A stretch of 64,000 bases of DNA from an uncultured Desulfospira sp. (GTDB lineage: Bacteria; Desulfobacterota; Desulfobacteria; Desulfobacterales; Desulfobacteraceae). The stretch lies in contig OY760175.1 of the NCBI GenBank assembly GCA_963663165.1, positions 704,001 through 768,000 of the forward strand. The letters are read 5' to 3'. Shown here in pieces: positions 1 through 64,000 of the stretch. Position 1 is the stretch's first letter, and every line of letters begins with the position of its first letter. The notes under the pieces are model-generated. The model was not told where the DNA came from. It saw only the letters and a program-made list of their open reading frames with translations, and searched no databases. The translations under genes were made by a program, and so were the position numbers.

Positions 1-1
1 G

Positions 2-409
2 GTTTTAGGGTTTAACCTGATCCTTGCCTGTCCGGACCAGCATGGGGTAAAGCCTGAGATTATCAAGGGGTGCGCCGCAGATACAAAGCCCAATATTGTA
101 TTTACAAATGATCCCAAAGAAGCGGTTAAAAACGCGGATGTCGTGTATACCGATGTCTGGGCCAGCATGGGAGAAGAAGACGAACTCGAAGACCGGATCA
201 AGGTGTTTCAGGGATTTCAGGTCAACCATGGCCTGCTGTCGCTGGCCAGGCCCGATGTCCTGGTCATGCACTGCCTGCCGGCCCACAGAGGAGAGGAAAT
301 CAGCGAGGAGGTCCTTGAGGCCCCCAATGCAGCGTTCTGGGACCAGGCTGAAAACAAACGGCATATGCACAAAGCCATTCTGGAAGCCTTAATCATAGGC
401 CGTGTTTGA
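2..409 (+). CDS. argF: Ornithine carbamoyltransferase, 3' part (gene starts before the window)
   Basis: Open frame from base 2 contains YTDVWASMG, MHCLPAHRGEEI and QAENK motifs of OTCase; lies directly upstream of argH. Confidence 0.95.
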   Translation, partial: VLGFNLILACPDQHGVKPEIIKGCAADTKPNIVFTNDPKEAVKNADVVYTDVWASMGEEDELEDRIKVFQGFQVNHGLLSLARPDVLVMHCLPAHRGEEISEEVLEAPNAAFWDQAENKRHMHKAILEALIIGRV

Positions 410-462
410 ACGAAAGGTCACCCACCTGCGGCATTAAAACAAAAGGAAAGCGTAATAGGGTT

Positions 463-1857
463 ATGAGTGATAAACTCTGGGGCGGAAGATTTTCAGAAAG
501 CACCGATGAACTGGTGGAAAAGTTCAATGCCTCCATTAACGTGGACAAGCGCCTTTATGACTGTGACATTGAAGGCTCCATGGCCCATCTGAAAATGATG
601 GAAAAGCAGGGCATGATTACGCCCGAAGAGGCCAAAACCCTGATCCATGGCCTTGACCGGGTAAAGCAGAAAATTGAAAACCATGAGGTGGTCTTTTCCG
701 ACCGCCTGGAAGACATCCACATGCACGTGGAAGATGCCCTGGGCAAAGAGTGCGGGGATGTGGCCAAAAAACTGCATACCGGCCGGAGCCGGAATGACCA
801 GGTGGCCCTGGATGTGCGGATTTATCTTAAAAAAGAGACCTTGAACCTCATGGGCATGATCCGCTCCTTTCAACAGGCCCTGGTGGATACGGCCAGGGCA
901 CATATGGATGTCATCATGCCCGGGTATACCCATCTGCAGCGGGCCCAGCCCGTGCTGTTTGCCCATCATCTCATGGCCTACTACGAAATGTTCAACCGGG
1001 ATGCCCAGCGCCTTGAAGATTCACTCAAGCGCCTGGATGTGATGCCTTTAGGGGCAGCGGCGCTTGCCGGCACCACCTATCCTCTGGACCGGGCATATAC
1101 CGCCAGGGTTTTGGGGTTTGGAAGTGTTTCGGAAAACAGCATGGATTCGGTGGCTGACCGGGATTTTGTCATGGAATTTATTTCCCATTCCTCCATTCTT
1201 ATGATCCATTTGTCCCGGCTGTCCGAGGAACTGATCCTCTGGTCTTCTTCGGAATTTTCCTATATCACCATCTCTGATGCCTTTACCACGGGATCATCCA
1301 TCATGCCCCAGAAGAAGAATCCCGATGTGGCGGAACTGGTCCGGGGAAAAACCGGCCGGGTGGTGGGCAACCTGATGGCCATCATGACCTTGATGAAATC
1401 CCTTCCCCTGGCTTACAACAAGGACATGCAGGAAGACAAGGAACCCTTGTTCGACACTGTGGATACCCTGACCATCTGTCTGGATGTCTACACCAGAATG
1501 TTGGGCAACATCCGGGTGAACAAGGACCGGATGCTGGCGGCCTGCAAACAGGGCTTTTTAAATGCAACGGATTTTGCCGATTACCTGGTTAACCGGGGCA
1601 TGCCCTTCCGGCAGGCCCATTCCGTGGCCGGCAAAGCCGTGGCCCACGCCCTTGAACTCGGGAAAGAATTGGACGGGCTATCACTTACTGAACTGAAAAA
1701 GTTCAGTGATCTCATTGAAGAAGATATTTTTGAGTTTATCTCCCTTGAGCAGATGGTGGCCAGAAGAATCACCTATGGGGGAACCGGATTTGACAACGTC
1801 CGAAACGCTGTTGACCGGGCCCAAAACAACCTGTCTCAATATCAACCGGAGAAATAG
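463..1857 (+). CDS. argH: Argininosuccinate lyase
   Basis: KLWGGRF N-terminus, HTGRSRNDQ, GSSIMPQKKNPD signature; start taken at ATG 463. Confidence 0.97.
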   Translation: MSDKLWGGRFSESTDELVEKFNASINVDKRLYDCDIEGSMAHLKMMEKQGMITPEEAKTLIHGLDRVKQKIENHEVVFSDRLEDIHMHVEDALGKECGDVAKKLHTGRSRNDQVALDVRIYLKKETLNLMGMIRSFQQALVDTARAHMDVIMPGYTHLQRAQPVLFAHHLMAYYEMFNRDAQRLEDSLKRLDVMPLGAAALAGTTYPLDRAYTARVLGFGSVSENSMDSVADRDFVMEFISHSSILMIHLSRLSEELILWSSSEFSYITISDAFTTGSSIMPQKKNPDVAELVRGKTGRVVGNLMAIMTLMKSLPLAYNKDMQEDKEPLFDTVDTLTICLDVYTRMLGNIRVNKDRMLAACKQGFLNATDFADYLVNRGMPFRQAHSVAGKAVAHALELGKELDGLSLTELKKFSDLIEEDIFEFISLEQMVARRITYGGTGFDNVRNAVDRAQNNLSQYQPEK

Positions 1858-2292
1858 ATGAAACACCGCACTGCCATAACGCTGGCCTGTCTTTTTATGG
1901 GATGCCTGGCCATTTCTGCCTGCGGCTATAAAGGACCGCCCCTTCCGCCCCTTGCCAAGACCAGGGTTCTTACCCCGGTTGCGGGGTTAAGCTATGAGAT
2001 TTCGGAAGATACGGCCATCCTGTCATGGACCCATGAACCGGATCCCGAAGACGGCCTGTCCCCCGTGAGCTTTGAAGTTTCAAGTGCCGTCAGGGTGCCC
2101 GGCGAATGCGAAGGCTGCCCCCTGGTATTTACCGTTGCCGATACCGTTCCCATGCCCGAAATGAGTTACTCAAAGGCTGTTGAACCCGGTAACCGGTATT
2201 ATTTCAGGGTCAGGGCCGTTGGAAAAAATAATGTTAAAAGTGAATTTTCACCCACCATTTTAATTGAGCCCGGCCAACCCCCAGCCGATTAA
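1858..2292 (+). CDS. Lipoprotein with a fibronectin type III-like domain
   Basis: Signal peptide with lipobox (ISAC), CGYKGPPLPP, and FN3-like LSW...YYFRVRAV...SEFS pattern. Confidence 0.7.
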   Translation: MKHRTAITLACLFMGCLAISACGYKGPPLPPLAKTRVLTPVAGLSYEISEDTAILSWTHEPDPEDGLSPVSFEVSSAVRVPGECEGCPLVFTVADTVPMPEMSYSKAVEPGNRYYFRVRAVGKNNVKSEFSPTILIEPGQPPAD

Positions 2293-2311
2293 CCATCCCA
2301 TCAACTGATCC

Positions 2312-2812
2312 ATGGCATCTTATACCGCTTATTTAAGTATCGGCTCCAACAAGGGAGACAAAAAACAGAACCTTGACCGGGCCATCGACCATCTTGACCG
2401 CCACCCGTTAATTTCGGTTCTAAAGGTGTCCGGATTTTATAAAACAGCGCCCCAGAACTATGAAGATCAGGACTGGTTCGTTAATGCGGCCCTGAAAATC
2501 CAAACCCGTGTTTCAGACCCTTTAGACCTGTTAAAAATTCTCAAGGAAATTGAAGTACAGCTGGACGAGCACGGAAAGGAATTCAGGTTTGGCCCCCGCA
2601 AAATTGACCTGGATATTGTTTATTTTGAGGACTTGATTTTAAGCACCCCTTGCCTTGAAATCCCCCATCCGAGAATGCACGAAAGGTGCTTTGTTTTAAA
2701 GCCGGTCTGTGATATAGGAGCCCATACCGTTCATCCGGTGTTAAAGGTTGAGACAGTAACGTTATTGAAAGCCATTGAAAACCAGGAAGGCCAGGAAGTG
2801 ATTCGATTATAA
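2312..2812 (+). CDS. folK: 2-amino-4-hydroxy-6-hydroxymethyldihydropteridine diphosphokinase
   Basis: AYLSIGSNKG, FGPRKIDLDI, IPHPRMHERCFVL motifs. Confidence 0.95.
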   Translation: MASYTAYLSIGSNKGDKKQNLDRAIDHLDRHPLISVLKVSGFYKTAPQNYEDQDWFVNAALKIQTRVSDPLDLLKILKEIEVQLDEHGKEFRFGPRKIDLDIVYFEDLILSTPCLEIPHPRMHERCFVLKPVCDIGAHTVHPVLKVETVTLLKAIENQEGQEVIRL

Positions 2813-2816
2813 AAAA

Positions 2817-2893
2817 GCTATTAGCCTTTAGCTTTTAGCCATAAGGACTTACAGCTATTGGCTAAAGGCTAAATGCTGACAGCTAGTAGCTAA
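2817..2893. repeat. Palindromic heptamer repeat, TTAGCnn family
   Basis: (TTAGCnn)n left arm and (nnGCTAA)n right arm between folK and the transaldolase gene. Confidence 0.7.
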
Positions 2894-2904
2894 ATAAAAG
2901 GAGA

Positions 2905-3555
2905 TTGAAATTGAAATTTTTTATTGATACGGCAAACATTGAGCAAATCAAAGATGCGGCCAGCATGGGAATGGTTGACGGCGTCACCACCAACCCCTCT
3001 TTAATTGCCAAAGAAGAAGGTGAGTTTAAAGAGATTATCTCCAAAATCTGCGAGATCGTTGACGGGCCGGTCAGCGCTGAAGTCATCAGCCTTGAGTGTG
3101 ATGGTATGGTCAGTGAGGCCCGGGACCTGGCCCGGATTGCCTCAAACATTGTGGTTAAAATCCCCATGACCATTGAAGGCTTAAAGGCTGTTAAGATTCT
3201 GTCATCTGAAGGCATTAAAACCAACGTCACCCTGGTGTTTTCCGCCCTTCAGGCCCTCATGGCCGCCAAGGCCGGTGCCACTTATGTATCCCCGTTTGTG
3301 GGCCGCCTGGACGATCTGGCCCAGGAAGGCATGGAACTGATTGAAGAAATTGTCCAGATTTTTGCCAACTATGAGTTCAATACCCAGATCATCGTGGCCA
3401 GTATCCGCAACCCCCTCCATGTCCTGGATTCAGCCATGCTCGGTGCCGATATTGCCACCATCCCCCATGGGGTGCTAAAGAAACTGGCCGCCCACCATAT
3501 GACGGACAAGGGCATTGAATCTTTTATGGCGGACTGGAACAAAAAAAACCAATAA
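2905..3555 (+). CDS. Transaldolase / fructose-6-phosphate aldolase family protein
   Basis: [22 protein letters not shown] (Schiff-base Lys), [20 protein letters not shown] upstream. Confidence 0.93.
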
Positions 3556-3614
3556 AAGATGACGGGAATATGGGCTGACAACTTGGAAAAATCAGCACAA
3601 AATCCAATTTTTTA

Positions 3615-3643
3615 TTGACAAACAAGCCATAAACTTATATTAA
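3615..3643 (+). promoter_or_regulatory. Putative sigma70 promoter of the tRNA pair
   Basis: TTGACA at 3615-3620 followed by an AT-rich TATATTAA -10 region just upstream of tRNA-Gly. Confidence 0.55.
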
Positions 3644-3659
3644 AAACGCTTGTTGCTGA

Positions 3660-3734
3660 GCGGGAATAACTCAGTGGTAGAGTGCGACCTTGCCAAGGTC
3701 GAAGTCGCGGGTTCAAATCCCGTTTCCCGCTCCA
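3660..3734 (+). tRNA. tRNA-Gly (GCC)
   Basis: GCGGGAA acceptor stem, anticodon arm CGACC-TTGCCAA-GGTCG, GGTTCAAATCC T-arm, encoded CCA. Confidence 0.97.
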
Positions 3735-3736
3735 CC

Positions 3737-3811
3737 GGCGGCTTGGCCAAGGGGTAAGGCAACGGCCTGCAAAGCCGTTATTCTCCGGTTCAAATCCGGA
3801 AGCCGCCTCCA
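3737..3811 (+). tRNA. tRNA-Cys (GCA)
   Basis: GGCGGCT acceptor stem, anticodon arm ACGGC-CTGCAAA-GCCGT, T-arm GGTTCAAATCC, encoded CCA. Confidence 0.97.
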
Positions 3812-3856
3812 AAATAAAATCAAGGGGTTGAGATGAAAATCCAACCCCTTTTTTAT
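3761..3856 (+). repeat. attL direct repeat (3' part of tRNA-Cys plus downstream terminator)
   Basis: 96 bp matching 5973-6068 with 3 mismatches by direct alignment. Confidence 0.93.
3822..3856 (+). terminator. Intrinsic terminator after the tRNA pair
   Basis: AAGGGGTTG...CAACCCCTT hairpin followed by TTTT. Confidence 0.75.
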
Positions 3857-3948
3857 GCCTAAAAAATGCCGTTCCCCTTGTATGGGTGGGTTGCATCAGG
3901 CCCGGCAAAGAAAAGGTGACCGGTCCCGAGGAAAGAGTTATACGGTTT

Positions 3949-4545
3949 CTAAAGTTGAAGAGATTTTTCAAACTCCACATTTAAATAAATTTCAGATAAC
4001 GGCAATTCACAATTGGCCGATACGATTGTTACCGTCTGATCTAATTCTTCGTATGATTGATATCCCCATATATCACTTTGGCGTGTGTACTTTTCGACCC
4101 GGCATTCATGTTGGGAGACCAGGATATACTCTTGAAGTGTCGGGATTTTTTTGTAATTAAAGAACTTTTTTGCCCTGTCAAAAAGTTCTGTTGAATCTGA
4201 AAGGATTTCTATAATAACAACTGGGTTTGTCAGGTTGTCAAAATTATCATCATCAAATTCCGCATTACCGCAGGTAATAACAAGATCGGGATAAGTGTAT
4301 TTTTCATCCGAAATTTTTACCCGCATATCATTGGAAAATACTTCACAATCAAAATTGTCAGTTTCAAATTTGCTATGTAATTTTGCAGTAAGATTAACGT
4401 TGATACGGTTGTGGTGTCTGCTTGCTCCAACCATAGCGAAAATCTGACCATCGTAAAATTCATGTTTGATATCCAGAGACGCTCTTTCAAGGGCAAGATA
4501 CTCCTCTGGTGTCATAATGGTTTTTTCCTGCGGTTGTGAGTTCAT
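3949..4545 (-). CDS. Uma2-family (PD-(D/E)xK) putative endonuclease
   Basis: MTPEEYLALE, KHEFYDGQIFAM, YPDLVITC, PVVIIEILSDST, LQEYILVSQ are typical of Uma2/DUF820; SD AGGAG. Confidence 0.88.
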   Translation of the reverse strand: MNSQPQEKTIMTPEEYLALERASLDIKHEFYDGQIFAMVGASRHHNRINVNLTAKLHSKFETDNFDCEVFSNDMRVKISDEKYTYPDLVITCGNAEFDDDNFDNLTNPVVIIEILSDSTELFDRAKKFFNYKKIPTLQEYILVSQHECRVEKYTRQSDIWGYQSYEELDQTVTIVSANCELPLSEIYLNVEFEKSLQL

Positions 4546-4603
4546 GTTTTTTTCTCCTTACAGGGCTACGCTTATTCCAGTTGTCGTGGGCATTTAGGTT
4601 ATT

Positions 4604-5749
4604 CTATCTTTTAGATTCAAGATTCACAACCTTCTGGGTTGAATTATTCCCCTTTGGCCTCATGGCTTGTTCAATGGCGTTCCCGGCAGCATTGCCACCT
4701 TGCTTTATCCTCTTGTCTGCAAGGTGGGCATACCTCTGGAGCATGGCAAAAGTTTTATGGGCGGTCAAACGTTGCAGGGTGTAAAGATCAATTTCACCAG
4801 AGCTCACAGCCAGACTTGCGAACGTATGGCGCAATGATTGCAAGGGCCTGATTTCTTTTGGGAGGCCGGCCGCCTCTTTAATTTTGTTTATGGATTTTTG
4901 GGCATTTGTGCGTTTTTTGCCGCCTTTACCGGGGAAAACGTATTCACTGCCGGTCGTTATGTGACCTTCAAGGACAGATCGGGCCTGATCGTTCAGGGGG
5001 ATTATATCGTCTTTGCCGGATTTGGGGTCCCGAAGGGTAATAAAGCCCCGTTCAAAATCAATGTCCTGCCATTTCAGGTTGAAGAGCGATCCCCGGCGCA
5101 TTCCTGTGAACAATGCCAACAATATGATATTGCCGGCATGAGGGTGGTCATCTTCTTCAATGACCGTGAATAAGGCCTTTAATTGATCTTCTGAAAGGGC
5201 ATCGTTTTTTATATTATCCACGTTAGGCATTTCTATGATGAATGATAGGGGAGAACACAGGGCTTTTTTGACACCGAAGTTTATCAGTCTTTTGAGAAGG
5301 GCAAGAATATGTTTAGTGGTTTGTGGAGCATGGGTTTTCAGGTAATTCAAACGAACCCGGTCAACGCTTAACGGATCTATTTCATGAACTTTTTTTTTGC
5401 CAAAATTCGGTTTCACATATTTCTCATAACGATTCTTGTCTTTTTGGTAGTTAAGGTTGTGGGCCCGCTGTTTGGAATATTCTTCCCATAGGCGGTCAAT
5501 TGTGAATCTGGATTCTTCTTCAAGTTTTTTCACTCGGGTGGTTTTTCTTCGGCCTTCAAGATAATCGGACCTGATAACTGCTGCTTTTGCCGGGGTCATC
5601 TTATCTGCGTATTGCCGCCCAACTTTTTCTTCAATTACTTTGCCGTCCTTTTTGAACACGACATAATAAATTTTTTCTTCCCTATGGCCGCCAATTCGAT
5701 TTCCAATGCGATAAAAAACCCCTGGTTTGTCAGTTTTTTGTCGTTTCAT
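4604..5749 (-). CDS. Tyrosine recombinase / phage-type integrase
   Basis: TGMRRG (R), PKSG (K), QSLRHT, AHK and RYAH (Y) catalytic motifs; sits next to attR. Confidence 0.93.
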   Translation of the reverse strand: MKRQKTDKPGVFYRIGNRIGGHREEKIYYVVFKKDGKVIEEKVGRQYADKMTPAKAAVIRSDYLEGRRKTTRVKKLEEESRFTIDRLWEEYSKQRAHNLNYQKDKNRYEKYVKPNFGKKKVHEIDPLSVDRVRLNYLKTHAPQTTKHILALLKRLINFGVKKALCSPLSFIIEMPNVDNIKNDALSEDQLKALFTVIEEDDHPHAGNIILLALFTGMRRGSLFNLKWQDIDFERGFITLRDPKSGKDDIIPLNDQARSVLEGHITTGSEYVFPGKGGKKRTNAQKSINKIKEAAGLPKEIRPLQSLRHTFASLAVSSGEIDLYTLQRLTAHKTFAMLQRYAHLADKRIKQGGNAAGNAIEQAMRPKGNNSTQKVVNLESKR

Positions 5750-5972
5750 ACGCTGAATTGCTTCCTTGTTTTTCCCCTTATATTTTGATAGGGAATCTTG
5801 ACTGAATTGGGTTTTATTAAAAACTCATTTCCAACCCTATTTCCAACCTTCGTTAGAGAATATACGGTAAATTTGGGATAGTCAAGGTGAAAGAGGCGGC
5901 CAAAAACATACTGTAATTAAACAATAATTGTATGGTTTTGAAAAACATGGCAAATCCAGGTAAAACACTTAA

Positions 5973-6068
5973 AACGGCCTGCAAAGCCGTTATTCTCCGG
6001 TTCAAATCCGGAAGCCGCCTCCAATATAAAATCAAGGGTTTGGGATGAAAATCCAACCCCTTTTTTAT
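5973..6068 (+). repeat. attR direct repeat (truncated tRNA-Cys 3' end plus terminator copy)
   Basis: Duplicate of 3761-3856; lacks the tRNA 5' acceptor strand and D-arm. Confidence 0.93.
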
Positions 6069-6084
6069 TACGGGGGAATGAATA

Positions 6085-6819
6085 ATGAGTGAACAAAGCG
6101 TTCTGATGGACATTGACAGTTCAATTGCCTTGATCTCTTTGAACCGGCCCCAAAAACACAATGCCATTAACAAAGATCTTCTGGTTCAACTGTATGACTG
6201 CTTTGAAAGCGTATCGACCAGACCGGATATCAATGCGGTCATTTTAACGGGAAAGGGCAAATCCTTTTGTGCGGGAGTTGACCTTGAGGCGGTTAAAACC
6301 CAAGGGTTGTTCGATATCAGAGAGGACGGAAAAGAGCTGCCCGAGATATTCAAGGCCTGTCCGGTGCCCATAATTGGCGCGGTCAACGGACACGCCATTA
6401 CCGGCGGCCTTGAGATGGCCCTGTGCTGCGATTTCCTCATTGCCTCGGATCTGGCCGTATTCATCGACAGCCATGCAAAGCTTGGCATCCATCCGGGATG
6501 GGGATTAACCCAGCTTCTTCAGCAGGCCGTGGGCATCAGAAGGGCAGCCCAGATGTCTTTTACCGGCATGCCGGTGCCGGTCGGGCTAGCATTGGAGTGG
6601 GGCCTGGTCAATGAAGTGGTTCCTGCTAAAGACCTGGTTCCAAGGGCCAAGGCCATTGCCGGCCAAATCGGTGAGGCCAGCCCGGCCATCATCAAAAAAA
6701 TTAAATCTTTGATGAATTGTTCAGGCCAGATGAGCCGGGAGCAGGCCCTGGACCTTGAACGAAAAGGCTTTAAGCAATTTTTGAATGATCCTGAAAGCCT
6801 TGGCGACAGCGCGTTTTGA
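6085..6819 (+). CDS. Enoyl-CoA hydratase/isomerase (crotonase) family protein
   Basis: LNRPQKHNAI, FCAGVDL, AVNGHAITGGLEMALCCD, LGIHPGWG. Confidence 0.9.
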   Translation: MSEQSVLMDIDSSIALISLNRPQKHNAINKDLLVQLYDCFESVSTRPDINAVILTGKGKSFCAGVDLEAVKTQGLFDIREDGKELPEIFKACPVPIIGAVNGHAITGGLEMALCCDFLIASDLAVFIDSHAKLGIHPGWGLTQLLQQAVGIRRAAQMSFTGMPVPVGLALEWGLVNEVVPAKDLVPRAKAIAGQIGEASPAIIKKIKSLMNCSGQMSREQALDLERKGFKQFLNDPESLGDSAF

Positions 6820-6854
6820 TGCTTGGCTAAAAATACATTTTATCTCCCAAATAA

Positions 6855-6939
6855 TGGACTTGGGACTTGGGACTTGGGATATGGGACTTGGGGATTGCAG
6901 TATCCACGGCCTACCCAAGTCCCATATCCCAAGTCCCAA
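6855..6939. repeat. Palindromic heptamer repeat, GGGACTT family, copy 1
   Basis: (TGGGACT/TGGGATA)n, then the spacer GGATTGCAGTATCCACGGCCTA, then (CCCAAGT/CCCATAT)n; also at 12901 and 59814. Confidence 0.9.
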
Positions 6940-7047
6940 TTTTATACATTCATACAATCCCCACAACAGACATCAAACCATAATCCGCAAGTATCGCCTG
7001 CAGCCAAAAACATTGACTTTTCGGCTGTTTCTAATTATGAATAACAC

Positions 7048-7228
7048 TTGTTCAGGTGCATTTCACGCATGCTTTAACCATAAAGCATAGGGAATCCGGT
7101 TAAATTCCGGAACGGGCCCGCCGCTGTAGTTGGGGACGAACCCTGCAAACTGCCACTGTTGAAACGAATTTCGGCGGGAAGGCGCAGTCAGTAGAATGAT
7201 CCAATAGTCAGAAGACCTGCCTTAACAA
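7048..7228 (+). promoter_or_regulatory. Cobalamin riboswitch 1 (upstream of the corrinoid salvage operon)
   Basis: AGGTGC, ATAGGGAATCCGGTTAAATTCCGG, GCCCGCCGCTGT, GCCACTG...GGGAAGGC and B12-box AGTCAGAAGACCTGCC; P1 TTGTTCAGG/CCTTAACAA. Confidence 0.95.
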
Positions 7229-7285
7229 ATTTGGCCTTTCCTTGTGGTAAAGGAGGGTCAATACATTTTCGGATATAAATTAGGG

Positions 7286-7329
7286 ATGCTCCGAATCAGT
7301 AACACGCTGGTTCGGGGCATTTTATTTTT
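7286..7329 (+). terminator. Attenuator terminator of riboswitch 1
   Basis: ATGCTCCGAATCAG/CTGGTTCGGGGCAT hairpin plus T-rich tail, between the aptamer and the first start codon. Confidence 0.75.
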
Positions 7330-7367
7330 AAGCTGTTAGCCTTTAGCTAACCGATCAAGGACGGCAT

Positions 7368-9437
7368 ATGAAAAATCAAATTGGCAAGTTTGGGTGGGGT
7401 AATCCGAAAAATCAAAAAAATCATCCGGTATTGTTGACAGTGCTGGTTCTGGTGAGCCTGGTGCTGGTGTTGCCGGCATGCGGCAACAAGCCGGTGGAGG
7501 TCAAGGACAGCATCGGCAATCTGGTCCGGTTTGAATCGACCCCCTGCCGGGTGGTGTCCCTGGTGCCCACGGCCACCGAGATTTTATTTGAAATCGGCGC
7601 TTCCAGGGCCGTTGCAGGGCTGACATACCATGACAGCACCTTAAAAGGGGCTGAAAAAAAGGCCGTGGTGGGCGGCTTCATGTATCCATCCGTTGAAAAA
7701 ATCAAGGCCTTAAATCCGGATCTGGTGATCCTGGCCGATTTTCATACTCAGATCAAAGCCAAACTTGAATCCACCGGTTGCCGGTTTTTTGTTTATAAAA
7801 CCTTGAGCCTGGATCATGGGTTTGAGAATATGCTCACCTTTGGCCAGATATTTCAAAAACAAGGGGCAGCCGCCCGGGTTGTCCAAAAGAATAAAGACCA
7901 GTTGGCCTTAATTGAAAAAAAGCTGTCAAAGGCCGTGCCTGAAAAGAAAAAACGGGTCATGCGCCTCATGGGCCGGGATATGATCATGACACCGGGAAAC
8001 GATTCTTTTCAAAACCAGATGATCCGGATGGCCGGCGGGCTGCCGCCTGATTTAAATGAGCCCGGCAGTGTGGTCGCCGTGAGTCTTGAACAGTGGCAGC
8101 AATTTAACCCCGAGGTGGTTTACGGCTGCGGTGAAGACCGCAAGGCGGCCGATCTTTTTTTCTCCCAGGAGGGATGGAAGGATGTGGATGCCGTTAAAAA
8201 CCACCAGATCTTTTATTTTCCCTGTGAATTGACCTGCCGGGCCGGCACCCATGTGGGGGATTTTGTCTCCTGGCTGTCGTCCATGATTTATACTCAAGAA
8301 TTCTCCCGCCCGGAGAATCATGTTCTTGAGCAGCAGATTATTGGATCTTATCCCGTGGATGTTGACCTTGACTATGTGGTCTCGGCGGTCGTCAACAAAA
8401 CCCGGATTTATGATTTTGAAAACAAAACCTTGATGATTGAGTTTAAACGGCCCCAGACCATTGTTTCCACCCTGGAGGGCCAGCGAACCGGGATCATGTC
8501 CGTGGGAAACCACTATTCACCGCCTGCCACCTGGGGACCGGGACACCATCTTGGGATTTTGGCCATTCGTGAGGGCATCCTAAAGGCCAACCGGAAAGAA
8601 GCCCAAACCACCTCTTTTTTGATTACCGGCGCCGACATGGGCAACCTAAGCGTTCAGACCAAACGGTTTAAGGACATGAAGGTAACGGCCCTGGCAACGG
8701 CCGGGGTCATGTCCAATGCTGTGAGAATGTCCCAGGATACCGGGATGTATTATGAACCCGGCACCATTAACATTATCATCATGGCCAATATGGGCCTTTC
8801 GCCGAGGGCCATGACCCGGGCGATCATTTCTGCCACTGAAGCCAAGACCGCTGTTTTAGAAGACCTTGATATCCGCAGCACCTACACGCCACAGCGCCAC
8901 AGGGCCACCGGCACCGGCACCGACAATGTCCTGGTGGTAGCGGGAGAAGGCCCCCCCATTGACAATACCGGCGGCCATTCCAAAATGGGAGAGCTCATTG
9001 CCAAAGCGGTTTACGATGCGGTAAAAGAGGCCATCTATAACCAGAATAAGGTCACCGAAAACCGCCACATATTTCAGCGGCTCAAAGAAAGACACCTGTC
9101 CGTATACACCCTTACCGGCGAGATCACCTGTGAGTGCATGGCCCAGAAAGGCATTGAAATAAATGAATTTTCCCAACAGGTGGACCACCTGTTGCTCGAA
9201 CCTGAATATGCGGCCTTTCTTGAGGCGGCCTTTGCCTTAAGCGATAATTACGAACGGGGCCTGATCAAGGATTTAACCCGGTTTGACCAGTGGTGCCTTG
9301 CCACCGCGTCAAGGATTGCGGGAAAACCCGTTGACGCCCTTGAGAACCTGGTAACCAGCGACACGGTTCCTTTAGTCATTCAATCGGCCCTGAATTCGAT
9401 TTTCACCGGAACCATGGAAAAAATGAGCCATGAATAA
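7368..9437 (+). CDS. Fusion of a BtuF-like corrinoid-binding domain and a CbiZ adenosylcobinamide amidohydrolase domain; lipoprotein
   Basis: Lipobox LPAC; helical-backbone SBP motifs RVVSLVPTATEILFEIGA and EKIKALNPDLVI; CbiZ motifs TAGVMSNA, GTINIII, ATEAKT, ATGTGTD. Confidence 0.85.
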   Translation: MKNQIGKFGWGNPKNQKNHPVLLTVLVLVSLVLVLPACGNKPVEVKDSIGNLVRFESTPCRVVSLVPTATEILFEIGASRAVAGLTYHDSTLKGAEKKAVVGGFMYPSVEKIKALNPDLVILADFHTQIKAKLESTGCRFFVYKTLSLDHGFENMLTFGQIFQKQGAAARVVQKNKDQLALIEKKLSKAVPEKKKRVMRLMGRDMIMTPGNDSFQNQMIRMAGGLPPDLNEPGSVVAVSLEQWQQFNPEVVYGCGEDRKAADLFFSQEGWKDVDAVKNHQIFYFPCELTCRAGTHVGDFVSWLSSMIYTQEFSRPENHVLEQQIIGSYPVDVDLDYVVSAVVNKTRIYDFENKTLMIEFKRPQTIVSTLEGQRTGIMSVGNHYSPPATWGPGHHLGILAIREGILKANRKEAQTTSFLITGADMGNLSVQTKRFKDMKVTALATAGVMSNAVRMSQDTGMYYEPGTINIIIMANMGLSPRAMTRAIISATEAKTAVLEDLDIRSTYTPQRHRATGTGTDNVLVVAGEGPPIDNTGGHSKMGELIAKAVYDAVKEAIYNQNKVTENRHIFQRLKERHLSVYTLTGEITCECMAQKGIEINEFSQQVDHLLLEPEYAAFLEAAFALSDNYERGLIKDLTRFDQWCLATASRIAGKPVDALENLVTSDTVPLVIQSALNSIFTGTMEKMSHE

Positions 9438-10308
9438 AATTTTTTCACGCCTGATCTGGGTATCCGCTTTCATGATTTTGGGGCTTTCCGGACAGGGCAG
9501 GGCAGACCAGGCCATACCCCGGCGGGTGATCTCACTTTCTCCCATTATCACGGAAACCATCTACCTTGTGGGGGCCCAAGACCGGCTCATTGCCAACACC
9601 ACCTATTGCAATTCCCCGCCTGAGGCCCAATTAAAAGACAAAATCGGTACCGTGACCCAGATGAACATCGAAAAGGTTATCCGGCTGAACCCGGACCTGG
9701 TCATTGCCAGTGCCCTGACCCAGGAAAAACAGCTCAAAGTTTTGGAAAGTCGGTTCATTCCCATCTTCAGGGCAGAAAACCCCAAAACCTTTGAACAGAT
9801 GTGTGACATGACCCTGGCCATGGGAAAACGGCTTGGAAAGGCCGAACAGGCCCATGCCATTATCGAAAAAACCCGAAAGAATGCCGCCTGCATCAACGCC
9901 CTGACCCAACATCTTGAAAAACCCAGGGTATTCATGCAGATCGGTTTAAAGCCCTTATACTCAGCCAACAAAGATATGTTCATAAACGAATATATCCGGT
10001 ATACTGGCGGCAGAAACATTGCTGAAAACGAGGCGTCCGGGATTTACAGCCGGGAAAAGGTGTTGGCCCAGGACCCTGAAATTATTCTGATTGCCACCAT
10101 GGGAAGCTCAAAAAAAGCCGGCGAAATGGAAAAGCAGCGGTGGATGGCTTTTAAAAGCATTTCCGCGATAAAATCCGGCCGGATCTATATTCTGGACCCT
10201 GAATTGATATGCAGTCCCACGCCGGTTACTTTTGTTAAGGGGATCATAGAAATTCTGCCGTTGATTCACCCGGATGCAGACCTTTCTGCCGGAGGGTGTA
10301 CCCCATAA
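9430..10308 (+). CDS. btuF: Corrinoid ABC transporter substrate-binding protein
   Basis: Signal peptide, RVISLSPIITETIYLVGA, EKVIRLNPDLVI; under the B12 riboswitch. Confidence 0.82.
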   Translation: MNKIFSRLIWVSAFMILGLSGQGRADQAIPRRVISLSPIITETIYLVGAQDRLIANTTYCNSPPEAQLKDKIGTVTQMNIEKVIRLNPDLVIASALTQEKQLKVLESRFIPIFRAENPKTFEQMCDMTLAMGKRLGKAEQAHAIIEKTRKNAACINALTQHLEKPRVFMQIGLKPLYSANKDMFINEYIRYTGGRNIAENEASGIYSREKVLAQDPEIILIATMGSSKKAGEMEKQRWMAFKSISAIKSGRIYILDPELICSPTPVTFVKGIIEILPLIHPDADLSAGGCTP

Positions 10309-11315
10309 TGAGCCCAAGGATCAGACAATGGGCATTCATTACGGCCGGCCTTTTTATTTTTATGCTGGTCTCCGGCCTGATCGCCCTTTGCACGGGCAGT
10401 GCCGGCATCGACATCGGCCGCATTCCCGACATCCTGCTCCACGGGAAAGGATCTGCCGATTACAGCATTTTAATGAATATCCGCCTTCCCCGGATCATTT
10501 TGGGAATGGCCGTTGGCGGTTCTTTGAGCCTGGCCGGGGCCCTGCTGCAGGGCATGTTCAGAAATCCCCTGGTGGAGCCTTATACCTTGGGGATTTCCGG
10601 CGGGGCCTCCTTAGGGGTCTGTGTCAATATCCTGTTTAAATTTTATGCGGTAATCGGGATTGCCGCCTACCCCCTGTCCGGATTTTTAGGGGCCAGCCTG
10701 GTCATCTTTCTGGTCTACAGTTTGAACCGGCAAAACCGGAATATCCGGTCCAACCGGATGCTCTTAACCGGGGTCATGATCTCCTATGTGGCCTCATCCC
10801 TTGTCATGCTGCTCATGGCCCTGTCCCACAGCGACGAACTTCAAAACATCGTGCTGTGGATCATGGGCTCACTGGATGAACCTAACCTGACGTTGATCCG
10901 GATTGCGGCCATTGGGTCCGTTGCCGGCCTTCTGATCTCTTATCTGTTCTGCATGGACCTGAACGCCCTTTTGCTCGGGGATGAAGAAGCCGCAGGCCTT
11001 GGCATCAACACCGTCAAAACCAAAAAAATCCTGTTTGTCACGGCCTCTTTCTTAACGGGCTTAAGTGTGGCCGTGGCCGGCATTATTATGTTCGTGGGGC
11101 TGATTGTCCCTCATTTTATCCGGCTGATCACCGGGCCGGATCACCGGATTTTATTGATCGGCTCATTTCTGGCCGGGGCCGCCTTTTTAACCTTATGTGA
11201 TGTGGTGGCCCGGACCATTATAGCCCCCCTAGAACTGCCCGTGGGCGTGATTACCGGCATTATCGGCGGGATTATCTTTATCTGGGCCCTTTCCAGGAAA
11301 AAGGTGATCCTGTGA
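10308..11315 (+). CDS. btuC: Corrinoid ABC transporter permease (FecCD family)
   Basis: RLPRII, QGMFRNPLVEPYTLGISGGA, FVGLIVPH, ELPVGVIT. Confidence 0.85.
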   Translation: MSPRIRQWAFITAGLFIFMLVSGLIALCTGSAGIDIGRIPDILLHGKGSADYSILMNIRLPRIILGMAVGGSLSLAGALLQGMFRNPLVEPYTLGISGGASLGVCVNILFKFYAVIGIAAYPLSGFLGASLVIFLVYSLNRQNRNIRSNRMLLTGVMISYVASSLVMLLMALSHSDELQNIVLWIMGSLDEPNLTLIRIAAIGSVAGLLISYLFCMDLNALLLGDEEAAGLGINTVKTKKILFVTASFLTGLSVAVAGIIMFVGLIVPHFIRLITGPDHRILLIGSFLAGAAFLTLCDVVARTIIAPLELPVGVITGIIGGIIFIWALSRKKVIL

Positions 11316-12115
11316 TTCCGGTACTTGAAATAAGACATCTGAACCTTTCCTATAAAGATACCCCCATTCTCAAGGATATCTGCCTCAAAGTTCAGCAGGG
11401 GGAATTTCTGGCTGTGGTGGGGCCGAACGGGTGCGGGAAAACCACCCTGGTGAAAGCCATCCTAAGGTCCATTACGCCAGGGGCAGGGCAGATCCGGTTT
11501 AAGGGAAACGATATCACGGCCCTGTCCGGCAAAGCCCTGGCAAAGGGCATGGCATCGGTTCTCCAGACCATTGATCCGGCGGCCATGACCGTCAAGGAAT
11601 ACGTGCTGCTGGGACGGCTCCCCTATTTTTCGCCCTACCAGTTTTTTGAAACCCGGAAAGACATGGACATTGCCTTAAAATACATGGAACTGACCGGCAC
11701 CGCCCATCTGTGTGATGCCCGGATCAATGAAATCAGCGGGGGAGAACGGCAACTGGCCGCCATTGCCAGGGCCCTGACCCAGGAGCCCTCCCTGATCATC
11801 ATGGACGAACCCACGTCTAATCTGGACATCACCCACCAGGTCCGGGTCCTGGATTTGATGACCGACCTTAAAGAGGATTTGGGCGTGACCATTTTCATGG
11901 TCCTCCATGACCTGAACCTGGCTGGGGAATATGCGGACCGGCTGGTACTTTTAGACAAGAACGGCGGCTGTGTTTACGGCTCAGGCCGTCCCCTGGATGT
12001 GCTGACCGAAGAGGCCATTGAGTCGGTTTACCAGACCAAGGTCACCGTGGCCCCCAACCCGGTCACCCGAAACCCCTTTGTATTTATCGTAAAAAAAGGA
12101 AACACCCATGACTGA
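11312..12115 (+). CDS. btuD: Corrinoid ABC transporter ATPase
   Basis: Walker A GPNGCGKT, ISGGERQ, MDEPTSNLD, LHDLNLA. Confidence 0.85.
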   Translation: MIPVLEIRHLNLSYKDTPILKDICLKVQQGEFLAVVGPNGCGKTTLVKAILRSITPGAGQIRFKGNDITALSGKALAKGMASVLQTIDPAAMTVKEYVLLGRLPYFSPYQFFETRKDMDIALKYMELTGTAHLCDARINEISGGERQLAAIARALTQEPSLIIMDEPTSNLDITHQVRVLDLMTDLKEDLGVTIFMVLHDLNLAGEYADRLVLLDKNGGCVYGSGRPLDVLTEEAIESVYQTKVTVAPNPVTRNPFVFIVKKGNTHD

Positions 12116-12899
12116 CAAACGAGAAGATATCCCTGTGGTCCTGACGGCATTCGGTACAACGGCCAAAGCCTTTGCCACCTACGAAAAAATGGACCGGGTA
12201 TTCAAAGAGACCCTGCCGGACACTCAGATTCACTGGGCTTATTCATCCAGGGTGGTCAAACGGGCCATGCAAAAAAACCATCAACTGGACCTCAAAGATC
12301 CATTAGAAACCCTTCAAATTCTGGCCGATCAGGGCCACACCTGGGCGGTCATGCAGTCCCTGCACCTGGTCTGCGGCCATGAATTTCACCGCCTGATCGT
12401 GGCCCCGCACCATGCCGGTATCACCGGAATCCGGTTTGCCGCCGGCCTGCCGCTGCTTACGGCCCACGATGATTTTGAAAAAACGGCCCAGGCCCTTTCC
12501 CCTATCGTGCCCCAGGACCCTGACCAGGCCCTGGTGCTGGTGGGCCACGGCACGGATCATCCGTCCTGGACCAGCTATCCCGCCTTGGAGACGTTTATGC
12601 GGCGAATATACGGTCCCCGGGTCTTTGTGGGAACCGTGGAATGGTACCCGGGACTTGATCATACCCTTGAGCGGATTATGGCAGCCGGATTCAAGAAGGT
12701 CACCCTGGTCCCCTTTCTTCTAGTGGCCGGGGTCCATTTTAAGGAAGACCTTACCAGGGAAGAGGATTCCTGGCAGAAAACCCTGGAGCGCAACGGGATT
12801 GAGGTTACCCTGGTGGATCAGGGGGTAGGCCAGCTGGACGGCATTACCCGGATTTTCTGTGACCATATTGCAGAGGCTGTAGACGTCATTCCCTTGTAA
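12108..12899 (+). CDS. cbiK: Anaerobic sirohydrochlorin cobaltochelatase (cytoplasmic type)
   Basis: VLTAFGT, GHGTDHP, PFLLVAGVHFKED; no signal peptide. Confidence 0.88.
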   Translation: MTDKREDIPVVLTAFGTTAKAFATYEKMDRVFKETLPDTQIHWAYSSRVVKRAMQKNHQLDLKDPLETLQILADQGHTWAVMQSLHLVCGHEFHRLIVAPHHAGITGIRFAAGLPLLTAHDDFEKTAQALSPIVPQDPDQALVLVGHGTDHPSWTSYPALETFMRRIYGPRVFVGTVEWYPGLDHTLERIMAAGFKKVTLVPFLLVAGVHFKEDLTREEDSWQKTLERNGIEVTLVDQGVGQLDGITRIFCDHIAEAVDVIPL

Positions 12900-12900
12900 A

Positions 12901-12996
12901 TGGACTTGGGACCTGGGACTTGGGACCTGGGATATGGGACCTGGGATATGGGACTTGGGGATTGCAGTATCCACGGCCTACCCAAGTCCCATATCC
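12901..12996. repeat. Palindromic heptamer repeat, GGGACTT family, copy 2
   Basis: Same spacer as copy 1 with a longer left arm; lies between the convergent cbiK and AraC genes. Confidence 0.9.
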
Positions 12997-12999
12997 ATA

Positions 13000-13788
13000 T
13001 CAATAAGCCGTACGGCTTGTTTTTCTAAACCGGGAGGGGGTAATCCCTTCGTGTTTCCTAAAGCATCGGGCAAAATAAGAGGCATCATTAAACCCCACGG
13101 AAAAACAGGCCTGGGAAATGTTTACGTCCGGAATTTTTAACAGCCGCTTGGCCGCTTCCACCCGTTTGATGTTCAGATACTCCTTAAAGGTCTGCCCTGT
13201 GGCCTGCCTGAAAAGGCGGCTGAAATGGAACCGGCTCAGGCCTGACAGCTCTGCGGCATCGTCAAGGCGAATGTTTTCCATATAATGGGTATCAATAAAG
13301 GCTATGCATTTTTTCAGACGGCGGTCATCGGTGTTAAAGCTCATTGGACCTGAAAAATTGATCAGGGAACGGGTGGAAAATCGCCTTAAATGTTCGATGA
13401 ATAGGGACTGATAATACCGTTTAAGCCGGCTGTTATCCAAAAGGATTTTTCCAAATTTTTCCCTTGATATGGTCAGGCACTCCACCGGTCCTGAGGAAAT
13501 GGCGTCATAAAACGACACGCCTCGTCCAAAAAAAGCCTCTACCCCGAAAAATTCCCCTTTTTCCAAGCTTCCCCTTAAAGTGGTACGGCTGTTTTCTGCG
13601 GGGGCATAAACGTCGATAACGCCGTCAAGGATGTATCCTAAGCAGTCCGGTGTTTCATTTCTTTGAGCAATCATGGTGTAGGGCTCAATCAGGGTGAAAT
13701 CAAATTCGGTTTTAATCAGTTGTGTTAATTCAAAATCGCTAATGCTGTTAAACAGCAGCTCTCCTTTAGTTTGTTCTAAAATTTTCAT
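13000..13788 (-). CDS. AraC-family regulator with an N-terminal cNMP-binding-like domain (paralogue 1)
   Basis: GYILDGVIDV...GEFFG cNMP-fold pattern; C-terminal double HTH (LSRFHFSRLF...VGFNDASYFARCFRK). Start codon uncertain. Confidence 0.88.
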   Translation of the reverse strand: MKILEQTKGELLFNSISDFELTQLIKTEFDFTLIEPYTMIAQRNETPDCLGYILDGVIDVYAPAENSRTTLRGSLEKGEFFGVEAFFGRGVSFYDAISSGPVECLTISREKFGKILLDNSRLKRYYQSLFIEHLRRFSTRSLINFSGPMSFNTDDRRLKKCIAFIDTHYMENIRLDDAAELSGLSRFHFSRLFRQATGQTFKEYLNIKRVEAAKRLLKIPDVNISQACFSVGFNDASYFARCFRKHEGITPSRFRKTSRTAY

Positions 13789-13803
13789 GACAGAAAAGGC
13801 CCC

Positions 13804-13846
13804 AAAAAAACAAAAAAATCCGAACAAGCAGGCTTGTCCGGATTTC
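13804..13846 (-). terminator. Attenuator terminator of riboswitch 2
   Basis: Minus-strand AATCCGGACAAG/CTTGTTCGGATT hairpin followed by TTTTTGTTTTTTT. Confidence 0.72.
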
Positions 13847-13899
13847 CGTTTTTAATCCTTTATTTGGTTAACGCGCCCTTACCCTGGGTACGCCAATTC

Positions 13900-14064
13900 A
13901 TACAGGCTGGTCTTCTGGCTCTCGGATCATCTTACTGGCTGAGCCTTCCCGCCTTCTTACGGCAGTGGCATAGATACAGCGGTCATCCCCGATTACAGCG
14001 GCGGGTCCGTCATTGAGTTTCACAATGTTCCCATTATCCCGGCACGGGCCGGGTACCTGTAATC
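13900..14064 (-). promoter_or_regulatory. Cobalamin riboswitch 2 (upstream of AraC paralogue 1)
   Basis: Minus strand: ACAGGT, AATGGGAACATTGTGAAACTCAATG, ACCCGCCGCTGTAA, GCCACTG...GGGAAGGC, AGCCAGAAGACCAGCCTG. Confidence 0.93.
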
Positions 14065-14077
14065 CTTATTTGTCTGG

Positions 14078-14106
14078 ACCATAAAAACTTAATGGCTAAA
14101 TGTCAA
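14078..14106 (-). promoter_or_regulatory. Sigma70 promoter for riboswitch 2
   Basis: TTGACA-N17-TATGGT on the minus strand immediately 5' of the aptamer. Confidence 0.7.
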
Positions 14107-14141
14107 TAAATGATTTCATTCTTGATCCTTTTTCTAATCGT

Positions 14142-15587
14142 TTATTCTAATTTGCCTAAAATAACTTTTACGGGCGAACATGGCGGGCCGAAATCAGATT
14201 TGACATACCATGGGCCGGTAGGGGTCAAATTGGAATCAGCCAGCTTGATTTTTCCCTGTGCATTTACCCGGATATTAATTCTGAATTTATCCGATTCTGC
14301 AGGCTCTGTATCACCACCGTTGATCCGGATGCCGAAATAACCGCCGACCCTGAAAAAAACCCCGTAAAACCGGTGTTCGCCAATACTGCCGTAATACCGT
14401 GGCCTTGCTATGGGACCGCCGACATTGCCGGTAGTATAGATAGAAACCATATCTTCAACATGACCGCCAAGGTAAAGCTCACCCCGGGCGCACCCGTTGA
14501 AGGCCAGATCCTCTTCAGCGGCAATGACAAAGTTTTTGGCATGGGTGCTTGCTGAGCCGACTCTCGGGGGGCCGCTGATGCCAAGCCTGCCGTTATGGGG
14601 GTTCGCCCCTTCAAAATAATATACGGCACCTGAATGGTTCCCGTCATGGGGGCAGAAGATATAATTGTCAGCCCCGAGATAATAGTAACTATAATAGAAG
14701 TTGCCGTCATCATCATACCGGCCGCCTTCCATTGAGGACTCGGTGTAGCTTGGAAAGCTGGCATCGGTCATGGGAATTATCCGGTTTTGACCGCCGGCCT
14801 CGTCTTTAAGTTCTGCCATGATATCATCTAAGTCCTGGGAGGGATATAATTCTTCCTCTCCTGAAGAACAGGCATCTTCTACAGGGCAATGGCTGATGTC
14901 GCCGGCTGCGGTTGCCCGGGTGCCGCCGGTTATTGCAGTGCTGCCTGTACTTGAAAATTCAATCTCCGTATTTGAGTGAATGATGCCGGTATTGTTAAAA
15001 TTAATATAACATGAATACAAATTGTCGATGATAATTCCGCCGGTAACCGGATCATCATCATAGGAAAATAAACCGGCATTTGAAGCAACACTCACTGCAC
15101 TGGCCGATACGGTTGCGCTTTCCTGTGCTAAAATACCTGAGAAAAAGGCCGGCACCTCAGTTTTTAAAGAAACCATTACGGCGTTGTTGTAAACATACTG
15201 ATCATTTGACGGGTCGGATAAGGCTTCATTGTAGACGGTATCCGTGTCTGAATCAGCTATAAAGTCCTTATAACCGGTAAAATCATCATACGTATCGTCA
15301 AGATCATAAAATCCGATCCTGACCGTCAGTTTTTCCGAATCATAGGGGATCTGGTTTTCAGAAGCCACCAGCCGTGCCACATCGTCATAGGAGGAATCAC
15401 AAATATTCATGGCTGCCGCCAGGGCGGCAGCCTCCACGCTGTTTTGATACTTATTTTTTCTCATCATCAGATACCCCCCGTCTGCTACAAGGGCCAGAAT
15501 CCCGAGAAAAACCGTTAAAGAAACGGCCGTGATAATGACAATATTACCTTGTTGGTTATTGATCTTATGGTCTGCACGGATGATCAT
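14142..15587 (-). CDS. TadG-like pilus-associated protein with a large C-terminal region I cannot assign
   Basis: N-terminal Tad signature: G|NIVIITAVSLTVFLGILALVADGG...QNSVEAAALAAA. Confidence 0.82.
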   Translation of the reverse strand: MIIRADHKINNQQGNIVIITAVSLTVFLGILALVADGGYLMMRKNKYQNSVEAAALAAAMNICDSSYDDVARLVASENQIPYDSEKLTVRIGFYDLDDTYDDFTGYKDFIADSDTDTVYNEALSDPSNDQYVYNNAVMVSLKTEVPAFFSGILAQESATVSASAVSVASNAGLFSYDDDPVTGGIIIDNLYSCYINFNNTGIIHSNTEIEFSSTGSTAITGGTRATAAGDISHCPVEDACSSGEEELYPSQDLDDIMAELKDEAGGQNRIIPMTDASFPSYTESSMEGGRYDDDGNFYYSYYYLGADNYIFCPHDGNHSGAVYYFEGANPHNGRLGISGPPRVGSASTHAKNFVIAAEEDLAFNGCARGELYLGGHVEDMVSIYTTGNVGGPIARPRYYGSIGEHRFYGVFFRVGGYFGIRINGGDTEPAESDKFRINIRVNAQGKIKLADSNLTPTGPWYVKSDFGPPCSPVKVILGKLE

Positions 15588-15632
15588 ATTTTTTTAGGCA
15601 TTTTCAAAAGACGAGAACCTATGCGGAAACTT

Positions 15633-16286
15633 TCAATTAACATCTTCAGGTTTAAAGGTCTTCCCGCCGGTTACCCGGCCCCCAACAACAAGGGAGACCC
15701 GGACTTTCGGGGCGTCCGGGAACTGGGTAAAATATTCAGATGCAATTTTTTGCATGGTCTGTGCCACTCCCTCGGGATGATATCCTTTGGCTGAGGTGGT
15801 AAACGCCACATAGCCAAAAAGTTTTTGATTGGCCTCAATGCCGGCCTCGGGTAGAAATTTGGTTTCCACCCGGACCCGGGTGGCGTCGGTGTGGCTTAGT
15901 ACCCGGTCTTGAAAATGGGCAATGGTGTCTTCAATTTGTATTTTTAGATCCTCTGTTTCATTTAAAGCGTTCGTTTTTAAGTTATTTTTTGTGACTTCCT
16001 TTATGTCTGTTATGGCCGTATTTTGGCTGATCGGTGGTTTTTTTTCTGTAACGGATGCCTCTGGTTTGGTTTCTTTTTTCATAGATTCGGTGTGCGGTGG
16101 GATTTGATCATTTTCCATGGCGGTTAAAACCTTATCATTTCGGTTTTCCGGCAAATGGAAGCTGGGTGAGCTGAACCATAAGGTACTCAGAATCGCCAAA
16201 CCTGCTATTACTACAAGAATTAAACTAAAAAGCCTTGGTTTGTTTTTAAAAATTTTTACCTCGTTCAAAAGGCTTATGTTTTTCAT
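15633..16286 (-). CDS. Hypothetical membrane-anchored protein
   Basis: SD-like AGGTGG before ATG 16286; one N-terminal hydrophobic helix, a charged linker and a globular C-terminus. Confidence 0.65.
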   Translation of the reverse strand: MKNISLLNEVKIFKNKPRLFSLILVVIAGLAILSTLWFSSPSFHLPENRNDKVLTAMENDQIPPHTESMKKETKPEASVTEKKPPISQNTAITDIKEVTKNNLKTNALNETEDLKIQIEDTIAHFQDRVLSHTDATRVRVETKFLPEAGIEANQKLFGYVAFTTSAKGYHPEGVAQTMQKIASEYFTQFPDAPKVRVSLVVGGRVTGGKTFKPEDVN

Positions 16287-16460
16287 AATTGTGTCCACCT
16301 TCAAATATTTCGCACGGCGACATTCTATGTAATGCAATAATGCAATAAAAAGCTCATGATAGTAACTGCCTATAGTTGCAGGCAGGACCGTCACACCAAA
16401 AAATTCTGGAAACCGTTTTTCACATAAAAAAAAGACTTTGTCTTGAAAAAGATGCCCCAA

Positions 16461-16494
16461 AGGAAAAGCTGCCGGGTCTCTATGACCCGGCAGC
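16461..16494 (-). terminator. Intrinsic terminator after the dockerin-cohesin gene pair
   Basis: GCTGCCGGGTC/GACCCGGCAGC perfect 11-bp stem followed by TTTTCCT on the minus strand. Confidence 0.78.
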
Positions 16495-16520
16495 CAATAT
16501 CAATCTGTAAACAATCTTGT

Positions 16521-17144
16521 TTATTTATTATACCTGCGCAGACCGCAAATCCCAATAAGGCCACTAAACATCAGCCAGATGCCTGCAGGAACAGGTACAT
16601 TTGAATAGTCAGGCTCACCGCTGTTAACTGTCAACCCATCAGTCCAACCCCCGTCGAGGTCAAAGTAAGAGGTATCGTCATGGCCCCATTCCACCCAGAT
16701 ATCGTCTCCATCCCAAGTCCCGCCATTAAAAGTAAAACTAACGGAGAACAACAAATAATCCGTGTCTGCATCCATGGTAAATCCTTCGAAGCTCCAGTCG
16801 TAACAACCGGCATGGAAAAGGCTGGCCCCACCAATATCAGTGGAACCATTAAGTGTATACCCTTCAGATTCGTCAGTGCCATAGCTGATCCCATAAGCCA
16901 TGCTGTCCTCAACATAAGTTAATTCCACATCATCGAAACCGAGGTTAAGGCCCCAACCGTATAATGAGTCTTCTGATTCCGTATGAAGATAAACAGATAT
17001 CGTCACCGTATCTCCAATCTCCGCAGTAAGAAGCCCTGCTTCATCAAGTACCAAATAATGAGAGTAAGCTGGTGATGACACCAATATGAATAGCCCCATA
17101 ATTAATCCAATTAAAAGGTACTTTGGGTTAGATATTTTTCTCAT
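16521..17144 (-). CDS. Secreted cohesin-like protein with a VPxP (PEP-CTERM/VPLPA-CTERM) sorting tail
   Basis: Signal peptide; GDTVTISVYL...GWGLNLGFDDVELTYV...LFSVSFTF cohesin-like strand pattern; C-terminal VPVPAGIWLMFSGLIGICGLRR. Confidence 0.75.
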   Translation of the reverse strand: MRKISNPKYLLIGLIMGLFILVSSPAYSHYLVLDEAGLLTAEIGDTVTISVYLHTESEDSLYGWGLNLGFDDVELTYVEDSMAYGISYGTDESEGYTLNGSTDIGGASLFHAGCYDWSFEGFTMDADTDYLLFSVSFTFNGGTWDGDDIWVEWGHDDTSYFDLDGGWTDGLTVNSGEPDYSNVPVPAGIWLMFSGLIGICGLRRYNK

Positions 17145-17181
17145 TTCATTCTCCTTTATGTAAATTCTGTTATTAAATGGT

Positions 17182-18699
17182 TTAATAATATGGTCCCTGA
17201 GTACGCATTCTCAACCTGAAAGCCGAAAGGTCCCTTGAGGTAACCGTACCATCACTGTTCATATCACAATCGGGATTGTAACCCTCATCGCCTTCACTTT
17301 GGCGGTATGATGTTCGAAATGTTGAAAGGTCCCTGGAAGTAACACTGCCATCATTGTTAAAATCCGCATCCGCCGCATTGCCATACATATCATGATCAGT
17401 ATCAGTCTGATCGGCGTTGGCTGTCTCAGGTGCATTATCAATGGCGTCAGGGACACCGTCTGCATCGTTGTCCTCGTCACGGGTTATGGCTGTCACTATA
17501 TCCGGGCCGCCGGTGCTCCAGCCATAATCCTGGTCCACAAAAAGCCGGTTGGCCGTGGGGGTTGACTCGGTGGGGTCGGTATAGCCGTTATCGGTGGCGT
17601 CATCAATAAAAGATTCACCATCGTATGCCAGGGCCTTTTGCCAGTTCCAGCCTGAGGTCGGATTGGTTTTGGCAAGATAGATGAGATCCTCCTGGGAATA
17701 GCCCTCGTCTGGCAGGTCGTTTCCATCGTTGGCAATCATTACAACAAAGCCGGTATCAATGTCATTTTCAACGTCAAATCCACCGTTAATGGTAATGTAA
17801 ACATTGCCTTCCGGATCGCATTCAAAGTCATTGGGGGCGGTGTAATAGGTGGTGCCATCGTCATCAACAAAGGTCGGCAAGGCAATGGTTTCGTCGGCCA
17901 GTGCCGGTGTCAGCACCGAGCCGTTAGAAATTGCCGCACTGATGGTATCGGCTTTGTACATGTAGACGTATTGCTGATCGGCCGGACCGGAACTGGTGTA
18001 ACTGCCGCACCACAGATTTCCAGCGTTGTCAAATGCCATGCCGTTAGAGTATCCGCCGATTTCCACCACCTTCTGCCATGCGCCGTTGGCACGGATAAAA
18101 ATAGCGTGGGGGTCGCTCCAGTAGTTGGCTTCCTTACCAACGAAAAAGGCGGTTCCGGACTGGTCACCGGCAGTGGGCCAGTCTACTTCCCAGGCCCCGG
18201 GCAGCACAAATTCTTCGGTGGCCGTCCCAAAGGTCATGGTATCCAGGTTCGCCGATACGGTATAATATGATCCGCTGTCAGATGTATCTTTGGTATCGGA
18301 AAGCCATATGGTGTCACCGGCCGGGTTGAGCTTTGCTGTACCCGAGTAAACCCCTAATCCCGGGGCAACCTCTGCCACCTCCTGGACCAGGTTGCCGAGT
18401 TGGTCGTAAAGCATGGCTTTGACCGTTCCGGTATAGTCGCTCCAGTTCATGGTATCCTCAGCCTTGAGAAAACACCTGGTTTTGGCTGCTGCAGTACCTT
18501 CAGCCACCTGGGCATAGACCACATCCATGCCCCCGGAGTAATTTCGGGCGGTGTCTTCCATTGTTGCATCCTGGACTGCATAACCATCCTCACCCGCCAT
18601 GCGTTCCGAGGTTGCCCAGCAGGGCACTGTAATAAAGCTCATGATAAAAAGTAATGCTGAAACGGATAGCATCAGTTTTATTAAGTTTGTTTTGTTCAT
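17182..18699 (-). CDS. Secreted acidic beta-propeller-like protein with thrombospondin type 3 repeats and a C-terminal dockerin
   Basis: Signal peptide; blade-like motifs NGMAFDNAGNLW and NDFECDPEGNVYI; DADGVPDAIDNAP...DQTDTDHDMYGNAAD; duplicated Ca-loop-helix DFNNDGSVTSRDL / DMNSDGTVTSRDL. SD AAGGAG before ATG 18699. Confidence 0.8.
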   Translation of the reverse strand: MNKTNLIKLMLSVSALLFIMSFITVPCWATSERMAGEDGYAVQDATMEDTARNYSGGMDVVYAQVAEGTAAAKTRCFLKAEDTMNWSDYTGTVKAMLYDQLGNLVQEVAEVAPGLGVYSGTAKLNPAGDTIWLSDTKDTSDSGSYYTVSANLDTMTFGTATEEFVLPGAWEVDWPTAGDQSGTAFFVGKEANYWSDPHAIFIRANGAWQKVVEIGGYSNGMAFDNAGNLWCGSYTSSGPADQQYVYMYKADTISAAISNGSVLTPALADETIALPTFVDDDGTTYYTAPNDFECDPEGNVYITINGGFDVENDIDTGFVVMIANDGNDLPDEGYSQEDLIYLAKTNPTSGWNWQKALAYDGESFIDDATDNGYTDPTESTPTANRLFVDQDYGWSTGGPDIVTAITRDEDNDADGVPDAIDNAPETANADQTDTDHDMYGNAADADFNNDGSVTSRDLSTFRTSYRQSEGDEGYNPDCDMNSDGTVTSRDLSAFRLRMRTQGPYY

Positions 18700-18909
18700 C
18701 TTATTAAATCTCCTTATTGAATTATTTTGATTTATCAGCCAGATATTCCTGATGATCACCTCCTTATTTTCCTAATTATTTCTCAGCAGGTTCGTTGCTG
18801 GTTATCCGTCGGATTGAAAATGTCTTAAAAAGCGGTGGTAATTTAGAAAGCACCCCCAACCCGGTCTTTTCCCATTAGACGTCATATATAACGAAGGGAA
18901 AAGAAATAC

Positions 18910-18946
18910 TCGTAATATATTGTCGGAATTTGGTAAATTTTTGTCC
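18910..18946 (-). promoter_or_regulatory. Candidate AraC-type tandem operator upstream of the dockerin gene
   Basis: Minus-strand GACAAAAATTTAC and GACAATATATTAC repeated exactly 21 bp apart, followed about 19 nt later by TATATA. Confidence 0.45.
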
Positions 18947-18996
18947 ATTGGACGGCCGTTTGGATAAGCGGTATTTGTTGTTTCTGAATTAACAGG

Positions 18997-19842
18997 TCAC
19001 TGTGACACCCGGCGGCCCTTTCGGTCACTGATTTTTACCTGATTCCGGTAATGGGACGGCAGCATGCCTTCGGATTTATGGAATACCTTTGAAAAATAGG
19101 ACAGATCATTGAATCCCACATGAAAACAGATATCGGTCACGTTCAAATCCGGATTGTTCATCAGGGCCTTGGCCGCTTCCATCCGCCTGGCGTTCAGGTA
19201 GTTTGAAAAGGAAATTCCCATGGTGGATTTAAAGATTCTGGAAAAATACCATTTGCTCATGTGGCACTGTCTGGCCAGATCCTCTATGCCAATGGGTTTT
19301 CTGTAATGTTTATCAATAAATGCCAGGGCGATTTCCAAACTGCGGACCGGATCATTGTCCTGGCCCGGGTCCTGCCCATTGTCCGGAAAACGAATGGCTG
19401 CCGTTAAATGCCGGCCGGTTGAGTCTGACGACGCTTTCCAGAGCCATTGTACCGAAGACAGGGCGGTTTTATAGAAAAAGTTCTGGATAAAGGGATACCG
19501 GTGAATCATGGTTTTAAAATCGTTGATATGCTGAAAGAAAAATACCCCGGGCCGGTTGGCCTTCAGGCAGGTTATGGCAGACCCGCTGATAAAATAATCT
19601 GTGGCACCAAAAAATTCGGCCGCGCCAATGGTTTTAATGGATTCATCGCCATTGGCCGTTTTGATCATGTGATCGGCTGCCCCTGAACTGAGCAGCCCCA
19701 CTGTTTTAATATCCCGGCCCTGATCCTGAAGAATCTGGCCATGTTTGAAGCTGCGGCGGTAAAAGGTTGAACTGATGTTTTCAAGGCTGTGGTTATCTAG
19801 AGCATCAAAACCCGGAATCTGTTTTAAAAGATTTCGTATCAT
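18997..19842 (-). CDS. AraC-family regulator with an N-terminal cNMP-binding-like domain (paralogue 2)
   Basis: LLKQIPGFDALD...GQILQDQG...AEFFG; C-terminal MSKWYFSRIF...VGFNDLSYFSKVF; SD GAGGAG before ATG 19842. Confidence 0.88.
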   Translation of the reverse strand: MIRNLLKQIPGFDALDNHSLENISSTFYRRSFKHGQILQDQGRDIKTVGLLSSGAADHMIKTANGDESIKTIGAAEFFGATDYFISGSAITCLKANRPGVFFFQHINDFKTMIHRYPFIQNFFYKTALSSVQWLWKASSDSTGRHLTAAIRFPDNGQDPGQDNDPVRSLEIALAFIDKHYRKPIGIEDLARQCHMSKWYFSRIFKSTMGISFSNYLNARRMEAAKALMNNPDLNVTDICFHVGFNDLSYFSKVFHKSEGMLPSHYRNQVKISDRKGRRVSQ

Positions 19843-19955
19843 TGTTTTTCTCCTCAAAAGGCCCAATCCGAAAGCGATTGCCTCCTTAGGTTGTTCCTTT
19901 CTCTTCAAAATAGATTGAAGTCCGGCCCGAATCCTCGAGGCCGCCCTTAACTTCT

Positions 19956-20163
19956 AAACCGGGCCAGGTCTTCTGACTTTCAGATCAAGCAAATGGCCGC
20001 GTCTTCCCACCTTTAAGGGACACCTTGTGCCTGCCAGCCTTGATGCAGGCAAAGGCCCCTTTAGGGCAGTGACATGTTGCGGTTTTCTTCTCTGATTACA
20101 GCGGCGGGCCCGTTTCCGATTTTCACGGAATTCCCATTTAACCCATGGCAGGGGGCCCGGTTT
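19956..20163 (-). promoter_or_regulatory. Cobalamin riboswitch 3 (upstream of AraC paralogue 2)
   Basis: Minus strand: AATGGGAATTCCGTGAAAATCGGAA, GGCCCGCCGCTGTAA, GTCACTG...GGGAAGAC, AGTCAGAAGACCTGGCCC; P1 AAACCGGGC/GCCCGGTTT. Confidence 0.93.
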
Positions 20164-20273
20164 TTATTATTTACAAGTTGTTAAAAACTCCTTGGTTCAT
20201 GGCTTGTTTTCCAACAAAAAAATTTGTATTTGTGTTCATCTGCCCACGTGGGCATTTTTTAAGCCTCAGGCCA

Positions 20274-20573
20274 TTAATCATCGTTGTCCTCAGAAGCGTC
20301 ATCATCGCTGTCGCTGCTGTCCTCATCGGAAATGTCATCCAGGTAATTCTCATATATGGCCCGGGCTGCCGTACCGGAAAGCTCTAAAGGCGGCGTGTCA
20401 GCGGGCAGGCCTTCGGGATGAACCGCCTGGGTTTTGATCATGGCCTCAAAGGAGCGGCCGTGATCCGGGGAAAGGGCCTCAGTGGCGCACCCGCCCAACA
20501 GGGCCGTTGAGCCTGTAATGAAAAAAATCAGGGCAATGGTGATCAGGTCAGCGTAAAAGAATCTTTTTTTCAT
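20274..20573 (-). CDS. Small Tad-associated lipoprotein with an acidic tail
   Basis: Lipobox LGGC; DHGRSF...QAVHP motif seen in small tad-locus lipoproteins; overlaps the stop of the TPR gene. Confidence 0.65.
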   Translation of the reverse strand: MKKRFFYADLITIALIFFITGSTALLGGCATEALSPDHGRSFEAMIKTQAVHPEGLPADTPPLELSGTAARAIYENYLDDISDEDSSDSDDDASEDNDD

Positions 20574-21526
20574 GGCTGGTTCTCCAGGGCAGGGCAGGGG
20601 GTTGGATTTGGCACTTCCCGGCTGTCAGTACCGGCCGGATCTTTTATTTTATAGGCGATGGCCGCGGCCTTTTTCCGGTTTTCCATGGCCAGGGCAAAAT
20701 CAGGGTCGGCCTTGACGGCTTTGTCATACATGGAAAGGGCCTGATCAATATGGTTGTTGATGTGATACACATAGCCCTGATTGTTATAGGCCACAGCCTC
20801 GCTGTTGGTGGCTTTAAATGCGGCCAGGGCCTTTTGCTCATTTCCGGCCATGCCGTAGGCAATGCCCAGATTATTGATGGCACGGGCATATCGGGGATCA
20901 ATGGCAATGCTTTTCTTAAAATACCCGATGGCTTCTTCAGGCTGCCCGTTCATGAGGCAGGACACGCCAAAGTTGTTGTAAAAGGCGGCCACGCCCGGAT
21001 CAATCTCAATGGCTCTGGCATAACAGACCCTGGCCTCATCATGGCGGCCCATGGCATCATAGGTCACCCCTAACCCCCCGTGGGCATAGGAAAACCCGGG
21101 GTCTGTTTTCAGGGCCGATTCAAACTGCCGGACCGCCTTGGGGTATTCTTTTTTGCCCCGGTAGCAGACCCCTTTTAAGTAGCAGATTTCCGGGTTATGG
21201 GGATCGGTTTTTTCGGCTTCGTTTAACTGTCCTATGGCCACTTCATAATACTTGTCATGGGTCAGCTGCCGGGCCAGCCCCAGGTAATTGGGAGCCTGGT
21301 TTTTTTCTTTTTTATAGGTCATTTCCTGGAGGGCGGCCTTATCTTCAATGGCCTGTTTTTTCAGTTCATCGCCAATGGTGTCCCGGCCCCCTGAAAAGTA
21401 AGAGGTGCAGGCGGACAACACCAGACAGGCGAGGACCAGGATAAGTTTACCCGGATTTTTTACCAGTGACGTGAATCTGATCCCTGGCCGGGTTGGGTTT
21501 TTTATGTTCATTTGACGTTCCAACAA
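20570..21526 (-). CDS. tadD: TPR lipoprotein, TadD-like pilotin
   Basis: Lipobox LSAC, multiple TPR repeats, position after tadC. Confidence 0.72.
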   Translation of the reverse strand: MLERQMNIKNPTRPGIRFTSLVKNPGKLILVLACLVLSACTSYFSGGRDTIGDELKKQAIEDKAALQEMTYKKEKNQAPNYLGLARQLTHDKYYEVAIGQLNEAEKTDPHNPEICYLKGVCYRGKKEYPKAVRQFESALKTDPGFSYAHGGLGVTYDAMGRHDEARVCYARAIEIDPGVAAFYNNFGVSCLMNGQPEEAIGYFKKSIAIDPRYARAINNLGIAYGMAGNEQKALAAFKATNSEAVAYNNQGYVYHINNHIDQALSMYDKAVKADPDFALAMENRKKAAAIAYKIKDPAGTDSREVPNPTPCPALENQP

Positions 21527-21540
21527 TGTTGTATCCTTTT

Positions 21541-21633
21541 TTATAAGAAAGTATCCCTAACGTCCTGAGAAGACTTTCAATATTTGTTGTGGGCGGTTCT
21601 TGGTTGGATAACCAAGACGGCCCGTGGCCGTTA
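21541..21633. repeat. REP-like two-hairpin repeat, copy 1
   Basis: GAAAG..CTTTC hairpin followed by GTGGGCGGTTCTTGGTTGGATAACCAAGACGGCCC; also at 38937 and 39152. Confidence 0.85.
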
Positions 21634-22545
21634 GTTGATCAATGCGTCCATTAACCGGAGGACCGCAGGACCTAAAATAACGATCATCAGGGACGGCAGT
21701 ACCAGGAACACCAGGGGCAAGGTCAGCTTCACCGCAATTTTAGCCCCTTTTTCCTCGGCAATCTGATGGCGCTCGGTCCGCATGGATTCCGAGTGAATCC
21801 TTAAGGCCCCGGCAATGTCCGTTCCAAACTTTAAAGACTGAAGCACCACCTCCACAAAGGCGTCCAGCCCAGGAGAGTTATTTCTTCGTTTGATATTGCC
21901 CAGGGCCGTGGTCCGGGCCACGCCGCCCCTTGTCTCATAAAAATACTGGGCAAATTCACGGCTTAAAATCGGGGCCACCTGTCTGAGTTCTTTGCTCACC
22001 CTGAGCAGGGCCACCTCAAAGCCTAAACCGGCCTCAATGCACAGCACCATCAGATCCAGGGTATCGGGCAGTTCTCTGAAAATATTTTTTTTCCGTTTTT
22101 TGACCTTTTTTTTCAATACCACCGGCAGCAGGCTGTAAGATACGCTGATGGCAGCAAAGGCCATGGTAATGGAGACCAGGGTGATATTTTCCATCAGGGC
22201 AACGCATAAAAGGGCAAGGGCCAGAACCGTGCCAAAAAGAATCATCCGGATGCCGCAGAACAATTCTAAGGCATGGGCATGCCGGTACCCGGCGCAGGCC
22301 AGGTCCTTTTTTAAGCGGATCTTGTCTTCCCCCTTGGGCAAGGTCTTTTCCCCAATAATCTTAACCCACCGACCCATCCGGCTCATGGACCGGTTCACTT
22401 TTGAGTCAGGGGATTTGCGCTTAAGCCGTTGCCGTATGACCCGGGTCTTTCGGGAATCCTTAACCAGAACCCCAAAGCACAGGCAGACAATGACTAGGGC
22501 CGCAACATTGATGAGAAAGCTGATATCCGTCATAAGCTTAAACAT
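21631..22545 (-). CDS. tadC: Tad inner-membrane platform protein (T2SS F family)
   Basis: ELPDTLDLMVLCIEAGLG, AEEKGAKIAVKLTLPL. Confidence 0.92.
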   Translation of the reverse strand: MFKLMTDISFLINVAALVIVCLCFGVLVKDSRKTRVIRQRLKRKSPDSKVNRSMSRMGRWVKIIGEKTLPKGEDKIRLKKDLACAGYRHAHALELFCGIRMILFGTVLALALLCVALMENITLVSITMAFAAISVSYSLLPVVLKKKVKKRKKNIFRELPDTLDLMVLCIEAGLGFEVALLRVSKELRQVAPILSREFAQYFYETRGGVARTTALGNIKRRNNSPGLDAFVEVVLQSLKFGTDIAGALRIHSESMRTERHQIAEEKGAKIAVKLTLPLVFLVLPSLMIVILGPAVLRLMDALIN

Positions 22546-23494
22546 CCACCTTTGTTAACAGCCGCATCACTAAAAATCCCGTTACATTAAGGACCAGGGC
22601 CGTGATCAGTAAATGCTGCCCCTTGGGGTCATGAAGCAAAATCGACATATATCCCGGGTTGACCAGGTAAATGGCGCCGGAAAAGCCAAAGGGCGCCAAT
22701 CCCAAAAGAAACATGGACAGCCTGCCTTCTGCTGTTATGGCCCGGATCTGCCGGCCTAACTTGAACCGGGAACGCAGGGTGTGGCTTAAGGATTCAAGGA
22801 TCTGGGTTAAATTGCCGCCGGTTTCCTTCTGGATAATAAAAGAGGTGCATAAAAATTTAATTTCCGGAATTTTAGGAAACCGTTTTTCAAAATTTCTTAA
22901 GGCCTGGGCAAAGGCAAGCCCCATGGACAGCTCATCATAAACCAGGCGGATCTCCGTGCTGATGGGCGGCGCCATATTGGTTGAAACCCCGTAAAGGGCC
23001 CGGTCCAGGGACTGCCCGGATTTTAAGGCCCGGACAATAAAATCCATGGTATTGGGCAGCTGGCTGACCATGAGCTGGTTTCGTTTTCTTTTTTTGTGGG
23101 CCACCACCAGAACGGGCAGGGCAAAGCCTGCCACGGCCATGATAACAAACATCAAAAAAGAGCGGGTCATCAGAAAGCCCGCAAGGGAGAAGCCCGCGCC
23201 AAGACCCGATGAAATCAGTAAAAAGGCGTCCAAAGACAGGGCAAGGCCGCTTTGGGCCAACATATCCCCAAGCGTTGATACATCCATTACATGAGAAATC
23301 AGGCGCTCCAGCATGCCGATTTTTCGCTGCCGCTTAAGTTCCAGGCGGCGGATCTGTTTTAAGCTTGGGGCTGTGGCGGCCCGCCGGAGCATGGCCTGCT
23401 TTTTGACGGCCTTTTGATCCAGATAAATATAGTAGCCCCCCATGCACAACAGCCAGACACAGACAAATACCAGAAATGGAATCACATAGGCCAT
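22538..23494 (-). CDS. tadB: Tad inner-membrane platform protein
   Basis: QLPNTMDFIVRALKSGQSL, QKETGGNLTQIL, AITAEGRLS. Confidence 0.92.
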   Translation of the reverse strand: MAYVIPFLVFVCVWLLCMGGYYIYLDQKAVKKQAMLRRAATAPSLKQIRRLELKRQRKIGMLERLISHVMDVSTLGDMLAQSGLALSLDAFLLISSGLGAGFSLAGFLMTRSFLMFVIMAVAGFALPVLVVAHKKRKRNQLMVSQLPNTMDFIVRALKSGQSLDRALYGVSTNMAPPISTEIRLVYDELSMGLAFAQALRNFEKRFPKIPEIKFLCTSFIIQKETGGNLTQILESLSHTLRSRFKLGRQIRAITAEGRLSMFLLGLAPFGFSGAIYLVNPGYMSILLHDPKGQHLLITALVLNVTGFLVMRLLTKVDV

Positions 23495-23497
23495 GGG

Positions 23498-24850
23498 TCA
23501 CCGTCCTGCCGGAATGCAAAAGTTAAACATCTCTTTATCCAGGCGATGGCCGGAACGCCTCAAATGGTCCACAAACCGGGACGGGGTGCCCGTGCTTTTA
23601 AAGCAGCCGTAAATGGTCCCGTCCTCATGAATCCCTTCCTGCTCAAAAACAAAAATATCCTGGAGCTTGATCTGGTTGTTTTCCACGCCCATAACTTCGG
23701 ACAGAGAGATAAATTTACGGGTCCCGTCGGGCAGGCGGGTTAAGTGGACAATCAGATGGATGGCGCTGGCCATGAGTGAGCGCAGGGCATTTTCTGAAAT
23801 GGCCAGGGTGCCCATGCCCACCATGACCTCAAGGCGTGACAGGGCATCTCTGGCCGAATTGGCATGGATGGTGGAAATGGATCCGGGATGGCCTGTGTTC
23901 ATGGCCTGGAGCATGTCCATGGCCTCGGCCCCCCTGACCTCGCCCACAATGATCCGGTCCGGCCGCATCCTCAAGGAGTTGATGACCAGATCCCTTAAAG
24001 AGACCTCGCCTCTGCCCTCTATATTGGCCGGCCGTGATTCAAGCCTGGTCACCTGGGGCTGCTGAAGCTGTAGCTCGGCACTGTCTTCAATGGTGATGAT
24101 TCGTTCGGACTTGGGGATAAAGGTGGACATGGCATTTAAAAAAGTGGTTTTCCCGCTGCCGGTGCCGCCGGAGATCAGGATATTGAGCTTGGTCTGAATG
24201 GCCTTGGAAATAAATTCCACGATCTGGGGAACAATACTGGTGCCGGACAGCAAATCTTTCAAGGTGATGGGCGTGTAACCGAATTTTCGAATGGACAGCT
24301 GGGGCCCGTCAATGGCCAGGGGCGGAATCACCGCATTTACCCTGGAACCGTCGGGAAGCCTGGCATCCACCATGGGGCTTGATTCATCAATCCGCCGGCC
24401 CACGGTGGAGACAATCCGGTCAATAATCTGCATTAGGTGTTCATTGTCCCGGAATTTGATGGCCGTGGGATAAAGGATGCCTTTTTTTTCCACCACCACC
24501 TGGTTGTGGGTGTTCACCAGGATATCCTGGATGGTGTCGTCTTTCAGCAGCGGTTCAATGGGGCCCAACCCTAAAATCTCATCCACCACGTCGGAGACCA
24601 GGGTGTCCAGTTCTTTTCGGTTCAACGGAATGTTTTCAGCGGCGGACACATCAATGGCGACCTCCCTGATCCACTCCCGTAAGGTGTTTTCAGGAATGTC
24701 CTCAATGGTGGAAAAATCAATCACATCAATGAGCCGGGAATGGACCCGGGTCTTGATGGTATGATAGGCTGTAAAATCCAGATTGACCGACGCGGTGAGC
24801 GCCTGGCTCCCGGATGATTGGACCATTCCAAATTTATCAGCTAATTTCAT
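23498..24850 (-). CDS. tadA: Tad pilus motor ATPase CpaF/TadA
   Basis: [52 protein letters not shown]. Confidence 0.96.
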
Positions 24851-24871
24851 TTTAAAAAAATCCCTAATTTT

Positions 24872-24948
24872 TTAGCATTTAGCTATTAGCCGTTAGCGGT
24901 TAGCCGGCAGAACTTTCCCTTATAGGCTAACAGCTAAAAGCTAATAGC
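24872..24948. repeat. Palindromic heptamer repeat, TTAGCnn family (inside the tad operon)
   Basis: TTAGCAT TTAGCTA TTAGCCG TTAGCGG TTAGCCG ... GGCTAA CAGCTAA AAGCTAA TAGCT. Confidence 0.8.
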
Positions 24949-24952
24949 TCTT

Positions 24953-26116
24953 TCAAACAAACCATCCCTTTATCCGCTGTAATACACCCTGTTCTTCGAT
25001 TTCCGGTTCTATGCCCACAAGCTTGCAGGCTAAGGCCTTAATGTCCTTGTTGGCCGGCGACTCATTATGGTCTGCCGATAAAATCCGGCCCTTGTTGATG
25101 GCATCGGTCACGGCATGAAAATCATTGGCAATAACGGCCAGGGCCTTTTGCTCAAAGAGATTTTCAATCTCAGCAAGGGTAATATCGTTGTTCTTTTCAT
25201 ACCGGTTTAAGATAACGGCAAGCTTTTGTGTTTCATATCCAACGCCCCTGAACAGGTCCAGGGTTTCCCTGACCGATCTTAGGGCCGGTACGGTCTGCTG
25301 GGTGACCAGCAGCACCTGGCGGGACAGGTCCATGACCGGGGCGGTCAGATCCGAGAGTTCATGGGGCACATCCACGATGATATAATCCATGTTTTCTTTT
25401 AGAATCTGGAACATCCGGCCAATATCCTCAGCCGTAATCCGGATGGATTTCTCCACTTCTCCCGGTGCCGGCAGCACATAAGGCCCGAAAGGGGACCGGA
25501 CAATGGAAGAAAACAGCAGGTTTTCATCCAGCCGTGGCAGGTCCCTGAGCAGGTCGGTCACCGTATAGGGGTTGTCCACATCCATAAACAGGGCCACATC
25601 CCCGGATTGAAGTTTAAGGTCCACCAAAAGCACTTTTTGCCCGGTCAGGGCCTCAAGGTGGCAGGCCAGGTTGACCGCCAGGGTGGTCACCCCCTGTCCG
25701 CCCTTGTTGCTGGACAGCACAAAGATGTCCCCTTCTTTTTGCCGTTTGGCCTCCTTATCCAGAAGGGCTTTAACCGAATCCCCCGGCTCATCCTGATCCA
25801 GGGGCAACAGGATGTAGTCACAGGCCCCGGCCTTTAAGGAATTTAAAATCAGATCCGGATCTTTGGCATCACTGAGCATGATCACCCGGGTGGCGGGCAT
25901 AAACCGGTCCACCCGCTGGGCAAGCTCAAAACAAGCCTCCGGGTCTTTGCGGACATCCAGGAACAGCACCTTAGGGGCGGCGTCCTTAATCCGGTTATAG
26001 GGGGACGGGGTAATGGCCATGGGCTCCACCTGTGCCATGGACGCCAGCCGGATCTGGACCTCCCGTGACAGAAGGGAATCACTGCTGATGATCATTGATA
26101 ATATTTTATCCGCCAT
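24953..26116 (-). CDS. cpaE: CpaE/TadZ pilus localisation protein (receiver-like plus MinD/ParA-like domain)
   Basis: N-terminal receiver-like domain; KGGQGVTTLAVNLA, VLLVDL; SD GGGAGG before ATG 26116. Confidence 0.9.
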   Translation of the reverse strand: MADKILSMIISSDSLLSREVQIRLASMAQVEPMAITPSPYNRIKDAAPKVLFLDVRKDPEACFELAQRVDRFMPATRVIMLSDAKDPDLILNSLKAGACDYILLPLDQDEPGDSVKALLDKEAKRQKEGDIFVLSSNKGGQGVTTLAVNLACHLEALTGQKVLLVDLKLQSGDVALFMDVDNPYTVTDLLRDLPRLDENLLFSSIVRSPFGPYVLPAPGEVEKSIRITAEDIGRMFQILKENMDYIIVDVPHELSDLTAPVMDLSRQVLLVTQQTVPALRSVRETLDLFRGVGYETQKLAVILNRYEKNNDITLAEIENLFEQKALAVIANDFHAVTDAINKGRILSADHNESPANKDIKALACKLVGIEPEIEEQGVLQRIKGWFV

Positions 26117-26132
26117 GTGGTTATGCCTCCCC

Positions 26133-27647
26133 TTATTCCTCGAACCCGGACGGGCCGGCAAACACCGGTCTGATTTCAGGATTGTCCGGCTTGTTTTTCC
26201 AGATATGGTCCAGAAAGAAAAACTCAAAATCATCCTGTTCAAATACCTCGGTATCCCCGGGAAGGGGCGGGATTTCCCCCGGGTTCATGGGCTTGACCAG
26301 CCGGGGGGTAATCATGATGACCAGTTCGGTTTCTTCCTTGATATACTCTTTGGTTCTGAATGCCGCCCCCACAACGGGCAGATCACCGAGCAAAGGGACT
26401 TTATTGACCGTTGAGCTGATGTTTTCCATGAGAAGGCCGGCAATGGCAAAGGTCTGGCCGTCCTTGAGCATGAGGGTGCTTTCGGCCTCCCGGGTGGTGA
26501 CCCCCGGAACCGTGGCGCCGCCGGAGGTGACCGATGTGGAATAATCCACATCACTGACCCTGGTTTCCACGGTTAAATGGATGGTGTCTTTGGCGATCAC
26601 CGTGGGGCAGAAGGTCAGCTCCACGCCGTATTCCTGATTGCTGACGGTCACACTGCCGTCACTGCCGGAGACAGGAATGGGAAATGATCCCCCCACCAGG
26701 AAACTGGCTTCCTGACCGCTCATGGCCACCAGAGTAGGGCGGGCCTTGACTGTTGCAAGCCCCTGGCTTTTGAGCAGGCTTAAAATCCCGGAAACATCAT
26801 CACTGAGCAAGGTAAATGCCAGTTGGAATGCATTGGCAAAAGGGGTTGCCATGGTAAATTCGGATGTGCTGTCAATACTGATATCGCTGGCGCCCACTGT
26901 TCCGGAAGCATAGTCTTCAATGGTAGACGACTGAGAAGTACCAGAGCTTTTAGAAGTTCCGCTCCAGGTCATGCTCGGTCCGTCCGCCCCGGGGGGCACC
27001 AGGCCGATCCCCAGTTCACTGCCGCTGGAATATCCAAAGATGTTAAGCCCATACCGCTTAATGGCAGACTTGGACACCTCCACAATCTTGGCTTCCAGCT
27101 GAACCTGCTGGGAGCCGGTCACCGTCATCATGTTTTTGATGCTTTCAGGGCTGGCAAAGGCTTCCAGGACCCCGAGCACCCGCTCCATGGTCCTTGTATC
27201 CTCCAGACGGCCGGATACCATAAGCATGCCAAAGGCGCTTTCCACAGTTACCGTTGCCTCGGGGACCAGGGCAGCCAGTTGCCGTTTGATTTCAAAGGTA
27301 TCGTACTTGACGCTGACATGATACACCTGGGTCGACCCGTCCTCATACCATAAAATCAGGTTGGTGGAACCCACACTGGTGGCATTGATCAGGATTTTAT
27401 TCTGGCTTAAGGCCCTGACATCGGCGGTTTCAGGTTTGCCCACAATCACCCGGGAAACGCTGTCCCGGGTATCCAGAACAAAGGACATGCCGGCGGTCAA
27501 TTCCAGACGCTGTGCATCTTTCATGGTCACGCCGTCCAGAACCGGTTCGGCAACCCCTGCCGCCGGAAAACTTAACAAGAACAGCCCGGTACAAAAAAAC
27601 AGCCAAACCGGGCCTGACAAAAACCAATTGTATTTCTTAGGGGTCAT
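26133..27647 (-). CDS. cpaC: Tad secretin CpaC/RcpA
   Basis: N-domain GSTNLILW, QQVQLEAKIVEVS, SGQEASFLVGGSFPIP, KVPLLGDLPVVGAAFR, ETELVIMITPRLV. Confidence 0.95.
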   Translation of the reverse strand: MTPKKYNWFLSGPVWLFFCTGLFLLSFPAAGVAEPVLDGVTMKDAQRLELTAGMSFVLDTRDSVSRVIVGKPETADVRALSQNKILINATSVGSTNLILWYEDGSTQVYHVSVKYDTFEIKRQLAALVPEATVTVESAFGMLMVSGRLEDTRTMERVLGVLEAFASPESIKNMMTVTGSQQVQLEAKIVEVSKSAIKRYGLNIFGYSSGSELGIGLVPPGADGPSMTWSGTSKSSGTSQSSTIEDYASGTVGASDISIDSTSEFTMATPFANAFQLAFTLLSDDVSGILSLLKSQGLATVKARPTLVAMSGQEASFLVGGSFPIPVSGSDGSVTVSNQEYGVELTFCPTVIAKDTIHLTVETRVSDVDYSTSVTSGGATVPGVTTREAESTLMLKDGQTFAIAGLLMENISSTVNKVPLLGDLPVVGAAFRTKEYIKEETELVIMITPRLVKPMNPGEIPPLPGDTEVFEQDDFEFFFLDHIWKNKPDNPEIRPVFAGPSGFEE

Positions 27648-27672
27648 TATTTATCCTTAAACTGATTGCTGC

Positions 27673-28092
27673 TCAGCGGGCATTATAAAGGGAGTTTGAG
27701 GCAGAGGAATTCAGGCCCCTGATCACATCGACCTCCAGTGAGGGCCAGTCCGGCTGCACCACCCGGATTTCCAGAAAGTCTTTGGTTCCGTCTTCGTACC
27801 AGACAATGCACATGGTCGATCCCATTTTCCGGCCGTCAATGACCATTTCATAGGGAGAAATCACCTTGACTTCGGCTATTTCCGTATCATTGATGGAGAT
27901 TATTTTAACCGGGCTTGGCCTTTGGGGGCGAAGCATCTTGATAAAATAAGGACGGGAGTGTTTTTCAGGCACATAAATGGTGGTTGCGGCCAGGGACCGG
28001 CTTTGTCCGGCCCAGGCCGTTGCGCTTATGGTGAAAAGAACAAGAATACCGGCTAACAACAGGTACCCCATGCTCAGCCTGTGGTGTTTCAT
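27673..28092 (-). CDS. Secreted stand-alone pilus-secretin N-terminal-like domain protein
   Basis: Signal peptide; IAEVKVISPYEMVIDGRKMGSTMCIVWYEDG parallels the CpaC N-domain TADVRALSQNKILINATSVGSTNLILWYEDG. Confidence 0.75.
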   Translation of the reverse strand: MKHHRLSMGYLLLAGILVLFTISATAWAGQSRSLAATTIYVPEKHSRPYFIKMLRPQRPSPVKIISINDTEIAEVKVISPYEMVIDGRKMGSTMCIVWYEDGTKDFLEIRVVQPDWPSLEVDVIRGLNSSASNSLYNAR

Positions 28093-28117
28093 GGATGATT
28101 CTCCTGCAAATGGCCCA

Positions 28118-29488
28118 TTAAAAGGCCTCCTTATTGTACCGTTTGGTTTCCTTTTTCATGCCCGGTGTAAACACGGTGATGTCATGATAAGGGGAACTTT
28201 CCTTATAAAATACCCGGCTGCTTTTTTCCCCGCCGGTCTCAACAATATGGTCATCGCCCAGTTTTCTGACGATCAATTTGACATGGTCTGACGTATGGGA
28301 AATCACGGCCAGTTTTTCCGCCTGTTCCGGGGATACCACCAGGGTCACCCGTTTGGTGGACCAGGCGGATGCCCAGGAACCTTCTTCCCACCGGTTTTCC
28401 GGGGCTTGTTCTTTTGTTTCTTTGGCCGGGTCCGGCATATCCTCCCGGGTTGCCAAAGGGGCTCTGATTTCACTGGAAAGCTGGGTATCCTCTTCCACAA
28501 AAAGAATTTCAAGGTTCTGCATCAAAATCTTGGAAACGGTGAATTCGCCGGTCACCATGGCATCGGCTCCCGGCACATTCCGGCCCTGCAAAGCGGTTCC
28601 CTTAAAATCGTGGGTGGCCATTAAATCCACCCGCTGGCCGGGCCGCAGAAAACCGCAGATGCCGTCTTCATCATTGACACGGATGGTAATGGCCCGTTTG
28701 CCCACAGCAATTTTTGACTGGAGTCTTTCGTTGACCTCATCGGCCATTTGTGACAGTTCCTGCCGGGTTTTGGCCCCCAATTGTGCCGAATAAATAACCG
28801 GCTCGCCAACGGCGTTGTTGTCGTCCCGGCTGTCCCTTCTGACCAGCGTCAAAGCGGCATTCTGGGCGGCCGACAGGATACAGGCCTCATTTCTGGTCAA
28901 CACCAGGGCCACCCCCTGATTTGTTTTCCGGCTGCCTTTGGCCCACAGGGACTCTTCTTTCCCATCAGGCTTTGAACCATCGGTATCATGCACCCTGACC
29001 CCGGACAGAATAATCCGGGAGATCCGCCGGCCGTTTTTTGAGCCAAGAGAGCCTGAGGCGATGACATCGACTTTGTCTCCGGGTTCAAGCAGTCCATTGA
29101 GTGCGGCATCCGGCGTGATGCTGATGCGGACCACACACATCCCGGGGGCTATCCCGTCTTCTACGGGCTCCGGGGCCTTGACGAAATCGGGTTTTAAACG
29201 GTTCTGATGAATGGGCTCTCCTAAGTTAAACCCTTTGGCTGCGATCCGCCCTTCAACCGTTGATATGTTGGTGAAAAGCCCTTTGGGAATGACAGGCGAG
29301 GTCCAGGTGATCCGTTTTAGATTAAGGGATGTGAGCGTTTCTCCCGCCTTTATCTGAGTGGCGGCCACCACGACCCGGCGTTTTGGGGCAGGCTTTTTAA
29401 CCATAAACCGGGATGCCAGGTTGGCGGCCAGAAATGCCACCGCCAGTGTACCGACGATTATCAATATGCCTTGTTTTTTAATCAACAA
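28118..29488 (-). CDS. cpaB: CpaB/RcpC paralogue 2 (SAF plus two RcpC domains)
   Basis: VVVAATQIKAGETL SAF domain; two G(L/F)LxPGxxVD motifs (GLLEPGDKVDV, GFLRPGQRVDL). Confidence 0.85.
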   Translation of the reverse strand: MLIKKQGILIIVGTLAVAFLAANLASRFMVKKPAPKRRVVVAATQIKAGETLTSLNLKRITWTSPVIPKGLFTNISTVEGRIAAKGFNLGEPIHQNRLKPDFVKAPEPVEDGIAPGMCVVRISITPDAALNGLLEPGDKVDVIASGSLGSKNGRRISRIILSGVRVHDTDGSKPDGKEESLWAKGSRKTNQGVALVLTRNEACILSAAQNAALTLVRRDSRDDNNAVGEPVIYSAQLGAKTRQELSQMADEVNERLQSKIAVGKRAITIRVNDEDGICGFLRPGQRVDLMATHDFKGTALQGRNVPGADAMVTGEFTVSKILMQNLEILFVEEDTQLSSEIRAPLATREDMPDPAKETKEQAPENRWEEGSWASAWSTKRVTLVVSPEQAEKLAVISHTSDHVKLIVRKLGDDHIVETGGEKSSRVFYKESSPYHDITVFTPGMKKETKRYNKEAF

Positions 29489-30910
29489 TCAGTTCTCCTG
29501 AGTACGATAGGTCTTTGAGGGGGCAGATCCGGTTTTCTGATGGGGCAGCAGATGGTTGGGCTCTGGTTTTTCAGGCAGAAAATCTTCCTGGTCAAAGGTC
29601 ATTCCCCATTCTTTTGATCCGTAATAATACTCTACCGTGTAGTACTGTTTGTCTTTCCAGAACATGTCTGTGAGCTTTTCCCCTCTGGTGTGTACAATGC
29701 CCTGATCTTTTGAGTTTCTGACGATCAATTTAATGTACTGGCTGTTGTAAATGGTAACGAGTTTTTCAGCCACATCCGGAGAAACCAGAAAAGTAACCTG
29801 GCCGATGACACTGCCTTTTTTGGAACCGGCCTGCCGGCTGATTTTTGACCCACCGGCATTGCCGGTGCCCATGGCCGCTTTTTTGTCACTTGAACCGGGC
29901 ATGTCCGATTCCGGTGTCCCGGTGAGAGACTGCACCTCTAAAATTTCAAGGTTCTGCAGGATGATCCGTGCCGTTTTGGATGTATTCAACAAGGTGGCCT
30001 TGGCACCGGGCTGGTCTCCCTGGGATGAAATGTTGCCGGCAAAACTGATGCCCATGACATCCACCCGGTTGCCCGGGCGCAGAAAACCGCAGATACCGTC
30101 GTCATCTTTAAAGCTTAAGGTCATGGCCCGGCGGCCCTTATCCATTCTCAGGTCCCAGCCCTGAATCCTTTCCTGGTCTTTTTGGGCAATGCCGGACCGG
30201 GTGTCGGGACCGTTTTCAAGGGAAAACACCACCGCATCAAGTTCCGGGGCAGGGCGGCCGCCGGTTGGCGTCAGCCTGGACAGGGTTAAGGGGCTTGACC
30301 GGAACAGGGCCAGAATGCGGGCCTGTTCCGGATTAAGGTTAAAGGTGACAATGATTTTTGAGGCCCGGCTTGATTTTCCGGTGCTTTGGGGTGTTCCCAC
30401 GTCCATGACCGTTACACTGGACAGGATGCATCGGGCAACCTGCCGGGTATTTCCCTGGCTCAAAGAATCCTTGGCAATCACATCCACTAGGTCGCCGGGC
30501 TTAAGCATTCCGGCAAGTCCTGAAACGGGATCAACTTCAAGGCTTGCGATCCTCATCCCGGTATCGGACGGGCCAAGCCACTCAATGGGCTCGGGCGTTG
30601 TGGGGGTGCCCGGGGCGCTGAGCCGGGAACCGGTTATGGGCTCTCCGGTGTAAATGTATTCGTTGGCCACACGGCCTTCAAGATCCTTAAGGCCATCAAA
30701 GGTATCTTTGGGCCGGGCCGATTCCGGCCATTGTTGAAGCTGCATATGATGGGCTTCGATCCGGGTGCCGGCCGGGATATCCCGGGCCGCAACAACCAGC
30801 TTAACGTGACGGCCTGACGGCCCTTTGCTCTGCCGGGTTAACAGATTCCCGGCAAGGGCGGCCACGGCCACGGCAGCAATGATGATCACAATGCCACGCA
30901 CTTTAATCAC
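29489..30910 (-). CDS. cpaB: CpaB/RcpC paralogue 1 (SAF plus two RcpC domains)
   Basis: LVVAARDIPAGTRI SAF domain; GMLKPGDLVDV and GFLRPGNRVDV. Confidence 0.85.
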   Translation of the reverse strand: MIKVRGIVIIIAAVAVAALAGNLLTRQSKGPSGRHVKLVVAARDIPAGTRIEAHHMQLQQWPESARPKDTFDGLKDLEGRVANEYIYTGEPITGSRLSAPGTPTTPEPIEWLGPSDTGMRIASLEVDPVSGLAGMLKPGDLVDVIAKDSLSQGNTRQVARCILSSVTVMDVGTPQSTGKSSRASKIIVTFNLNPEQARILALFRSSPLTLSRLTPTGGRPAPELDAVVFSLENGPDTRSGIAQKDQERIQGWDLRMDKGRRAMTLSFKDDDGICGFLRPGNRVDVMGISFAGNISSQGDQPGAKATLLNTSKTARIILQNLEILEVQSLTGTPESDMPGSSDKKAAMGTGNAGGSKISRQAGSKKGSVIGQVTFLVSPDVAEKLVTIYNSQYIKLIVRNSKDQGIVHTRGEKLTDMFWKDKQYYTVEYYYGSKEWGMTFDQEDFLPEKPEPNHLLPHQKTGSAPSKTYRTQEN

Positions 30911-30969
30911 AGCCGGATCCTTTTTTGTTTTGTATGATCAAATTTGCCTTCATTTTAGGGTTTCCCTGT

Positions 30970-31380
30970 TCACGGATACACCGCCACCGATGTGGAAGAA
31001 ACGCGAGACGGTATCATGCCCGCCGGGAAATAGCCGGTCAGTGACTGGTATGGGAAATTGGCCAACTCAAGTTTTGCCCGGTCCGGATCTGACAATTGGT
31101 CAATGCAAAGGTAGGGTTCAAGGGTCGCGGCATCGACTTCCCCGTCCAGGGCCTGAACCATTGCCGACACCGCAATATCTTTGGGGCTTTCATAGCCGCT
31201 TTCCTTGACCACGGCCCTGGTGGCGCAGGCCAGGGCATTGTCCAATGCAATTTTGGTCTTAAAAAACCAGCCGTACTCCACGATGCCCAGAAGAAAGGTC
31301 ATCAGCAGGGGCAATACCAGTGCAAACTCAATGGCGGAAACCCCTTTTTCACATGTCAGCCTGATGTTCATTTTTTTCAT
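30970..31380 (-). CDS. TadE-like pseudopilin
   Basis: G|VSAIEFALVLPLLMTFLLGIVEYG. Confidence 0.9.
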   Translation of the reverse strand: MKKMNIRLTCEKGVSAIEFALVLPLLMTFLLGIVEYGWFFKTKIALDNALACATRAVVKESGYESPKDIAVSAMVQALDGEVDAATLEPYLCIDQLSDPDRAKLELANFPYQSLTGYFPAGMIPSRVSSTSVAVYP

Positions 31381-31450
31381 TTTTCTTTAAACGGTTAAGG
31401 GCGTTAATTCATATGGCCTTTCATTCTTGTGTCATTTCCCGCCGGGTCCT

Positions 31451-31903
31451 TTAAGGAAAGGAAAAAACCGCCCGGCTGTGAAGCCTTTTGGGCACAAAGG
31501 CTTGGGGAAGAAACCCGACCAGCGGGGTATAGGCATAGTTTTCAATGGTGACAATAATCCGTCTGGGAAGGGGAGGCCCCTGGTCCTCGCCGGCGGCCTG
31601 GATCTCAACATCAATGTTGTCATCAGACAGGGTCCCAATGATATCAAAAGTGTCCTTGACCGAATCTCTGGCCCTGGACTCAATTTCGCCGGGGGGTTCA
31701 TCGGGCATCCGGAGCGCCGTCCGTGCCCCCTTTGCCACGGCATGGGAGAGCAGAATCTGGGAGGTCATGACCCACCCATATTCGATAATCCCCATGAAAA
31801 TGGCAAAAAAGAACGGCATGACCAGGGCAAACTCCACCGCGGAGGTTCCCCCCTCGTTTTTGCCCCTGACACCGGATTTTGAATATGGCCAATGCCTAAT
31901 CAT
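31451..31903 (-). CDS. TadE-like pseudopilin
   Basis: G|TSAVEFALVMPFFFAIFMGIIEYG...AVAKGARTA. Confidence 0.9.
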   Translation of the reverse strand: MIRHWPYSKSGVRGKNEGGTSAVEFALVMPFFFAIFMGIIEYGWVMTSQILLSHAVAKGARTALRMPDEPPGEIESRARDSVKDTFDIIGTLSDDNIDVEIQAAGEDQGPPLPRRIIVTIENYAYTPLVGFLPQAFVPKRLHSRAVFSFP

Positions 31904-31926
31904 ATCGTCAGCCGTGAAACATCAGG

Positions 31927-32433
31927 TTAAATCACCGGCCCTGCCGTCAAATAACAGCAGAACCCCATCGCCATAGCGGCGGCATAGGGGACCCCCCGGC
32001 GTTTAAGTTGGCCGGGCAGGGTCTTAAGCAAGGTGGACGGAAACCATAAAATATTGACCGTCTGCCAGGGGCCTGAAGCCGTTACAATCAGAATCAGGGC
32101 CCAGATTCCCCCGGCAATGGAGCCGTAAAGGAACAGGTTGACCACACCGGAAACGCCCAAAAAACTGCCTGAAGCCGCCAGCAGTTTCACATCTCCGCCG
32201 CCGGCATACCGCAGCAGAAAGGGGATCATCAGCAATAATAACCCGGTTCCCATTCCTTTAAACGCGTACAGGCAGCCCCATTCCAGACCGCTGGTTGCGG
32301 CATGGTATCCCAAGCCTGCCAGACAGGCCGGAACAGTCAAATAATTGGGAATCCGCCGGAATCTTAAATCAAAGACAGCGGATATCCCGAATAAGAGGCT
32401 GCACATCAAAATGGCCGGCATCGGTTGCATCAT
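31927..32433 (-). CDS. cpaA: Prepilin peptidase (A24), CpaA/TadV
   Basis: DLRFRRIPNYL and GGGDVKL catalytic Asp motifs, VPYAAAM. Confidence 0.92.
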   Translation of the reverse strand: MMQPMPAILMCSLLFGISAVFDLRFRRIPNYLTVPACLAGLGYHAATSGLEWGCLYAFKGMGTGLLLLMIPFLLRYAGGGDVKLLAASGSFLGVSGVVNLFLYGSIAGGIWALILIVTASGPWQTVNILWFPSTLLKTLPGQLKRRGVPYAAAMAMGFCCYLTAGPVI

Positions 32434-32462
32434 TTGGCTTTCGTATCCCCCCGCACAGAAGG

Positions 32463-32651
32463 CTATGGTTCCTCGGTGGTGTCTTCCCCGTTCAGGCCGT
32501 CAACGATTTCCTGGAATTTGTCATTAATGGTCTCTCCTAAGGTTGAGACAACCGTAACAATAGCCAGGGCAATGCCGGCGGCCATTAATGCATATTCCAC
32601 TGCTGATATCCCTGAATCATCTTTCCATAACTCTTTTAATCTTTGAATCAT
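32463..32651 (-). CDS. flp: Flp major pilin
   Basis: Flp motif G|ISAVEYALM followed by a hydrophobic helix; SD AAAGGAG. Confidence 0.95.
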   Translation of the reverse strand: MIQRLKELWKDDSGISAVEYALMAAGIALAIVTVVSTLGETINDKFQEIVDGLNGEDTTEEP

Positions 32652-32782
32652 GATGCTCCTTTGGTGTTCTGTCGGCTTCTTTTACCGGGTCTTTCCCTTG
32701 GGGCCCGCCCTAGTAACGGTCTCTTTACAGCCCTGAAAATAAAGGCCTGCTGGCGGTTAAGTTCAGGGGCTTGGGATGGGCC

Positions 32783-32823
32783 AAAAAAAAATCCCAGACC
32801 AAAATACTGCTTTGATCTGGGAT
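32783..32823 (-). terminator. Attenuator terminator of riboswitch 4
   Basis: Minus-strand ATCCCAGATCAAA/TTTGGTCTGGGAT hairpin followed by a run of T, located between the aptamer and flp. Confidence 0.8.
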
Positions 32824-32893
32824 GTCCCCTTTTTATCCGCAAATTCTTTATGTGACCTGTATCCTATGAAGCCGCAAGAATACATTGTCTGAT

Positions 32894-33080
32894 CAAACGG
32901 GCAGGTCTTCTGACTTCCCTCCCTTCATGCGGCCTTCCCATCCCAAGATTCTGGTGGAACAGTGGCACAATAAATTGCTGAAGAGTTCCTGTTAAAATAA
33001 CAGGCAAGGGTCACAGCAGCGGGCCTGTCTTCGATTTTCACGAAGTTCCCTATTAAGCTTAATTTGCAAGCACCCATTCG
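32894..33080 (-). promoter_or_regulatory. Cobalamin riboswitch 4 (upstream of the flp/tad operon)
   Basis: Minus strand: GGGTGC, TAATAGGGAACTTCGTGAAAATCGAAG, GGCCCGCTGCTGTGA, GCCACTG...GGGAAGGC, AGTCAGAAGACCTGCCC; TTGACT at 33109-33114 upstream. Confidence 0.94.
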
Positions 33081-33221
33081 GCTGCAATGAACCAAAAATC
33101 TTCAAAAAAGTCAATTTTTTTCTTAACTTTTTGGAACTATGACGGTGTGCAACCCTATAAATTAGGATTATTTTGCTGTGTGGAAAACGGGGGAAAGCAG
33201 ATAAAATGGGGGAAGACCCGG

Positions 33222-34289
33222 TTATTTAACCGGGGGGTTGATGTCGAATTCGCTCATTTTGTAGAGCAGGGTTTTGTAGCTGATCTTTAGAATTTTGGCG
33301 GCCTTGGAGCGGTTCCAGCCCACCTTGTCCAAAACAAAGACAATGACTTCCTTTTCTACCCGGTTGGCGGCCATTTTTTTGATTTTTTTAAGGGAGATGT
33401 CCTGGAACAGTTTTTCAGAACTGGTGGACAAATCAACGAACTGGGAGATGATGGTTACCGATTCAGTGCTGAATTCTCCGGTATCGGTATCCGACTTTTT
33501 GCCCTTGTTTGGTTTTACAACATTTTTCGGGACTTCTGTACCGTCCTTGGGAAGCTCATTGAATATCTTCTCCCAGGAGTTCATCACCATCTGCTTTTTA
33601 ATGCAGTTTTGAAGCTGGCGTACATTTCCCGGCCAGGAATACCGGCACAGTTTTTCCATAATGTCTGTATCTGGTTTGGCCCCGTTGTTTTCAGGGTATT
33701 CAGATTTAAATTTCCGGTAATAGTACTCAACCAGGGCAGGGATGTCTTCTTTGCGTTCCCGTAACGGGGGGATGTCGATTTTGATAATGTTCAGCCGGTA
33801 AAAAAGATCTTCCCGGAATTGCTTTTGTTTGATCCGCTCTTCAAGGTTATGGTTGGTGGCGGCAATGACCCATACATCGGTTTTAAACTCCTGGTCTGAT
33901 CCGAGGGGGGAGAATTCACCGCTTTGCAGGACATGGAGCATTTTGGACTGAAGGGCTATGGGCATGTCCCCGATTTCATCCAGGAAAAGCACGCCTTTGT
34001 TGGCGGTCTGAAATTTGCCGGGCCGTTTTCTGTGGGCACCGGTAAATGCCCCCCTTTCGTATCCGTACAATTCACTTTCAAGAAGGGTTTCCGGCAGGGC
34101 CGCACAATTTATTTTCACAAAATTGCGGGAAGATCTGGTGGACTCGGCGTACAGGTTTTGGGCGACCACCTCCTTGCCGACACCGGTTTCACCGGTGATG
34201 AGGACGTTAAGGCAGGTGTGCGCCACATGGTTGATCAATTCCTTGATCTTTAACATTGATTGACTTACGCCGATTAGAGGTGTGCTCAT
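33222..34289 (-). CDS. Sigma54-dependent activator (AAA+ and Fis HTH, no N-terminal sensor)
   Basis: GETGVGKE, GAFTGA, LFLDEI, WPGNVRQL, WNRSKAAKILKISYKTL. Confidence 0.92.
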   Translation of the reverse strand: MSTPLIGVSQSMLKIKELINHVAHTCLNVLITGETGVGKEVVAQNLYAESTRSSRNFVKINCAALPETLLESELYGYERGAFTGAHRKRPGKFQTANKGVLFLDEIGDMPIALQSKMLHVLQSGEFSPLGSDQEFKTDVWVIAATNHNLEERIKQKQFREDLFYRLNIIKIDIPPLRERKEDIPALVEYYYRKFKSEYPENNGAKPDTDIMEKLCRYSWPGNVRQLQNCIKKQMVMNSWEKIFNELPKDGTEVPKNVVKPNKGKKSDTDTGEFSTESVTIISQFVDLSTSSEKLFQDISLKKIKKMAANRVEKEVIVFVLDKVGWNRSKAAKILKISYKTLLYKMSEFDINPPVK

Positions 34290-34310
34290 AAGTATTAACG
34301 TCTTTTTTGT

Positions 34311-34694
34311 CTACTTCTTTTCCTTGTTTAACAGCTTGGCAACTTTTTCTTCGATGTCAAACAAATCTATAGGCTTAAACAATACCAAGTCAGCTTCCGC
34401 TTCAGAGGCAAGGGCACCGGGGTGGTCTCCATAACCGGTCATGGCAATAATTTTAATTCCCGGGCATTCTTTTTTTGCAATGGAAATAAGACCGACCCCG
34501 CTGATATTCGGCATAACCAGATCCGTTATCAGGCAATGAAATACTTTGGGTTTCTCCTTTAAAATTTTTAATGCGGCAAGACCGTCAATGGCAGTTTTGA
34601 CTTCGTACCCCATTGAATTGAAAAATTCGTAAAAGGTAGACAGGATGTCTTCGTTGTCATCAACTATCAAAAGTCGCAGAGGATTTTCCGGCAT
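34311..34694 (-). CDS. Stand-alone response regulator receiver
   Basis: LLIVDD, ITDLVMP, MTG, FKP. Confidence 0.92.
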   Translation of the reverse strand: MPENPLRLLIVDDNEDILSTFYEFFNSMGYEVKTAIDGLAALKILKEKPKVFHCLITDLVMPNISGVGLISIAKKECPGIKIIAMTGYGDHPGALASEAEADLVLFKPIDLFDIEEKVAKLLNKEKK

Positions 34695-34846
34695 TTTTAT
34701 TACCTTAAAATTTCAACGGATTTTATATTGTTAAGTGCATATAATAGTTTTGTTCCGGTTTGCAAGGAAAAAATATGATTTCCCGACTATTTTAAAAAGA
34801 ATCGTATCCGGCACCTTATATAAATTGCCCACTTGAAATATCCTGA

Positions 34847-35794
34847 TCAGATGAAATAGGAGACAGCAATGTAGACAAAAAACAAAACCACAAAAACCAG
34901 TCCCTGGCCTTTGTTCACCCCTTTATACTTATAGGCAAGGACGCCCAGGGCCAGGCAGATAAAAATCATGAAAGGGAACTGGAACAAATGAAGGGACTTG
35001 TCAATATGCATGGGATTGCATATGCCCACAAACCCCATGACCAGGCAGATGTTGAACAGGTTTGATCCCACCACATTGCCGACAGAAATATCGCTTTCCC
35101 CCCTGGCAGCAGCCACGGCCGAGGTGGCAAGTTCGGGCAGGGACGTACCGAGTGCCACCACTGAAATGCCGATAAAGGTCTGGGACAGCCCGATTTTTTC
35201 AGCAAGCCCGATGGCCGTGGAAACCACAAGCTCAGCACCGTAACCGAGCATGCCGACGCCCAGGATAATATAGATAAAGTTTTTTAACAGCTTTTTTGAA
35301 TTGCGCTGGGATGCAAGGTTTTCATTTCCGGCTGAAGGGTCTTTTTTTTCCCTGGCCGTGAGAATCCCGTAGACCAGAAATCCGATCAAAAGGCCGATAA
35401 GGATGATCCCGTCCATGCGGCCGATGGCCCCGTCCAGGCACATCACCCAGAATATAATCGAAACAGCGACCATGTAGGGGATTTCAATGATGGTCACCTG
35501 CCGTTTAACGGAAACCGGCCGGATCATGGCGGAAATTCCGAGAACCAGGGCAATGTTGATGACATTGGAGCCCAGGATATTGCCGATGGAAATGGCACCG
35601 GACCCTTTAACGGCCGCCACCATACTCACCAGAAGTTCCGGTGCCGACGTGGCCAGAGAGACAACGGTCAGCCCGATAATAACCGGTCTTACAGCAAACA
35701 TGACAGCCGTGGAGGCTGCCCCTTCAACCAAAATTTCAGATCCAAAATAAAGCAGGAGCAACCCTGCCGTCAATATCAGTAGCGGTACAATCAT
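34847..35794 (-). CDS. Calcium/sodium antiporter (YrbG family)
   Basis: Two alpha repeats: ATSAPEL...GNILGSN and GTSLPEL...GNVVGSN. Confidence 0.92.
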   Translation of the reverse strand: MIVPLLILTAGLLLLYFGSEILVEGAASTAVMFAVRPVIIGLTVVSLATSAPELLVSMVAAVKGSGAISIGNILGSNVINIALVLGISAMIRPVSVKRQVTIIEIPYMVAVSIIFWVMCLDGAIGRMDGIILIGLLIGFLVYGILTAREKKDPSAGNENLASQRNSKKLLKNFIYIILGVGMLGYGAELVVSTAIGLAEKIGLSQTFIGISVVALGTSLPELATSAVAAARGESDISVGNVVGSNLFNICLVMGFVGICNPMHIDKSLHLFQFPFMIFICLALGVLAYKYKGVNKGQGLVFVVLFFVYIAVSYFI

Positions 35795-35944
35795 GGGGTC
35801 ATTCTTTCTTTTCGCTTTTTACTTAAGCGGTTATCTGCCTTGCGTTAACATAAAATTAATATTATAAGACGTGAATCATAAATCAGGCCGGCCAATTTAT
35901 CAAGCAGGATAACCCCGGCAAGAAAAGAAACAAGGAAGATGTGT

Positions 35945-36949
35945 ATGAAGAAAAGTATGATAAAAGGCACCGGGATGTTTGTTCCCCCTAACCTGGTGAC
36001 CAACCATGATCTGGTTAAACTGATGGACACCTCTGATGAATGGATCCGCCAGAGAACCGGCATCCGTCAAAGATACTGGACAACGGGCGAGTGCGGGTCT
36101 TCAGACCTTGGATATGAAGCCTCTGTTAAGGCCCTTGACATGGCCGGGTGGACAGCCGAAGACCTTGATTTTATCATATTTGCCACATTGAGCCCGGATA
36201 TCATGTTTCCGGGCTCAGGCTGCCTGATGGCCGCTCGTTTGGGATTGAATTCAACCCCTGTCCTGGATATCCGCCAGCAGTGTACCGGCTTTCTTTACGC
36301 TCTGGCAACGGCCGATGCCTATATCCAGTGCGGCCTTGCTAAAAAAGTTCTGGTGGTCGGGGCCGAAGTTCATTCCACCGGCCTTGATAAAACCACCCGG
36401 GGCCGCGATGTGACCGTGATATTCGGTGACGGCGGCGGTGCGGTCTGCGTTGAAGGCGTTGACACCGATGAAAAATGCGGCCTGTTATCATCGGCCCTCC
36501 ATGCCGACGGCAATTTTGCCTCTTCTTTAATGACGGAGCTGCCGGCGTCCAGACTGCCGGTGCGAATCCCAAAGGATGCGGATGCAGATGACCCCCGATG
36601 GTTTCCGATAATGGACGGTCCGGCCATCTTCAAAAAAGCGGTCCGGATGCTGCCCAAGGTGACCCAGGAGGCATTGAAAATGGCCGGTATAGGGCTTGAC
36701 GAGATTGATCTGGTCATTCCCCACCAGGCCAACAAACGGATCAACCAGGCCTTTGGACAGTTCTTAAAACTGCCTGAAGACAAAATTTTCCATAACATTG
36801 AAAAATACGGAAACACCACGGCCGCCAGCATCCCCATTGCCCTTCACGAGGCCATGGAACAGGGCCTGATCGGAGAACCCGGCTCGACCGTGCTGTTTGC
36901 AGGGTTAGGGGCCGGCCTGACATGGGCGGCGTCGATTTACCGGTTTTAA
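35945..36949 (+). CDS. fabH: 3-oxoacyl-ACP synthase III family protein
   Basis: DTSDEWIRQRTGI, QQCTGF (Cys), PHQAN, YGNTTAASIP. Confidence 0.88.
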   Translation: MKKSMIKGTGMFVPPNLVTNHDLVKLMDTSDEWIRQRTGIRQRYWTTGECGSSDLGYEASVKALDMAGWTAEDLDFIIFATLSPDIMFPGSGCLMAARLGLNSTPVLDIRQQCTGFLYALATADAYIQCGLAKKVLVVGAEVHSTGLDKTTRGRDVTVIFGDGGGAVCVEGVDTDEKCGLLSSALHADGNFASSLMTELPASRLPVRIPKDADADDPRWFPIMDGPAIFKKAVRMLPKVTQEALKMAGIGLDEIDLVIPHQANKRINQAFGQFLKLPEDKIFHNIEKYGNTTAASIPIALHEAMEQGLIGEPGSTVLFAGLGAGLTWAASIYRF

Positions 36950-36957
36950 AAAAGCAG

Positions 36958-37036
36958 TTAGCTGTTAGCCATTAGCGGGCTGTAGCAGCCCAAAATCTGC
37001 ACAGCTAAAAGCTAACAGCTAATGCCTAACAGCTAA
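36958..37036. repeat. Palindromic heptamer repeat, TTAGCnn family
   Basis: Between the convergent fabH and pgi genes; the last unit supplies the pgi TAG stop. Confidence 0.8.
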
Positions 37037-38661
37037 TGGCTTTTAAACAATTTGTTCAGATAGAACGCTTCCGCCTCTCCCAAATGATCAAAGCTGTGGG
37101 AAAAATCCTGATTTTTGGACTGAATTTCTGTCCTTAGTTTGGAAGCAAGGACCTTGCCCAGTTCCACACCATACTGATCAAAGGGGTTGAGCCCCAGGAT
37201 AAACCCTTCGAGAACGGTCCTGGCTTCGTAAAAGGAGAGCAGAATCCCGATACTCTGGGCGCTCAGATCATTAATTACCAGAACCGATGAGGGCCGGTTG
37301 CCTGAGAAAAACCGCTCGGGCCGGTCATCGTCCTTGCCAATGGCCAGCGCCGTGGTCTGGGCAATGAGGTTGGCCCACAGCTCCTGATGGTTGGTCACCC
37401 CTTTTGACCGGACGCTCTTTCCGGTAAACCCGGGGGTAAGAACACCGATAAATTCAATGGGAAACGCTGGTCCCTGGTGGGCAAGCTGGAAAAAAGAATG
37501 CTGGGCGTTGGTGCCGGGTTCCCCGAAAATAATGCATCCCCCGGGGGTTTCCAGGAACTGCCCGTCAGCGGTTACCATTTTGCCCAGGCTTTCCATATAA
37601 AGCTGCTGGACGTGGGGGGCCAGCCTGGAAAGGGCGGCAGAGTAGGGCACAATGGCCTGGGCCCCGTAGTTCAGGCAATAGGTATTCCATATGGAAATCA
37701 GGGCTGCGGTTAAGGGGATATTTTCATTTGGAGGGGCCTTGAGGGTGTGGCGGTCCATGGCGTGGCACCCTTTAAGAAATTGCTCAAACACGTCAAACCC
37801 GAAGGCAAGGCTTAAGGGCAGGGCGCCTACCGCCGAAGTCACCGAGTACCGGCCGCCGATAAAATCAAACATGTGAAAACTGTCCAGAATAGGGGCCGCG
37901 GTGTCAGACGGATTGTCCCCGGGACTGCCCTTGGCCGTGACCGTTACCAGATGGTCCTTGGACGTCAGCAAATGGCTTTGCAGGTAGAACAGCACCTGCT
38001 CCAGGTTGGCCATGGTTTCAGTGGTGGTGTAAGATTTAGAAATCACGATCCATAAACAGGATTCCGCCTCAACCTCACGGGTTATCCGGGCAAAATTGTC
38101 AATATCCACGTTGGACAAAAATAACAGTTTAATCTGGGATTCGTGGGCGGCTTTCAATGCTTCAGAAGCAAATTCGCACCCCAGGTACGACCCGCCGATT
38201 CCCACAATTACGGCATGGGTAAAGGGTTTGCCGGTTGAGCCCTTGAGTTCGCCGGACCGGACAGCCCGTGAAAATTGCTGAATCTGGCCATTGACCCGGT
38301 GGATTTCCTTTAACACATCCACATCGCCTGCCATAAGGCTGTCCCGGGAAAAATCCCGGGTACCGGTATGAAGGGCCGAGCGTTTTTCAGTGACGTTAAC
38401 GATTTCTCCTTTGGCCATTTCGTCAAAGGTTTCCAATGCCCCGGCTGTTTCAGCAAGGGCATAAAGAGACGCCATGGCATCTTTGTCCAGGCGCTGGCGT
38501 GAAAAATCAAAAAACAGCCCTTCGCATTCAAGGCTGAAGCCTTTGAACCTGTCCGGGTCTTGAAGCAGCTGTTTAAGGTGGCGGGTTTGAGAATCAAACC
38601 CGGTGGCTTTTTGAATCAGATCTTTGAATTCAGAAAGCTGGTCCATGGCTTTTGTGTTCAT
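37033..38661 (-). CDS. pgi: Glucose-6-phosphate isomerase
   Basis: GIGGSYLG, SKSYTTTET, GGRYSVTS, QQLYMESLGK, FDQYGVELGK; SD GGAGG before ATG 38661. Confidence 0.96.
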   Translation of the reverse strand: MNTKAMDQLSEFKDLIQKATGFDSQTRHLKQLLQDPDRFKGFSLECEGLFFDFSRQRLDKDAMASLYALAETAGALETFDEMAKGEIVNVTEKRSALHTGTRDFSRDSLMAGDVDVLKEIHRVNGQIQQFSRAVRSGELKGSTGKPFTHAVIVGIGGSYLGCEFASEALKAAHESQIKLLFLSNVDIDNFARITREVEAESCLWIVISKSYTTTETMANLEQVLFYLQSHLLTSKDHLVTVTAKGSPGDNPSDTAAPILDSFHMFDFIGGRYSVTSAVGALPLSLAFGFDVFEQFLKGCHAMDRHTLKAPPNENIPLTAALISIWNTYCLNYGAQAIVPYSAALSRLAPHVQQLYMESLGKMVTADGQFLETPGGCIIFGEPGTNAQHSFFQLAHQGPAFPIEFIGVLTPGFTGKSVRSKGVTNHQELWANLIAQTTALAIGKDDDRPERFFSGNRPSSVLVINDLSAQSIGILLSFYEARTVLEGFILGLNPFDQYGVELGKVLASKLRTEIQSKNQDFSHSFDHLGEAEAFYLNKLFKSH

Positions 38662-38936
38662 GTTGTCCTCCCCGATTTTTTTTATGATAAAGCTTGAATG
38701 CTGGAATTTGAGTGCCGCAATTTCTGATAGAATAATAAAACTAAATGGTTCGGTCAAGCGCGGCGAACGAGATGTTAAAAGGCGTCTGTGTTAATTGCAG
38801 ATACAACTATTATTAAATTATATAACAACTAATTGTAATGACAATAATTTTGATAAGTTTGTTGTGTGTACAAATAAGGGGAGGGCGGGTGGTAAGTTTT
38901 CCCTATAGGCAAAACCAAGACGTCATGATGGACTTT

Positions 38937-39236
38937 TTATATGAAAGACTCAGCAACCTGTTGAGTGCTTTCAATATTCGTTGTGGGCGGTTCTTGGTTG
39001 GATAACCAAGACGGCCCGTGGCCGTTATAAGAAACTGGAGACAAGAAACAAGAGACAAGAGGGCGAAGCACCTGCGGTGCCCAATTTATAGTCTACCGTT
39101 GCTGGTATCTTCAGTTTCATTAATAGTTGTGGGCTTGTGGCCCATGGCAGTTTATAAGAAAGTCTCACTAACAAGATGAAAAGACTTTCATTTTTCGTTG
39201 TGGGCGGTTCTTGGTTGGATAACCAAGAACCGCCCA
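38937..39236. repeat. REP-like two-hairpin repeat, copies 2 (38937-39027) and 3 (39152-39236)
   Basis: Match to 21541-21633; copy 3 is a perfect palindrome TGGGCGGTTCTTGGTT-GGAT-AACCAAGAACCGCCCA. Confidence 0.85.
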
Positions 39237-39255
39237 TGTCCACCAGGATTTTAAT

Positions 39256-39421
39256 TAGTGCCTGAATGGAAAACCCGTGTTTGGACGAAAAGTTGCCCAG
39301 ATGCAAGGCGTAACCAAAGGTCAGAAACCAGAAAAAATGGCAACCGGAGCAACCTTGCGGTTGTGAGGATTGCCATTTTTTCTGCAACACAGCAGATGGG
39401 TGACTTTTCGTTCAAACACTA
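39256..39421. repeat. MITE-like long palindromic repeat, copy 1
   Basis: TGTTTGGACGAAAAGTT...GACTTTTCGTTCAAACA nested hairpin; an inverted copy lies at 42963. Confidence 0.8.
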
Positions 39422-40126
39422 ATCCCTGGAGCCGCCAAAAATCCTGAGCAGAAACAGAAACAGGTTAATGAAGTCCAGATAAAGGGTGAGGGCGCCCATA
39501 ATGGATCCTTTGCGAACCATGGCACCGGTGGCGTTGCCCGGCATGGTAACGGCCATGGATTTAAGTTTCTGGGTGTCATAGGCGGTTAATCCCACAAATA
39601 CCAGAACGCCGATATAGGAAATGACCATGGCCATGGCCGAACTCTGGATGAATATATTCACCACAGAGGCGATGATAATACCGATCAGCCCCATCATCAT
39701 GAAGCCGCCCATGGAGGTCAGATCCCGTTTGGTGACCATGCCGAAGATGCTGCAGGAAAGAAAGGTGACCGCGCAGATCACAAAGGTGGACGCGATAGAG
39801 GTTGCCGTATACGCCAGGAATATAAAGGACAGAGTAATCCCGTTGAGTATGGCGTATACCGCAAACAGCGTGGTCGCCGTGGACGCCTGAATTTTTTGTA
39901 TCCTGGCCGACAGGAAAAAGACAAACCCAAGCTCGGCAATGATCAGCACGGGCAAGGCAATGGGATTGCCGTAAACTATCTGGATGGCGGTTTCGTTGTG
40001 GGATACGAAATATGCGGTAAAGGCGGTGAGGCCAAGGCCGATGGCCATCCAGTTGTAGACGCTTCTGATAAACGAATTAACCCGGGTTAAGGTATCGGAC
40101 CCGGAAAAAGAATAAGCCTGATTCAT
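39419..40126 (-). CDS. Bax inhibitor-1/YccA family membrane protein
   Basis: FIRSVYNWM, LTAYDTQKLK, GALTLYLDFINLF; about 7 TM helices. Confidence 0.92.
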   Translation of the reverse strand: MNQAYSFSGSDTLTRVNSFIRSVYNWMAIGLGLTAFTAYFVSHNETAIQIVYGNPIALPVLIIAELGFVFFLSARIQKIQASTATTLFAVYAILNGITLSFIFLAYTATSIASTFVICAVTFLSCSIFGMVTKRDLTSMGGFMMMGLIGIIIASVVNIFIQSSAMAMVISYIGVLVFVGLTAYDTQKLKSMAVTMPGNATGAMVRKGSIMGALTLYLDFINLFLFLLRIFGGSRD

Positions 40127-40437
40127 TTGGTATGCCTCCTTAAAAAGTTTGTTTCGGATCATTAAAGTACTTTTATCAGTATAATAACATTAAAAAAGGG
40201 GATTGCAAGATTACAATTTGATTAACCATTTGGACCGATAAAAAGTTTACATAATATATATTATCAGACATTCAAAATAAGGAAGACCTGAGACCGGATA
40301 TTGTGACTCCCTCGGGTTTACGCATTCCGGTCTCCGGTCTTCCGGTTTCCTTCAATCATCATATTTATATTGTTAAAACAAATTCATTGTTTTATAAATA
40401 TACCCCTTGTATTTAATGAACGATATCGATAAATCAG

Positions 40438-41787
40438 ATGGTTATGGCTCAGGAAAAACAATTTAACCACATATACACGGTTTCAAAGCTGACCCGTGAG
40501 CTGAAAACCATACTGGAAAATCAATTTTCCTTTGTCTGGATCATTGGGGAAATTTCCAACTATGTTGTGCCCGGATCAGGCCATTCCTATTTTTCATTAA
40601 AAGATGAAGGCGCCGTGATCAACTGTGTGATGTTCAGAAACCAGAAACACGCCTTGAAATTTGAACCGGAAAACGGATTGCGGGTCATCGGCTTGGGCCG
40701 GATTTCAGTTTATGAACCCCGGGGATCCTATCAGCTCATCTTTGAACATATGGAGCCTGAAGGCACCGGATCACTTCAATTGGCCTTTGAACAGCTCAAA
40801 AAGAAACTGGACCAGGAAGGCCTCTTTGACCCTTCCCATAAAAAAGACATCCCGTTCTTACCCTCAACCGTTCATGTGATTACATCGCCGACAGGCGCAG
40901 CTGTGCGGGATATTATCAAGGTGGCCACCCGGCGATACCCCAACGGCTGCATTCAAATTTTACCGGTAATGGTTCAGGGCGTTGATGCGCCCTTGCAGAT
41001 CGCTCAGGCCATTGAATTTTCAAATCAACTGAACCGGGCAGATTTAATCATCCTTGCCCGGGGCGGCGGTTCCATGGAAGACCTGTCCGCCTTTAACAGC
41101 GAAGTGGTGGCCCGGGCCGTTTTCAACTCTGCCATCCCGGTCATTACGGGTATCGGACACGAAACAGATTTTACCATTGCCGATTTTGTGGCTGATTTCA
41201 GGGCGCCGACCCCATCAGCGGCGGCGGAACATGCCTTTCCGGATAAAAAAATGCTTGTCCAGACCCTGAACCGGCTAACCTTGTCCATGACCATGACCCT
41301 TGAAAAGACATTGACCCGGAAGGAATCTCAGATTATAGATCTTGAATCCCGTCTCAAAAGCCCCCGGCGCCTGATTGACGATCATATGCTCAAACTCGAC
41401 GACCATGGGGCAAGACTGTTGAAGGCCCTTGAAACCAGAATTTCCCGGTCACAGGAACATCTTTCTTTCCTGACCCGGCGCCTGATCGGCAGCCGGCCTG
41501 ATGTTCAGGCCGATAAGCGCCAGGTGACCGGGTTATCGGACCTGCTTGGCCTGGTAATGGGGGCTTGCCTGGAAAAAGGGAAAAACCGGCTGGGAAAACT
41601 TGAAACCGGTTTGGGGGCGGTTAATCCGGAATCTGTCCTGAAAAGGGGGTACAGCATAACACGCACCCTGCCCCGCCGGAAAATGGTGACCAGTGCTCAG
41701 GATCTTCAGGCCGATGACCGGATTGAAGTGATCCTGGCAAAGGGGCGCATCACCGCACAGGTAAAGGAAACAACCGCTGACAGCTAA
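40438..41787 (+). CDS. xseA: Exodeoxyribonuclease VII large subunit
   Basis: GEISN, SGHSYFSLKD, ARGGGSMEDL, GIGHETD, APTPSAAAE. Confidence 0.97.
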   Translation: MVMAQEKQFNHIYTVSKLTRELKTILENQFSFVWIIGEISNYVVPGSGHSYFSLKDEGAVINCVMFRNQKHALKFEPENGLRVIGLGRISVYEPRGSYQLIFEHMEPEGTGSLQLAFEQLKKKLDQEGLFDPSHKKDIPFLPSTVHVITSPTGAAVRDIIKVATRRYPNGCIQILPVMVQGVDAPLQIAQAIEFSNQLNRADLIILARGGGSMEDLSAFNSEVVARAVFNSAIPVITGIGHETDFTIADFVADFRAPTPSAAAEHAFPDKKMLVQTLNRLTLSMTMTLEKTLTRKESQIIDLESRLKSPRRLIDDHMLKLDDHGARLLKALETRISRSQEHLSFLTRRLIGSRPDVQADKRQVTGLSDLLGLVMGACLEKGKNRLGKLETGLGAVNPESVLKRGYSITRTLPRRKMVTSAQDLQADDRIEVILAKGRITAQVKETTADS

Positions 41788-41816
41788 CGGCTGACAGCTA
41801 ACGGAGACGAGACCAA

Positions 41817-42041
41817 ATGGCCAAAAAAACTTTCGAAACAGCGTTACAGGAACTCGAAGATATTGTCAGGGAAATGGAATCAGGGGAACTGCCCCTTGAA
41901 CAGGCCCTTAAAAAATATGAGGCCGGCATTGCCCATGTTAGCTACTGCCGTGAAATCCTGGAGCGGACTGAAAAAAAAATTACCGTGTTAACCAAAGGAA
42001 TAGACAACACCATAGAGGAATCACCATTTGAAGACCATTGA
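41817..42041 (+). CDS. xseB: Exodeoxyribonuclease VII small subunit
   Basis: FETALQELEDIVREMESGELPLEQAL. Confidence 0.95.
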   Translation: MAKKTFETALQELEDIVREMESGELPLEQALKKYEAGIAHVSYCREILERTEKKITVLTKGIDNTIEESPFEDH

Positions 42042-42957
42042 TCCTTTATTTGATTTGTCCGGATATCTGGCCAGGTACCGTGAACTTATCGATGACCGGC
42101 TTAACCGGATGTTTCAATCCCAGGACCCGGATCGTGAGCTGGTACGGGCCATGACCCATTCGCTCATGGCCCCCGGAAAACGGCTTCGACCCATTCTGGC
42201 CATTGCCTCAGCCCAGGCCTGCGGCGGGGATGAGACCTATGCCCTGCCCGCCTGCTGCGCCATTGAGATGATCCATGCCTATTCTTTGATCCACGATGAT
42301 CTCCCGGCCATGGACGACGATGATTTAAGGCGGGGCATGCCCACCTGCCATAAAAAATTTGGTGAAGCCACCGCCATTCTGGCCGGTGACGGACTGCTCA
42401 CCCACGCCTTCAGGGTCATTGCCAGTCCCGGGGACCTGTTTGATGTGTATCCCGATGACCCGGTCCGGATTCAATTGATTGCGGCCATCTCCGACGCGGC
42501 CGGGATTAACGGCATGGTGGAAGGACAGATGCTGGACATGCAGTCCGAAGAACTGTTGAAAAATGCGCCGGATAATATCCTTGACCGGCTCCTTAAGCTT
42601 CATGGGCTTAAAACCGGAAAAATGATTTCCGTGAGCGTGGAATCCGGGGCATTAAGTGTGAATGCCGGCGATTCATTAAAAACACCGTTGCTAACCTATG
42701 CCGCCGGCATCGGTCTTGCCTTCCAGGTCATGGACGACATCCTCAATGTCGAAGGAGACCCGGAAGTCATGGGAAAAGCCGCCGGGTCTGATGCCGAAAA
42801 CCAGAAAACGACGTTTCCGGCCCTCATGGGGCTTTCCAAGTCCAAGGCATATGCCCGCAACCTGATTGACAGCGCCCTTGAGGCCCTTGACGGGTTTGAC
42901 CGGAAGGCCGACCCTTTAAGGGCTATTGCCCAGTACATCATTAACCGAAAAAGGTAG
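42028..42957 (+). CDS. ispA: Polyprenyl (geranylgeranyl/farnesyl) diphosphate synthase
   Basis: GKRLRP, SLIHDDLPAMDDDDLRRG, AFQVMDDIL; xseB-ispA-dxs synteny. Confidence 0.93.
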   Translation: MKTIDPLFDLSGYLARYRELIDDRLNRMFQSQDPDRELVRAMTHSLMAPGKRLRPILAIASAQACGGDETYALPACCAIEMIHAYSLIHDDLPAMDDDDLRRGMPTCHKKFGEATAILAGDGLLTHAFRVIASPGDLFDVYPDDPVRIQLIAAISDAAGINGMVEGQMLDMQSEELLKNAPDNILDRLLKLHGLKTGKMISVSVESGALSVNAGDSLKTPLLTYAAGIGLAFQVMDDILNVEGDPEVMGKAAGSDAENQKTTFPALMGLSKSKAYARNLIDSALEALDGFDRKADPLRAIAQYIINRKR

Positions 42958-42962
42958 CCCCA

Positions 42963-43106
42963 TGTTTGAACGAGAATTCACCCATCTGCTGCGTTGCAAA
43001 AAAATTGGCAATCCTCATATACCCCGGTATGCTCCGGTTGCAAATTTTTTTGGGCCTTGCATCTGGGCAAATTTTCGTCCAAACATAAATCCTTCTTTAG
43101 ACGCTA
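42963..43106. repeat. MITE-like long palindromic repeat, copy 2 (inverted)
   Basis: Reverse-complement match to 39256-39418, lacking about 20 nt of one arm. Confidence 0.8.
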
Positions 43107-43148
43107 AATATCTTCTTGAACCCCTAACAGCGAACAAGGTAATATAAC

Positions 43149-45047
43149 GTGAGCCTTCTTGAACAGATAAAAACGCCAGCGGATCTGAAAGCCCTGCCCC
43201 GGAACCGCTTACCCGAACTTGCCTGGGAAATTCGAGAGCGGATCATTGAAGTGGTTTCCAAAAACGGGGGACACCTGGCCTCAAGCCTTGGCGCCGTTGA
43301 ACTGACCATTGCCATCCATTATGTGTTTGATCTGCCCAACGACACATTGATCTGGGATGTGGGCCACCAGTCCTATGCCCATAAGCTGTTAACCGGCCGG
43401 AATGACCGGTTTGACAGCCTGCGCCAGTACAAAGGGATCTCCGGGTTTTTAAAAATCAAGGAAAGCCCTTATGACGGATTTACCGTGGGCCATTCATCCA
43501 CGTCCATATCCGCAGGACTCGGCATCTGTGCCGCCAAGCAGCTCATGGCGGACAAATCCGACGTGATTTCTGTTATCGGGGACGGTTCCCTTACCGCCGG
43601 ACTGGCCTATGAAGGCCTCAACCAGACCGGGGACTTAAGCCCGGGCATGATCGTGATTCTCAATGACAATGACATGTCCATTTCCCCCAACGTGGGGGCG
43701 TTGTCTTCTTATCTGTCCCGGACCTTTTCGGCCAAAGCGCTTCAGGGGTTAAGAAATCAGTTCGGGGTATTTCTCAAATCCCTTCCCAAAATCGGGGATG
43801 ACATGTACGGCATGGCCAAGCGGTGGGAAGAATCCTTTAAAACCTTTGTCACACCGGGCATGCTGTTTGAGGCCTTTAACTTTGATTACTTCGGTCCCAT
43901 CAACGGCCACAATCTGGACCATCTGATCGACATTTTAACCAATATCCGGCATCCCGATTCCCCGGTGCTGCTCCATGTCACCACCAAAAAGGGAAAAGGG
44001 TATGAACCGGCGGAAAAAAACCCGGTCTATTTTCACGGGGTCGGCGCCTTTGTTGTTGACACCGGGAAAAGCAACAAAAAAGCCGATGCCAAATGCAAGG
44101 TGCCTTCTTACACCCAGGTGTTTGGGGATACCATGATCCATCTGGCCAACCTGGACAAAAGAATTGTCGCCGTTACTGCCGCCATGCCTGAAGGCACCGG
44201 GCTGATGGGGTTTGCCGAACAGTTTGAAGACCGGTTCTTTGACGTGGGCATTGCCGAACAGCATGCCGTAACCTTTGCCGCAGGCCTTGCCGCCAAAGGC
44301 TTAAGACCGGTGGTGGCCATTTATTCCACCTTTCTTCAGCGGGCCTATGACCAGATCCTTCATGATGTCTGTATTGATGCCCACAGGGTGGTGTTTGCCA
44401 TTGACCGGGGCGGCATTGTGGGCGAAGACGGCCCCACCCACCACGGGTTGTTTGATTTTGCCTTTTGCCGCAGCATTCCCAACATGGTGGTCATGGCCCC
44501 GAGCAATGAAAATGAACTGGCGCGCATGCTGACAGCCGCCTTGAACCATGACGGCCCCATTGCCTTAAGATACCCCAGGGGCAAGGGGGAAGGGGTTGAA
44601 CTGGATCCGGTGCCATCACCGGTTCAAATGGGCAAAGGCAAGGTGGTCCGGCAGGGATCTGATGTATTGATCATTGGTATCGGACGGGTGGTCAACGATG
44701 CCCTGGCCGCAGCGGATATGCTTGAATCAGACGGGATTCAGGCCCAGGTGCTGGATGCCCGGTTTGTCAAGCCCCTGGATAAAGACCTGATCCTTGAACG
44801 GGCCGGCCAAATCAAAAAAGTGGTCACGGTGGAAGAGCATGTTCTTGACGGCGGGTTCGGATCAGCGGTGCTGGAGTTGCTGGCCGACAACGGCCTGACC
44901 GGTGCCAGGGTGAGGCGGCTGGGAATTCAGGATTGTTTTGTGGAACATGGGGCCCAGTCCATCCTTAGAAAAGAGTGCGGCATTGACAAAGATGCCATTT
45001 TTCTTACAGCCAAAGACCTGGTCAACAACGGCGTCCCCGATGACTAA
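43149..45047 (+). CDS. dxs: 1-deoxy-D-xylulose-5-phosphate synthase
   Basis: GGHLASSLG, WDVGHQSY, GHSSTSIS, DVGIAEQHA, YSTFLQRAYDQ, DGPTHHG. Confidence 0.98.
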   Translation: MSLLEQIKTPADLKALPRNRLPELAWEIRERIIEVVSKNGGHLASSLGAVELTIAIHYVFDLPNDTLIWDVGHQSYAHKLLTGRNDRFDSLRQYKGISGFLKIKESPYDGFTVGHSSTSISAGLGICAAKQLMADKSDVISVIGDGSLTAGLAYEGLNQTGDLSPGMIVILNDNDMSISPNVGALSSYLSRTFSAKALQGLRNQFGVFLKSLPKIGDDMYGMAKRWEESFKTFVTPGMLFEAFNFDYFGPINGHNLDHLIDILTNIRHPDSPVLLHVTTKKGKGYEPAEKNPVYFHGVGAFVVDTGKSNKKADAKCKVPSYTQVFGDTMIHLANLDKRIVAVTAAMPEGTGLMGFAEQFEDRFFDVGIAEQHAVTFAAGLAAKGLRPVVAIYSTFLQRAYDQILHDVCIDAHRVVFAIDRGGIVGEDGPTHHGLFDFAFCRSIPNMVVMAPSNENELARMLTAALNHDGPIALRYPRGKGEGVELDPVPSPVQMGKGKVVRQGSDVLIIGIGRVVNDALAAADMLESDGIQAQVLDARFVKPLDKDLILERAGQIKKVVTVEEHVLDGGFGSAVLELLADNGLTGARVRRLGIQDCFVEHGAQSILRKECGIDKDAIFLTAKDLVNNGVPDD

Positions 45048-45792
45048 AGGGGAAAAGGTCGTTAAAGAACGGCTGGACCTTTTAATCGTGAATAAAGGGC
45101 TGGCCCCGTCCCGGCAGCGGGCTCAGAGCCTGATTATGAGCGGCCGGGTCCTGGTGGACAACACCCCCTGTGACAAGCCGGGCACCAAGGTTGCCTGCCA
45201 GGCGGAAATTACGGTAAAGGGAGATGACAACCCCTTTGTCAGCCGGGGCGGGCTCAAGCTTGAGAAAGCTTTCAACACCTTTCCCGTCAGCGCCCAAAAT
45301 TTAACCTGTCTGGACATCGGGGCCTCCACCGGCGGGTTTACCGACTGTCTTTTAAAACACGGGGCCCGGAAGGTATATGCCTGTGATGTGGGGTATGGGC
45401 AGCTGGACTGGGCCTTGCGCAACCATGACCGGGTGGTGGTGATTGAACGGACCAATATCAGAAACATGGCCTTTGACCAGGTGGGGCAGACCGTGGATAT
45501 GGTGGTGGCCGACACCTCTTTTATTTCCTTAAAAAAAGTGATTCCGGCGGCAGAAAAGTTTATGAAACCGGGAACCGTGGTCCTTGCCCTGATTAAGCCC
45601 CAGTTTGAGGCCGGCCGGGAAAATGTGGGCAAGGGGGGGGTCGTGCGCAGCGAACAGGTCAAGGAAAATGTCAAAACAGACCTGATGGATTTTTTCACCA
45701 ACAGGGGATTTGAGATCCAGGGGGTAACGCCCTCCCCCATCCTAGGTCCCAAAGGAAATGAAGAATTTATTATATTTATGATTTTAAGGTAA
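45040..45792 (+). CDS. tlyA: TlyA family rRNA methyltransferase
   Basis: S4 domain KERLD, FVSRGGLKL, LDIGASTGGFTD, LIKPQFE. Confidence 0.94.
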   Translation: MTKGEKVVKERLDLLIVNKGLAPSRQRAQSLIMSGRVLVDNTPCDKPGTKVACQAEITVKGDDNPFVSRGGLKLEKAFNTFPVSAQNLTCLDIGASTGGFTDCLLKHGARKVYACDVGYGQLDWALRNHDRVVVIERTNIRNMAFDQVGQTVDMVVADTSFISLKKVIPAAEKFMKPGTVVLALIKPQFEAGRENVGKGGVVRSEQVKENVKTDLMDFFTNRGFEIQGVTPSPILGPKGNEEFIIFMILR

Positions 45793-45949
45793 AAAGTACT
45801 GTCCTTTTTATTTAAATTTTATTATTTAAATATTAATTTTTGGTTAATGCAAGGGCTGACCGGCATTATTTTGGCGGGTTTGCCTGACTTTAAAAGAAAA
45901 AAAATCTCACTGGGTTGGGGTTTTTTTTATGACTTGAAAAGGAGCGGTA

Positions 45950-48019
45950 ATGAGCGAAGAAATCAAAGCCATGAGGAATGTGGCCCTAGCAGGCCATGGA
46001 GGTGCGGGCAAGACTAGTCTTGCTGAGGCTATGCTGTTTCACGCCGGGGTGACCAATCGTCTCGGAAAGGTTGAAGAAGGCAACACCGTAATGGATTTCC
46101 AGCCTGAGGAAACCAAAAAACAGCAAAGTATCAACACATCATTAATGAAGTATGCCCACAATAAGCATACAATCACACTGATGGACACGCCGGGCGATCA
46201 AAATTTCTTCTCTGCCGCCAAAACCTGCTTACCCGTTGCGGACAGTGTCGCCTTTGTGATTGACGGTGTGGGCGGCCCGTCCGCCATGACCGAAGAAGCC
46301 GCAGTCAGCGCCCTTGAATACAACCTTCCCGGGTTTGTTATTGTGAACAAGTTAGACAGGGAACGCGCGGATTTTAATACCTGCGTTGAAGCCTGCAGCA
46401 CCGCCTTGAAAAAAAAGGTGGTACCGGTCTGCTATCCCATTGGCCAGGAAGATGGGTTCAAAGGATTGGTCAATATTGTATCCGGACAGGCCTTTGAATT
46501 TGATGGCCAAGGCAAAGCCAAAAAAGTGGATATCCCCCAGGATATGGCGGATGATATAGCTGCCGACAAAGAAGCATTCATTGAAAATATTGCCGAACTC
46601 AACGACGAGCTTCTTGAAAAATACCTGGAAGGCGAAGAGCTTTCCGAAGAAGAAATTAAAGCCGCTTTCAGGCAGGGGATTCTGGATGCTGAATTCTATC
46701 CGGCCGTTCCTTCATCAGCAACAAAGCTGATCGGCATTGAGACCATTTTAGATTTTATTGATGACTACATGCCTTCTCCCATTGACCGGGGAGACTGGAT
46801 TGCCAAAGACAGTGCCGGGGAAGACGTTGTGGTTTCACCGGATCCAACGGCTGAATTCTGCGGGTTTGTTTTTGCCACCATCGTAGACCCCTATGCCGGC
46901 CGGCTGTCTCTTTTCAGGGTTATTTCAGGATCTCTTGGCAAAGAGGGGAACGTTCTCAATGTGACCAAAGGGGCCAAAGAACGATTCTCCCAGCTGCTGG
47001 AAATTGCCGGAAAAGAGCAGAAAACCATTACATCCGCCCTGCCCGGCTCCATTGTGGCCGTGGCCAAGCTTAAATCAACCCTGACCGGGGATACCCTGAC
47101 CGGCGGCAAGGAGATCCAGATCCCGGCCCCGGAACCCATGCCCCCTGTGATTTCATTTGCCATTTCACCCAAAGCCAAAAACGATGAAGATAAAATTCAC
47201 GAGGCGGTCCGTAAAATCCTTGAAGAGGACACGGGACTTCGGCTTAGAAGGGAAGAGGAAACCCGCCAGACCATTCTATCGGGCCGCGGGCTGGTTCATA
47301 TTGAGGTTACGGCTGAAAAGATCCTAAGAAAATTCAACGTGGCCATGGACATTGCCACTCCCAAAGTGGCCTACCGCGAAACCTTTAAAAAGAAAATCAG
47401 GGTCCAGGGCAAACATAAAAAACAGTCCGGCGGCCATGGCCAGTACGGGGACTGCTGGATTGTCCTTGAGCCCCTTCCCAGGGGAACCGGATTTGAATTT
47501 GTGGACAAGATCGTGGGCGGTGTAATCCCCAAAAACTATATTCCGGCTGTAGAGGCTGGTATCAGGGAAAGTTCAGCCTATGGTATCCTGGCCGGATTCC
47601 CCTGTGTGGACTTTAGAACCACCCTGGATTTCGGGTCCTACCATTCGGTTGACTCCTCTGAAATGGCCTTTAAAACCGCCGGGTCCATTGCCTTTAAAAA
47701 TGCGGCCAAGGACGCCGGTGCAACGTTGCTTGAACCCATTATGAAAGTGTCTGTAAAGGCGCCGGATACCAATACCGGTGATATCATGGGCGATCTGAAC
47801 TCCAGAAGGGGCCGGGTCCTTGGCATGGATTCCGAAGGAGACAAACAGGTCATCAATGCCCTGGTACCCATGTCTGAAATGCTCCGGTATGCCCCGGACT
47901 TAAGCTCCATGACCCAGGGCCGCGGCACCTTTACCATGGAATTTGAGCAGTATGACGAGGTCCCCGGGGACCTGGCCAAAAAAATCATTGAAATGGTGAA
48001 TGCTGAGAAAGACAATTAA
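45950..48019 (+). CDS. fusA: Elongation factor G paralogue (EF-G2-like)
   Basis: GHGGAGKT, DTPG, NKLD, KKQSGGHGQYG, GSYHSVDSSE; switch I is divergent (QQSIN) and the gene is not in a str operon. Confidence 0.9.
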   Translation: MSEEIKAMRNVALAGHGGAGKTSLAEAMLFHAGVTNRLGKVEEGNTVMDFQPEETKKQQSINTSLMKYAHNKHTITLMDTPGDQNFFSAAKTCLPVADSVAFVIDGVGGPSAMTEEAAVSALEYNLPGFVIVNKLDRERADFNTCVEACSTALKKKVVPVCYPIGQEDGFKGLVNIVSGQAFEFDGQGKAKKVDIPQDMADDIAADKEAFIENIAELNDELLEKYLEGEELSEEEIKAAFRQGILDAEFYPAVPSSATKLIGIETILDFIDDYMPSPIDRGDWIAKDSAGEDVVVSPDPTAEFCGFVFATIVDPYAGRLSLFRVISGSLGKEGNVLNVTKGAKERFSQLLEIAGKEQKTITSALPGSIVAVAKLKSTLTGDTLTGGKEIQIPAPEPMPPVISFAISPKAKNDEDKIHEAVRKILEEDTGLRLRREEETRQTILSGRGLVHIEVTAEKILRKFNVAMDIATPKVAYRETFKKKIRVQGKHKKQSGGHGQYGDCWIVLEPLPRGTGFEFVDKIVGGVIPKNYIPAVEAGIRESSAYGILAGFPCVDFRTTLDFGSYHSVDSSEMAFKTAGSIAFKNAAKDAGATLLEPIMKVSVKAPDTNTGDIMGDLNSRRGRVLGMDSEGDKQVINALVPMSEMLRYAPDLSSMTQGRGTFTMEFEQYDEVPGDLAKKIIEMVNAEKDN

Positions 48020-48048
48020 TCCCAGCCAGACCAGTCATTTTTAATTTC

Positions 48049-48083
48049 AAAAGGGGCTGCCGGTTTTCCGGCGGCCCCTTTTG
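48049..48083 (+). terminator. Intrinsic terminator after EF-G
   Basis: AAAAGGGGCTGCCGG-TTTT-CCGGCGGCCCCTTTT. Confidence 0.85.
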
Positions 48084-48220
48084 TATTTTTGATCATTGCC
48101 TATTCGATAATTGATTTAAGGCGCATTTGTGCGACCTTTGCGCCGGCATCTTTGAAATCACCTTCCCCTGACCTGTTCTGCAACATCCTGAAATATAGTG
48201 TAAATTAGGTTTCCATTCAC

Positions 48221-48237
48221 TTGGCATGAACTTTGCT
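48221..48237 (+). promoter_or_regulatory. Sigma54 (-24/-12) promoter
   Basis: TTGGCATGAACTTTGCT with GG (48223) and GC (48235) 12 nt apart, upstream of the NifX-family gene. Confidence 0.72.
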
Positions 48238-48298
48238 GTTAATTCTCTTAAGGCAACATTTTCATATTACCTAAACAGTTAAGGACGGGGGAAACAAA

Positions 48299-48844
48299 AT
48301 GAAAGTAGCGGTAAGTGCTTATGGCCAGGACCTGGATGCACAGATTAATCCCCGGTTTGGCCGGTGCGATTATTTGCTGTTGGTGGAAACCGATGACATG
48401 AGCGTTGACTCTTTTTCCAACCAGAACATCAACGCCAGCGGCGGGGCCGGGATACAATCCGCCGTGTTTGTGATTAACCAGGGGGCCCGTGCTGTGTTGA
48501 CCGGCAACTGCGGCCCTAAGGCCATGGATGTGTTTAATTCTTCAAACATTGCGGTGTATACCGGCCAGGACGGAACCGTGAGGCAGGCGGTGGAACGCTT
48601 TAAAAGCGGGGGACTTCAGGCATCTCCCGAGGCCACGGTACCGGAAAAATCCGGGGTTAATTCCGGCATGAACCAGCCCTCCTCACCCAGTGGTACCGGC
48701 CGTGGCATGGGCGGCGGCGGTGGCCGTGGCATGGGCGGCGGCGGTGGCCGTGGCATGGGCGGTGGTGGCGGCCGCGGCATGGGCGGTGGCCGTGGAATGG
48801 GCGGCGGCCGTGGCATGGGCGGTGGTGGCCGCAGCATGGGGTAG
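48299..48844 (+). CDS. NifB/NifX-family (dinitrogenase FeMo-cofactor domain) protein with a GRGMGGG-repeat tail
   Basis: MKVAVSA, PRFGRC, GGAGIQSA, LTGNCGPKA; tandem repeat at about 48697-48840. Confidence 0.88.
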   Translation: MKVAVSAYGQDLDAQINPRFGRCDYLLLVETDDMSVDSFSNQNINASGGAGIQSAVFVINQGARAVLTGNCGPKAMDVFNSSNIAVYTGQDGTVRQAVERFKSGGLQASPEATVPEKSGVNSGMNQPSSPSGTGRGMGGGGGRGMGGGGGRGMGGGGGRGMGGGRGMGGGRGMGGGGRSMG

Positions 48845-48856
48845 CAGCGATAAATA

Positions 48857-48939
48857 AGCTGTTAGTTGTTAGCCCTTAGCTGTTAGCTAAAAACCCGACG
48901 GCTAATAGCTAACGGCTTAAAGCTAACAGCTAATAGCTA
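48857..48939. repeat. Palindromic heptamer repeat, TTAGCnn family
   Basis: TTAGTTG TTAGCCC TTAGCTG TTAGCTA ... GGCTAA TAGCTAA ... CAGCTAA TAGCTAA. Confidence 0.8.
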
Positions 48940-48963
48940 AAAAAAACATTAAGGAGATCGTAA

Positions 48964-49350
48964 ATGACAAAAGTAGCCATGATTCGGTGTGAGAAAAATG
49001 AAAACCGGTGTCCTTTGACCGGCTGTTTTAAAACCATGATGGAAACCAGCCAGGGATTTGCCGGATACGAGGAATGCACCCCGGCCGGGGTGTTTACCTG
49101 TCGGTGCCCGGGGGACAATGCCGTGGAATTCGGTAAAATTTTAAAATCAAAGGGGGCTGAGGTAATTCATTTTTGCACATGCAGCTTTGCCAAAAAAACC
49201 GAAGCCGGATGGGATAACGCCAACGGTGGATTTTGTGAGGATATGGAAGCCATTGCCCGTAAGATTTCCAGGGAGACCGGACTTCCCTGTGTTCTGGGCA
49301 CCGCCCATTTGCCCAAGGGATATGAACCGGTCAAGATACAAGAAACTTGA
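48964..49350 (+). CDS. CGGC-domain-like Cys-rich protein
   Basis: KVAMIRC...CPLTGCF...TCRCPG...IHFCTC...VLGTAH pattern. Confidence 0.7.
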   Translation: MTKVAMIRCEKNENRCPLTGCFKTMMETSQGFAGYEECTPAGVFTCRCPGDNAVEFGKILKSKGAEVIHFCTCSFAKKTEAGWDNANGGFCEDMEAIARKISRETGLPCVLGTAHLPKGYEPVKIQET

Positions 49351-49440
49351 AACAAGAAATTTGATACAGGAAACAAGAGAAGAAGACTGGAGACCGGGTG
49401 CGCAAATTCGGTCTCCCGTTTCCGGTTTCCGGTCTTCAGC

Positions 49441-50547
49441 TTAAAGCAGATCCGGGTTGAGCTGGCAGTGTTTTACCGCGCTTTGGTCCAAAAGATGCCC
49501 TAGTTCCCCGTCTTTTCCCGGGTAAAATCCCATGCAGGCTTCCCAGACTTCCCGGTCTTCCATGCAAAAATAAACCAGGACCTTGGGATCATGCTGCCTG
49601 ATCCGCTCAACCACCTTCTGGTAAAGGCCGATGCGAAGGGGTTTGAAATATCGCATTTTATTGTCCAGGCCCGTGATAAACTCCCCATAGCAGATCACGG
49701 ATTTGGAGAACCGCTGTTCCACTATGGGTTTGAGTTTGGGCATGAACCGGAAGCTGCCCATACTGATCCAGACGATATGATCGGCGCTGACTTGGGCGAA
49801 TATGTCATCCACCACCTTTAAATAATCATCTTCACACCCCGGATAAACCACCATGGGATCAAAGTGAAAGGCCAGGTGGAACCCCTTGGATTCACAGAGG
49901 CGGGCCGTCTTTAACCGGGCGTTAAGCGATGCCGTTCCCCGCTCCTGGGTTTTGATCACCTCAGGGGTGTTCACCGACCAGGAAAGGACGGTTTTTTGGT
50001 TATGGTCCAGGTCCAGCAGGGAACCAACGTTGATGGTTTTTGTTTTTAATTCCAGCAGGCAGTTGGTCTGCCGGGCAAATTTTTCAACCAGAAATTGGGG
50101 GCTCTGGCTTACCGGTTCCCAAATCAGGGAATCGGTATATTCCCCGGTTCCGATACGGTAAATCCGGTTCTGGGAAAAGGTGTGGTCAAGTTCTTTGCCA
50201 AAGGTGTCAAGGCCGGCAAAGTACTGGAGCACCGGGGGGTGAAAATAGGCCTGAAGAATGCAGTAGGAACAGTCCATGGTGCAGAAGGTCCCGGTATGAA
50301 GGATGGTATAATCGCAGCAGGTATAGTGACTGGTACCGGGGCAGGGCCTGACCACTGCCCCCTTGTTTCGGGTAATATAAAGAATGGTTTTGGCCAGGGA
50401 TACGGGATCAGGCGACCGGTTGATCACATCGTAGACCATGGCGGAGTTCTCAACGGGTTCTGGTTTGAGCCCTGTTTTTGAAATCAGGTATTCAATTTCA
50501 GGATCCCGGGCAATCTCCTTATCCATAAATAAACGGGACAGTTTCAT
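49441..50547 (-). CDS. Radical SAM protein, spore photoproduct lyase (SplB)-like
   Basis: CTMDCSYC, RIGTGEYTDSL, LELKTK, FHFDP, KMRYFKPLR, YFCME. Confidence 0.82.
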   Translation of the reverse strand: MKLSRLFMDKEIARDPEIEYLISKTGLKPEPVENSAMVYDVINRSPDPVSLAKTILYITRNKGAVVRPCPGTSHYTCCDYTILHTGTFCTMDCSYCILQAYFHPPVLQYFAGLDTFGKELDHTFSQNRIYRIGTGEYTDSLIWEPVSQSPQFLVEKFARQTNCLLELKTKTINVGSLLDLDHNQKTVLSWSVNTPEVIKTQERGTASLNARLKTARLCESKGFHLAFHFDPMVVYPGCEDDYLKVVDDIFAQVSADHIVWISMGSFRFMPKLKPIVEQRFSKSVICYGEFITGLDNKMRYFKPLRIGLYQKVVERIRQHDPKVLVYFCMEDREVWEACMGFYPGKDGELGHLLDQSAVKHCQLNPDLL

Positions 50548-50577
50548 ACCTAACCTTTTGCAGCCATGTTGATTTTT

Positions 50578-51540
50578 TTATTTCCTGTCCAGGATAAGCC
50601 TGAAATCCGGATGGTTACCAGCCGCCTCAATCTCGGATAACCGGGTCTTGAATTCTGCCACGGATTTAAAATTAAAGGACATGGTGTAAGTGGTTCCCTC
50701 GAAATTTTCCGGCAGGGTGAACTTGATGTGTTTATCCAGGTTCAGCTTATTGATGGCCCCATTTACCCGGGACCGTTTTTCTTCAAGAAATGGAAACCGG
50801 GTTTGAACCAGAAACTGTCGCAAGGCATCGGCCTTAAACCCTAAATCCCCGCTGTCGTGAGATAAAATGGCATGGATCGATTCCTGTCCGAAAAAATCTT
50901 CCGGGCTGATCCCATCCCTTGCCATGATCTCCAGCATAAAGGTGATCATTTCCCTTTGCTTGGAAGATGAGGCCTTTATCCGTCCGAATATGTCAAGAAA
51001 GAAGTCCCGGGTAACCGGCTCAAGCCTGGAAATTTTCACGGCGGATTTTAATGACAGATGGCCGCTGTCCAGTACCTGGCACATGGTCTTACCCATGCCC
51101 CCGATGGAGAGCAAATCCTTTATATAGGCCGTGTTCATCCGGGTATTGAATATCAAAAGAGACTGGGCCGCGATCTTTTCCACAGGCATGACGCCCTTGA
51201 GCAGCATCAGGGACTTGATGGTTTCCATCAGGGTCAGGTCTCTTTGAAAGGCATTTTCCGCCACAGCCCTCGGGGCTGCATCGTCTTTATTTTCAAGGAC
51301 CCGGCAATACATAAGGGGAACGGCTTTGTTGAGCAGTGCCGCCCGGATCCGTCTGAAACCCGATACAATGACCACCCTGCCCTGGTCTTTGATGACCACC
51401 GGCGCCGTTAACATCCCTATGGTTTCAATGGAAAGGGCCAGGGATGAAAGGTCGCAGGGGTCAGTGGAAATCTGAAACCGGGTATCGGTAAGATCAATGT
51501 CCGATACCCGGATTTGCTCAAGATGATCAGAGGGTTTCAC
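50578..51540 (-). CDS. ParB/Srx-like N-terminal domain protein
   Basis: LALSIETIGMLTAPVV, IVSGFRRIRAA, AENAFQRDLTLME. Confidence 0.78.
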   Translation of the reverse strand: MKPSDHLEQIRVSDIDLTDTRFQISTDPCDLSSLALSIETIGMLTAPVVIKDQGRVVIVSGFRRIRAALLNKAVPLMYCRVLENKDDAAPRAVAENAFQRDLTLMETIKSLMLLKGVMPVEKIAAQSLLIFNTRMNTAYIKDLLSIGGMGKTMCQVLDSGHLSLKSAVKISRLEPVTRDFFLDIFGRIKASSSKQREMITFMLEIMARDGISPEDFFGQESIHAILSHDSGDLGFKADALRQFLVQTRFPFLEEKRSRVNGAINKLNLDKHIKFTLPENFEGTTYTMSFNFKSVAEFKTRLSEIEAAGNHPDFRLILDRK

Positions 51541-52405
51541 CGGTCAGTCTCGTATAGATGTCCTTATAAGTTCGGGCCGTATGGTCTATGACCTCCTGGG
51601 GAAGTTCAGGGCCGGGAGGGGTTTTGTCCCATCCGGAATTGACCAGCCAGTCCCGGACGGTCTGTTTGTCATAGCTGTTCTGTCCCCTGCCCGGCTCATA
51701 GTCATCCAGGGGCCAGAACCGGGATGAATCCGGGGTCAGGATCTCGTCAATAAGGATAATCTCATCATCCAGCAGCCCGAATTCAAACTTTGTATCGGCA
51801 ATGATGATCCCTTTTTCAAGGGCCAGCCGAGCGCCTTTGTTGTAAATGGCAAGGCTCAGATCCCGTAATTTTTCAGCGATTTCCCGGCCCAGAAGGTTAA
51901 TGGTTTCCTCAAAAGAAATATTGATATCATGGTCCCCGACTTCCGCCTTGGTTGAGGGGGTGAACAAGGGGGTTTCCAGTTTTTCGGATTCTTTAAGGCC
52001 TTTGGGCAGTTCAATGCCGCAGACATGGCCTTCCTTGAGGTAAGATGACCATCCGGAGCCCGTGATATATCCCCGGACAATGCATTCCACTTCAAAGGGT
52101 TTTGCCTTTTTAACCAGCATGCTGCGCTTGTCTAAAGCGTTTTTGTAGGCCTTGAATTCCTCAGGGTACTGATTGACATCCACGGTAATGATATGGTTTC
52201 TGATGAGATCTTCCATCTGCTTGAACCAGAACACCGATATCTGGTTTAAGACCTTGCCTTTGTCCGGGATCAGATTGGGCAGCACCACATCAAAGGCAGA
52301 CAACCGGTCTGTAGTCACCATTAAAAGGGCATCCCCTGTATCAAAAATATCCCTTACTTTCCCCTGCCGGACCATGGGCAGGTCATCGTTTATTGTCGAT
52401 GTCAT
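51527..52405 (-). CDS. purC: SAICAR synthetase
   Basis: GKVRDI, DRLSAFDV, ECIVRGY, IADTKFEFG, DEILTPDSSRFW. Confidence 0.97.
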   Translation of the reverse strand: MTSTINDDLPMVRQGKVRDIFDTGDALLMVTTDRLSAFDVVLPNLIPDKGKVLNQISVFWFKQMEDLIRNHIITVDVNQYPEEFKAYKNALDKRSMLVKKAKPFEVECIVRGYITGSGWSSYLKEGHVCGIELPKGLKESEKLETPLFTPSTKAEVGDHDINISFEETINLLGREIAEKLRDLSLAIYNKGARLALEKGIIIADTKFEFGLLDDEIILIDEILTPDSSRFWPLDDYEPGRGQNSYDKQTVRDWLVNSGWDKTPPGPELPQEVIDHTARTYKDIYTRLTGETL

Positions 52406-52658
52406 CCATTTTTCTCCTTGTTCATTATTCCTTCCTGCCTGCGCACCTGTCCAATCATGGGCAATGGATACCCCCTAGGGCTTTATCCGTTAAGCAAGGC
52501 AGGTAATACTTGACGATCAATACCAAATCATCATATGGTTATCAACACTTTTCATCAGCACCCATTCCCCCTGGCAGATCTTGCCAAAGGCGGTTGATGC
52601 TGGCTTTAAGGTTTCAAATTTTATTGATGATCTGTAATGTTCAAAAATGAGGTCGATT

Positions 52659-53963
52659 ATGAAAATAACCGTGTGGGGTCTGTTCTGGGGTCCGGTGTTC
52701 AGTTTATGGCTTGCCCTTAATGCTGCCGTTGCCGGACCCGGACCATTATACACTTTAAATGATCTTTGCCGTGAAGCCGCAAAAAATGCCGAACAAATTC
52801 AGATGGCCCAGGAAAATGTTACCATTGCCGAGGATGAAAAAAAGCGGGCCCTTTCGGTCCTCATTCCCAGGATCAGCACGTTTGGCAGCGTTGTAAACCA
52901 TAAACACGACAGCCAGTCCTATCCGGATTCCACCACATTAGGGATAAACCTGACCCAATCCTTTACCATCAACGGCAAGGAGCTGACCGCTTACAATTTC
53001 ACCAAAAAAGGGATTGAAAAAAGCGGTTTTGCTTTAGAACGGGTCACAGCAGACTATTTGTTCAGCGTGGCCGAGTCCTATTTTCAGACCTTGAGTGCCA
53101 AACGTAAAAAAGAAATTGCCGAGGCCGATATGGACCGGCTGAAAACCCACAGGGACTCGGTTCAAGAAAAACTTTCTGTGGGGTCTGTAACCAAAACCGA
53201 TCTTTACCGGGCTGAGGCCGAGCTGTCCAAAGCAAGGACCTCTCAGGTGACTTCAGAACACGGGATTCAGCAGGGAATGGCCCGGATTGCCAGATTGGCC
53301 GGCATTGATCATGATTTTACCATTTCAGCTGAACATGCCGGAACCCTGGAAAATTTTCATCCCACTTTGGACGGGATTAAGGGGGCAGCCCTTGAAAACC
53401 GGTATGAAATTAAAGAAGCCCAAAAAGACCTGGAAAGGGCCATGGACAATGTCAAGTATGAAAAAGGCGATTACTGGCCGGTCTTAAGCCTGGAAGCCGG
53501 ATACAAGGACTCTGATATTTCCTATGACGCCGGATCACAGGATACTGACCTGAATGTATATGATCCCTATATTCAGGCCCAGCTGGTCTTTACCCTTTAC
53601 GACGGCGGCTTGAGAGGCGCCGAGGTTTCCCAGGCCAGGGCAAAGGAACGGCAGGCCCGCCAGAACCTTGAAAGCGTCAAGAACGATATTGTATTGCAGG
53701 CAAAGGTCGCTTTCCTGGAATATGAAACTGCCAGAAACACCCTGATCAATCTTCAGGACGAGTTAAAATCCGCCAATGAAAACTATAATGCGGTTAAAAT
53801 GCAGTTTAAATACGGCATGGCGGACAGCATTGACATGATGGATGCCAACACCCTTCTGGTCACCGCTGAACGAAGCATTTCCGATGCGCAGTATGCCCTT
53901 GTCCTGGCAGCCTTGAAAATTAAATATGTCAAAAGTGAGCTGACAGAATATTTACTCAAATAA
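52659..53963 (+). CDS. TolC-family outer membrane efflux protein
   Basis: Signal peptide, two OEP repeats (YFQTLSA..., YWPVLSLEAGY, LYDGG). Confidence 0.85.
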   Translation: MKITVWGLFWGPVFSLWLALNAAVAGPGPLYTLNDLCREAAKNAEQIQMAQENVTIAEDEKKRALSVLIPRISTFGSVVNHKHDSQSYPDSTTLGINLTQSFTINGKELTAYNFTKKGIEKSGFALERVTADYLFSVAESYFQTLSAKRKKEIAEADMDRLKTHRDSVQEKLSVGSVTKTDLYRAEAELSKARTSQVTSEHGIQQGMARIARLAGIDHDFTISAEHAGTLENFHPTLDGIKGAALENRYEIKEAQKDLERAMDNVKYEKGDYWPVLSLEAGYKDSDISYDAGSQDTDLNVYDPYIQAQLVFTLYDGGLRGAEVSQARAKERQARQNLESVKNDIVLQAKVAFLEYETARNTLINLQDELKSANENYNAVKMQFKYGMADSIDMMDANTLLVTAERSISDAQYALVLAALKIKYVKSELTEYLLK

Positions 53964-54222
53964 GTGAATTCGGGTTCAATTTCCCCAAACCCCGGGTAAA
54001 AAATTTTTTTCAGGGTTAAGTGGCTACAAATATTTCATTAATACGGTTTTTCCGGTATCATACCCCATGGATAGACTCTGAATCTGCAATGTTTTCAAGA
54101 CGTAAGCTTGACTTGATCTAAAGCTTGAAATATTCTTCTGATTAAATTTCAGATCAGCGATAGCAGCGACAGCAGCGATAGCAGCGACAGCGTAACAAAA
54201 AAAAAGAAAAAAGGAGTTAGCC

Positions 54223-54537
54223 ATGTACGAAATCATTGCAAATCCTGAAGACTACCAGATTGATCATCTGATTAACGGTACCGGCAACGCCAACATTGAA
54301 CTGTCCCAGGAAGAGCGGGACAAATGGGCCAATGAAGTGGTGAATTTCAGTGAACGGCTCATGGAGCTTGCCAAAAAATCAAAGGTTCTCGCCGACCTTT
54401 TATGTTCCAAAGAGCCCATCGCAGCCACCCCTGCATCCTTAAAAACATTGAAAATTCAACTTTTTATGATCAACGACTCCCTGAACTCAGCACTTGAAAT
54501 TTCTGAAAAACTGGAAACGGATATTATCAAAAAATAA
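54223..54537 (+). CDS. Hypothetical protein
   Basis: Strong SD AAGGAG, 104-aa helical ORF in intergenic space. Confidence 0.7.
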   Translation: MYEIIANPEDYQIDHLINGTGNANIELSQEERDKWANEVVNFSERLMELAKKSKVLADLLCSKEPIAATPASLKTLKIQLFMINDSLNSALEISEKLETDIIKK

Positions 54538-54543
54538 CCCGTT

Positions 54544-55596
54544 TCAGACAATTGATTTTTGCCTTAACAGATGGTCTGCCAGAACCAGCATAAGCATGGA
54601 CTCGCAGACCATGTTAATTCTGGGAATGGCGCTGATATCATGCCGTCCCGTTGTGGAAATCGTTGTGGGCTCATGGGTCTTTGTAAGGGTCTTTTGAACT
54701 TTTAAAATAGAGGGGATGGGTTTGATATGGACCCTTGCCACAATCTCATCCCCATTGGAAATGCCGGCCAGAATTCCGCCGGCATGGTTGGTTTCAAACC
54801 CGTCGGGCATGATCTGGTCGTTGTTCTCATACCCGGTCATCCGGGCCGCCTCAATTCCGGAACCAATTTCAACCGCCTTGACCGCACCGATACTCATCAA
54901 GGCCTTGGCAATATCGGCATCTAATTTATCAAACACGGGATCTCCGAGCCCTGCCGGAACATTTGAGGCCCTGATTTCAACCACGCCGCCAAGGGAATCC
55001 CCTTGTTCTTTGACCTGTTCAATTCTTTTTTCCATGGCCATGGCCGCCTTGGGGTCAGCGCACCGCAACGGACTGGTTTCAAGAAATTCAGGATCAAAGG
55101 TTTTGGCCTCAACCCTGCCAAGGGCCAGGGTATGGCTCATGATACGGATCTGATGTCCTGCAAGGACAAGCCCTGCCACGGCACCTGCGGCCACCCGGGC
55201 CGCGGTTTCCCTTGCCGATGCCCGGCCCCCGCCCCGATAATCCCGGATACCGTATTTTTGGGTGTAAGAATAATCCCCGTGACCCGGCCTGAAGAGATTT
55301 GCAATATCATCATAGGATCTGGACCGGGCATCCTGGTTTTCAATGAGGATCATGATGGGGGTCCCGGTGGTCCGGTTTTCAAAGGTGCCGGAAAGGATTT
55401 TCGGGCGGTCTGGTTCTTTTCTCTTGGTAGAGGCCGGGCCTTTACCGGGTTTCCGTCTGTCCAAAGCCTTTTGAATCATGGCCTCGGTAATGGGAAGGCC
55501 CGGCGGGCATCCCTGGATGATCACGCCTAACGCCGGGCCGTGGGATTCGCCAAAGGTGGTGATCTGAAATGCTTTTCCAAAACTTGATCCTGACAT
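54544..55596 (-). CDS. aroC: Chorismate synthase
   Basis: TFGESHG, RPGHGD, GGGRASARETA, KPIPSI, GRHD. Confidence 0.97.
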   Translation of the reverse strand: MSGSSFGKAFQITTFGESHGPALGVIIQGCPPGLPITEAMIQKALDRRKPGKGPASTKRKEPDRPKILSGTFENRTTGTPIMILIENQDARSRSYDDIANLFRPGHGDYSYTQKYGIRDYRGGGRASARETAARVAAGAVAGLVLAGHQIRIMSHTLALGRVEAKTFDPEFLETSPLRCADPKAAMAMEKRIEQVKEQGDSLGGVVEIRASNVPAGLGDPVFDKLDADIAKALMSIGAVKAVEIGSGIEAARMTGYENNDQIMPDGFETNHAGGILAGISNGDEIVARVHIKPIPSILKVQKTLTKTHEPTTISTTGRHDISAIPRINMVCESMLMLVLADHLLRQKSIV

Positions 55597-55653
55597 GGGG
55601 TCCTCGTTTGTTTAGCGGTTAGCTTTTAGCTGTTAGCCATTAGCTGTTCGGTT

Positions 55654-56184
55654 TTAAAGTTTTTCAAATGCTGTTTGAATCTGCCGGGCCGCCTGGTCCG
55701 GGGAAAGGGCCTGAGTATCGATGGAAAATCCGGCGGTTTCCTGGTAGAGGGGGTTCCTTTCTGACAACAGGGCAACGGTTTCCTGATAGATGGGGCTTTG
55801 GGTCAGGGCAGGCCTAGAGGATTGGCTGTTCAAATCCTGCCCAAGCCGTTCAATGATACCGGCAGGCTCGGCCTTAAGCCATACCGCCCATCCCTTTTCC
55901 CGGATCAGTTTCCGGTTTTCCGGATCAAGGACAATACCGCCGCCTGTGGAAATCACCTGCCCGGCATGGCCAAAGTCCTGATTGGCTATAAATTCAAGGA
56001 CATGGGCCTCCTGTTCCCTGAAAAATGGCCACCCGTTCTTTTCTACCATCGCTTCAATGGACATGCCGGCCCGTTCCTGAACCACCTGGTCCGTATCCCG
56101 GAAATCATATTCAAGAAGATCCGCCAGCAGCCTGCCGATAGTGGTCTTTCCCGTACACCGGTATCCAATCAAAAAAATATTCAT
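55654..56184 (-). CDS. aroK: Shikimate kinase
   Basis: GYRCTGKTT, DTD, FREQE, STGGG, RPAL. Confidence 0.93.
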   Translation of the reverse strand: MNIFLIGYRCTGKTTIGRLLADLLEYDFRDTDQVVQERAGMSIEAMVEKNGWPFFREQEAHVLEFIANQDFGHAGQVISTGGGIVLDPENRKLIREKGWAVWLKAEPAGIIERLGQDLNSQSSRPALTQSPIYQETVALLSERNPLYQETAGFSIDTQALSPDQAARQIQTAFEKL

Positions 56185-56265
56185 TTAAATAGGGGGTTAG
56201 GCTGAAGGGGATTAGACTGAAGTAATTTACCTTCAGTCTTCAGCCTAAATACCTTCAGCCTGCTT

Positions 56266-57522
56266 TTAAAGTTTCTCAAAAATATCCCAGTACCCGGGAA
56301 AAGATTTTTCCACGCAACCGGGATTTTCAATTTCCATGCCCGGCACCACCAGGCCGGCCAGAGAAAAAGCCATGGCAATCCGATGATCGTTATAGGTCTC
56401 AATGAACGCGCCTTTAGGGGTTCCACCAACCACCGTAAGCCAGTCATCTCCCTGCCGGGCATCGATTCCCATTTTCAAAAGCCCTAAAACCACGGCATCA
56501 ATCCGGTCACACTCTTTTTCCCTTAAGTGGGCGATGTTGGTGATCCTTGTTTCCCCGTTGGCAAAGGCGGCGGCAACCGCAATGGCCGGAACCGCATCCG
56601 GCGTATCCGACATGTCCACATCCACTCCGGTCAGTCCATTCCCTCTGACACCGGCACAGCGGTCTTTAAATTCCAGGGTGGCGCCCATTTTTTCCAGAAT
56701 ATATATCTGTTTAAAATCACCCTGCAAAGAGTCTTTTTGAACATTTTTTACATAAATGGCCCGGCCGGTAATGGCGCCGGCCGCCCAGAAATACCCGGCA
56801 TTGGAAAGGTCGGGTTCCACAAAAAAGGTTCCGGACGCATAGGACTGTCCCCCGGGCACCAGATACCGGGTTTCATCAAGGCGCTTTGCATCAACCTTAA
56901 ACTGTTTCATGATATCCAGGGTAAGGTCTATATACGGTGAGGATACCGGGGGCCCGGTCAGTTGAATGTTAAGGCCGTTTTCAAAAAAAGGGCCGATCAT
57001 GAGAAGGCTGGAAAGGTACTGGCTTGATCTTGAACAATCAAGCAGGGTATCTCCCCCCTGCCGGTTTCCCCCCTGAATGGTTATGGGGGGGGTTCCCTGG
57101 GCATTGTCAGACCTGGCGCTAATTTGTATCTTTTCAAGGGCATCCAGCAGCTCCTTCATGGGACGGCGGCACATTCTCTGGTCCCCGGTCAGGGTATAGG
57201 CACGGGTGCCCAGGGCGGCAATTCCAGCCAGAAGCCGCATGGACGTGCCGGAATTGCCCAGATAAACCGGTTCATCAAAGGGTTCTGGCCTGCCGTTAAA
57301 TCCTTTCACTTCAACAGTATCAGGACCGGTGTCCCTGATTTGGACCCCCATATGGGAAAGGCACTGGCAAGTCAGGGAAATATCCTGGCTTTCAAGAAGG
57401 TTGGTTATGTTTGAAACTCCCCCTGAAAGGGCGGCACAGATCAGCATCCGGTGAGAGATGCTTTTTGATCCTGGCACGGTAACCGTCTGGTCTTTAATGG
57501 GCCTTGGAATTATTTTTTTCAT
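56266..57522 (-). CDS. aroA: EPSP synthase
   Basis: PGSKSISHR, GNSGTSMR, SSQYLSSL, LREKECDRI, DHRIAM, KSFPGY. Confidence 0.97.
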   Translation of the reverse strand: MKKIIPRPIKDQTVTVPGSKSISHRMLICAALSGGVSNITNLLESQDISLTCQCLSHMGVQIRDTGPDTVEVKGFNGRPEPFDEPVYLGNSGTSMRLLAGIAALGTRAYTLTGDQRMCRRPMKELLDALEKIQISARSDNAQGTPPITIQGGNRQGGDTLLDCSRSSQYLSSLLMIGPFFENGLNIQLTGPPVSSPYIDLTLDIMKQFKVDAKRLDETRYLVPGGQSYASGTFFVEPDLSNAGYFWAAGAITGRAIYVKNVQKDSLQGDFKQIYILEKMGATLEFKDRCAGVRGNGLTGVDVDMSDTPDAVPAIAVAAAFANGETRITNIAHLREKECDRIDAVVLGLLKMGIDARQGDDWLTVVGGTPKGAFIETYNDHRIAMAFSLAGLVVPGMEIENPGCVEKSFPGYWDIFEKL

Positions 57523-57540
57523 CCTTTTTCCTTTCAGGTG

Positions 57541-58368
57541 TCATTTTGTGAGCAGGGCGGTGCGCATCTGATGCTGATCCGGTTCAATGCCCGTCCACAG
57601 TTTAAACTGGGCAGCGGCCTGGGCAATAAACATGGCAAGCCCGTCCACCACATGGCAGCCCCTTTGCCTGGCGGCCTGGATCAGTCTGGTGTCCGGCGGG
57701 GTATAAACTACATCCATCACCACCATTTCAGGCCTAAGCCATGACAGGGGAACCGGAGCCTGATCCACGGCCGGCGCCATCCCGATACTGGTGGTGTTAA
57801 TGAGAATATCCGCCTGAATTTGAGAAATGTCTTGGAGGGGACAGAACCTGCCCTGGTATTGGCCGGCCAGATCCATGCCCGTTTGAGCGGTCCGGTTGAC
57901 AATCACCAGACGGCCTTTGTTTTTCCATATGCCAAAGGCAACCGCTCTGGCCGCCCCTCCGGCCCCGACAATACAGACGGTTTTACCGGCAATGCCAAAG
58001 GGTTTAAGGGGATCAACCGCCGCCTTTGAATCGGTATTGTACCCCAAAAGAGAGCCCCGGTCATTGACAATGGTATTCACCGCGCCCATATCCCCGGCCT
58101 CAGGATCGATCCAGTCCAGGTAATCCATAACCCCCGCCTTGAAAGGAATGGTAATGGATGCCCCTTTTATATTCAGGCTTCGGATAGCGTTGATACAGCT
58201 TTTGGCATCCGGCGGTTCAAAGGCCAGATATACCGCATTTATGCCCTGATGGGCAAATGCCCTGTTGTGAACCAGGGGGCTTTGGCTGTGGGACACCGGG
58301 CTGCCCATCACACCGTACAATTGCGTGGCGGCATTGATCTGTTGATTCATATAAGGTTCGAAATCCAT
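57541..58368 (-). CDS. aroE: Shikimate dehydrogenase
   Basis: HSQSPLVHN, TIPFK, GAVNT, GYNTD, GAGGAARA. Confidence 0.95.
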   Translation of the reverse strand: MDFEPYMNQQINAATQLYGVMGSPVSHSQSPLVHNRAFAHQGINAVYLAFEPPDAKSCINAIRSLNIKGASITIPFKAGVMDYLDWIDPEAGDMGAVNTIVNDRGSLLGYNTDSKAAVDPLKPFGIAGKTVCIVGAGGAARAVAFGIWKNKGRLVIVNRTAQTGMDLAGQYQGRFCPLQDISQIQADILINTTSIGMAPAVDQAPVPLSWLRPEMVVMDVVYTPPDTRLIQAARQRGCHVVDGLAMFIAQAAAQFKLWTGIEPDQHQMRTALLTK

Positions 58369-58380
58369 TTTTACATTCCA

Positions 58381-59505
58381 CTATCCTAAAGTTTGAATCC
58401 CTGACTCGCTGTCCATGGGATAAGAACCCAAAACCCTCAAAGAAAGGCAGACAGACTTGAGTTGTTCAATGGTATGGGAAACCACCGGGTCCTGAATATG
58501 CCCTTCAATGTCCATAAAAAAATAATAACTCCAGTTCTGGTTCCGCGTGGGCCTGGATTCAAGTTTGAGCATGTTAAGCCCGGCCTGGTTTACCGGTTCC
58601 AGGGCCTTGAACAATGCACCGGGCACATGGGAGGCGGCAAACATGATAGATGTTTTGTCTTTCCCGGTGGGGGGAGGCATGTCTTTACCAATAACCAGGA
58701 ACCGGGTGATGTTCCCGGCATGATCTTCAATGGAGGTTTCAACGGGAAGCAGTTCATAGATATGGGCGGCCTTGCCGCTGGCAATGACGGCCCCGTCCGG
58801 ATCACTGGCAACCGCCCTGGCGGCCAGGGCGGTTGAACCGGTTTCCTTGACGGGGGTGTTAGAAAATTTCTTTCTCAGCCACCCCTTGCATTGGGCCACC
58901 GCCTGGTGGTGGCCGTAAATGGTTTTCACATGGGAAGGGTCTCCGGTCATGGACAGCAGATCATAGCTCACGGGTTCATAATGTTCAGCGCAGATCTGCA
59001 AGGTATACACCGCAAACAGGTCCAGGGTATGGTTAACCGCCCCTTCAATGGAATTTTCAACCGGGACTACCCCAAAACGGCTTTCATTTTTCTCCACCTC
59101 CTTGAACACGTCGTTGAGGCCGGGCTGGCAAATGAAATTGCCCGAATGTTTAAAATGAGTTAACGCCGCCATGTGGGTTAAGCCGGCTTCAGGTCCGAGA
59201 AAGGAAATTTTCTTGGGCTTCTGAATTTCACGGGTGGCTGTAATAATCACATTGAATATGTATTGAAGCAGGTCCCTGGAGGCCGGCCCCCGGTTCAGGG
59301 CAAACAGGTTCTCTATGACTTTTTTTTCCCTTTCCCGGTCCAGAACGGCGCCCCCTTTCTCCTGTTTGATCCGGCCCACCTGTCTGCCGATGTCAAGGCG
59401 CTGGTTGATCAATTCCAGGATCTGAGCATCAATGGTGTCGATCTGTTTTCTTAAAGGGGCCAGGGCCCTGTCCCGGTCTGGGTGGGCCGGTTTTTCTGTG
59501 TTCAT
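58381..59505 (-). CDS. pheA: Chorismate mutase / prephenate dehydratase
   Basis: LRKQIDTID CM domain, VPVENSIEG, NITRFLV, ACT domain LESRP; SD GAAGGAAGG. Confidence 0.95.
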   Translation of the reverse strand: MNTEKPAHPDRDRALAPLRKQIDTIDAQILELINQRLDIGRQVGRIKQEKGGAVLDREREKKVIENLFALNRGPASRDLLQYIFNVIITATREIQKPKKISFLGPEAGLTHMAALTHFKHSGNFICQPGLNDVFKEVEKNESRFGVVPVENSIEGAVNHTLDLFAVYTLQICAEHYEPVSYDLLSMTGDPSHVKTIYGHHQAVAQCKGWLRKKFSNTPVKETGSTALAARAVASDPDGAVIASGKAAHIYELLPVETSIEDHAGNITRFLVIGKDMPPPTGKDKTSIMFAASHVPGALFKALEPVNQAGLNMLKLESRPTRNQNWSYYFFMDIEGHIQDPVVSHTIEQLKSVCLSLRVLGSYPMDSESGIQTLG

Positions 59506-59542
59506 ACTTGTCCTTCCTTCAGCCGGTTTACCTGAATACCCA

Positions 59543-59582
59543 ATAAAAAACCGCAACAAGATGAATCCTGCTGCGGTTTTTT
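59543..59582 (-). terminator. Attenuator terminator upstream of pheA
   Basis: Minus-strand AACCGCAGCAGGAT/ATCTTGTTGCGGTT hairpin followed by TTTTATT. Confidence 0.85.
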
Positions 59583-59608
59583 CTGGTCAATTGGTTGAAA
59601 TGATCAGT

Positions 59609-59680
59609 TCACCACAGACAAAATCCAGTATAATAATACCGGTAAAAATAAAAAAATATGTCTGTGAGAATAATATGCAT
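59609..59680 (-). CDS. Aromatic amino acid leader peptide MHIILTDIFFYFYRYYYTGFCLW (pheL-like)
   Basis: Translated by hand; 23 aa with 4 Phe, 5 Tyr and 1 Trp, directly upstream of the terminator and the pheA-aro operon. Confidence 0.85.
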   Translation of the reverse strand: MHIILTDIFFYFYRYYYTGFCLW

Positions 59681-59709
59681 TTCAAATTTTAATTTTATGT
59701 TTGATCAGA

Positions 59710-59738
59710 ACCCTATAACCGGCCAAAAAATATGTCAA
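59710..59738 (-). promoter_or_regulatory. Sigma70 promoter of the leader-pheA-aro operon
   Basis: TTGACA-N17-TAGGGT on the minus strand. Confidence 0.65.
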
Positions 59739-59813
59739 GAAATTTATCTGCACGGATCATGGGACTTTTCAGATGAACCCTTCCTTTAGGGGGATGGTTT
59801 ATCTCCAAAAAAT

Positions 59814-59898
59814 TGGACTTGGGACTCGGGATATGGGACTTGGGGATTGCGGCATCCACGGCCTCCCCAAGTCCCATATCCCATATCCCAAGTCTCAA
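59814..59898. repeat. Palindromic heptamer repeat, GGGACTT family, copy 3
   Basis: Spacer variant GGATTGCGGCATCCACGGCCTC; shares the upstream flank TTTATCTCC with copy 1. Confidence 0.9.
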
Positions 59899-59976
59899 CA
59901 ATATACATTATAAAATTTACATACAACGTCCAAATATCATGCCGGATTATGAATGTGGTTGCCCAGAATACGGTTC

Positions 59977-61218
59977 TCATTCCCGGTTAAAAACAAAAGA
60001 TTTTATCCGGTTGCCGTCCATGTCTTTGACCGTGATGGTCCATTTATCAACCACGATGGATTCTCCGGGCTGGGGAATCCGTTCAATCTGTTTGAGGAAA
60101 AAACCGGAAAAGGTGTCATAATTGGCGGATTCCGGGATGGAGATATTGATTTTTTTATTTAAATCGTAAATATCGATCTTTCCGGCCACCAGCCATTTGT
60201 TTCCCTTAATCCGGATGATATCCGGTACGTTCCGGTCGGATTCGTCTGAAATATCCCCGATAATTTCTTCCACCACATCTTCGAGGGTGACAATCCCGGC
60301 CACGCCGCCATGCTCATCCACTACAATGGCCATGTGGCTTTTTTTGATCTTAAACTCGTGGAGCAAAGAATCCAGCTTTTTAAATTCCGGTATGAAATAT
60401 GGCTTTTTCATAATCTTTTTGACATCCAGTGATTCGGGATCTTCTTTTTGCTCGGTGATTTTCTGGAAGCTTGCAAACAGGTCTTTTACATGAAGAATGC
60501 CGATGACATGGTCAATGGAATCTTCAATCACCGGGATTCTTGAAAATCCGGTCTCCAGGATTTTCTGGATATCAAGCCCGTTGGATACATCAATAAAAAA
60601 CATATCCGCCCTGGGGGTCATGATTTCAGAGCAGGCCGTGTCGTCAAAATCAAAAATATTGCTGATCAGTTCCTTTTCTTCTTCCTTGATTTCCCCTTCC
60701 CCCTCAACCACTTCTACCATGGTCATCAGTTCATCTTCGGTGACCGCTTCCTGGGCATTGTCAATGGTACCGTGGAGTTTGGGAATAAAATTAAGAATAA
60801 AAATCAAAGGCCAGAACAGCCGGGACAACCAGAACAGGGGGTAGATCACCATCCGGGAAACCAGGACATTGTTGTGGTTGGCAAAGGATTTGGGGAAAAT
60901 TTCGCCAAAGACCAGGATCAGCAGGGTCATCCCGCCGGTAGCGATCCCGACGGCATTGGATTGAAAATGGGATATGGCAAGGGAGGTGGCAAGGGCCGAG
61001 GCCCCGATATTAACGATGTTGTTCCCGATCAGGATGGTGGTTAAAAGCGTATGGGAATTCTCTTTCATGTCCATGATCAGCTGACCGGTCTTTGAGCCGT
61101 CCTTGGCAATGTGAAAGGCCTTAATTTTGGATATGGAAAACAGCGCGGTTTCCGACGATGAAAAAAAGCCTGACAGAAACAGGCAGATCACCAGAAGAAT
61201 CATTTCAAAGGTTAGCAA
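59977..61218 (-). CDS. Hemolysin/CNNM family protein (DUF21, CBS pair, CorC)
   Basis: SGFFSSSETAL, FGEIFPKS, IMTPR, FSRIPV, VDEHGGVAGIVTLED. Confidence 0.92.
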   Translation of the reverse strand: MLTFEMILLVICLFLSGFFSSSETALFSISKIKAFHIAKDGSKTGQLIMDMKENSHTLLTTILIGNNIVNIGASALATSLAISHFQSNAVGIATGGMTLLILVFGEIFPKSFANHNNVLVSRMVIYPLFWLSRLFWPLIFILNFIPKLHGTIDNAQEAVTEDELMTMVEVVEGEGEIKEEEKELISNIFDFDDTACSEIMTPRADMFFIDVSNGLDIQKILETGFSRIPVIEDSIDHVIGILHVKDLFASFQKITEQKEDPESLDVKKIMKKPYFIPEFKKLDSLLHEFKIKKSHMAIVVDEHGGVAGIVTLEDVVEEIIGDISDESDRNVPDIIRIKGNKWLVAGKIDIYDLNKKINISIPESANYDTFSGFFLKQIERIPQPGESIVVDKWTITVKDMDGNRIKSFVFNRE

Positions 61219-61300
61219 AATGGAACGGGTCCTATATAGTTTAAAGATGGGTTATCTTTAATCGTATTTTCAATGGTTTGTCAATGCTTAGGGATAAGGT

Positions 61301-62464
61301 TTACCCTTGTTTTCGGATTAAACTCAAGGCGAGCCTTGCCGCCCTTAAGGGGGCTCCGGGAGGTCCGAGCCGCTTTCTGACACGGCCAAGTTTTCTGGAA
61401 ATTAAAGGCAGATCCTTAATCATTTCAAGGGATACCCGGTATATGTTGTCTACGGTGGCCTCGTGCTGAATCAGCTCCGGCATGACAGGGCTGTTGGTGA
61501 TAATATTGGCAAGGCCGGCATATTTAACCTTGACCAGTATTTTGGCCAGAAAAAAGCTGACGGCCTGCATTTTGTAGATAATAATGGTGGGCACCTGGGC
61601 TAAGGCCGCCTCTAAGGTGACGGTTCCGGAGGCGGCAATGAGCAGGTCGGCCCGCTCAAAGATGGTCCCGGGGTGCCCCTGAACCACCTCAAACCGTCCG
61701 CCCGGATCATATTCGCTGACCATGGCGCTGATTTTTTCATGGGATACAGATCCGGCACAGGAGACATAAACCCGCGTATCCGGAAAGGTCTGGCCGATTT
61801 TCAAGGCCGTTTTGAGCATGGGGACAAGCAGCCGGTCAATTTCAGAGCGCCTTGACCCGGGCAGCAGGCCAATGGACAGGGGGTGATGGGCGGCTTTGTT
61901 CTTAACCCCGGGCTGAATCTGAAAACCAAGATAATCCACAAGGGGATTTCCCACGTAAGTGCAGGGGATGTCGGCTTTTTTATATATTTTTTCCTCAAAG
62001 GGAAAAATCAAGGCCGCATGGTCGATATTTTTTTTAATGGTTTTTAACCGGCCCGGGTTCCAGGCCCAGACCTTGGGGGTGATATAGTATAAAATTTTAA
62101 AATCATATCGCTTTTTGGCGTAGGCAGCGGCTTTCAGATTGAATCCGGGATAGTCCACCAGGATTAAAAGGTCGGGCGGCTCGGTCCTTAACTCATCCCG
62201 GAACCGGTTAAAGGCCTGCTTAATATACTTAAACTGAAGCACCACCTCTGTGGCGCCCATGGCCGAAAGCCGGTCAATGGTGTAAAACAGCCTGGCCCCG
62301 GCAGCGGCCATGTTCGGACCGCCAATGCCGGTGACCCGCGCATTGGCATTGAGCTTAAGCATATTTTTTATTAGTGCGGCCCCGTGGATATCTCCCGAAG
62401 GCTCGCCGGCCAGAACCATGATACGGGGAAAAGCGCAGTCTATGGACTTGTCAGGCTCTTTCAT
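61301..62464 (-). CDS. lpxB: Lipid-A-disaccharide synthase
   Basis: AGEPSGD, VDYPGFN, VWAW, IFPFE, LPGSRRSE, SGTVTLE. Confidence 0.96.
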   Translation of the reverse strand: MKEPDKSIDCAFPRIMVLAGEPSGDIHGAALIKNMLKLNANARVTGIGGPNMAAAGARLFYTIDRLSAMGATEVVLQFKYIKQAFNRFRDELRTEPPDLLILVDYPGFNLKAAAYAKKRYDFKILYYITPKVWAWNPGRLKTIKKNIDHAALIFPFEEKIYKKADIPCTYVGNPLVDYLGFQIQPGVKNKAAHHPLSIGLLPGSRRSEIDRLLVPMLKTALKIGQTFPDTRVYVSCAGSVSHEKISAMVSEYDPGGRFEVVQGHPGTIFERADLLIAASGTVTLEAALAQVPTIIIYKMQAVSFFLAKILVKVKYAGLANIITNSPVMPELIQHEATVDNIYRVSLEMIKDLPLISRKLGRVRKRLGPPGAPLRAARLALSLIRKQG

Positions 62465-62470
62465 GAAATT

Positions 62471-63322
62471 TTAAACGTCCTTGGGGATATCGTCATCGGT
62501 AAGAGCGACCACGGCAATGGCATGCTGGTCGGCCAGGGCAATCATTTCTTTGCGGTCAAAGCAGATGGATTTGCCGGCTTCAAGGGCCAGAACACGGGCA
62601 CCGGCCGCCGCCATGGTTTGAATAGTGCCAAGGCCCGAGGCCGGCAGATCAAAGCGCAGGTCCTGACCGGGCTTGGATAATTTGACCACCACAGGGCCGC
62701 TTTTACAGGACAGCTCCCCTCCCCGTTTAATAGCGGCATCGGTTCCCTCCACCGCCTCAACCGCCAGGATGGTTCCGTTGCTGATCACAACGCACTGGCC
62801 GATATCGAGTTTACCGATTTGTCTGGCCAGTTTCCAACCCTGGAAAATGTCTCTTTTCTCACCCCTGTCAGGGGATCTTCTGGTCCAGCATCCTTTGGGG
62901 CTGATAATTTCGGGCAAGATCATGGTAGACGGCAGAATGTTAATCCCTTCTTTGAACAGCAGTTGTGCAAAAGAAGACAGGATGCTGTCGTCATGGGTCC
63001 GTTTGGTTGTGGCAATAAAGGTCAGGGCTTTCAAGTCCGGGCGGATATCTTTAAAAATATTAATCTTTTTAACCGTTCCCAGCATAACGGCCTGGGTGAT
63101 ATCATGTTGACCGAAAAACCGGACCAGTTTGGATATCTGGCCTAGATGAATCCAGGAAAAATGATCTACCAGAGTGCAAAGGTCAGGGTCTGTTTCAGAT
63201 TTAAAGCCCACCGCCGCAGTTTGAAACCCTTTTTCCCGGGCTTTTTCGGCAAAAAGCCGCGGGAACTGCCCACCGCCGGCAATGATTCCGATTTTCATGT
63301 CCTGTGTCTGGCGGCTGTCCAT
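62471..63322 (-). CDS. lpxI: UDP-2,3-diacylglucosamine pyrophosphatase
   Basis: IGIIAGGGQFP, DIGQ, AVEAVEGTD, QDLRFDLP; lies between lpxA and lpxB. Start is 63322 or 63298. Confidence 0.92.
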   Translation of the reverse strand: MDSRQTQDMKIGIIAGGGQFPRLFAEKAREKGFQTAAVGFKSETDPDLCTLVDHFSWIHLGQISKLVRFFGQHDITQAVMLGTVKKINIFKDIRPDLKALTFIATTKRTHDDSILSSFAQLLFKEGINILPSTMILPEIISPKGCWTRRSPDRGEKRDIFQGWKLARQIGKLDIGQCVVISNGTILAVEAVEGTDAAIKRGGELSCKSGPVVVKLSKPGQDLRFDLPASGLGTIQTMAAAGARVLALEAGKSICFDRKEMIALADQHAIAVVALTDDDIPKDV

Positions 63323-63335
63323 ACCCCCCCGTTCA

Positions 63336-64000
63336 TCAGCGGGCCACCCCCCGGTTGGATTTGACAATAAATTCCATAAAATTTTTAACTTCCGGGACCT
63401 GCTCCACTTCAGCCTTTACCCGTTCTGAGGCCTGTTTAACGGTCAGGCCGATCCTGAAAAAAATCCGGTAGGCCTTTTTAAGCTGCCGGATGGTGGAGTT
63501 GGAGAACTTATGCCGTTTGAGCCCCACGTTGTTCAACCCGTGAAGGGTTGCCCGGTCGCCAGCGGCAATGACATAAGGCGGAATATCTTTGACCACGGCG
63601 GATTTGCCGCCGATATAGGCATAATCCCCGATGTGGACAAACTGGTGAATGGCCACCAGGCCGCCAATGGTAGCATGATTCCCGATTTCAATATGACCGG
63701 CAAGGGTGGAGTTATTGGCCAGGATCACCTGCCGCCCGGTCTTGCAGTCGTGGGCAATATGGGTATAGGCCATCAGATAATTCTGGTCCCCCACTTCGGT
63801 AATACCTCCGCCGGCTTCGGTTCCCCGGTTGATAGTGACAAATTCACGGATAATGGTGCCGCGGCCTATGGTCAGATAACTTTTTTCCCCATGAAATTTT
63901 AAATCCTGGGGGGCCCCGCCAATAGAGGCATACTGGTAAATCTGGCAGTTTTCTCCAATGGTCACGTACTTTTCCACTGTGGCATGGGACCCGATGGTGG
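63336..64000 (-). CDS. lpxA: UDP-N-acetylglucosamine acyltransferase, 3' part (gene starts beyond the window)
   Basis: PQDLKF, IREFVTINRGT, HIAHDC, LAGH, IHQF, GLNNVGLKR. Confidence 0.96.
   Translation of the reverse strand, partial: TIGSHATVEKYVTIGENCQIYQYASIGGAPQDLKFHGEKSYLTIGRGTIIREFVTINRGTEAGGGITEVGDQNYLMAYTHIAHDCKTGRQVILANNSTLAGHIEIGNHATIGGLVAIHQFVHIGDYAYIGGKSAVVKDIPPYVIAAGDRATLHGLNNVGLKRHKFSNSTIRQLKKAYRIFFRIGLTVKQASERVKAEVEQVPEVKNFMEFIVKSNRGVAR

Follow-up and report, generated by a model that had tools for sequence, protein, structure and literature searches.

Cobalamin riboswitches accompany corrinoid salvage, Tad pilus and surface-protein genes in an uncultured Desulfospira and its relatives

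As we analysed a stretch of 64,000 nucleotides from an uncultured Desulfospira sp. (hereafter the window), we identified a block containing a corrinoid salvage operon, two regulator genes, a group of surface-protein genes and a Tad pilus operon. Its features are as follows:

7037-7238, +: cobalamin aptamer 1, leader of the btu operon (RF00174, 99.0 bits, E 1.6e-23)
7283-7323, +: intrinsic terminator, platform of aptamer 1 (18-pair stem, T run; dG -25.1 kcal/mol)
7368-9437, +: BtuF-like binding protein fused to CbiZ, an adenosylcobinamide amidohydrolase (Peripla_BP_2 E 2.8e-26, CbiZ E 6.8e-51)
9430-10308, +: second BtuF-like periplasmic binding protein (Pfam Peripla_BP_2 E 1.1e-29)
10296-11315, +: BtuC-type permease (Pfam FecCD E 3.4e-91)
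11312-12115, +: BtuD-type ABC ATPase (Pfam ABC_tran E 1.1e-29)
12108-12899, +: CbiK cobaltochelatase (Pfam CbiK E 2.1e-54)
13000-13788, -: regulator 1, cNMP-binding-like domain and AraC HTH (cNMP_binding E 2.3e-12, HTH_18 E 3.7e-24)
13814-13847, -: intrinsic terminator, platform of aptamer 2 (15-pair stem, T run; dG -18.5)
13888-14075, -: aptamer 2, leader of regulator 1 (RF00174, 110.2 bits)
14142-15587, -: TadG-like protein (Pfam Tad E 1.3e-8, Tad_C E 6e-4)
15633-16289, -: membrane-anchored protein, 218 aa from an internal Met, family not recognised
16467-16495, -: terminator past the cohesin-like gene (12-pair stem, 9 GC pairs)
16521-17144, -: cohesin-like protein, 207 aa, with VPLPA/PEP-CTERM sorting tail (AF2 pLDDT 91.8)
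17182-18699, -: secreted six-bladed beta-propeller with C-terminal TSP3/dockerin calcium-binding repeats (Dockerin_1 E 8.8e-7; AF2 pLDDT 87.9)
18997-19842, -: regulator 2, cNMP-binding-like domain and AraC HTH (HTH_18 E 8.6e-25, cNMP_binding E 3.4e-4)
19946-20174, -: aptamer 3, leader of regulator 2 (RF00174, 98.4 bits)
20274-21526, -: final tad genes, encoding a TPR protein (TadD-like; Pfam TPR families) and a 99-aa acidic lipoprotein
21631-27647, -: TadC, TadB, TadA ATPase, TadZ/CpaE and RcpA-type secretin (T2SSF twice, T2SSE E 4.2e-64, AAA_31/ParA, Secretin E 1.5e-45)
27673-32433, -: pilus-N-domain protein, two RcpC/CpaB, two TadE pseudopilins and TadV prepilin peptidase (T2SS-T3SS_pil_N, RcpC twice, TadE twice, Peptidase_A24)
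32463-32651, -: Flp pilin (Pfam Flp_Fap E 3.7e-16)
32791-32823, -: intrinsic terminator, platform of aptamer 4 (14-pair stem, T9; dG -18.6)
32883-33092, -: aptamer 4, leader of flp-tad (RF00174, 84.6 bits)
33164-33176, -: half-site ahead of the flp promoter, part of a direct-repeat box; the only exact match in the window

A first-pass annotation had placed four cobalamin aptamers within 26 kb, in the leaders of the btuF-cbiZ/btuFCD/cbiK, AraC-1, AraC-2 and flp-tad units, and this observation is confirmed. All four matches span the full Rfam covariance model (1-189) and, with 84.6-110.2 bits, exceed its gathering threshold of 31.5 bits; the positions originally given (7048, 13900, 19956 and 32894) fall approximately 11 nt inside them. 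The source genome, a single contig of 6.74 Mb, has eight RF00174 matches, half of them inside this block, and by simulation the chance of four of eight random points falling within 26 kb is approximately 1e-5. Three of the four aptamers are separated from the first gene by a strong terminator hairpin with a T run, and among the four longest-stemmed terminator-like sites between 6.8 and 35 kb, the three strongest lie 45-60 nt past aptamers 1, 2 and 4. No terminator was recognised downstream of aptamer 3, which counts against the explanation favoured below. Upstream of aptamer 2 we found a promoter-like TTGACA-17-TATGGT (14106-14078), and regulator 1 starts at the ATG at 13788, downstream of the terminator. 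Across genomes, 17 AraC leaders were examined, and in 11 of them a T run comes after a hairpin with dG of at most -17.8.

The unit under aptamer 1 (7368-12899, +) comprises the BtuF+CbiZ fusion, BtuF, BtuC, BtuD and CbiK, the second BtuF-like protein matching the NCBIfam BtuF model with E 1.9e-29, under the model cut-off. The flp-tad unit (32651-20570, -) is complete, encoding Flp, TadV, two TadE, two RcpC, secretin, TadZ, TadA, TadB, TadC and a TPR protein. Its first gene is flp, whose product has the processing motif G/ISAVEY, read from the sequence; a 64-aa reading frame closer to aptamer 4 (32648-32842) overlaps the terminator and is probably not a gene. Homologues of the 99-aa lipoprotein close the tad operons of five relatives (G317, G271, G326, G105 and G463). 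The two regulators are paralogues with the same Pfam domain architecture, and full-length homologues of regulator 1 lie downstream of riboswitches in other genera. In NCBIfam, the regulator HTH matches PocR best, with a score of 90 bits where the cut-off is 500, which amounts to a resemblance only.

The dockerin, cohesin and tadG genes described between the aptamers are likewise real, the cohesin assignment resting on the protein's family and structural model, as its own Pfam Cohesin match is sub-threshold (E 0.054). In that family, 16 of 38 members match Cohesin and 21 match PEP-CTERM, and a Foldseek search of the PDB with the model gave cohesins as nearly all of the matches listed, including the first 30 or so (best E 1.6e-6); against TIGR03370, the protein scored 24.0 bits, with a cut-off of 25.35. 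The propeller protein passes the Dockerin_1/TSP_3 cut-off (29.5 vs. 22.9 bits) and has only about 25 full-length homologues, while the propeller match itself is generic, with VIA Z of 21-24 to many six-bladed propellers. The C-terminal part of the TadG-like protein gave only weak language-model leads (DUF7305/pAdhesive_15 clusters), and the membrane-anchored protein, without a Pfam or NCBIfam match, has a homologue within the module of G290. No known B12-binding domain was found in the window's surface proteins with Pfam and NCBIfam, which counts against corrinoid capture.

The linkage is conserved outside the source genome, so the refutation proposed with the first-pass annotation, absence of the linkage from every other genome, fails. 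Homologues of the regulator turned up in 23 further genomes, all from the same order (14 from an order sample of 400, eight more from a class sample of 400, and G018), and in 20 of these the gene is immediately preceded, on its own strand, by a cobalamin riboswitch, called with our own model R1 and Rfam. A tad operon adjoins the riboswitch-regulator pair in 12 of the 20, representing 10 genera and one TadA subclade (G001, G011, G018, G065, G105, G161, G231, G271, G317, G427, G532 and G463). The three homologues without a riboswitch, including that of G326 with an intact AraC-flp-tad arrangement, count against the favoured explanation. TadA was detected at E <= 1e-80 in 65 of the 400 other genomes of the order sample; seven of the 10 best-scoring had the regulator beside tad, the remaining three being contigs of 3.5-5.8 kb, and five next-tier tad loci had neither riboswitch nor regulator within 20 kb. 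A sample of 80 TadA loci from across bacteria, about 1.36 Mb in all, yielded no cobalamin riboswitch; the same search recovered all four riboswitches of G001 though they were left out of training. Full adjacency occurs in 6 of the 400 genomes of the order sample, and such a patchy distribution would also fit co-transfer of neighbours without shared function.

In five relatives (G001, G011, G040, G065 and G076), the module contains DUF4465 genes, the G001 copy matching the solved DUF4465 protein D5EK51 (9hmu) with E 4.1e-23. Eight divergent proteins of this family are reported to bind B12 experimentally (PMC13398666), and the recurrence of the family in the modules supports a connection with corrinoid capture. 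The source genome has a single DUF4465 gene, at a distance of 2.4 Mb and lacking a riboswitch, which counts against such a connection. Four relatives (G011, G018, G040 and G463) have c-di-GMP-I riboswitches in the module: in G040, cobalamin and c-di-GMP-I-GGC riboswitches stand in tandem ahead of DUF4465, and in G463 the tandem follows the regulator in reverse order. The box upstream of flp, a direct repeat with 21-bp phasing, occurs in four genera and is shared by the flp promoters of G018, G231 and G011. In the source genome (G000) it also precedes the DUF4465 gene and four VPLPA/PEP-CTERM gene clusters, with 10 matches genome-wide in comparison with 1-3 in shuffles. As the box is also present in G002, where the regulator has no homologue, it need not be the regulator's binding site, which counts against the favoured explanation.

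The explanation we favour, with about even confidence, is a conserved cobalamin-riboswitch regulon in which corrinoid shortage induces a salvage and a pilus/surface-protein programme, most likely serving to obtain external corrinoids. In nearly all cobalamin riboswitches, the bound corrinoid turns expression off, and by this analogy, binding would favour the terminators here, while a falling cellular corrinoid pool would allow read-through of all four units together. The conserved neighbourhood suggests that the riboswitch-gated regulators drive or co-drive the surface programme, which would consist of the Tad pilus and TadG, the dockerin beta-propeller and the cohesin-like PEP-CTERM-anchored protein, with PEP-CTERM-anchored DUF4465 B12-binding proteins added in relatives. 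In the source genus, the pilus would depend on low B12 doubly, via the regulator and in cis by the riboswitch before flp. The binding proteins may remain on the cell surface or within the matrix, the pilus may fix the cell to particles or neighbours supplying corrinoids, and corrinoids so caught would be imported and remodelled by BtuB, BtuFCD and CbiZ. The c-di-GMP riboswitches of relatives could add a "sessile state" input. The first-pass reading of the block, as one B12-starvation-induced machine capturing corrinoids at the surface or from neighbouring cells, is supported in part: the aptamers and their conserved linkage bear it out, while the block may or may not act as a single machine, and the pilus may itself capture corrinoids or only aid attachment.

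Possible but clearly less probable is that B12 acts as a lifestyle cue, low corrinoid merely signalling nutritional or community state, with the riboswitches gating a general attachment or aggregation programme in which no pilus-side protein handles corrinoids. Tad pili, PEP-CTERM proteins and c-di-GMP riboswitches are each tied to sessile life, and the c-di-GMP-I riboswitches of the four relatives, the box common to many VPLPA/PEP-CTERM genes without visible tie to B12 and the absence of a B12-binding domain from the window's own cargo all fit such a cue. So does the probable corrinoid synthesis by the organism, whose genome encodes CbiD, CbiC and CobS; together with riboswitch-gated TonB receptors elsewhere in the genome, this also counts against the favoured explanation, as scavenging by a pilus is not obviously needed. 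The cue reading is harder to reconcile with the DUF4465 genes of five relatives, the G040 copy being under a cobalamin riboswitch of its own, with the B12 transport genes adjoining the module in G000, G001 and G018, or with the syntenic slot of G002. This genome of the same genus has neither tad nor regulator, and the slot is occupied by two TonB-dependent receptors under riboswitches, together with another receptor gene, a second BtuF-CbiZ and CobN.

We consider it improbable that the AraC proteins control B12 synthesis or uptake only, like PocR, with tad as a passenger of a mobile or variable island and the flp riboswitch a minor local acquisition. Short HTH-only versions do follow riboswitches amid B12 synthesis genes (in G467, near a CobQ-type amidase, CbiC and a corrin methylase), the regulator HTH bears the resemblance to PocR noted above, and the island, whose start is marked by an integrase and two tRNA genes, has its left flank elsewhere in G001. 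Nevertheless, two species of the source genus have, between flp and its promoter, a full-scoring aptamer complete with a terminator, and the pattern is limited to the regulator-linked TadA subclade. Across 10 genera, regulator and tad are neighbours in varied arrangements, the regulator being upstream on tad's strand, divergent or convergent, which makes hitch-hiking hard to uphold. Very unlikely, in our view, is a Tad machine for exporting the dockerin and PEP-CTERM products or for lysing adjacent cells, either of which would free corrinoids under starvation. The Kil system of Myxococcus is a Tad-like machine that lyses neighbouring cells. The secretin and two RcpC proteins, the type II secretion genes adjoining the riboswitch-regulator pair in G011, G018, G427 and G532, and the invariable adjacency of secreted cargo genes would suit such a device, but the module has no recognisable lytic enzyme or toxin domain, and the ordinary signal peptides and sorting tails of the cargo indicate Sec and exosortase routes, counting against export by Tad.

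We found no published description of a system of the favoured kind, a riboswitch regulon for salvage and surface functions. Partial precedents are provided by the tandem AdoCbl/c-di-GMP riboswitches of Desulfobacca and by the BtuG/H/J proteins of Bacteroides.

The four cobalamin aptamers that the first-pass annotation had read from the sequence all passed the Rfam covariance model when we scanned the whole window (RF00174, gathering score 31.5 bits), and its coordinates were about 11 nt off at most. The sole further Rfam matches in the window were two tRNAs, and no c-di-GMP aptamer reached the Rfam gathering score there. From Pfam matches and a reading of the leaders, we assigned the genes around the aptamers to five transcription units.

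Cobalamin aptamers and transcription units of the island (window positions)
7037-7238, plus strand: cobalamin aptamer 1, RF00174, 99.0 bits, model positions 1-189
13888-14075, minus strand: cobalamin aptamer 2, RF00174, 110.2 bits, model positions 1-189
19946-20174, minus strand: cobalamin aptamer 3, RF00174, 98.4 bits, model positions 1-189
32883-33092, minus strand: cobalamin aptamer 4, RF00174, 84.6 bits, model positions 1-189
Unit 1, plus strand: aptamer 1, 18-pair terminator at 7283-7323, BtuF-CbiZ fusion, BtuF, BtuC, BtuD, CbiK
Unit 2, minus strand: promoter-like TTGACA-17-TATGGT at 14106-14078, aptamer 2, 15-pair terminator at 13847-13814, regulator 1 (262 aa)
Unit 3, minus strand: 218-aa membrane-anchored protein without known family, then TadG; no riboswitch
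Unit 4, minus strand: aptamer 3, regulator 2, gap of about 300 nt, secreted protein with Dockerin_1/TSP_3 tail, 207-aa protein, 12-pair terminator at 16495-16467
Unit 5, minus strand, leader: aptamer 4, 14-pair terminator with nine T at 32823-32791, then flp
Unit 5, minus strand, genes: Flp, TadV, two TadE, two RcpC, small pilus-N-domain protein, secretin, TadZ, TadA, TadB, TadC, TPR protein, 99-aa acidic lipoprotein

Aptamers 1, 2 and 4 are followed by an expression platform, a terminator hairpin and T run placed between the aptamer and the first gene. These three terminators are among the four longest-stemmed terminator-like sites in the 6.8-35 kb interval, and each lies directly 3' of an aptamer; no terminator was recognised downstream of aptamer 3 in its leader. 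Regulator 1 starts at ATG 13788, the TTG start at 13827 of the mechanical ORF list being inside the terminator. The same list holds a 64-aa ORF at 32648-32842 (minus strand) that overlaps a riboswitch terminator, has no family match and is unlikely to be a real gene. The window corresponds to C1:704001-768000 in a single-contig genome of 6.74 Mb (G000) with eight cobalamin riboswitches in total, and the chance that random placement would bring four of the eight within 26 kb was about 1e-5 in simulation. The remaining four precede a corrin methylase, two TonB-dependent receptors (directly after the riboswitch at 3.198 Mb), a ThiC-like radical-SAM gene and a Glycos_transf_3 gene.

The gene content of the btu operon is that of BtuFCD with CbiZ (Pfam Peripla_BP_2 twice, FecCD, ABC_tran, and CbiZ at 173 bits), the NCBIfam BtuF equivalog being matched below its cut-off (102.7 vs 234). 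We rejected the Tad secretin as a stand-in for a missing BtuB, as G000 has 31 Plug-domain matches and, at 3.198 Mb, the two riboswitch-led TonB-dependent receptors. Both regulators combine a cNMP-binding-like domain with a C-terminal double HTH that places them in the AraC/XylS family (HTH_18 at 85-87 bits, cut-off 33.6), and regulator 2 is a paralogue, 26% identical to regulator 1. They were not identified as PocR: the NCBIfam equivalog gave 89-90 bits against a cut-off of 500, within the HTH region only.

The tad operon has a complete gene set by Pfam, with T2SSE, T2SSF twice, AAA_31/ParA, Secretin, RcpC twice, TadE twice, TPR and Tad. The pilin matches Flp_Fap (E 3.7e-16) and has a G/ISAVEY site that can be read in its sequence, TadV matches Peptidase_A24 (E 2.5e-16), and the N-terminus of TadZ, the AAA_31/ParA protein, is receiver-like. 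For the C-terminal part of TadG, a language-model look-up gave weak leads (0.86-0.90) to DUF7305/pAdhesive_15 clusters, and for the 218-aa membrane protein it gave scores below 0.9 only.

The dockerin named in the first-pass annotation is borne out by a Dockerin_1 match of 29.5 bits (cut-off 22.9) at residues 466-512, with a TSP_3 repeat before the module. The structural model of the protein is a six-bladed beta-propeller followed by calcium-binding repeats (pLDDT 87.9). The structural matches of the propeller are generic (paraoxonase, PQQ dehydrogenases and sialidases, with Z of 21-24 in Foldseek and VIA-align), and we therefore draw no functional inference from them; a BtuG-like identity was dropped, no B12-binding protein being prominent among these matches. 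About 25 full-length homologues of the protein were found among 5.8 billion clustered proteins, none of them functionally named. The cohesin proposed for the neighbouring 207-aa protein is upheld by fold and family, whereas its own sequence stays below the Pfam Cohesin cut-off (14.1 vs 24.1 bits, E 0.054). Its model (pLDDT 91.8) has cohesin modules as nearly all listed Foldseek PDB matches, including the first 30 or so rows, the best at E 1.6e-6 and with TM on target of 0.56-0.68. Its family comprises 57 representatives, and Pfam Cohesin matched 16 of the 38 members aligned (best E 3.6e-7) and PEP-CTERM 21 of the 38. The protein ends in VPVPAG...GLRRYNK, which scored 24.0 bits with TIGR03370, just below the VPLPA-CTERM cut-off of 25.35. 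When the cohesin and dockerin parts were submitted together to complex prediction, the pair gained weak support, with a score of 0.32 and the best of three controls reaching 0.02; as similar complexes have been solved, a pass may reflect memorised structures. The mark for a pass lets through 116 of 157 solved complexes and 2 of 215 mismatched pairs, and scores of 0.60 or less contain just 18 of the 157 solved complexes together with both passing mismatches; contact agreement between runs was at least 0% and the partner pLDDT at least 56.

We then compared the neighbourhood of riboswitch, regulator, tad operon and cargo genes, here called the module, with related genomes, in which genes were called by a longest-ORF rule and tblastn. 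Cobalamin riboswitches were present in all 31 genomes of the relatives set and a close TadA in 5 of the 31, G000 being included in both counts. The four-riboswitch island is shared by a second species of the genus (G001), at about 90% DNA identity. There the two regulators are separated by a longer, different stretch, which encodes a DUF4465 protein, two TSP3/dockerin-type proteins, a peptidyl-prolyl isomerase and a DUF1573-like protein. In another genus (G011), riboswitch, regulator, flp and tad operon are all on one strand and are followed by TadG, DUF1573, a homologue of the propeller-dockerin protein and a c-di-GMP-I riboswitch ahead of a DUF4465 protein. A third genus (G018) has the riboswitch-regulator pair divergent from flp-tad, similar cargo with a c-di-GMP-I-GGC riboswitch following, and, 16 kb away, a riboswitch-gated BtuB and a BtuF operon; ten or more riboswitches are packed between 3.23 and 3.57 Mb of this genome. 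The more distant tad locus of G006 had no riboswitch within the 17.5 kb examined. Neither TadA nor the regulator was found in a third species of the genus (G002). Its syntenic slot, which lies between the btu operon and the sigma-54 genes, contains three receptor genes, two of them for riboswitch-gated TonB-dependent receptors, along with a CobN cluster and a second BtuF-CbiZ. As the contents of this syntenic region differ among the members of the genus, the slot is a variable corrinoid-acquisition hub.

The left edge of the island (window 3660-5749) consists of two tRNA genes, a Uma2-family gene and a tyrosine integrase; at the corresponding edge of G001 there is an int-alpA RNA match (L009 600-679), and in that genome the left flank maps 3.8 Mb away. 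Together these suggest that the region was formerly mobile or rearranged. Repeated elements also occur in the window. A palindromic GGGACTTGGGA-type element at 6828-6978, between the enoyl-CoA hydratase gene and aptamer 1, has dozens of matches in G001 at 75-97% identity and looks REP- or MITE-like, and short elements at 21534-21633 (between the TPR gene and tadC) and in the intergenic stretch at about 38935-39423 each have many copies in G001. A decayed copy of the module was seen in G076 (L138), with the regulator interrupted by stop codons and DUF4465 fragments nearby; on its flanks are a reverse transcriptase gene (Pfam RVT_1) and a pair of identical DDE transposase genes.

For a wider survey, 31 riboswitches of the order were used to train a covariance model (R1). 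It recovered the four G001 riboswitches left out of its training and found all 21 cobalamin riboswitches reported by Rfam on the loci scanned with both, its E-values being rough. Homologues of regulator 1 (E <= 1e-25) were found in 14 of 400 other genomes of the order and in 8 more from a class-level sample of 400, giving with G018 a set of 23 genomes; these and the following counts rest on genome samples in which kin are not independent. Of these 23, 20 have a cobalamin riboswitch directly upstream of the regulator and on the same strand. No riboswitch was found in G151 or in G326, the latter despite an intact AraC-flp-tad arrangement, and the only match in G322 (29.9 bits) lies elsewhere than upstream. 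Among the 17 AraC leaders folded, 11 form a hairpin of at most -17.8 kcal/mol with a T run after it. The tad operon adjoins the riboswitch-regulator pair in 12 of the 20 genomes, representing 10 genera and three gene orders, and the remaining eight are mostly contigs of 3-12 kb. The cargo recurs as well: DUF4465 is in the module of five genomes (G001, G011, G040, G065 and G076), a propeller-dockerin homologue in the modules of six genomes besides G000, and c-di-GMP riboswitches in the module of four. G040 has the order cobalamin riboswitch, regulator, cobalamin riboswitch, c-di-GMP-I-GGC riboswitch and DUF4465 (tandem at L119 1635-2023), and in G463 a c-di-GMP-I-GGC and then a cobalamin riboswitch stand in tandem 3' of the regulator (L184 9315-9718). 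These two tandems would be further cases of the rare AdoCbl/c-di-GMP logic gate.

The control for Tad pili in general covered at least 80 TadA loci from species genomes of many phyla, about 1.36 Mb with some loci ending at contig ends, and among the matches listed R1 found a cobalamin riboswitch in 0 of 80. In the order sample, 65 of 400 other genomes had TadA at E <= 1e-80. Seven of the ten best-scoring have the regulator beside tad and the other three are contigs of 3.5-5.8 kb with tad genes only, whereas five next-tier loci, taken at 20 kb each, had no regulator and no riboswitch. The association is therefore specific to one TadA subclade and not a property of Tad pili generally. Two side observations come from the same survey. 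Type II secretion genes directly adjoin the riboswitch-regulator pair, though not in the window, in G011, G018, G427 and G532 (L011 18916-19873, L012 9613-16560, L182 10809-11231 and L183 6986-7432), with a GspG-type pseudopilin and in G018 also GspE, GspD, GspC and GspM. On an 8.9-kb contig of G467 (L187), a short HTH-only AraC gene, a radical-SAM/SPASM gene and cobQ/cbiC/methylase genes are surrounded by five matches to cobalamin riboswitches.

DUF4465 is the family of Bacteroides BtuJ1 and BtuJ2; eight divergent members are reported to bind B12, and its genes to adjoin B12 transporter genes frequently (PMC13398666). The DUF4465 protein of the G001 module matches the solved D5EK51 protein at E 4.1e-23. 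No DUF4465 domain was found in the window, and the sole DUF4465 gene of G000, at 3.159 Mb, encodes a PEP-CTERM-type tail and has no riboswitch within the 1.5-kb flanks examined. A shared promoter box appears both at this gene and at flp. Upstream of flp in G000, G001, G018, G231 and G011, we found a direct repeat with 21-bp phasing, roughly GCAAANAAATCC-N9-GCAAANAAATCC, of which the first half alone is intact in G000 (window 33164-33176, minus strand). It is located upstream of the promoter preceding aptamer 4, and therefore in this genus the riboswitch sits between the conserved flp promoter and flp. The box had 10 matches across G000 in comparison with 1-3 in shuffles, and 5 of the 10 precede the DUF4465 gene and four VPLPA/PEP-CTERM gene clusters, one of them with a dockerin protein. 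It was also found 5' of the G001 DUF4465 gene, of the c-di-GMP riboswitch of the G018 cargo and of a riboswitch-gated receptor in G002 (box positions G000:C1 3160371, 2864290, 3626302, 4581872 and 2830315; L010 2206-2237; L013 16308-16340; L153 5379-5411).

Two readings of the box were set aside. Binding by the regulator is not supported, as G002 has the box (three matches) and no regulator homologue at E <= 1e-15, and a sigma-54 promoter has a GG-GC spacing of 12, not the 14 seen here. The sigma-54 activator beside the island falls short of the NCBIfam cut-off for the PEP-CTERM-box regulator (285 vs 502.6 bits). That activator lacks a receiver domain; it and a distinct single-domain response regulator occupy window 33222-34694 (minus strand), directly 5' of the flp promoter, and both are kept in G001 and G002.

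The model that we propose starts from observations: four aptamers that fit the consensus, terminators after three of them, the genes present and the conservation of their neighbourhoods. Going by the riboswitch class, bound corrinoid would terminate transcription, so all four riboswitch-led units would be on when the corrinoid pool is low. The two regulators would, as their neighbourhood suggests, relay B12 status to the genes for the pilus and the cell surface. Near tad, most genera have only the riboswitch before the regulator, and the second one, before flp in this genus, would add direct control of the pilus. The purpose may be the gain of external corrinoids, with surface- or matrix-anchored binders and pilus attachment feeding BtuB, BtuFCD and CbiZ. 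For the island as a whole, which the first-pass annotation had taken as one B12-starvation machine for corrinoid capture, we hold the chances of corrinoid acquisition to be evenly balanced.

The main rival, which we judge rather unlikely, keeps the regulation and replaces the output, which would be a general attachment programme cued by B12 status. The window has no known B12 binder and the genome encodes CbiD, CbiC and CobS, both of which speak against capture. Corrinoid acquisition can also be taken further. The Tad pilus of the subclade could be a dedicated corrinoid-harvesting organelle built at low B12 only, on which the pilus, TadG and a PEP-CTERM-anchored cohesin-dockerin scaffold would display B12 binders (DUF4465, perhaps the propeller) away from the cell; pilus dynamics or attachment would bring bound corrinoid, or a producing neighbour, to the outer-membrane receptor, and the riboswitch-gated regulators would be the master switches. 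This stronger form we consider improbable, and if it is true that the pilus itself harvests corrinoids, it would be new in kind.

Cobalamin riboswitches are thought to govern B12 synthesis, uptake and B12-independent isoenzymes. What is unusual here is a full aptamer and terminator ahead of a pilus operon and, conserved across genomes, ahead of a transcription factor, by which one small-molecule sensor would reach a surface-structure programme; a riboswitch upstream of a protein regulator in cis is a rare natural case. Our literature search on cobalamin riboswitches with Flp/tad pili or AraC regulators found no description of the arrangement, which is one of known sensors and known machines in conserved, undescribed wiring. 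The recurrent DUF4465 binders, PEP-CTERM anchors and c-di-GMP aptamers suggest how corrinoids are competed for, or shared, among anaerobic sediment bacteria living in aggregates, a question of B12 ecology worked out so far mainly in gut Bacteroides.

Parts of the module resemble systems already described. As in the cohesin-dockerin pairs of cellulosomes, the 207-aa protein has a cohesin-like fold and the neighbouring gene a Dockerin_1 module, whereas here the host is diderm, glycoside hydrolases are absent and the cohesin has a PEP-CTERM-like tail. In Listeria AspocR/PocR and Enterococcus/Listeria EutX/Rli55, how much of a transcription regulator is present, or how active it is, depends on a B12 aptamer; Listeria PocR belongs to the AraC family. 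B12 status thereby reaches a wider gene set. Those riboswitches act via antisense or sponge RNA in trans, on PocR or EutV, and the targets are pdu or eut genes; in the module the riboswitch is a cis element of the mRNA leader of the regulator itself and comes with a terminator, a cNMP-binding-like domain is part of the regulators, and the neighbours are pilus and surface-protein genes. For Desulfobacca acetoxidans, serial arrangements of AdoCbl OFF and c-di-GMP-I ON aptamers are described in which every AdoCbl aptamer has a terminator to itself (Sherlock et al. 2022, PMC9481103), and the G040 and G463 tandems are similar. Its authors raised, as speculation, a connection between B12 and pili; section 38 of that paper leaves the controlled genes unnamed and mentions neither a regulator nor a tad operon nor a B12-binding protein (PMC9481103). 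With the Flp/Tad (Cpa) pili of Aggregatibacter and Caulobacter, the operon shares the full gene set and a Flp with the G/xxxxEY site; it differs in the cobalamin riboswitch in the flp leader, the riboswitch-gated AraC regulator adjoining the operon, the duplicated RcpC and the conserved 99-aa acidic lipoprotein encoded last. The btu loci of Bacteroides thetaiotaomicron offer a further parallel, as cobalamin riboswitches there are reported to induce the surface corrinoid binders BtuG, BtuH and BtuJ1/J2 at low B12, alongside BtuB and BtuFCD (PMC13398666). The DUF4465 fold is also found in the relatives' modules, and no BtuG-type Pfam family matched in the window. Unlike in Bacteroides, where the binders have lipoprotein signals, the anchors here are probably VPLPA/PEP-CTERM tails, the switch would act partly via riboswitch-gated transcription factors, and the set includes a Tad pilus operon with cohesin-like and dockerin proteins.

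Follow-up and report, generated by a model that had tools for sequence, protein, structure and literature searches.

Single cohesins fixed to the cell envelope have been described in Clostridium thermocellum (OlpA and OlpC; 3ul4, 4dh2) and Ruminococcus flavefaciens (ScaE; 2zf9), in which one cohesin is combined with a C-terminal envelope anchor and serves a dockerin-tagged secreted protein. The anchor is SLH in OlpA and OlpC and a sortase signal in ScaE. A gene pair in the 64-kb stretch of DNA analysed here (the window) appears to have a similar design in a diderm host, in which those anchors are replaced by a VPLPA/PEP-CTERM tail and the exosortase XrtD. Compared with cellulosome producers, the dockerin-tagged cargos of this genome are phosphatases, proteases and propellers, not cellulases.

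Cohesins and dockerins have also been reported outside cellulolysis, in Archaeoglobus fulgidus (2xdh), ANME archaea and syntrophic sulfate reducers. Neighbouring cohesin and dockerin genes have been noted in syntrophic sulfate-reducing bacteria (PMC10553843), and ANME dockerins are often found on ABC-type nutrient-binding proteins (PMC9012536). In their available text, these accounts name neither a PEP-CTERM/exosortase anchor for the cohesin nor B12 control, unlike the locus described here. In diderms, cohesin-dockerin systems have been deduced from genome sequences, namely the proposed "planctosome" and the cellulosome-like complexes of Cloacimonadota (PMC6461901, PMC8542988); as far as the available parts of those reports go, these are large scaffolds that carry many domains or several cohesins and are anchored differently, whereas small single-cohesin PEP-CTERM proteins are found here. 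Literature searches combining dockerin, cohesin and PEP-CTERM, or cohesin and PEP-CTERM, found no report, and one combining dockerin and CTERM found nothing on a cohesin-PEP/dockerin module; older surveys and supplementary tables may list such proteins.

The product of the second gene resembles substrates of the XrtD (TIGR04152)/PepA/ZepA exosortase system in its putative signal peptide and VPxP-TM-basic type of tail, and differs from known PEP-CTERM/VPLPA-CTERM substrates in that it is predicted to act as a socket on which another protein docks. The available text on Bacteroides BtuG/BtuH/BtuJ describes riboswitch-controlled clusters of surface proteins that include DUF4465/BtuJ (PMC13398666, PMC13616437), and DUF4465 genes behind B12 riboswitches occur at loci orthologous to the one described here. 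On the same partial evidence, the Bacteroides proteins are lipoproteins located beside BtuB and the BtuG propeller is seven-bladed, whereas anchoring here would be of the PEP-CTERM or dockerin type and the best matches of the cargo are six-bladed-type propellers.

Gene Pair and Dockerin-Tagged Cargo

Gene 1 (17182..18699; ATG at 18699, 505 aa) and gene 2 (16521..17144; 207 aa) lie on the minus strand, separated by a spacer of 37 nt and each preceded by a ribosome-binding site. Gene 1 encodes a probably secreted cargo consisting of a signal peptide, a predicted beta-propeller, thrombospondin type 3 (TSP3)-like Ca repeats and a dockerin, and gene 2 encodes a predicted single-cohesin protein with a VPLPA/PEP-CTERM-type tail. 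The first-pass annotation of the window had described a two-gene unit closed by a terminator; both ORFs were recovered with the same boundaries, and the stem (earlier 16461-16494) was located at 16467-16495. This intrinsic-terminator-like hairpin (minus strand) has 12 pairs, a z of -4.0 and a modest U tract, and equal stability was reached in 0/200 shuffles. No sigma-54 motif was found in the upstream regions tested, and sigma-70-like sites occurred at chance level (14 vs 12.4).

The dockerin proposed for gene 1 was recognized by the Dockerin_1 model (PF00404), with 29.7 bits against the Pfam cut-off of 22.9. Repeat 1 (17305..17364, minus strand; aa 446-465) and repeat 2 (17206..17265, minus strand; aa 479-498) each comprise a Ca loop and a helix, and share TSRD at positions 9-12, with the recognition residues S and R at positions 10/11 and R at position 17 common to both. 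The earlier description of a symmetric dockerin is upheld by these shared residues, although "near-identical" was an overstatement for repeats with 13/20 identical residues. Moreover, a profile built from 24 cargo homologues matched solved dockerins (2y3n, E 1e-5), and two helices were present in the dockerin region of the gene 1 model. A dependence of dockerin symmetry on a neighbouring cohesin was rejected, since symmetry was alike at loci with and without such a neighbour (55 vs 48, p 0.47).

Upstream of the dockerin, TSP3-like Ca-binding repeats (17389..17478, minus strand; aa ~408-437) follow the predicted beta-propeller (17476..18612, minus strand; aa ~30-408). The best structural matches of the propeller are of the six-bladed type and include the AA12 PQQ domain, PknD NHL, SGL lactonases and paraoxonase. 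BtuG was absent among the top 50 fold matches, whose top rows were other propellers; among the matches listed, the likeness appears to be to lactonase/PQQ/NHL folds and to no named B12 binder.

Cohesin Fold and Sorting Tail of Gene 2

The predicted cohesin domain (16599..17060, minus strand; aa ~29-182) contains 32 Asp/Glu and zero Lys/Arg. Its score is below the Pfam Cohesin (PF00963) cut-off (14.1 vs 24.1 bits, E 0.054), so that the HMM search by which the first-pass annotation had proposed to check its cohesin call did not confirm it, and the call is carried by structure. With the AlphaFold model of gene 2 (pLDDT 83), every one of the top 18 VIA-align rows was an entry with a cohesin (best Z 11.4, rmsd 2.6, 125 aligned), and the first non-cohesin row had a Z of 9.0, a margin over other Ig-like sandwiches of ~2 Z units. 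The OlpA/OlpC and ScaE entries were among the fold matches (identity 6-17%), as was 2xdh (Z 10.4), and cohesins were also the top rows in Foldseek (E 2e-4, TM ~0.5). The pattern first recognized in the letters is matched by the predicted structure, and gene 2 is predicted to adopt the cohesin jelly-roll beta-sandwich fold. At the sequence level, gene 2 was reached only when Pfam-scoring relatives were used to seed an iterated profile (E 1e-5 prior to its inclusion), and its top ESM Atlas cluster at 0.97 was annotated as PEP-CTERM (94%) and Cohesin (61%); searching PDB sequences with the gene 2 alignment gave only non-significant cohesin matches (E 0.21-0.42). Complex prediction for the gene 2 cohesin (alignment A2 rows 3-156) and gene 1 aa 432-505 gave 0.21 and 0.15 (mark 0.32) and was counted neither way.

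The C-terminal sorting tail (16524..16598, minus strand; aa 183-207) has the form VPVP-hydrophobic-RR and the sequence VPVPAGIWLMFSGLIGICGLRRYNK. It falls just under the cut-off of the VPLPA-CTERM model (24.0 vs 25.35 bits, E 3e-5) and below that of PEP-CTERM TIGR02595 (12.7 vs 16 bits), and its pattern is retained in 21/25 homologues. The exosortase-type reading of this tail stands in part: the tail is present and fits XrtD, but both CTERM scores are under cut-off. The N-terminus is hydrophobic, the signal peptide being judged from hydropathy alone. Identification of gene 2 as the flocculation protein PepA (NF033554) was rejected (21.5 bits against an equivalog cut-off of 80).

As had been stated before, the 64-kb window contains no exosortase gene. 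The genome, whose lack of an exosortase had been named as an argument against anchoring, gave three exosortase matches, one of which is the VPLPA-CTERM exosortase XrtD (601 vs 400 bits), together with ~75-90 PEP-CTERM-type genes. In one other genome (G123, a 580-contig assembly), the cassette was present and an exosortase match was absent.

Cohesin-Dockerin Pairing in the Genome and Its Relatives

The gene pairing is not due to chance. In the genome itself, 8/11 cohesin-like PEP-CTERM genes lie <2 kb from a same-strand dockerin gene, compared with 9/79 other PEP genes (Fisher p 4e-5; 7/10 vs 10/80 and p 2e-4 without a borderline cohesin), p-values that overstate the case because kin loci are non-independent and the seven own pairs represent only four classes. 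All four Pfam cohesin matches of the genome are inside PEP-tailed ORFs, and each of the 11 cohesin-like proteins (ORFs of 173-243 aa, one domain each) carries the tail. A genome-wide search for dockerin proteins, also suggested in the first-pass annotation, yielded 19 dockerin ORFs, 12 of which have no cohesin-PEP gene within 2 kb. Three TSP3-type dockerins that lack a cohesin are located near genome position 6.10-6.12 Mb. At related loci, Pfam Cohesin matches (E<=0.05) were found in 12/66 PEP genes adjoining a dockerin gene vs 0/39 more distant ones, and the iterated profile added 43/54 non-seed dockerin neighbours vs 4/39 distant PEP genes.

Furthermore, dockerin similarity tracks the similarity of the neighbouring cohesins (Mantel r 0.94 in the seven own pairs, three of which have unrelated cargo bodies, two of these three with the cohesin gene upstream and distant from the dockerin). 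For the outside pairs (n=46) the correlation was 0.86, and 0.49 in 690 comparisons with unrelated cargo. Pairing and class-matching in the genome and its relatives, read from sequence, support a functional partnership, and the genome appears to run several plug/socket classes in parallel, including a phosphatase-cargo class, a second class and the TSP3 class of the present pair. In related cargo families, a PEP tail is also found as a direct fusion (alignment A3), so the tail and the dockerin may be alternative routes to one destination.

A cohesin-like PEP-CTERM neighbour is found in 6/9 full-length cargo orthologues; the orthologues in L193, L194 and L197 have neither a cohesin neighbour nor a riboswitch. 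No gene-2-type cohesin was found in G287 or G333 with the gene 2 query, and of the outside loci that extend 1.5 kb or more downstream, 57/110 had no cohesin within 2.5 kb. The genome gave no sign of a cellulosome: no multi-cohesin scaffoldin was found (all 11 cohesin-like ORFs found are single-domain), and none of the 19 dockerin ORFs matched a glycoside hydrolase family in Pfam.

B12 Island and Regulation

Immediately upstream of gene 1 lies a cNMP-binding/AraC regulator gene (18997..19908, minus strand), which is itself preceded by a cobalamin riboswitch aptamer (RF00174; 19946..20174, minus strand; 98.4 bits vs a gathering threshold of 31.5). A direct repeat with a 21-bp period (18910..18946, minus strand) upstream of gene 1 is a candidate AraC-family operator. 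A second cobalamin riboswitch and a second cNMP/AraC regulator are located at 13000..14075 (minus strand), and the segment 7037..12899 (plus strand) comprises another riboswitch followed by a CbiZ-BtuF-like fusion, a BtuF/C/D-like ABC transporter and CbiK. Four of the eight cobalamin riboswitches of the genome are inside this B12/Tad island, a context on which the first-pass annotation was silent. Riboswitch control of gene 1 itself would be exerted through the regulator.

At three related loci (L014, L015, L016), a B12 riboswitch heads DUF4465-PEP, cargo and cohesin genes, and the available text of PMC13398666 describes B12 binding by DUF4465 proteins. At the equivalent site, the sister genome G001 carries different dockerin cargos along with a cohesin-PEP gene and a DUF4465-PEP gene, and the same 21-bp repeat precedes a cargo. 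Among 21 genomes, this repeat was found only in G000 and G001, and no cargo-type repeat was observed at the more distant orthologous loci. No riboswitch was present at the cohesin-paired loci of other groups (0/13), which limits the B12 link to the gene 1 cargo class. A BtuH-like identity of the neighbouring PEP proteins and of two own dockerin cargos was rejected, as neither single sequences nor a 6-row profile gave a PDB match.

Proposed Mechanism and Its Significance

We consider it likely that the exosortase-sorted single cohesin of gene 2 holds the dockerin cargo of gene 1 on the cell surface or exopolysaccharide coat, probably at low B12. Both proteins would be exported by Sec, after which XrtD would cut the gene 2 tail and attachment would take place outside the cell. 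The Ca-loaded dockerin would then bind the cohesin, possibly in two orientations because its repeats share recognition residues. Induction may run from the riboswitch through the AraC-type activator to the 21-bp repeat, and the propeller might serve in corrinoid capture or salvage, the most speculative step. The pair may finally reside on the cell surface or in the EPS, or may be released.

If true, this mechanism would assign a concrete task to a class of PEP-CTERM proteins, the majority of which lack one, and a role to non-cellulosomal dockerins, a matter that the available text of PMC5244752 and PMC9012536 treats as open so far. Because a single genome holds about eleven sockets and nineteen plugs that fall into matching classes, their specificity can be tested directly in a binding matrix, and these classes could be a source of new orthogonal pairs for displaying proteins. 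For sulfate reducers, the B12 link points to a surface route of corrinoid scavenging that has not been described before. A bolder proposal, which we regard as rather doubtful, is that exosortase diderms possess a modular "switchboard" in which every orthogonal cohesin-dockerin class serves a single nutrient regulon; in this sulfate-reducer-type genome, a phosphatase-displaying class would exist together with one displaying a new corrinoid-capturing beta-propeller under a B12 riboswitch-AraC cascade beside a B12-switched Tad pilus, corresponding to the Bacteroides BtuG/H/J surface relay but built on PEP-CTERM proteins.

Alternative Explanations

The alternative that survives best, at somewhat less than an even chance, concerns the cargo alone and shares the tether: the propeller may be a biofilm/adhesion or Ca-dependent hydrolase part of a Tad-pilus island, with the riboswitch setting only the timing and no B12 handling involved. 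Such a role is consistent with the paraoxonase, SGL lactonase and PQQ matches, with the Tad genes found beside the module at this locus and at L016, L018, L024, L089, L196 and L199, with the c-di-GMP riboswitches in L014, L016, L024, L045 and L198, and with the three cargo orthologues that have no B12 switch. The co-occurrence of the cargo in L014, L015 and L016 with DUF4465-PEP genes that follow B12 riboswitches, and here with the corrinoid ABC/CbiZ/CbiK operon of the island, argues for B12 handling instead.

It is improbable that the proteins bind and the tail is merely cleaved, so that the complex is released or periplasmic and the cohesin is an export or retention partner instead of a surface anchor. 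The fate of PEP-CTERM proteins is unsettled in the literature: in the available text of PMC12188702, exosortase substrates become attached or are released, ScyE/ScyF being periplasmic, and that of PMC10957091 presents the PEP-CTERM zinc scavenger ZepA as an exoprotein for which diffusion is proposed. However, the cargo already has its own signal peptide and a free single cohesin would bring no obvious function; conservation of the tail in every cohesin-like protein of the genome and the direct PEP-tail fusions in related cargo families also favour a surface tether.

That the two proteins are no partners at all, the repeats being EF-hand-like Ca elements, gene 2 a generic beta-sandwich PEP-CTERM adhesin and their proximity a clustering of exported-protein genes, is very unlikely: the sub-threshold Pfam score of gene 2, the many dockerin genes and cargo orthologues without a cohesin and the non-cohesin PEP genes that also flank dockerin genes fit this account, but cohesin-like PEP genes adjoin dockerin genes far more often than other PEP genes do, dockerin and cohesin classes agree across unrelated cargo, and the 18 best fold matches of gene 2 are all cohesin entries.

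Two minor observations concern the surroundings of the pair. About ten sibling cohesins, absent from the first-pass annotation, are encoded in the genome, and beyond the terminator lies an unnamed ORF (15633..16460, minus strand) with homologues on the flanks of the module in L016, L018 and L196.

Anatomy of the gene pair and identity of gene 2

The dockerin/cohesin gene pair is a real feature, and its anatomy can be observed directly. The two minus-strand genes are separated by 37 nt and sit where the first-pass annotation had placed them: gene 1 (17182-18699, start ATG at 18699) encodes a dockerin-tagged cargo of 505 aa, and gene 2 (16521-17144) encodes a 207-aa protein with a hydrophobic N-terminus and a VPVP-hydrophobic-RR tail. 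Gene 1 was confirmed as a dockerin protein by Pfam profile search (Dockerin_1, 29.7 bits; cut-off 22.9). A TSP_3 match below threshold lies immediately N-terminal of the dockerin. The dockerin repeats had been described as near-identical with the same TSRD; TSRD is indeed common to both, but identity extends to only 13/20 positions. The proposed terminator closing the two-gene unit corresponds to a hairpin at 16467-16495, the strongest terminator-like site within 13000-21000, which none of 200 shuffles matched in folding.

The cohesin call for gene 2 stands by predicted fold and not by Pfam score, since the Pfam Cohesin profile matched only weakly (E 0.054). When the AlphaFold model (pLDDT 83) was compared by VIA-align, every one of rows 1-18 was an entry that contains a cohesin (best Z 11.4, rmsd 2.6, 125 aligned; Archaeoglobus fulgidus cohesin, Z 10.4), with the first non-cohesin at Z 9.0, and Foldseek also placed cohesins in its top rows (E about 2e-4). 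Gene 2 has 32 relatives among 1.84 billion representatives searched. In its top ESM Atlas cluster (0.97), 94% of members carry PEP-CTERM and 61% Cohesin, and thus the cohesin-PEP architecture is already present in automatic annotations. Inspection by eye of proteins P0057, P0068 and P0060 and of the related locus L033 (6995-8869) suggested other arrangements of the gene 2 domain: two copies in one protein with a dockerin-like segment at the end (adaptor-like), a single copy together with a dockerin in L033, and fusions to PKD-like repeats or to a PDZ-like region.

Genomic association of cohesin-like and dockerin genes

A search for other dockerin proteins, suggested in the first-pass annotation, detected 19 dockerin ORFs in the studied genome (G000). 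Its cohesin-like ORFs number 11, of which 10 are clear and 1 is borderline; each is small, has a single domain and carries a PEP tail. Direct observation of neighbours showed a same-strand dockerin gene within 2 kb of 8/11 cohesin-like ORFs vs 9/79 other genes encoding PEP-CTERM-type tails (PEP genes; p 4e-5), or 7/10 vs 10/80 in a strict set. Conversely, only 7/19 dockerin ORFs have a cohesin-like neighbour at this distance. Three cohesin-PEP genes are orphans (G000:C1 5634930, 6527242 and 1993987), and five large proteins (875-1557 aa; G000:C1 1394819, 3553375, 3663943, 4528069 and 4549296) have Ig-like domains and two dockerins each, without a cohesin-PEP neighbour. Another locus (L012, G000:C1 6103508-6115050) contains three TSP3-type dockerin proteins, two of them subtilases, among PEP-CTERM genes; no cohesin-like gene was detected near them, and they are possibly further clients of a distant cohesin.

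The comparison was extended to 154 related loci, fetched mainly via the TSP3+dockerin tail, with sources that include Desulfobacterales, Gammaproteobacteria, Betaproteobacteria (Aquabacterium), Omnitrophota and Marinimicrobia; counts over them are not independent, because many loci are kin or duplicates. Their PEP genes were split by distance into 68 adjacent and 42 not, from which those above 400 aa were left out (2 and 3). Pfam Cohesin (E<=0.05) matched 12/66 adjacent genes (5 above cut-off) vs 0/39 others, and 55/66 vs 4/39 were matched by an iterated profile that was trimmed of tails and started from these 12 proteins plus three own proteins. Downstream sequence of 1.5 kb or more was available for 110 loci: a cohesin-like gene lies no further than 700 bp away in 51 of them (PEP-tailed by pattern in 40), and in 57 there is none up to 2.5 kb. 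In L080, L083, L130, L133, L139 and L144, the dockerin gene is followed by a tail-less and then a PEP-tailed cohesin-like gene.

Moreover, dockerin similarity followed neighbouring-cohesin similarity across seven own pairs of the studied genome (Mantel r 0.94, exact p 2e-4, with only 4 classes). Three of these pairs have both classes in common while their cargo bodies, bearing metallophosphoesterase or choice-of-anchor I domains, are unrelated (similarity 0.01-0.02). In two of the three, the cohesin gene lies upstream, at a distance from the dockerin, so simple copying of a fragment would not account for the class match. For 46 outside pairs the correlation was 0.86, and for the 690 comparisons with unrelated cargo it was 0.49 (0/2000 permutations as high), shared ancestry still being included in both. 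Dockerin symmetry showed no dependence on the presence of a cohesin neighbour. At L008 (G000:C1 4703242-4706741), the cargo beside the cohesin at 4706862 seems to be divided between two ORFs, one with LRR and the other with choice-of-anchor-I and dockerin.

Sorting tail and proposed tethering

The PEP-CTERM-type tail assigned to gene 2 is recognizable by its motif, although its VPLPA-CTERM score (24.0) falls below the cut-off (25.35); it is retained in 21/25 aligned homologues. The exosortase missing from the window was located elsewhere in the genome: one of three exosortase matches is directly identifiable as XrtD, the VPLPA-CTERM-specific exosortase (601 bits; cut-off 400). A first pattern gave 75 PEP-type genes in the genome; a wider pattern raised the number to 90, a few of them likely false positives. 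No exosortase match was found in another genome, G123. The cohesin-PEP gene at G000:C1 1993987 has a VPVP tail and reads on past it, the extension finishing in a second segment that looks like a tail.

We consider it probable that the gene 2 cohesin holds the dockerin cargo outside the cell. Both proteins would be exported, the gene 2 protein would be processed by XrtD, and the dockerin would dock on the cohesin in a Ca-dependent manner, perhaps in either of two orientations, a binding mode reported for symmetric type I dockerins (PMC12484212). Of the charged residues in the cohesin, 32 are acidic and none is basic, and arginines are present in the dockerin helices, although each protein is acidic as a whole. 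Where exosortase substrates finally end up is left unsettled in the literature (PMC12188702, PMC10957091, PMC9850573).

The pair would act in the manner of the single-cohesin anchors OlpA/OlpC/ScaE but does not qualify as a cellulosome. Cohesin/dockerin genes outside cellulosomes have been published for ANME, syntrophic sulfate reducers, Planctomycetes and Cloacimonadota, whose descriptions, in the excerpts available, name no PEP-CTERM anchor. A literature search for cohesin with PEP-CTERM, two key surveys lying outside its reach, returned no paper. The locus adds a multi-class cohesin/dockerin repertoire in one genome and a B12-linked cassette.

Cargo and its orthologues

Gene 1 has 23 full-length homologues (identity 32-67%). 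Its model (pLDDT 87) contains a predicted beta-propeller (aa about 30-408), best matched by an AA12 PQQ domain (Z 25.1, rmsd 3.4, 298 aligned) and also by PknD NHL, SGL lactonases and paraoxonase; ESM Atlas gave SGL/NHL (0.91). This predicted shared fold does not establish function. Nine other loci could be compared, each having a full-length cargo gene and sufficient flanking sequence (L195, a duplicate of L014, and L090, too short, were left out). A cohesin-PEP gene adjoins the cargo in five (L014, L015, L016, L017 and L089), lies 1.7 kb away in L196, and was not found nearby in three (L193, L194 and L197, the last with an internal stop). In L193 and L194, the dockerin looks degenerate and neighbouring products carry a C-terminal signal of the GGCFI type. 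The cargo N-terminal domain was present in 5/400 sampled genomes of the order, and an A2 profile search (gene 2 homologue alignment) detected no gene-2-type cohesin in genomes G287 and G333.

Proposed link to cobalamin

Four of the genome's eight cobalamin riboswitches, not mentioned in the first-pass annotation, are observed directly within the window. One (19946-20174) heads a cNMP-binding/AraC regulator (18997-19908) directly preceding gene 1; the others head a CbiZ/BtuF/C/D/CbiK operon, a paralogous regulator (13000-13827; 32% identical) and a Tad cluster. No minus-strand terminator-like site was listed between the regulator and gene 1. Upstream of gene 1 is a direct repeat with a 21-bp period (18910-18946), a spacing typical of AraC operators. 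In the sister genome (G001), this motif precedes a different dockerin cargo, after which comes a cohesin-PEP gene (motif score 34.8 vs shuffled-genome maximum 17.6; site outside the training set). A related 21/22-bp tandem repeat (AGCAA-A-rich) precedes six genes elsewhere in G000, namely five PEP-CTERM genes and a 295-aa gene (C1 near 3160406, 2830350, 4581907, 3626299, 2864287 and 2568028; scores 28.7-47.6 vs control 11.9, two of the six being training sites). One of the six products has the DUF4465 TPAYF motif. These genes are a candidate regulon of one island regulator.

The run of genes behind a cobalamin riboswitch in L014, L015 and L016 comprises a DUF4465-PEP gene, a second PEP gene, the cargo and the cohesin; B12 binding by DUF4465 proteins is reported to hold across clades (PMC13398666). 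Such riboswitches also occur in L024, L045, L196 and L199, and not in L193, L194, L197 and L198; none was seen in L017, L018, L019, L033 and L089, where flanks are short or partial, and none of 13 cohesin-paired loci of other groups gave any Rfam match. A TonB-dependent receptor also follows a B12 riboswitch in G000. Cobalamin regulation of the pair is modestly favoured, with B12 presumably repressing expression, whereas direct corrinoid binding by the cargo seems rather doubtful. Because c-di-GMP riboswitches and Tad genes recur in loci of this module, a biofilm role for the cargo is still about as likely as B12 handling.

Homologues of the cNMP-binding/AraC regulators lie beside B12 riboswitches in L015, L196 and L199. 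The window's Tad/Flp cluster (20274-33092, minus strand) looks complete, with two CpaB copies and a cobalamin riboswitch at its head, and the dockerin/cohesin module has Tad genes beside it in L016, L018, L024, L089, L196, L197, L198 and L199. An unnamed ORF (15633-16460, minus strand) without a Pfam match has homologues adjoining the module in L016, L018 and L196, and similar-looking small genes ending in a V-x-L/V-W-VGG motif occur in L033, L045, L089, L198 and L199; this ORF type is possibly a third component. The corrinoid ABC operon is headed by a periplasmic-binding-protein/CbiZ (adenosylcobinamide amidohydrolase) fusion (7368-9437, plus strand), and immediately left of the B12 island an integrase gene comes after two tRNA genes (3660-5749).

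Follow-up and report, generated by a model that had tools for sequence, protein, structure and literature searches.

Gene content and leader of the flp-tad operon

The window, that is, the whole 64,000-nucleotide stretch of DNA analyzed here, carries on its minus strand a gene for a 62-amino-acid Flp pilin (32651-32463; Pfam Flp_Fap PF04964, E 3.7e-16), whose product has a G/ISAVEY sequence that we take to be a processing-type motif. This gene is followed by 13 co-oriented genes (20274-32433, minus strand), which were assigned with Pfam as tadV, two TadE genes, two RcpC genes, and the genes for a pilN-domain protein, a secretin, TadZ, TadA, TadB, TadC, a TPR protein, and a 99-amino-acid protein for which Pfam gave no family. 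The prepilin peptidase gene tadV lies at 31927-32433 (PF01478, E 2.5e-16), the secretin gene at 26133-27647 (Pfam E 1.5e-45), and TadA at 23498-24850 (T2SSE, E 4e-64), all on the minus strand. Pfam also placed the T2SSF domain twice, in TadB and TadC, and identified TadZ as a ParA-like ATPase with a REC-like N terminus. The Tad/Flp (type IVc) gene set is complete, comprising the pilin, TadV/CpaA, TadA/CpaF, TadB, TadC, TadZ/CpaE, RcpA/CpaC, RcpC/CpaB, TadE/F, and a TadD-like TPR protein; a TadG-like protein (PF13400, 14142-15587) is encoded in the next transcription unit and not in the flp-tad unit. As stated in a preliminary description of this DNA, flp and 13 tad genes run in one direction down to 20274. 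Inside the operon, the counts of promoter- and terminator-like elements were not above those of shuffled sequences.

Upstream of flp, Rfam cmscan detected a cobalamin riboswitch aptamer (RF00174) at 33092-32883 of the minus strand, with a score of 84.6 bits (gathering score, 31.5; E 2e-19) and a match to positions 1 to 189 of the 189-position model. The full B12 aptamer placed earlier at 32894-33080 lies inside this match. As seen in the cmscan alignment, the core strands are present (GCCACUG, GGGAA, and the AGxCAGxAGACCUGCC junction), with the B12 box GCCACUG at 32966-32960, and the peripheral helices deviate from the consensus by several noncanonical pairs and a 22-nt insertion. The RNA is best explained as a standard class-I-type (AdoCbl-type) cobalamin riboswitch, whose predicted ligand is a corrinoid coenzyme. 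The Rfam E value, together with the selective conservation described below, excludes a chance origin and confirms a genuine cobalamin aptamer upstream of the Tad pilus operon. A recent duplication of another aptamer was ruled out, since identity to each of 23 other aptamers compared was at most 59%.

The hexamer TTGACT, also reported earlier, is present on the minus strand (33114-33109) and represents a candidate -35 element. The sole -10 hexamer at 17-nt spacing from it, TTCATT (33091-33086), is weak, and this position was not among the promoters called by the sigma-70 scan. Immediately 3' of the aptamer, folding of sub-sequences gave a 7-bp hairpin with the loop UUGCGGCUUCAUA (32857-32883, minus strand), possibly a P13-like element. 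Farther downstream, the hairpin with a T-run previously noticed at 32783-32823 corresponds to an intrinsic terminator on the same strand, composed of a 14-pair hairpin (32823-32791; -20.7 kcal/mol) and a U8 tract (32790-32783), which the minimum-energy fold of the full leader retains. An anti-terminator formed by the B12-box/P6 segment (32964-32938) and the left arm of the terminator, at -16 to -19 kcal/mol, was considered but is not proposed, since 118 of 300 dinucleotide shuffles equalled the best pairing of that arm with upstream RNA (-19.1 kcal/mol). A spacer of 131 nt (32652-32782, minus strand) extends from the T-run to the flp start and contains the ribosome binding site AAAGGAG.

On the other side of the leader, also on the minus strand, are a REC-only gene (34311-34694) and a gene for a sigma-54 AAA+/HTH_8 activator (33222-34289), which occupy one frame (33222-34694) with a TAG between them. 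The aptamer follows the end of the activator gene by 130 nt.

Conservation and recurrence of the leader

Conservation of the leader and operon was assessed against G001, a genome of the same genus as the window genome (G000). The segment from the candidate -35 element to the aptamer (33114-33093) is 95.5% identical between the two, the aptamer 95.8%, and the platform plus terminator 96.0%, with 41 of 42 alignment columns identical in the terminator; the hairpin at 32857-32883 falls inside this platform. The flp coding sequence is 94.2% identical. Identity drops to 70.4% in the upstream intergenic DNA, 72.3% in the spacer from the T-run to the ribosome binding site, and 58.7% in the gap between flp and tadV. 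Overall, conservation of the aptamer and terminator is on the level of coding sequence, and their flanks have drifted.

The same arrangement was found in a genome of another family (G065, locus L170), where an RF00174 aptamer at 13-204 is followed by a strong terminator whose T-run ends at 289 and by the flp ATG at 323, leaving 33 nt between the T-run and flp; the order of the tad genes equals that of the window. Direct wiring of a riboswitch to flp is rare and was seen in these two lineages only (G000/G001 and G065). Among 80 Flp upstream regions of 54 other genomes of the phylum, a riboswitch was present upstream of flp in two, once directly and once via a regulator; the profile was built without the aptamers of the window genome, and as a control it recovered four of the four window riboswitches. 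Flp genes are themselves patchy among relatives (7 of 61 genomes).

A second type of association involves AraC-family regulators with a cNMP domain. RF00174 lies immediately 5' of such a regulator gene in all eight newly fetched full-length loci, which are from Desulfobacterota, and flp-tad adjoins this riboswitch-headed regulator in most of the eight. Tad genes were observed adjacent to a riboswitch-gated regulator in L012, L013, L014, L010, L018, L015, L026, and L171; in L013 and L014, flp comes after the regulator gene, across a gap of about 190 nt. As a background, 65 generic AraC loci (927 kb) held aptamer matches in only three, with none among the Paenibacillus, Cohnella, and Rhizobium loci of that set. 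As judged from sequence, the usual flp-tad link in other genera is a riboswitch-headed regulator unit and not a direct riboswitch. Two further loci (L016 and L017) carry AdoCbl and c-di-GMP-I riboswitches in tandem.

Other cobalamin riboswitches and surface proteins of the locus

The preliminary description left out the wider picture at this locus, in which another two B12 riboswitches of the 20-kb block head one cNMP-domain AraC regulator gene each. The second riboswitch of the window (19946-20174, minus strand; 98.4 bits) heads the regulator gene at 18997-19908 (Pfam). The third (13888-14075, minus strand; 110.2 bits) heads the other regulator gene (within 13000-13827) and is accompanied by a promoter-like TTGACA-17-TATGGT (14106-14078) and a terminator (13847-13814, minus strand). 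For both regulators the best NCBIfam match is PocR, which is below threshold and restricted to the helix-turn-helix region. The fourth riboswitch (7037-7238, plus strand; 99 bits) heads an operon within 7037-12899 that, according to Pfam, encodes a CbiZ-BtuF fusion, a BtuF-like protein, a BtuC-like (FecCD) protein, an ABC ATPase, and CbiK. A similar btuFCD/cbiZ/cbiK-like operon adjoins the pilus/regulator module in L018. No c-di-GMP riboswitch reached the Rfam gathering score in the 64-kb window. The window also contains integrase and tRNA genes, a hint of mobility.

Beyond the window, the four other riboswitches of the genome precede canonical B12 genes; members of the RF00174 family are found at genes for corrin methylases/CbiG/CobO, TonB receptors, btuFCD/cbiK, and lower-ligand genes. 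The genome encodes anaerobic B12 biosynthesis genes and therefore does not belong to an obvious auxotroph, and its CbiZ and two CobT-type genes suggest cobamide remodelling.

Downstream of the regulator gene at 18997-19908, accessory genes extend over 14142-18759 of the minus strand. They encode a six-bladed beta-propeller with a TSP3/dockerin tail (17182-18759), a 207-amino-acid cohesin-like protein with a PEP-CTERM-type tail (16521-17144), a 275-amino-acid product without a family (15633-16460), and the TadG-like protein mentioned above. Homologues of the accessory proteins occur in L003, L005, L016, L017, and L171; the beta-propeller has at least 25 unnamed homologues, and the 207-amino-acid protein has one besides itself. 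The dockerin of the beta-propeller is supported by Pfam (E 8.8e-07) and by PDB profile matches. The cohesin of the 207-amino-acid protein has a weak Pfam match (E 0.054), and the protein falls in an atlas cluster with Cohesin on 61% of its members (score 0.97). Structure prediction of the cohesin-dockerin pair gave a complex score of 0.45, against 0.01 for the best of three controls, in a range (up to 0.60) where only 18 of 157 solved complexes pass, as do both of the mismatched pairs that pass at all; of the 157 solved complexes, 116 pass the mark as such, compared with 2 among 215 mismatched pairs. At least 82% of contacts were shared between runs, and the pLDDT of the partner was at least 58. 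The model thus lends weak support to a cohesin-dockerin complex, and its pass may reflect likeness to a similar complex already solved.

A beta-propeller of this kind might recall BtuG-like B12 binders, a candidate that found no support among the matches listed. The best 50 fold matches listed by each of Foldseek and VIA-align were generic six-bladed propellers only, and the matches listed for the PDB sequence profile were generic propellers, dockerin, or TSP3. DUF4465, a domain described as B12 binding in the pertinent part of PMC13398666, was absent from the window's five accessory proteins in Pfam searches at relaxed E values, and the tad and accessory block of the window yielded no known B12-binding domain. 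The single DUF4465 gene of the genome (C1:3159374-3159916) lies 2.4 Mb from the locus, and a 6-kb scan at E 0.01 gave no riboswitch near it. DUF4465 genes do accompany the same accessory genes in the sister loci L005 and L016, and the DUF4465 proteins, that of the window genome included, share the PEP-CTERM-type tail with the 207-amino-acid protein of the window.

Proposed regulation of the pilus operon and related systems

We consider it quite probable that the flp-tad leader is a B12-repressing attenuator and, jointly, one arm of a larger B12-starvation circuit. Transcription would probably start just upstream of the aptamer, near 33080-33090. Binding of a corrinoid coenzyme to the aptamer would let the 14-bp hairpin and U8 tract form, and RNA polymerase would halt at about 32783, leaving flp and the 13 tad genes unexpressed. 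When corrinoid is scarce, polymerase would read through, as we assume for the ligand-free RNA, and the Tad pilus machine would be expressed. The preliminary description had proposed such cobalamin-triggered termination with the pilus turned off, and this is the reading best supported by the sequence, namely by the genuine aptamer, the strong terminator, the spacer without a recognizable promoter, and L170. The two additional riboswitches of the 20-kb block would gate the cNMP-domain AraC-family regulators, one of which heads what appears to be a surface-protein operon (beta-propeller/dockerin, cohesin-like PEP-CTERM, and TadG-like proteins). Since a riboswitch-gated regulator adjoins flp-tad in other Desulfobacterota, low B12 likely induces both the regulator and the pilus, and we infer the tad and accessory genes to be targets of the regulators.

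Alternatively, the riboswitch and terminator could mostly make a short stand-alone RNA or only trim read-through coming from the regulator genes upstream, with flp-tad transcribed from its own promoter in the spacer, perhaps activated by the AraC-type regulators or the neighboring sigma-54 activator; B12 control would then be indirect, by way of the regulators, or absent. We regard this as unlikely. Riboswitch-terminated regulatory RNAs occur in Listeria and Enterococcus, the candidate leader promoter, a weak match to consensus, was not picked up by the scan, and the activator gene ends close to the aptamer. In addition, the gap between regulator and flp in L013 and L014 could house a regulated promoter, and the 131-nt spacer (32782-32652) is roomy enough for one. 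However, the promoter scan of the minus strand gave no sigma-70-like site from the T-run to flp, and no conserved sigma-54 site was found there. The sole GG-N10-GC match within 32600-33300, a weak TGGCCC-N5-AAGC at 32783-32768 (7/12), has lost its GC in G001 and was rejected as a chance occurrence. The spacer has diverged like neutral intergenic DNA, and in L170 just 33 nt separate the T-run from flp. Thus, the separate promoter between 32783 and flp that the preliminary description had raised against its own proposal has no promoter-like counterpart in the scan, although 131 nt could still house an unrecognized one.

Another reading accepts the aptamer as real but takes it for an ON switch, or for a sensor of a corrinoid other than AdoCbl (such as a cobamide with a different lower ligand, or cobinamide), so that the pilus would be made when a particular corrinoid is present. 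The anti-terminator pairing no better than that of shuffles, the deviating aptamer periphery, and the CbiZ and CobT-type genes are compatible with it. Against an ON switch, the left arm of the terminator lies about 60 nt beyond the aptamer and is therefore not sequestered by a ligand-bound P1, and aptamers of the same family in this genome precede biosynthesis and uptake genes, for which OFF control is the established norm (Vitreschak 2003; Nahvi 2004; both cited in the relevant text of PMC545781). OFF behavior is also predicted for Desulfobacca AdoCbl riboswitches with terminators in the account given by Sherlock 2022 (PMC9481103). This reading appears to us very improbable. That the riboswitch is a functionless accident, a copy or relic landed 5' of flp in this genus, is scarcely credible: the direct wiring was seen in two lineages only, Flp genes are patchy, and the integrase and tRNA genes hint at mobility, but aptamer and terminator were kept like coding sequence while their flanks drifted, the aptamer is no recent copy, another family has gained or retained the same design (L170), and at least eight further loci tie a riboswitch-gated regulator to flp-tad.

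Under the B12-repressed attenuator, the purpose of the circuit may be corrinoid acquisition, through attachment to corrinoid sources or through display or export of capture proteins. The preliminary description had held such a role to be implied; the evidence is circumstantial, with the adjacent btuFCD/cbiZ/cbiK operon and DUF4465 in sister loci in its favor and a tad and accessory block in which no known B12-binding domain was detected against it. More specifically, we suggest only tentatively, and with more doubt than belief, that the Tad machine and the riboswitch-gated accessory proteins, including the DUF4465 binders of sister genomes, constitute a corrinoid-foraging organelle. B12 starvation, acting through three riboswitches and two cNMP/AraC regulators, would turn on the pilus, which could hold the cell fast to particles or to partners that produce corrinoids, or alternatively act as a type II secretion-like piston for the export or display of proteins that capture corrinoids. 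If true, vitamins would be acquired by a new route, and Tad pili in anaerobic sediments would gain a new physiological role.

Cobalamin riboswitches serve as signposts for B12-related genes, and cobamide cross-feeding shapes growth in anaerobic sediment communities. The conserved riboswitch link flags the Tad pilus, the regulator family, and the unannotated surface proteins as candidate parts of the sediment B12 economy. With it, Tad pili would have a defined input signal that is easy to manipulate, by adding or withholding cobamide, and the roles of this pilus subtype and of the unnamed beta-propeller homologues would be open to direct test. The locus may also offer a natural multi-riboswitch circuit in which direct attenuation and riboswitch-gated regulators layer RNA switches with protein regulators.

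The window leader resembles the canonical AdoCbl riboswitches (RF00174) of cob/cbi and btu operons in aptamer family, B12 box, terminator, and presumed OFF logic; unlike their targets, the genes it would control form a 14-gene Flp/Tad pilus operon, and to our knowledge the genes of such operons have no known role in B12 metabolism. In Clostridioides difficile, a c-di-GMP riboswitch controls type IV pilin genes with ON logic. There too, piliation is decided by a riboswitch and terminator that precede the pilin genes in the operon leader, but the ligand is a second messenger and the pilus is type IVa-like, whereas here the ligand would be a vitamin and the pilus is of the Tad type. B12 riboswitches also control regulators via noncoding RNAs in Listeria (PocR antisense) and Enterococcus (EutX/EutVW), PocR being an AraC-family protein. 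As in the window, a cobalamin riboswitch acts on a transcription regulator and not on an enzyme or transporter; in the window, however, the riboswitch sits directly in the 5' leader of the regulator, which has a cNMP-binding-like sensory domain, and a pilus locus adjoins.

Literature searches combining cobalamin riboswitch with flp, Tad pilus, tight adherence, pilin, or AraC gave, as far as surveyed, no described link; the one statement found in print is a speculation in Sherlock 2022 (PMC9481103), where, in the passage concerned, coenzyme B12 is related to pili, meaning conductive pili. Our observations suggest that B12 shortage and Tad pilus production are connected in sulfate-reducer-type bacteria, a link that appears to be undescribed. 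The same article describes, in Desulfobacca acetoxidans, a series of AdoCbl, c-di-GMP-I, and c-AMP-GMP riboswitches, several of them within a few kb, with each AdoCbl aptamer followed by its own terminator (PMC9481103). Desulfobacca belongs to the same phylum, and the AdoCbl/c-di-GMP-I tandem of that series is shared by L016 and L017, unlike the window, where no c-di-GMP riboswitch reached the gathering score; the passages on the series name no flp-tad operon, regulator, or surface proteins. In Bacteroides, B12 limitation induces surface proteins from riboswitch-led loci (btuB with BtuG, BtuH, and BtuJ/DUF4465), according to the corresponding section of PMC13398666. DUF4465 is common to those loci and to L005 and L016 and occurs once in the window genome, and no relative of DUF4465, BtuG, or BtuH was detected in the tad/accessory block of the window. 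The Bacteroides proteins, as that section presents them, are anchored as lipoproteins, whereas the window module combines PEP-CTERM-type tails with a Tad pilus machine.

The cobalamin riboswitch in the flp leader

Four cobalamin aptamers (RF00174) were identified with Rfam in the window, out of eight matches in the whole genome (6.74 Mb, one contig). The aptamer ahead of flp (32883-33092, minus strand) scored 84.6 bits over the whole model (gathering score, 31.5). Every conserved strand was found, including the B12 box GCCACUG (32966-32960), and the periphery was off-consensus, with some noncanonical pairs and a 22-nt insertion. On the same strand, a short hairpin (32883-32857) is followed, sixty nucleotides 3' of the aptamer, by a terminator hairpin of 14 pairs (32823-32791; folding energy, -20.7 kcal/mol) and a run of eight T (32790-32783). 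The flp gene starts at 32651 (minus strand; Pfam Flp_Fap, E = 3.7e-16) behind the ribosome-binding site AAAGGAG, and 13 co-oriented genes extend down to 20274, encoding TadV, two TadE and two RcpC proteins, a PilN-domain protein, a secretin, TadZ, TadA, TadB, TadC, a TPR protein, and a 99-aa protein. The aptamer, T-run hairpin, and flp-tad gene series of the preliminary description were therefore all recovered by the Rfam, Pfam, and terminator searches. Its TTGACT is also present, at 33114-33109 (minus strand), with TTCATT as the sole -10 at 17-nt spacing; however, a promoter scan made no call there, and the candidate -35 was not confirmed as a promoter.

Gaps within the tad operon did not exceed about 104 nt, and promoter- and terminator-like sites inside it were no more frequent than in shuffled sequences. 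A perfect palindrome, TGCCCACGTGGGCA (20241-20254), lies in the gap that follows the last tad gene, ahead of the second riboswitch. On the minus strand, it is preceded by an A-run and lacks a T-run downstream, so the tad transcript may run into that riboswitch. On the other side of the leader (33222-34694, minus strand), a REC-only gene and a sigma-54 AAA+/HTH_8 activator gene stand in the same frame, separated by one TAG and 21 nt. As the same-genus genome (G001) shares this split, the pair is an NtrC-like regulator conserved in two-gene form and no recent break.

Aptamer, short hairpin, terminator, and flp-tad operon follow one another as in a transcriptional OFF switch, in which corrinoid binding would lead to termination ahead of flp-tad. 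We infer this direction because no part of the terminator falls within the aptamer, and because the same aptamer family heads B12 genes in this genome (corrin methylase/CbiG/CobO; TonB receptors with ExbB; ThiC-family with CobT; btuFCD/cbiK) that are normally repressed by AdoCbl, an established rule as cited in PMC545781. The best upstream pairing with the left arm of the window terminator was equaled by 118 of 300 shuffles, and the terminator was retained when the leader was folded in full to minimum energy. In a locus from another family (L170), RNA from the stretch that joins the aptamer to the terminator pairs with the terminator's left arm (-18.0 kcal/mol); as none of 300 shuffles did as well, an anti-terminator is plausible there. 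The earlier proposal that B12 shuts off the pilus by premature termination is well supported in silico by aptamer, terminator, conservation, and recurrence and remains a predicted mechanism, but its switching helix was not found in the window.

The same flp leader is present in G001, and segment-wise alignment of leader, flp, and gaps gave identities of 95.5% from the -35 to the aptamer start, 95.8% for the aptamer, and 96.0% from the platform through the T-run, next to 94.2% for the flp coding sequence. Intergenic DNA upstream of the -35 (70.4%), the spacer from T-run to ribosome-binding site (72.3%), and the flp-tadV gap (58.7%) were less similar. The riboswitch RNA and terminator have therefore been retained like coding sequence. 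Judged from this alignment, the spacer between T-run and ribosome-binding site, where a rival promoter would need to sit, diverges like neutral DNA. A single sigma-54-like match (32783-32768; 7 of 12 positions) was seen in the leader region and was rejected, its GC dinucleotide being absent in G001.

Riboswitches ahead of flp and of cNMP/AraC regulators in other genomes

In a sample drawn evenly across the phylum, Pfam Flp matches occurred in 57 of 401 genomes. For 80 of the 82 Flp loci, from 54 other genomes, we scanned the 2-kb upstream region with an aptamer profile; as a control, a version of the profile made without the aptamers of the window genome recovered all four window riboswitches. 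Two genomes with subthreshold matches were excluded, and some regions were shortened by contig ends. An aptamer was found in 2 of the 80 regions. In one (L110/L171, genome G439), the order is riboswitch, regulator, flp-tad. In the other (L107/L170, genome G065), which belongs to a different family, the riboswitch stands directly ahead of flp, with an aptamer at 13-204 (RF00174, 78.6 bits), a strong terminator whose T-run ends at 289, the flp ATG at 323, and the same tad gene order as the window. As only 33 nt separate T-run and start codon, flp can hardly own a promoter there. The window flp aptamer is only 55% identical to that of L170 and reaches no more than 59% identity with the others compared, so it is no recent copy.

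Two further window riboswitches head regulator genes on the minus strand: the second (19946-20174) precedes the gene at 18997-19908 and the third (13888-14075) that at 13000-13827, both encoding a cNMP-binding-like domain with an AraC HTH. The third follows the plan of the flp leader with clearer signals, comprising a promoter-like TTGACA-17-TATGGT (14106-14078), the aptamer, a terminator (13847-13814), and the regulator gene. In two other genera of the family, a B12 riboswitch likewise precedes a regulator of about 300 aa with a cNMP-like domain and AraC HTH that adjoins flp, either just upstream on the same strand (L005) or divergent (L003).

When an alignment of these regulators was used to probe one genome per species, 12 of the 80 returned loci held full-length matches, all in Desulfobacterota. 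RF00174 lay directly upstream of the regulator in all eight full-length loci from genomes new to the comparison, and a Bacteroidia contig (L033) had an aptamer upstream of a partial match. By comparison, aptamer matches occurred at only 3 of 65 generic AraC loci (927 kb), two on contigs of Desulfobacteraceae and one on a contig of Bacteroidia. Tad genes follow the regulator on the same strand in L012, L013, L014, and L171, are divergent in L010, L018, and L026, and convergent in L015; none were found within 8 kb of the regulator in L011 and L031. Just upstream of flp and after the regulator, L013 (~8929-8953) and L014 (~8925-8950) have a conserved inverted repeat of the type GGATTCC-N5-GGAATCC, a possible operator or RNA hairpin.

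Accessory surface proteins and cobalamin-related neighbors

Behind the second riboswitch and its regulator lie four accessory genes (14142-18759, minus strand). The first encodes a 505- to 525-aa protein predicted as a six-bladed propeller of the NHL/SMP30/sGDH kind (Z, 20 to 25; model pLDDT, 88), with a TSP3 and dockerin tail and 25 full-length homologues, all unnamed. The second encodes a 207-aa protein that gave a weak signal for cohesin and has a tail of the VPLPA/PEP-CTERM type, the third is a 275-aa open reading frame of no family, and the fourth encodes a TadG-like protein. Complex prediction for the cohesin-dockerin pair of the two neighboring proteins scored 0.45, against 0.01 for the best control, weakly suggesting that the propeller and the 207-aa protein may bind each other. 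Homologues of the propeller and PEP-CTERM proteins occur in L003, L005, L016, L017, and L171. In L016, these homologues come after a DUF4465 gene, itself behind two AdoCbl aptamers and one c-di-GMP-I aptamer and downstream of the riboswitch-gated regulator; in L005 a DUF4465 gene headed by a c-di-GMP-I riboswitch stands beside the tad locus. DUF4465 is described as a B12-binding domain in BtuJ1 and BtuJ2 of Bacteroides (PMC13398666). The window genome has a single DUF4465 gene (L089; 3159284-3160111 of contig C1, minus strand), whose 275-aa product carries a signal peptide and the VPVP...RRR tail also seen on the 207-aa protein; no riboswitch was found in the 6 kb surrounding this gene. One C-terminal sorting tail is common to these accessory and DUF4465 proteins.

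Across the sister loci, c-di-GMP-I riboswitches (L016, 8864-9818; L017, 8886-9366 and 12779-13156; L005, 3085-3164; L019, 8371-8444) stand ahead of DUF4465, PEP-CTERM, and large surface-protein genes, in L016 and L017 in tandem with AdoCbl aptamers.

The module is flanked, in the window as in L018, by B12 ABC transporter genes behind a riboswitch. First behind the fourth window riboswitch, and before a second BtuF-like gene, a 689-aa reading frame (7368-9437, plus strand) fuses Peripla_BP_2 with CbiZ (adenosylcobinamide amidohydrolase), which suggests a possible link of cobamide remodeling to uptake. Just upstream of the B12/tad block (3660-5749) are two tRNA genes, then a Uma2-family gene and a phage-type integrase. 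These neighbors and the patchy occurrence of flp, found in 7 of 61 related genomes, hint that the block may sit on or near a mobile island.

Possible purpose and comparison with known systems

Taken together, the DUF4465 and accessory-protein links, the common sorting tail, and the flanking B12 transporter make a surface response to B12 starvation the most economical reading. The role in corrinoid acquisition drawn in the preliminary description is a narrower matter: the transporter flank and DUF4465 in sister loci speak for it circumstantially, but none of the proteins of the window's own block was identified as corrinoid binding, and genes for anaerobic B12 synthesis are present in the genome. 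For these two reasons, we can only tentatively suggest that the pilus module serves corrinoid acquisition, a purpose somewhat more doubtful than probable.

Taken singly, the aptamer is an ordinary RF00174 member and the operon an ordinary Tad locus. Their combination is the unusual feature, as is the riboswitch-gated regulator family: the riboswitch is standard, and its regulon both unusual and conserved. In our literature search, no paper connected flp, Tad, or tight-adherence pili with a cobalamin riboswitch. The nearest precedent is the series in Desulfobacca acetoxidans, for which Sherlock et al. (2022; PMC9481103) describe seven riboswitches (AdoCbl, c-di-GMP-I, and c-AMP-GMP) within 7 kb, with an own terminator for each AdoCbl aptamer, and speculate on a link between pili and coenzyme B12. 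The c-di-GMP-I and AdoCbl riboswitches of the sister loci resemble the layout reported there.
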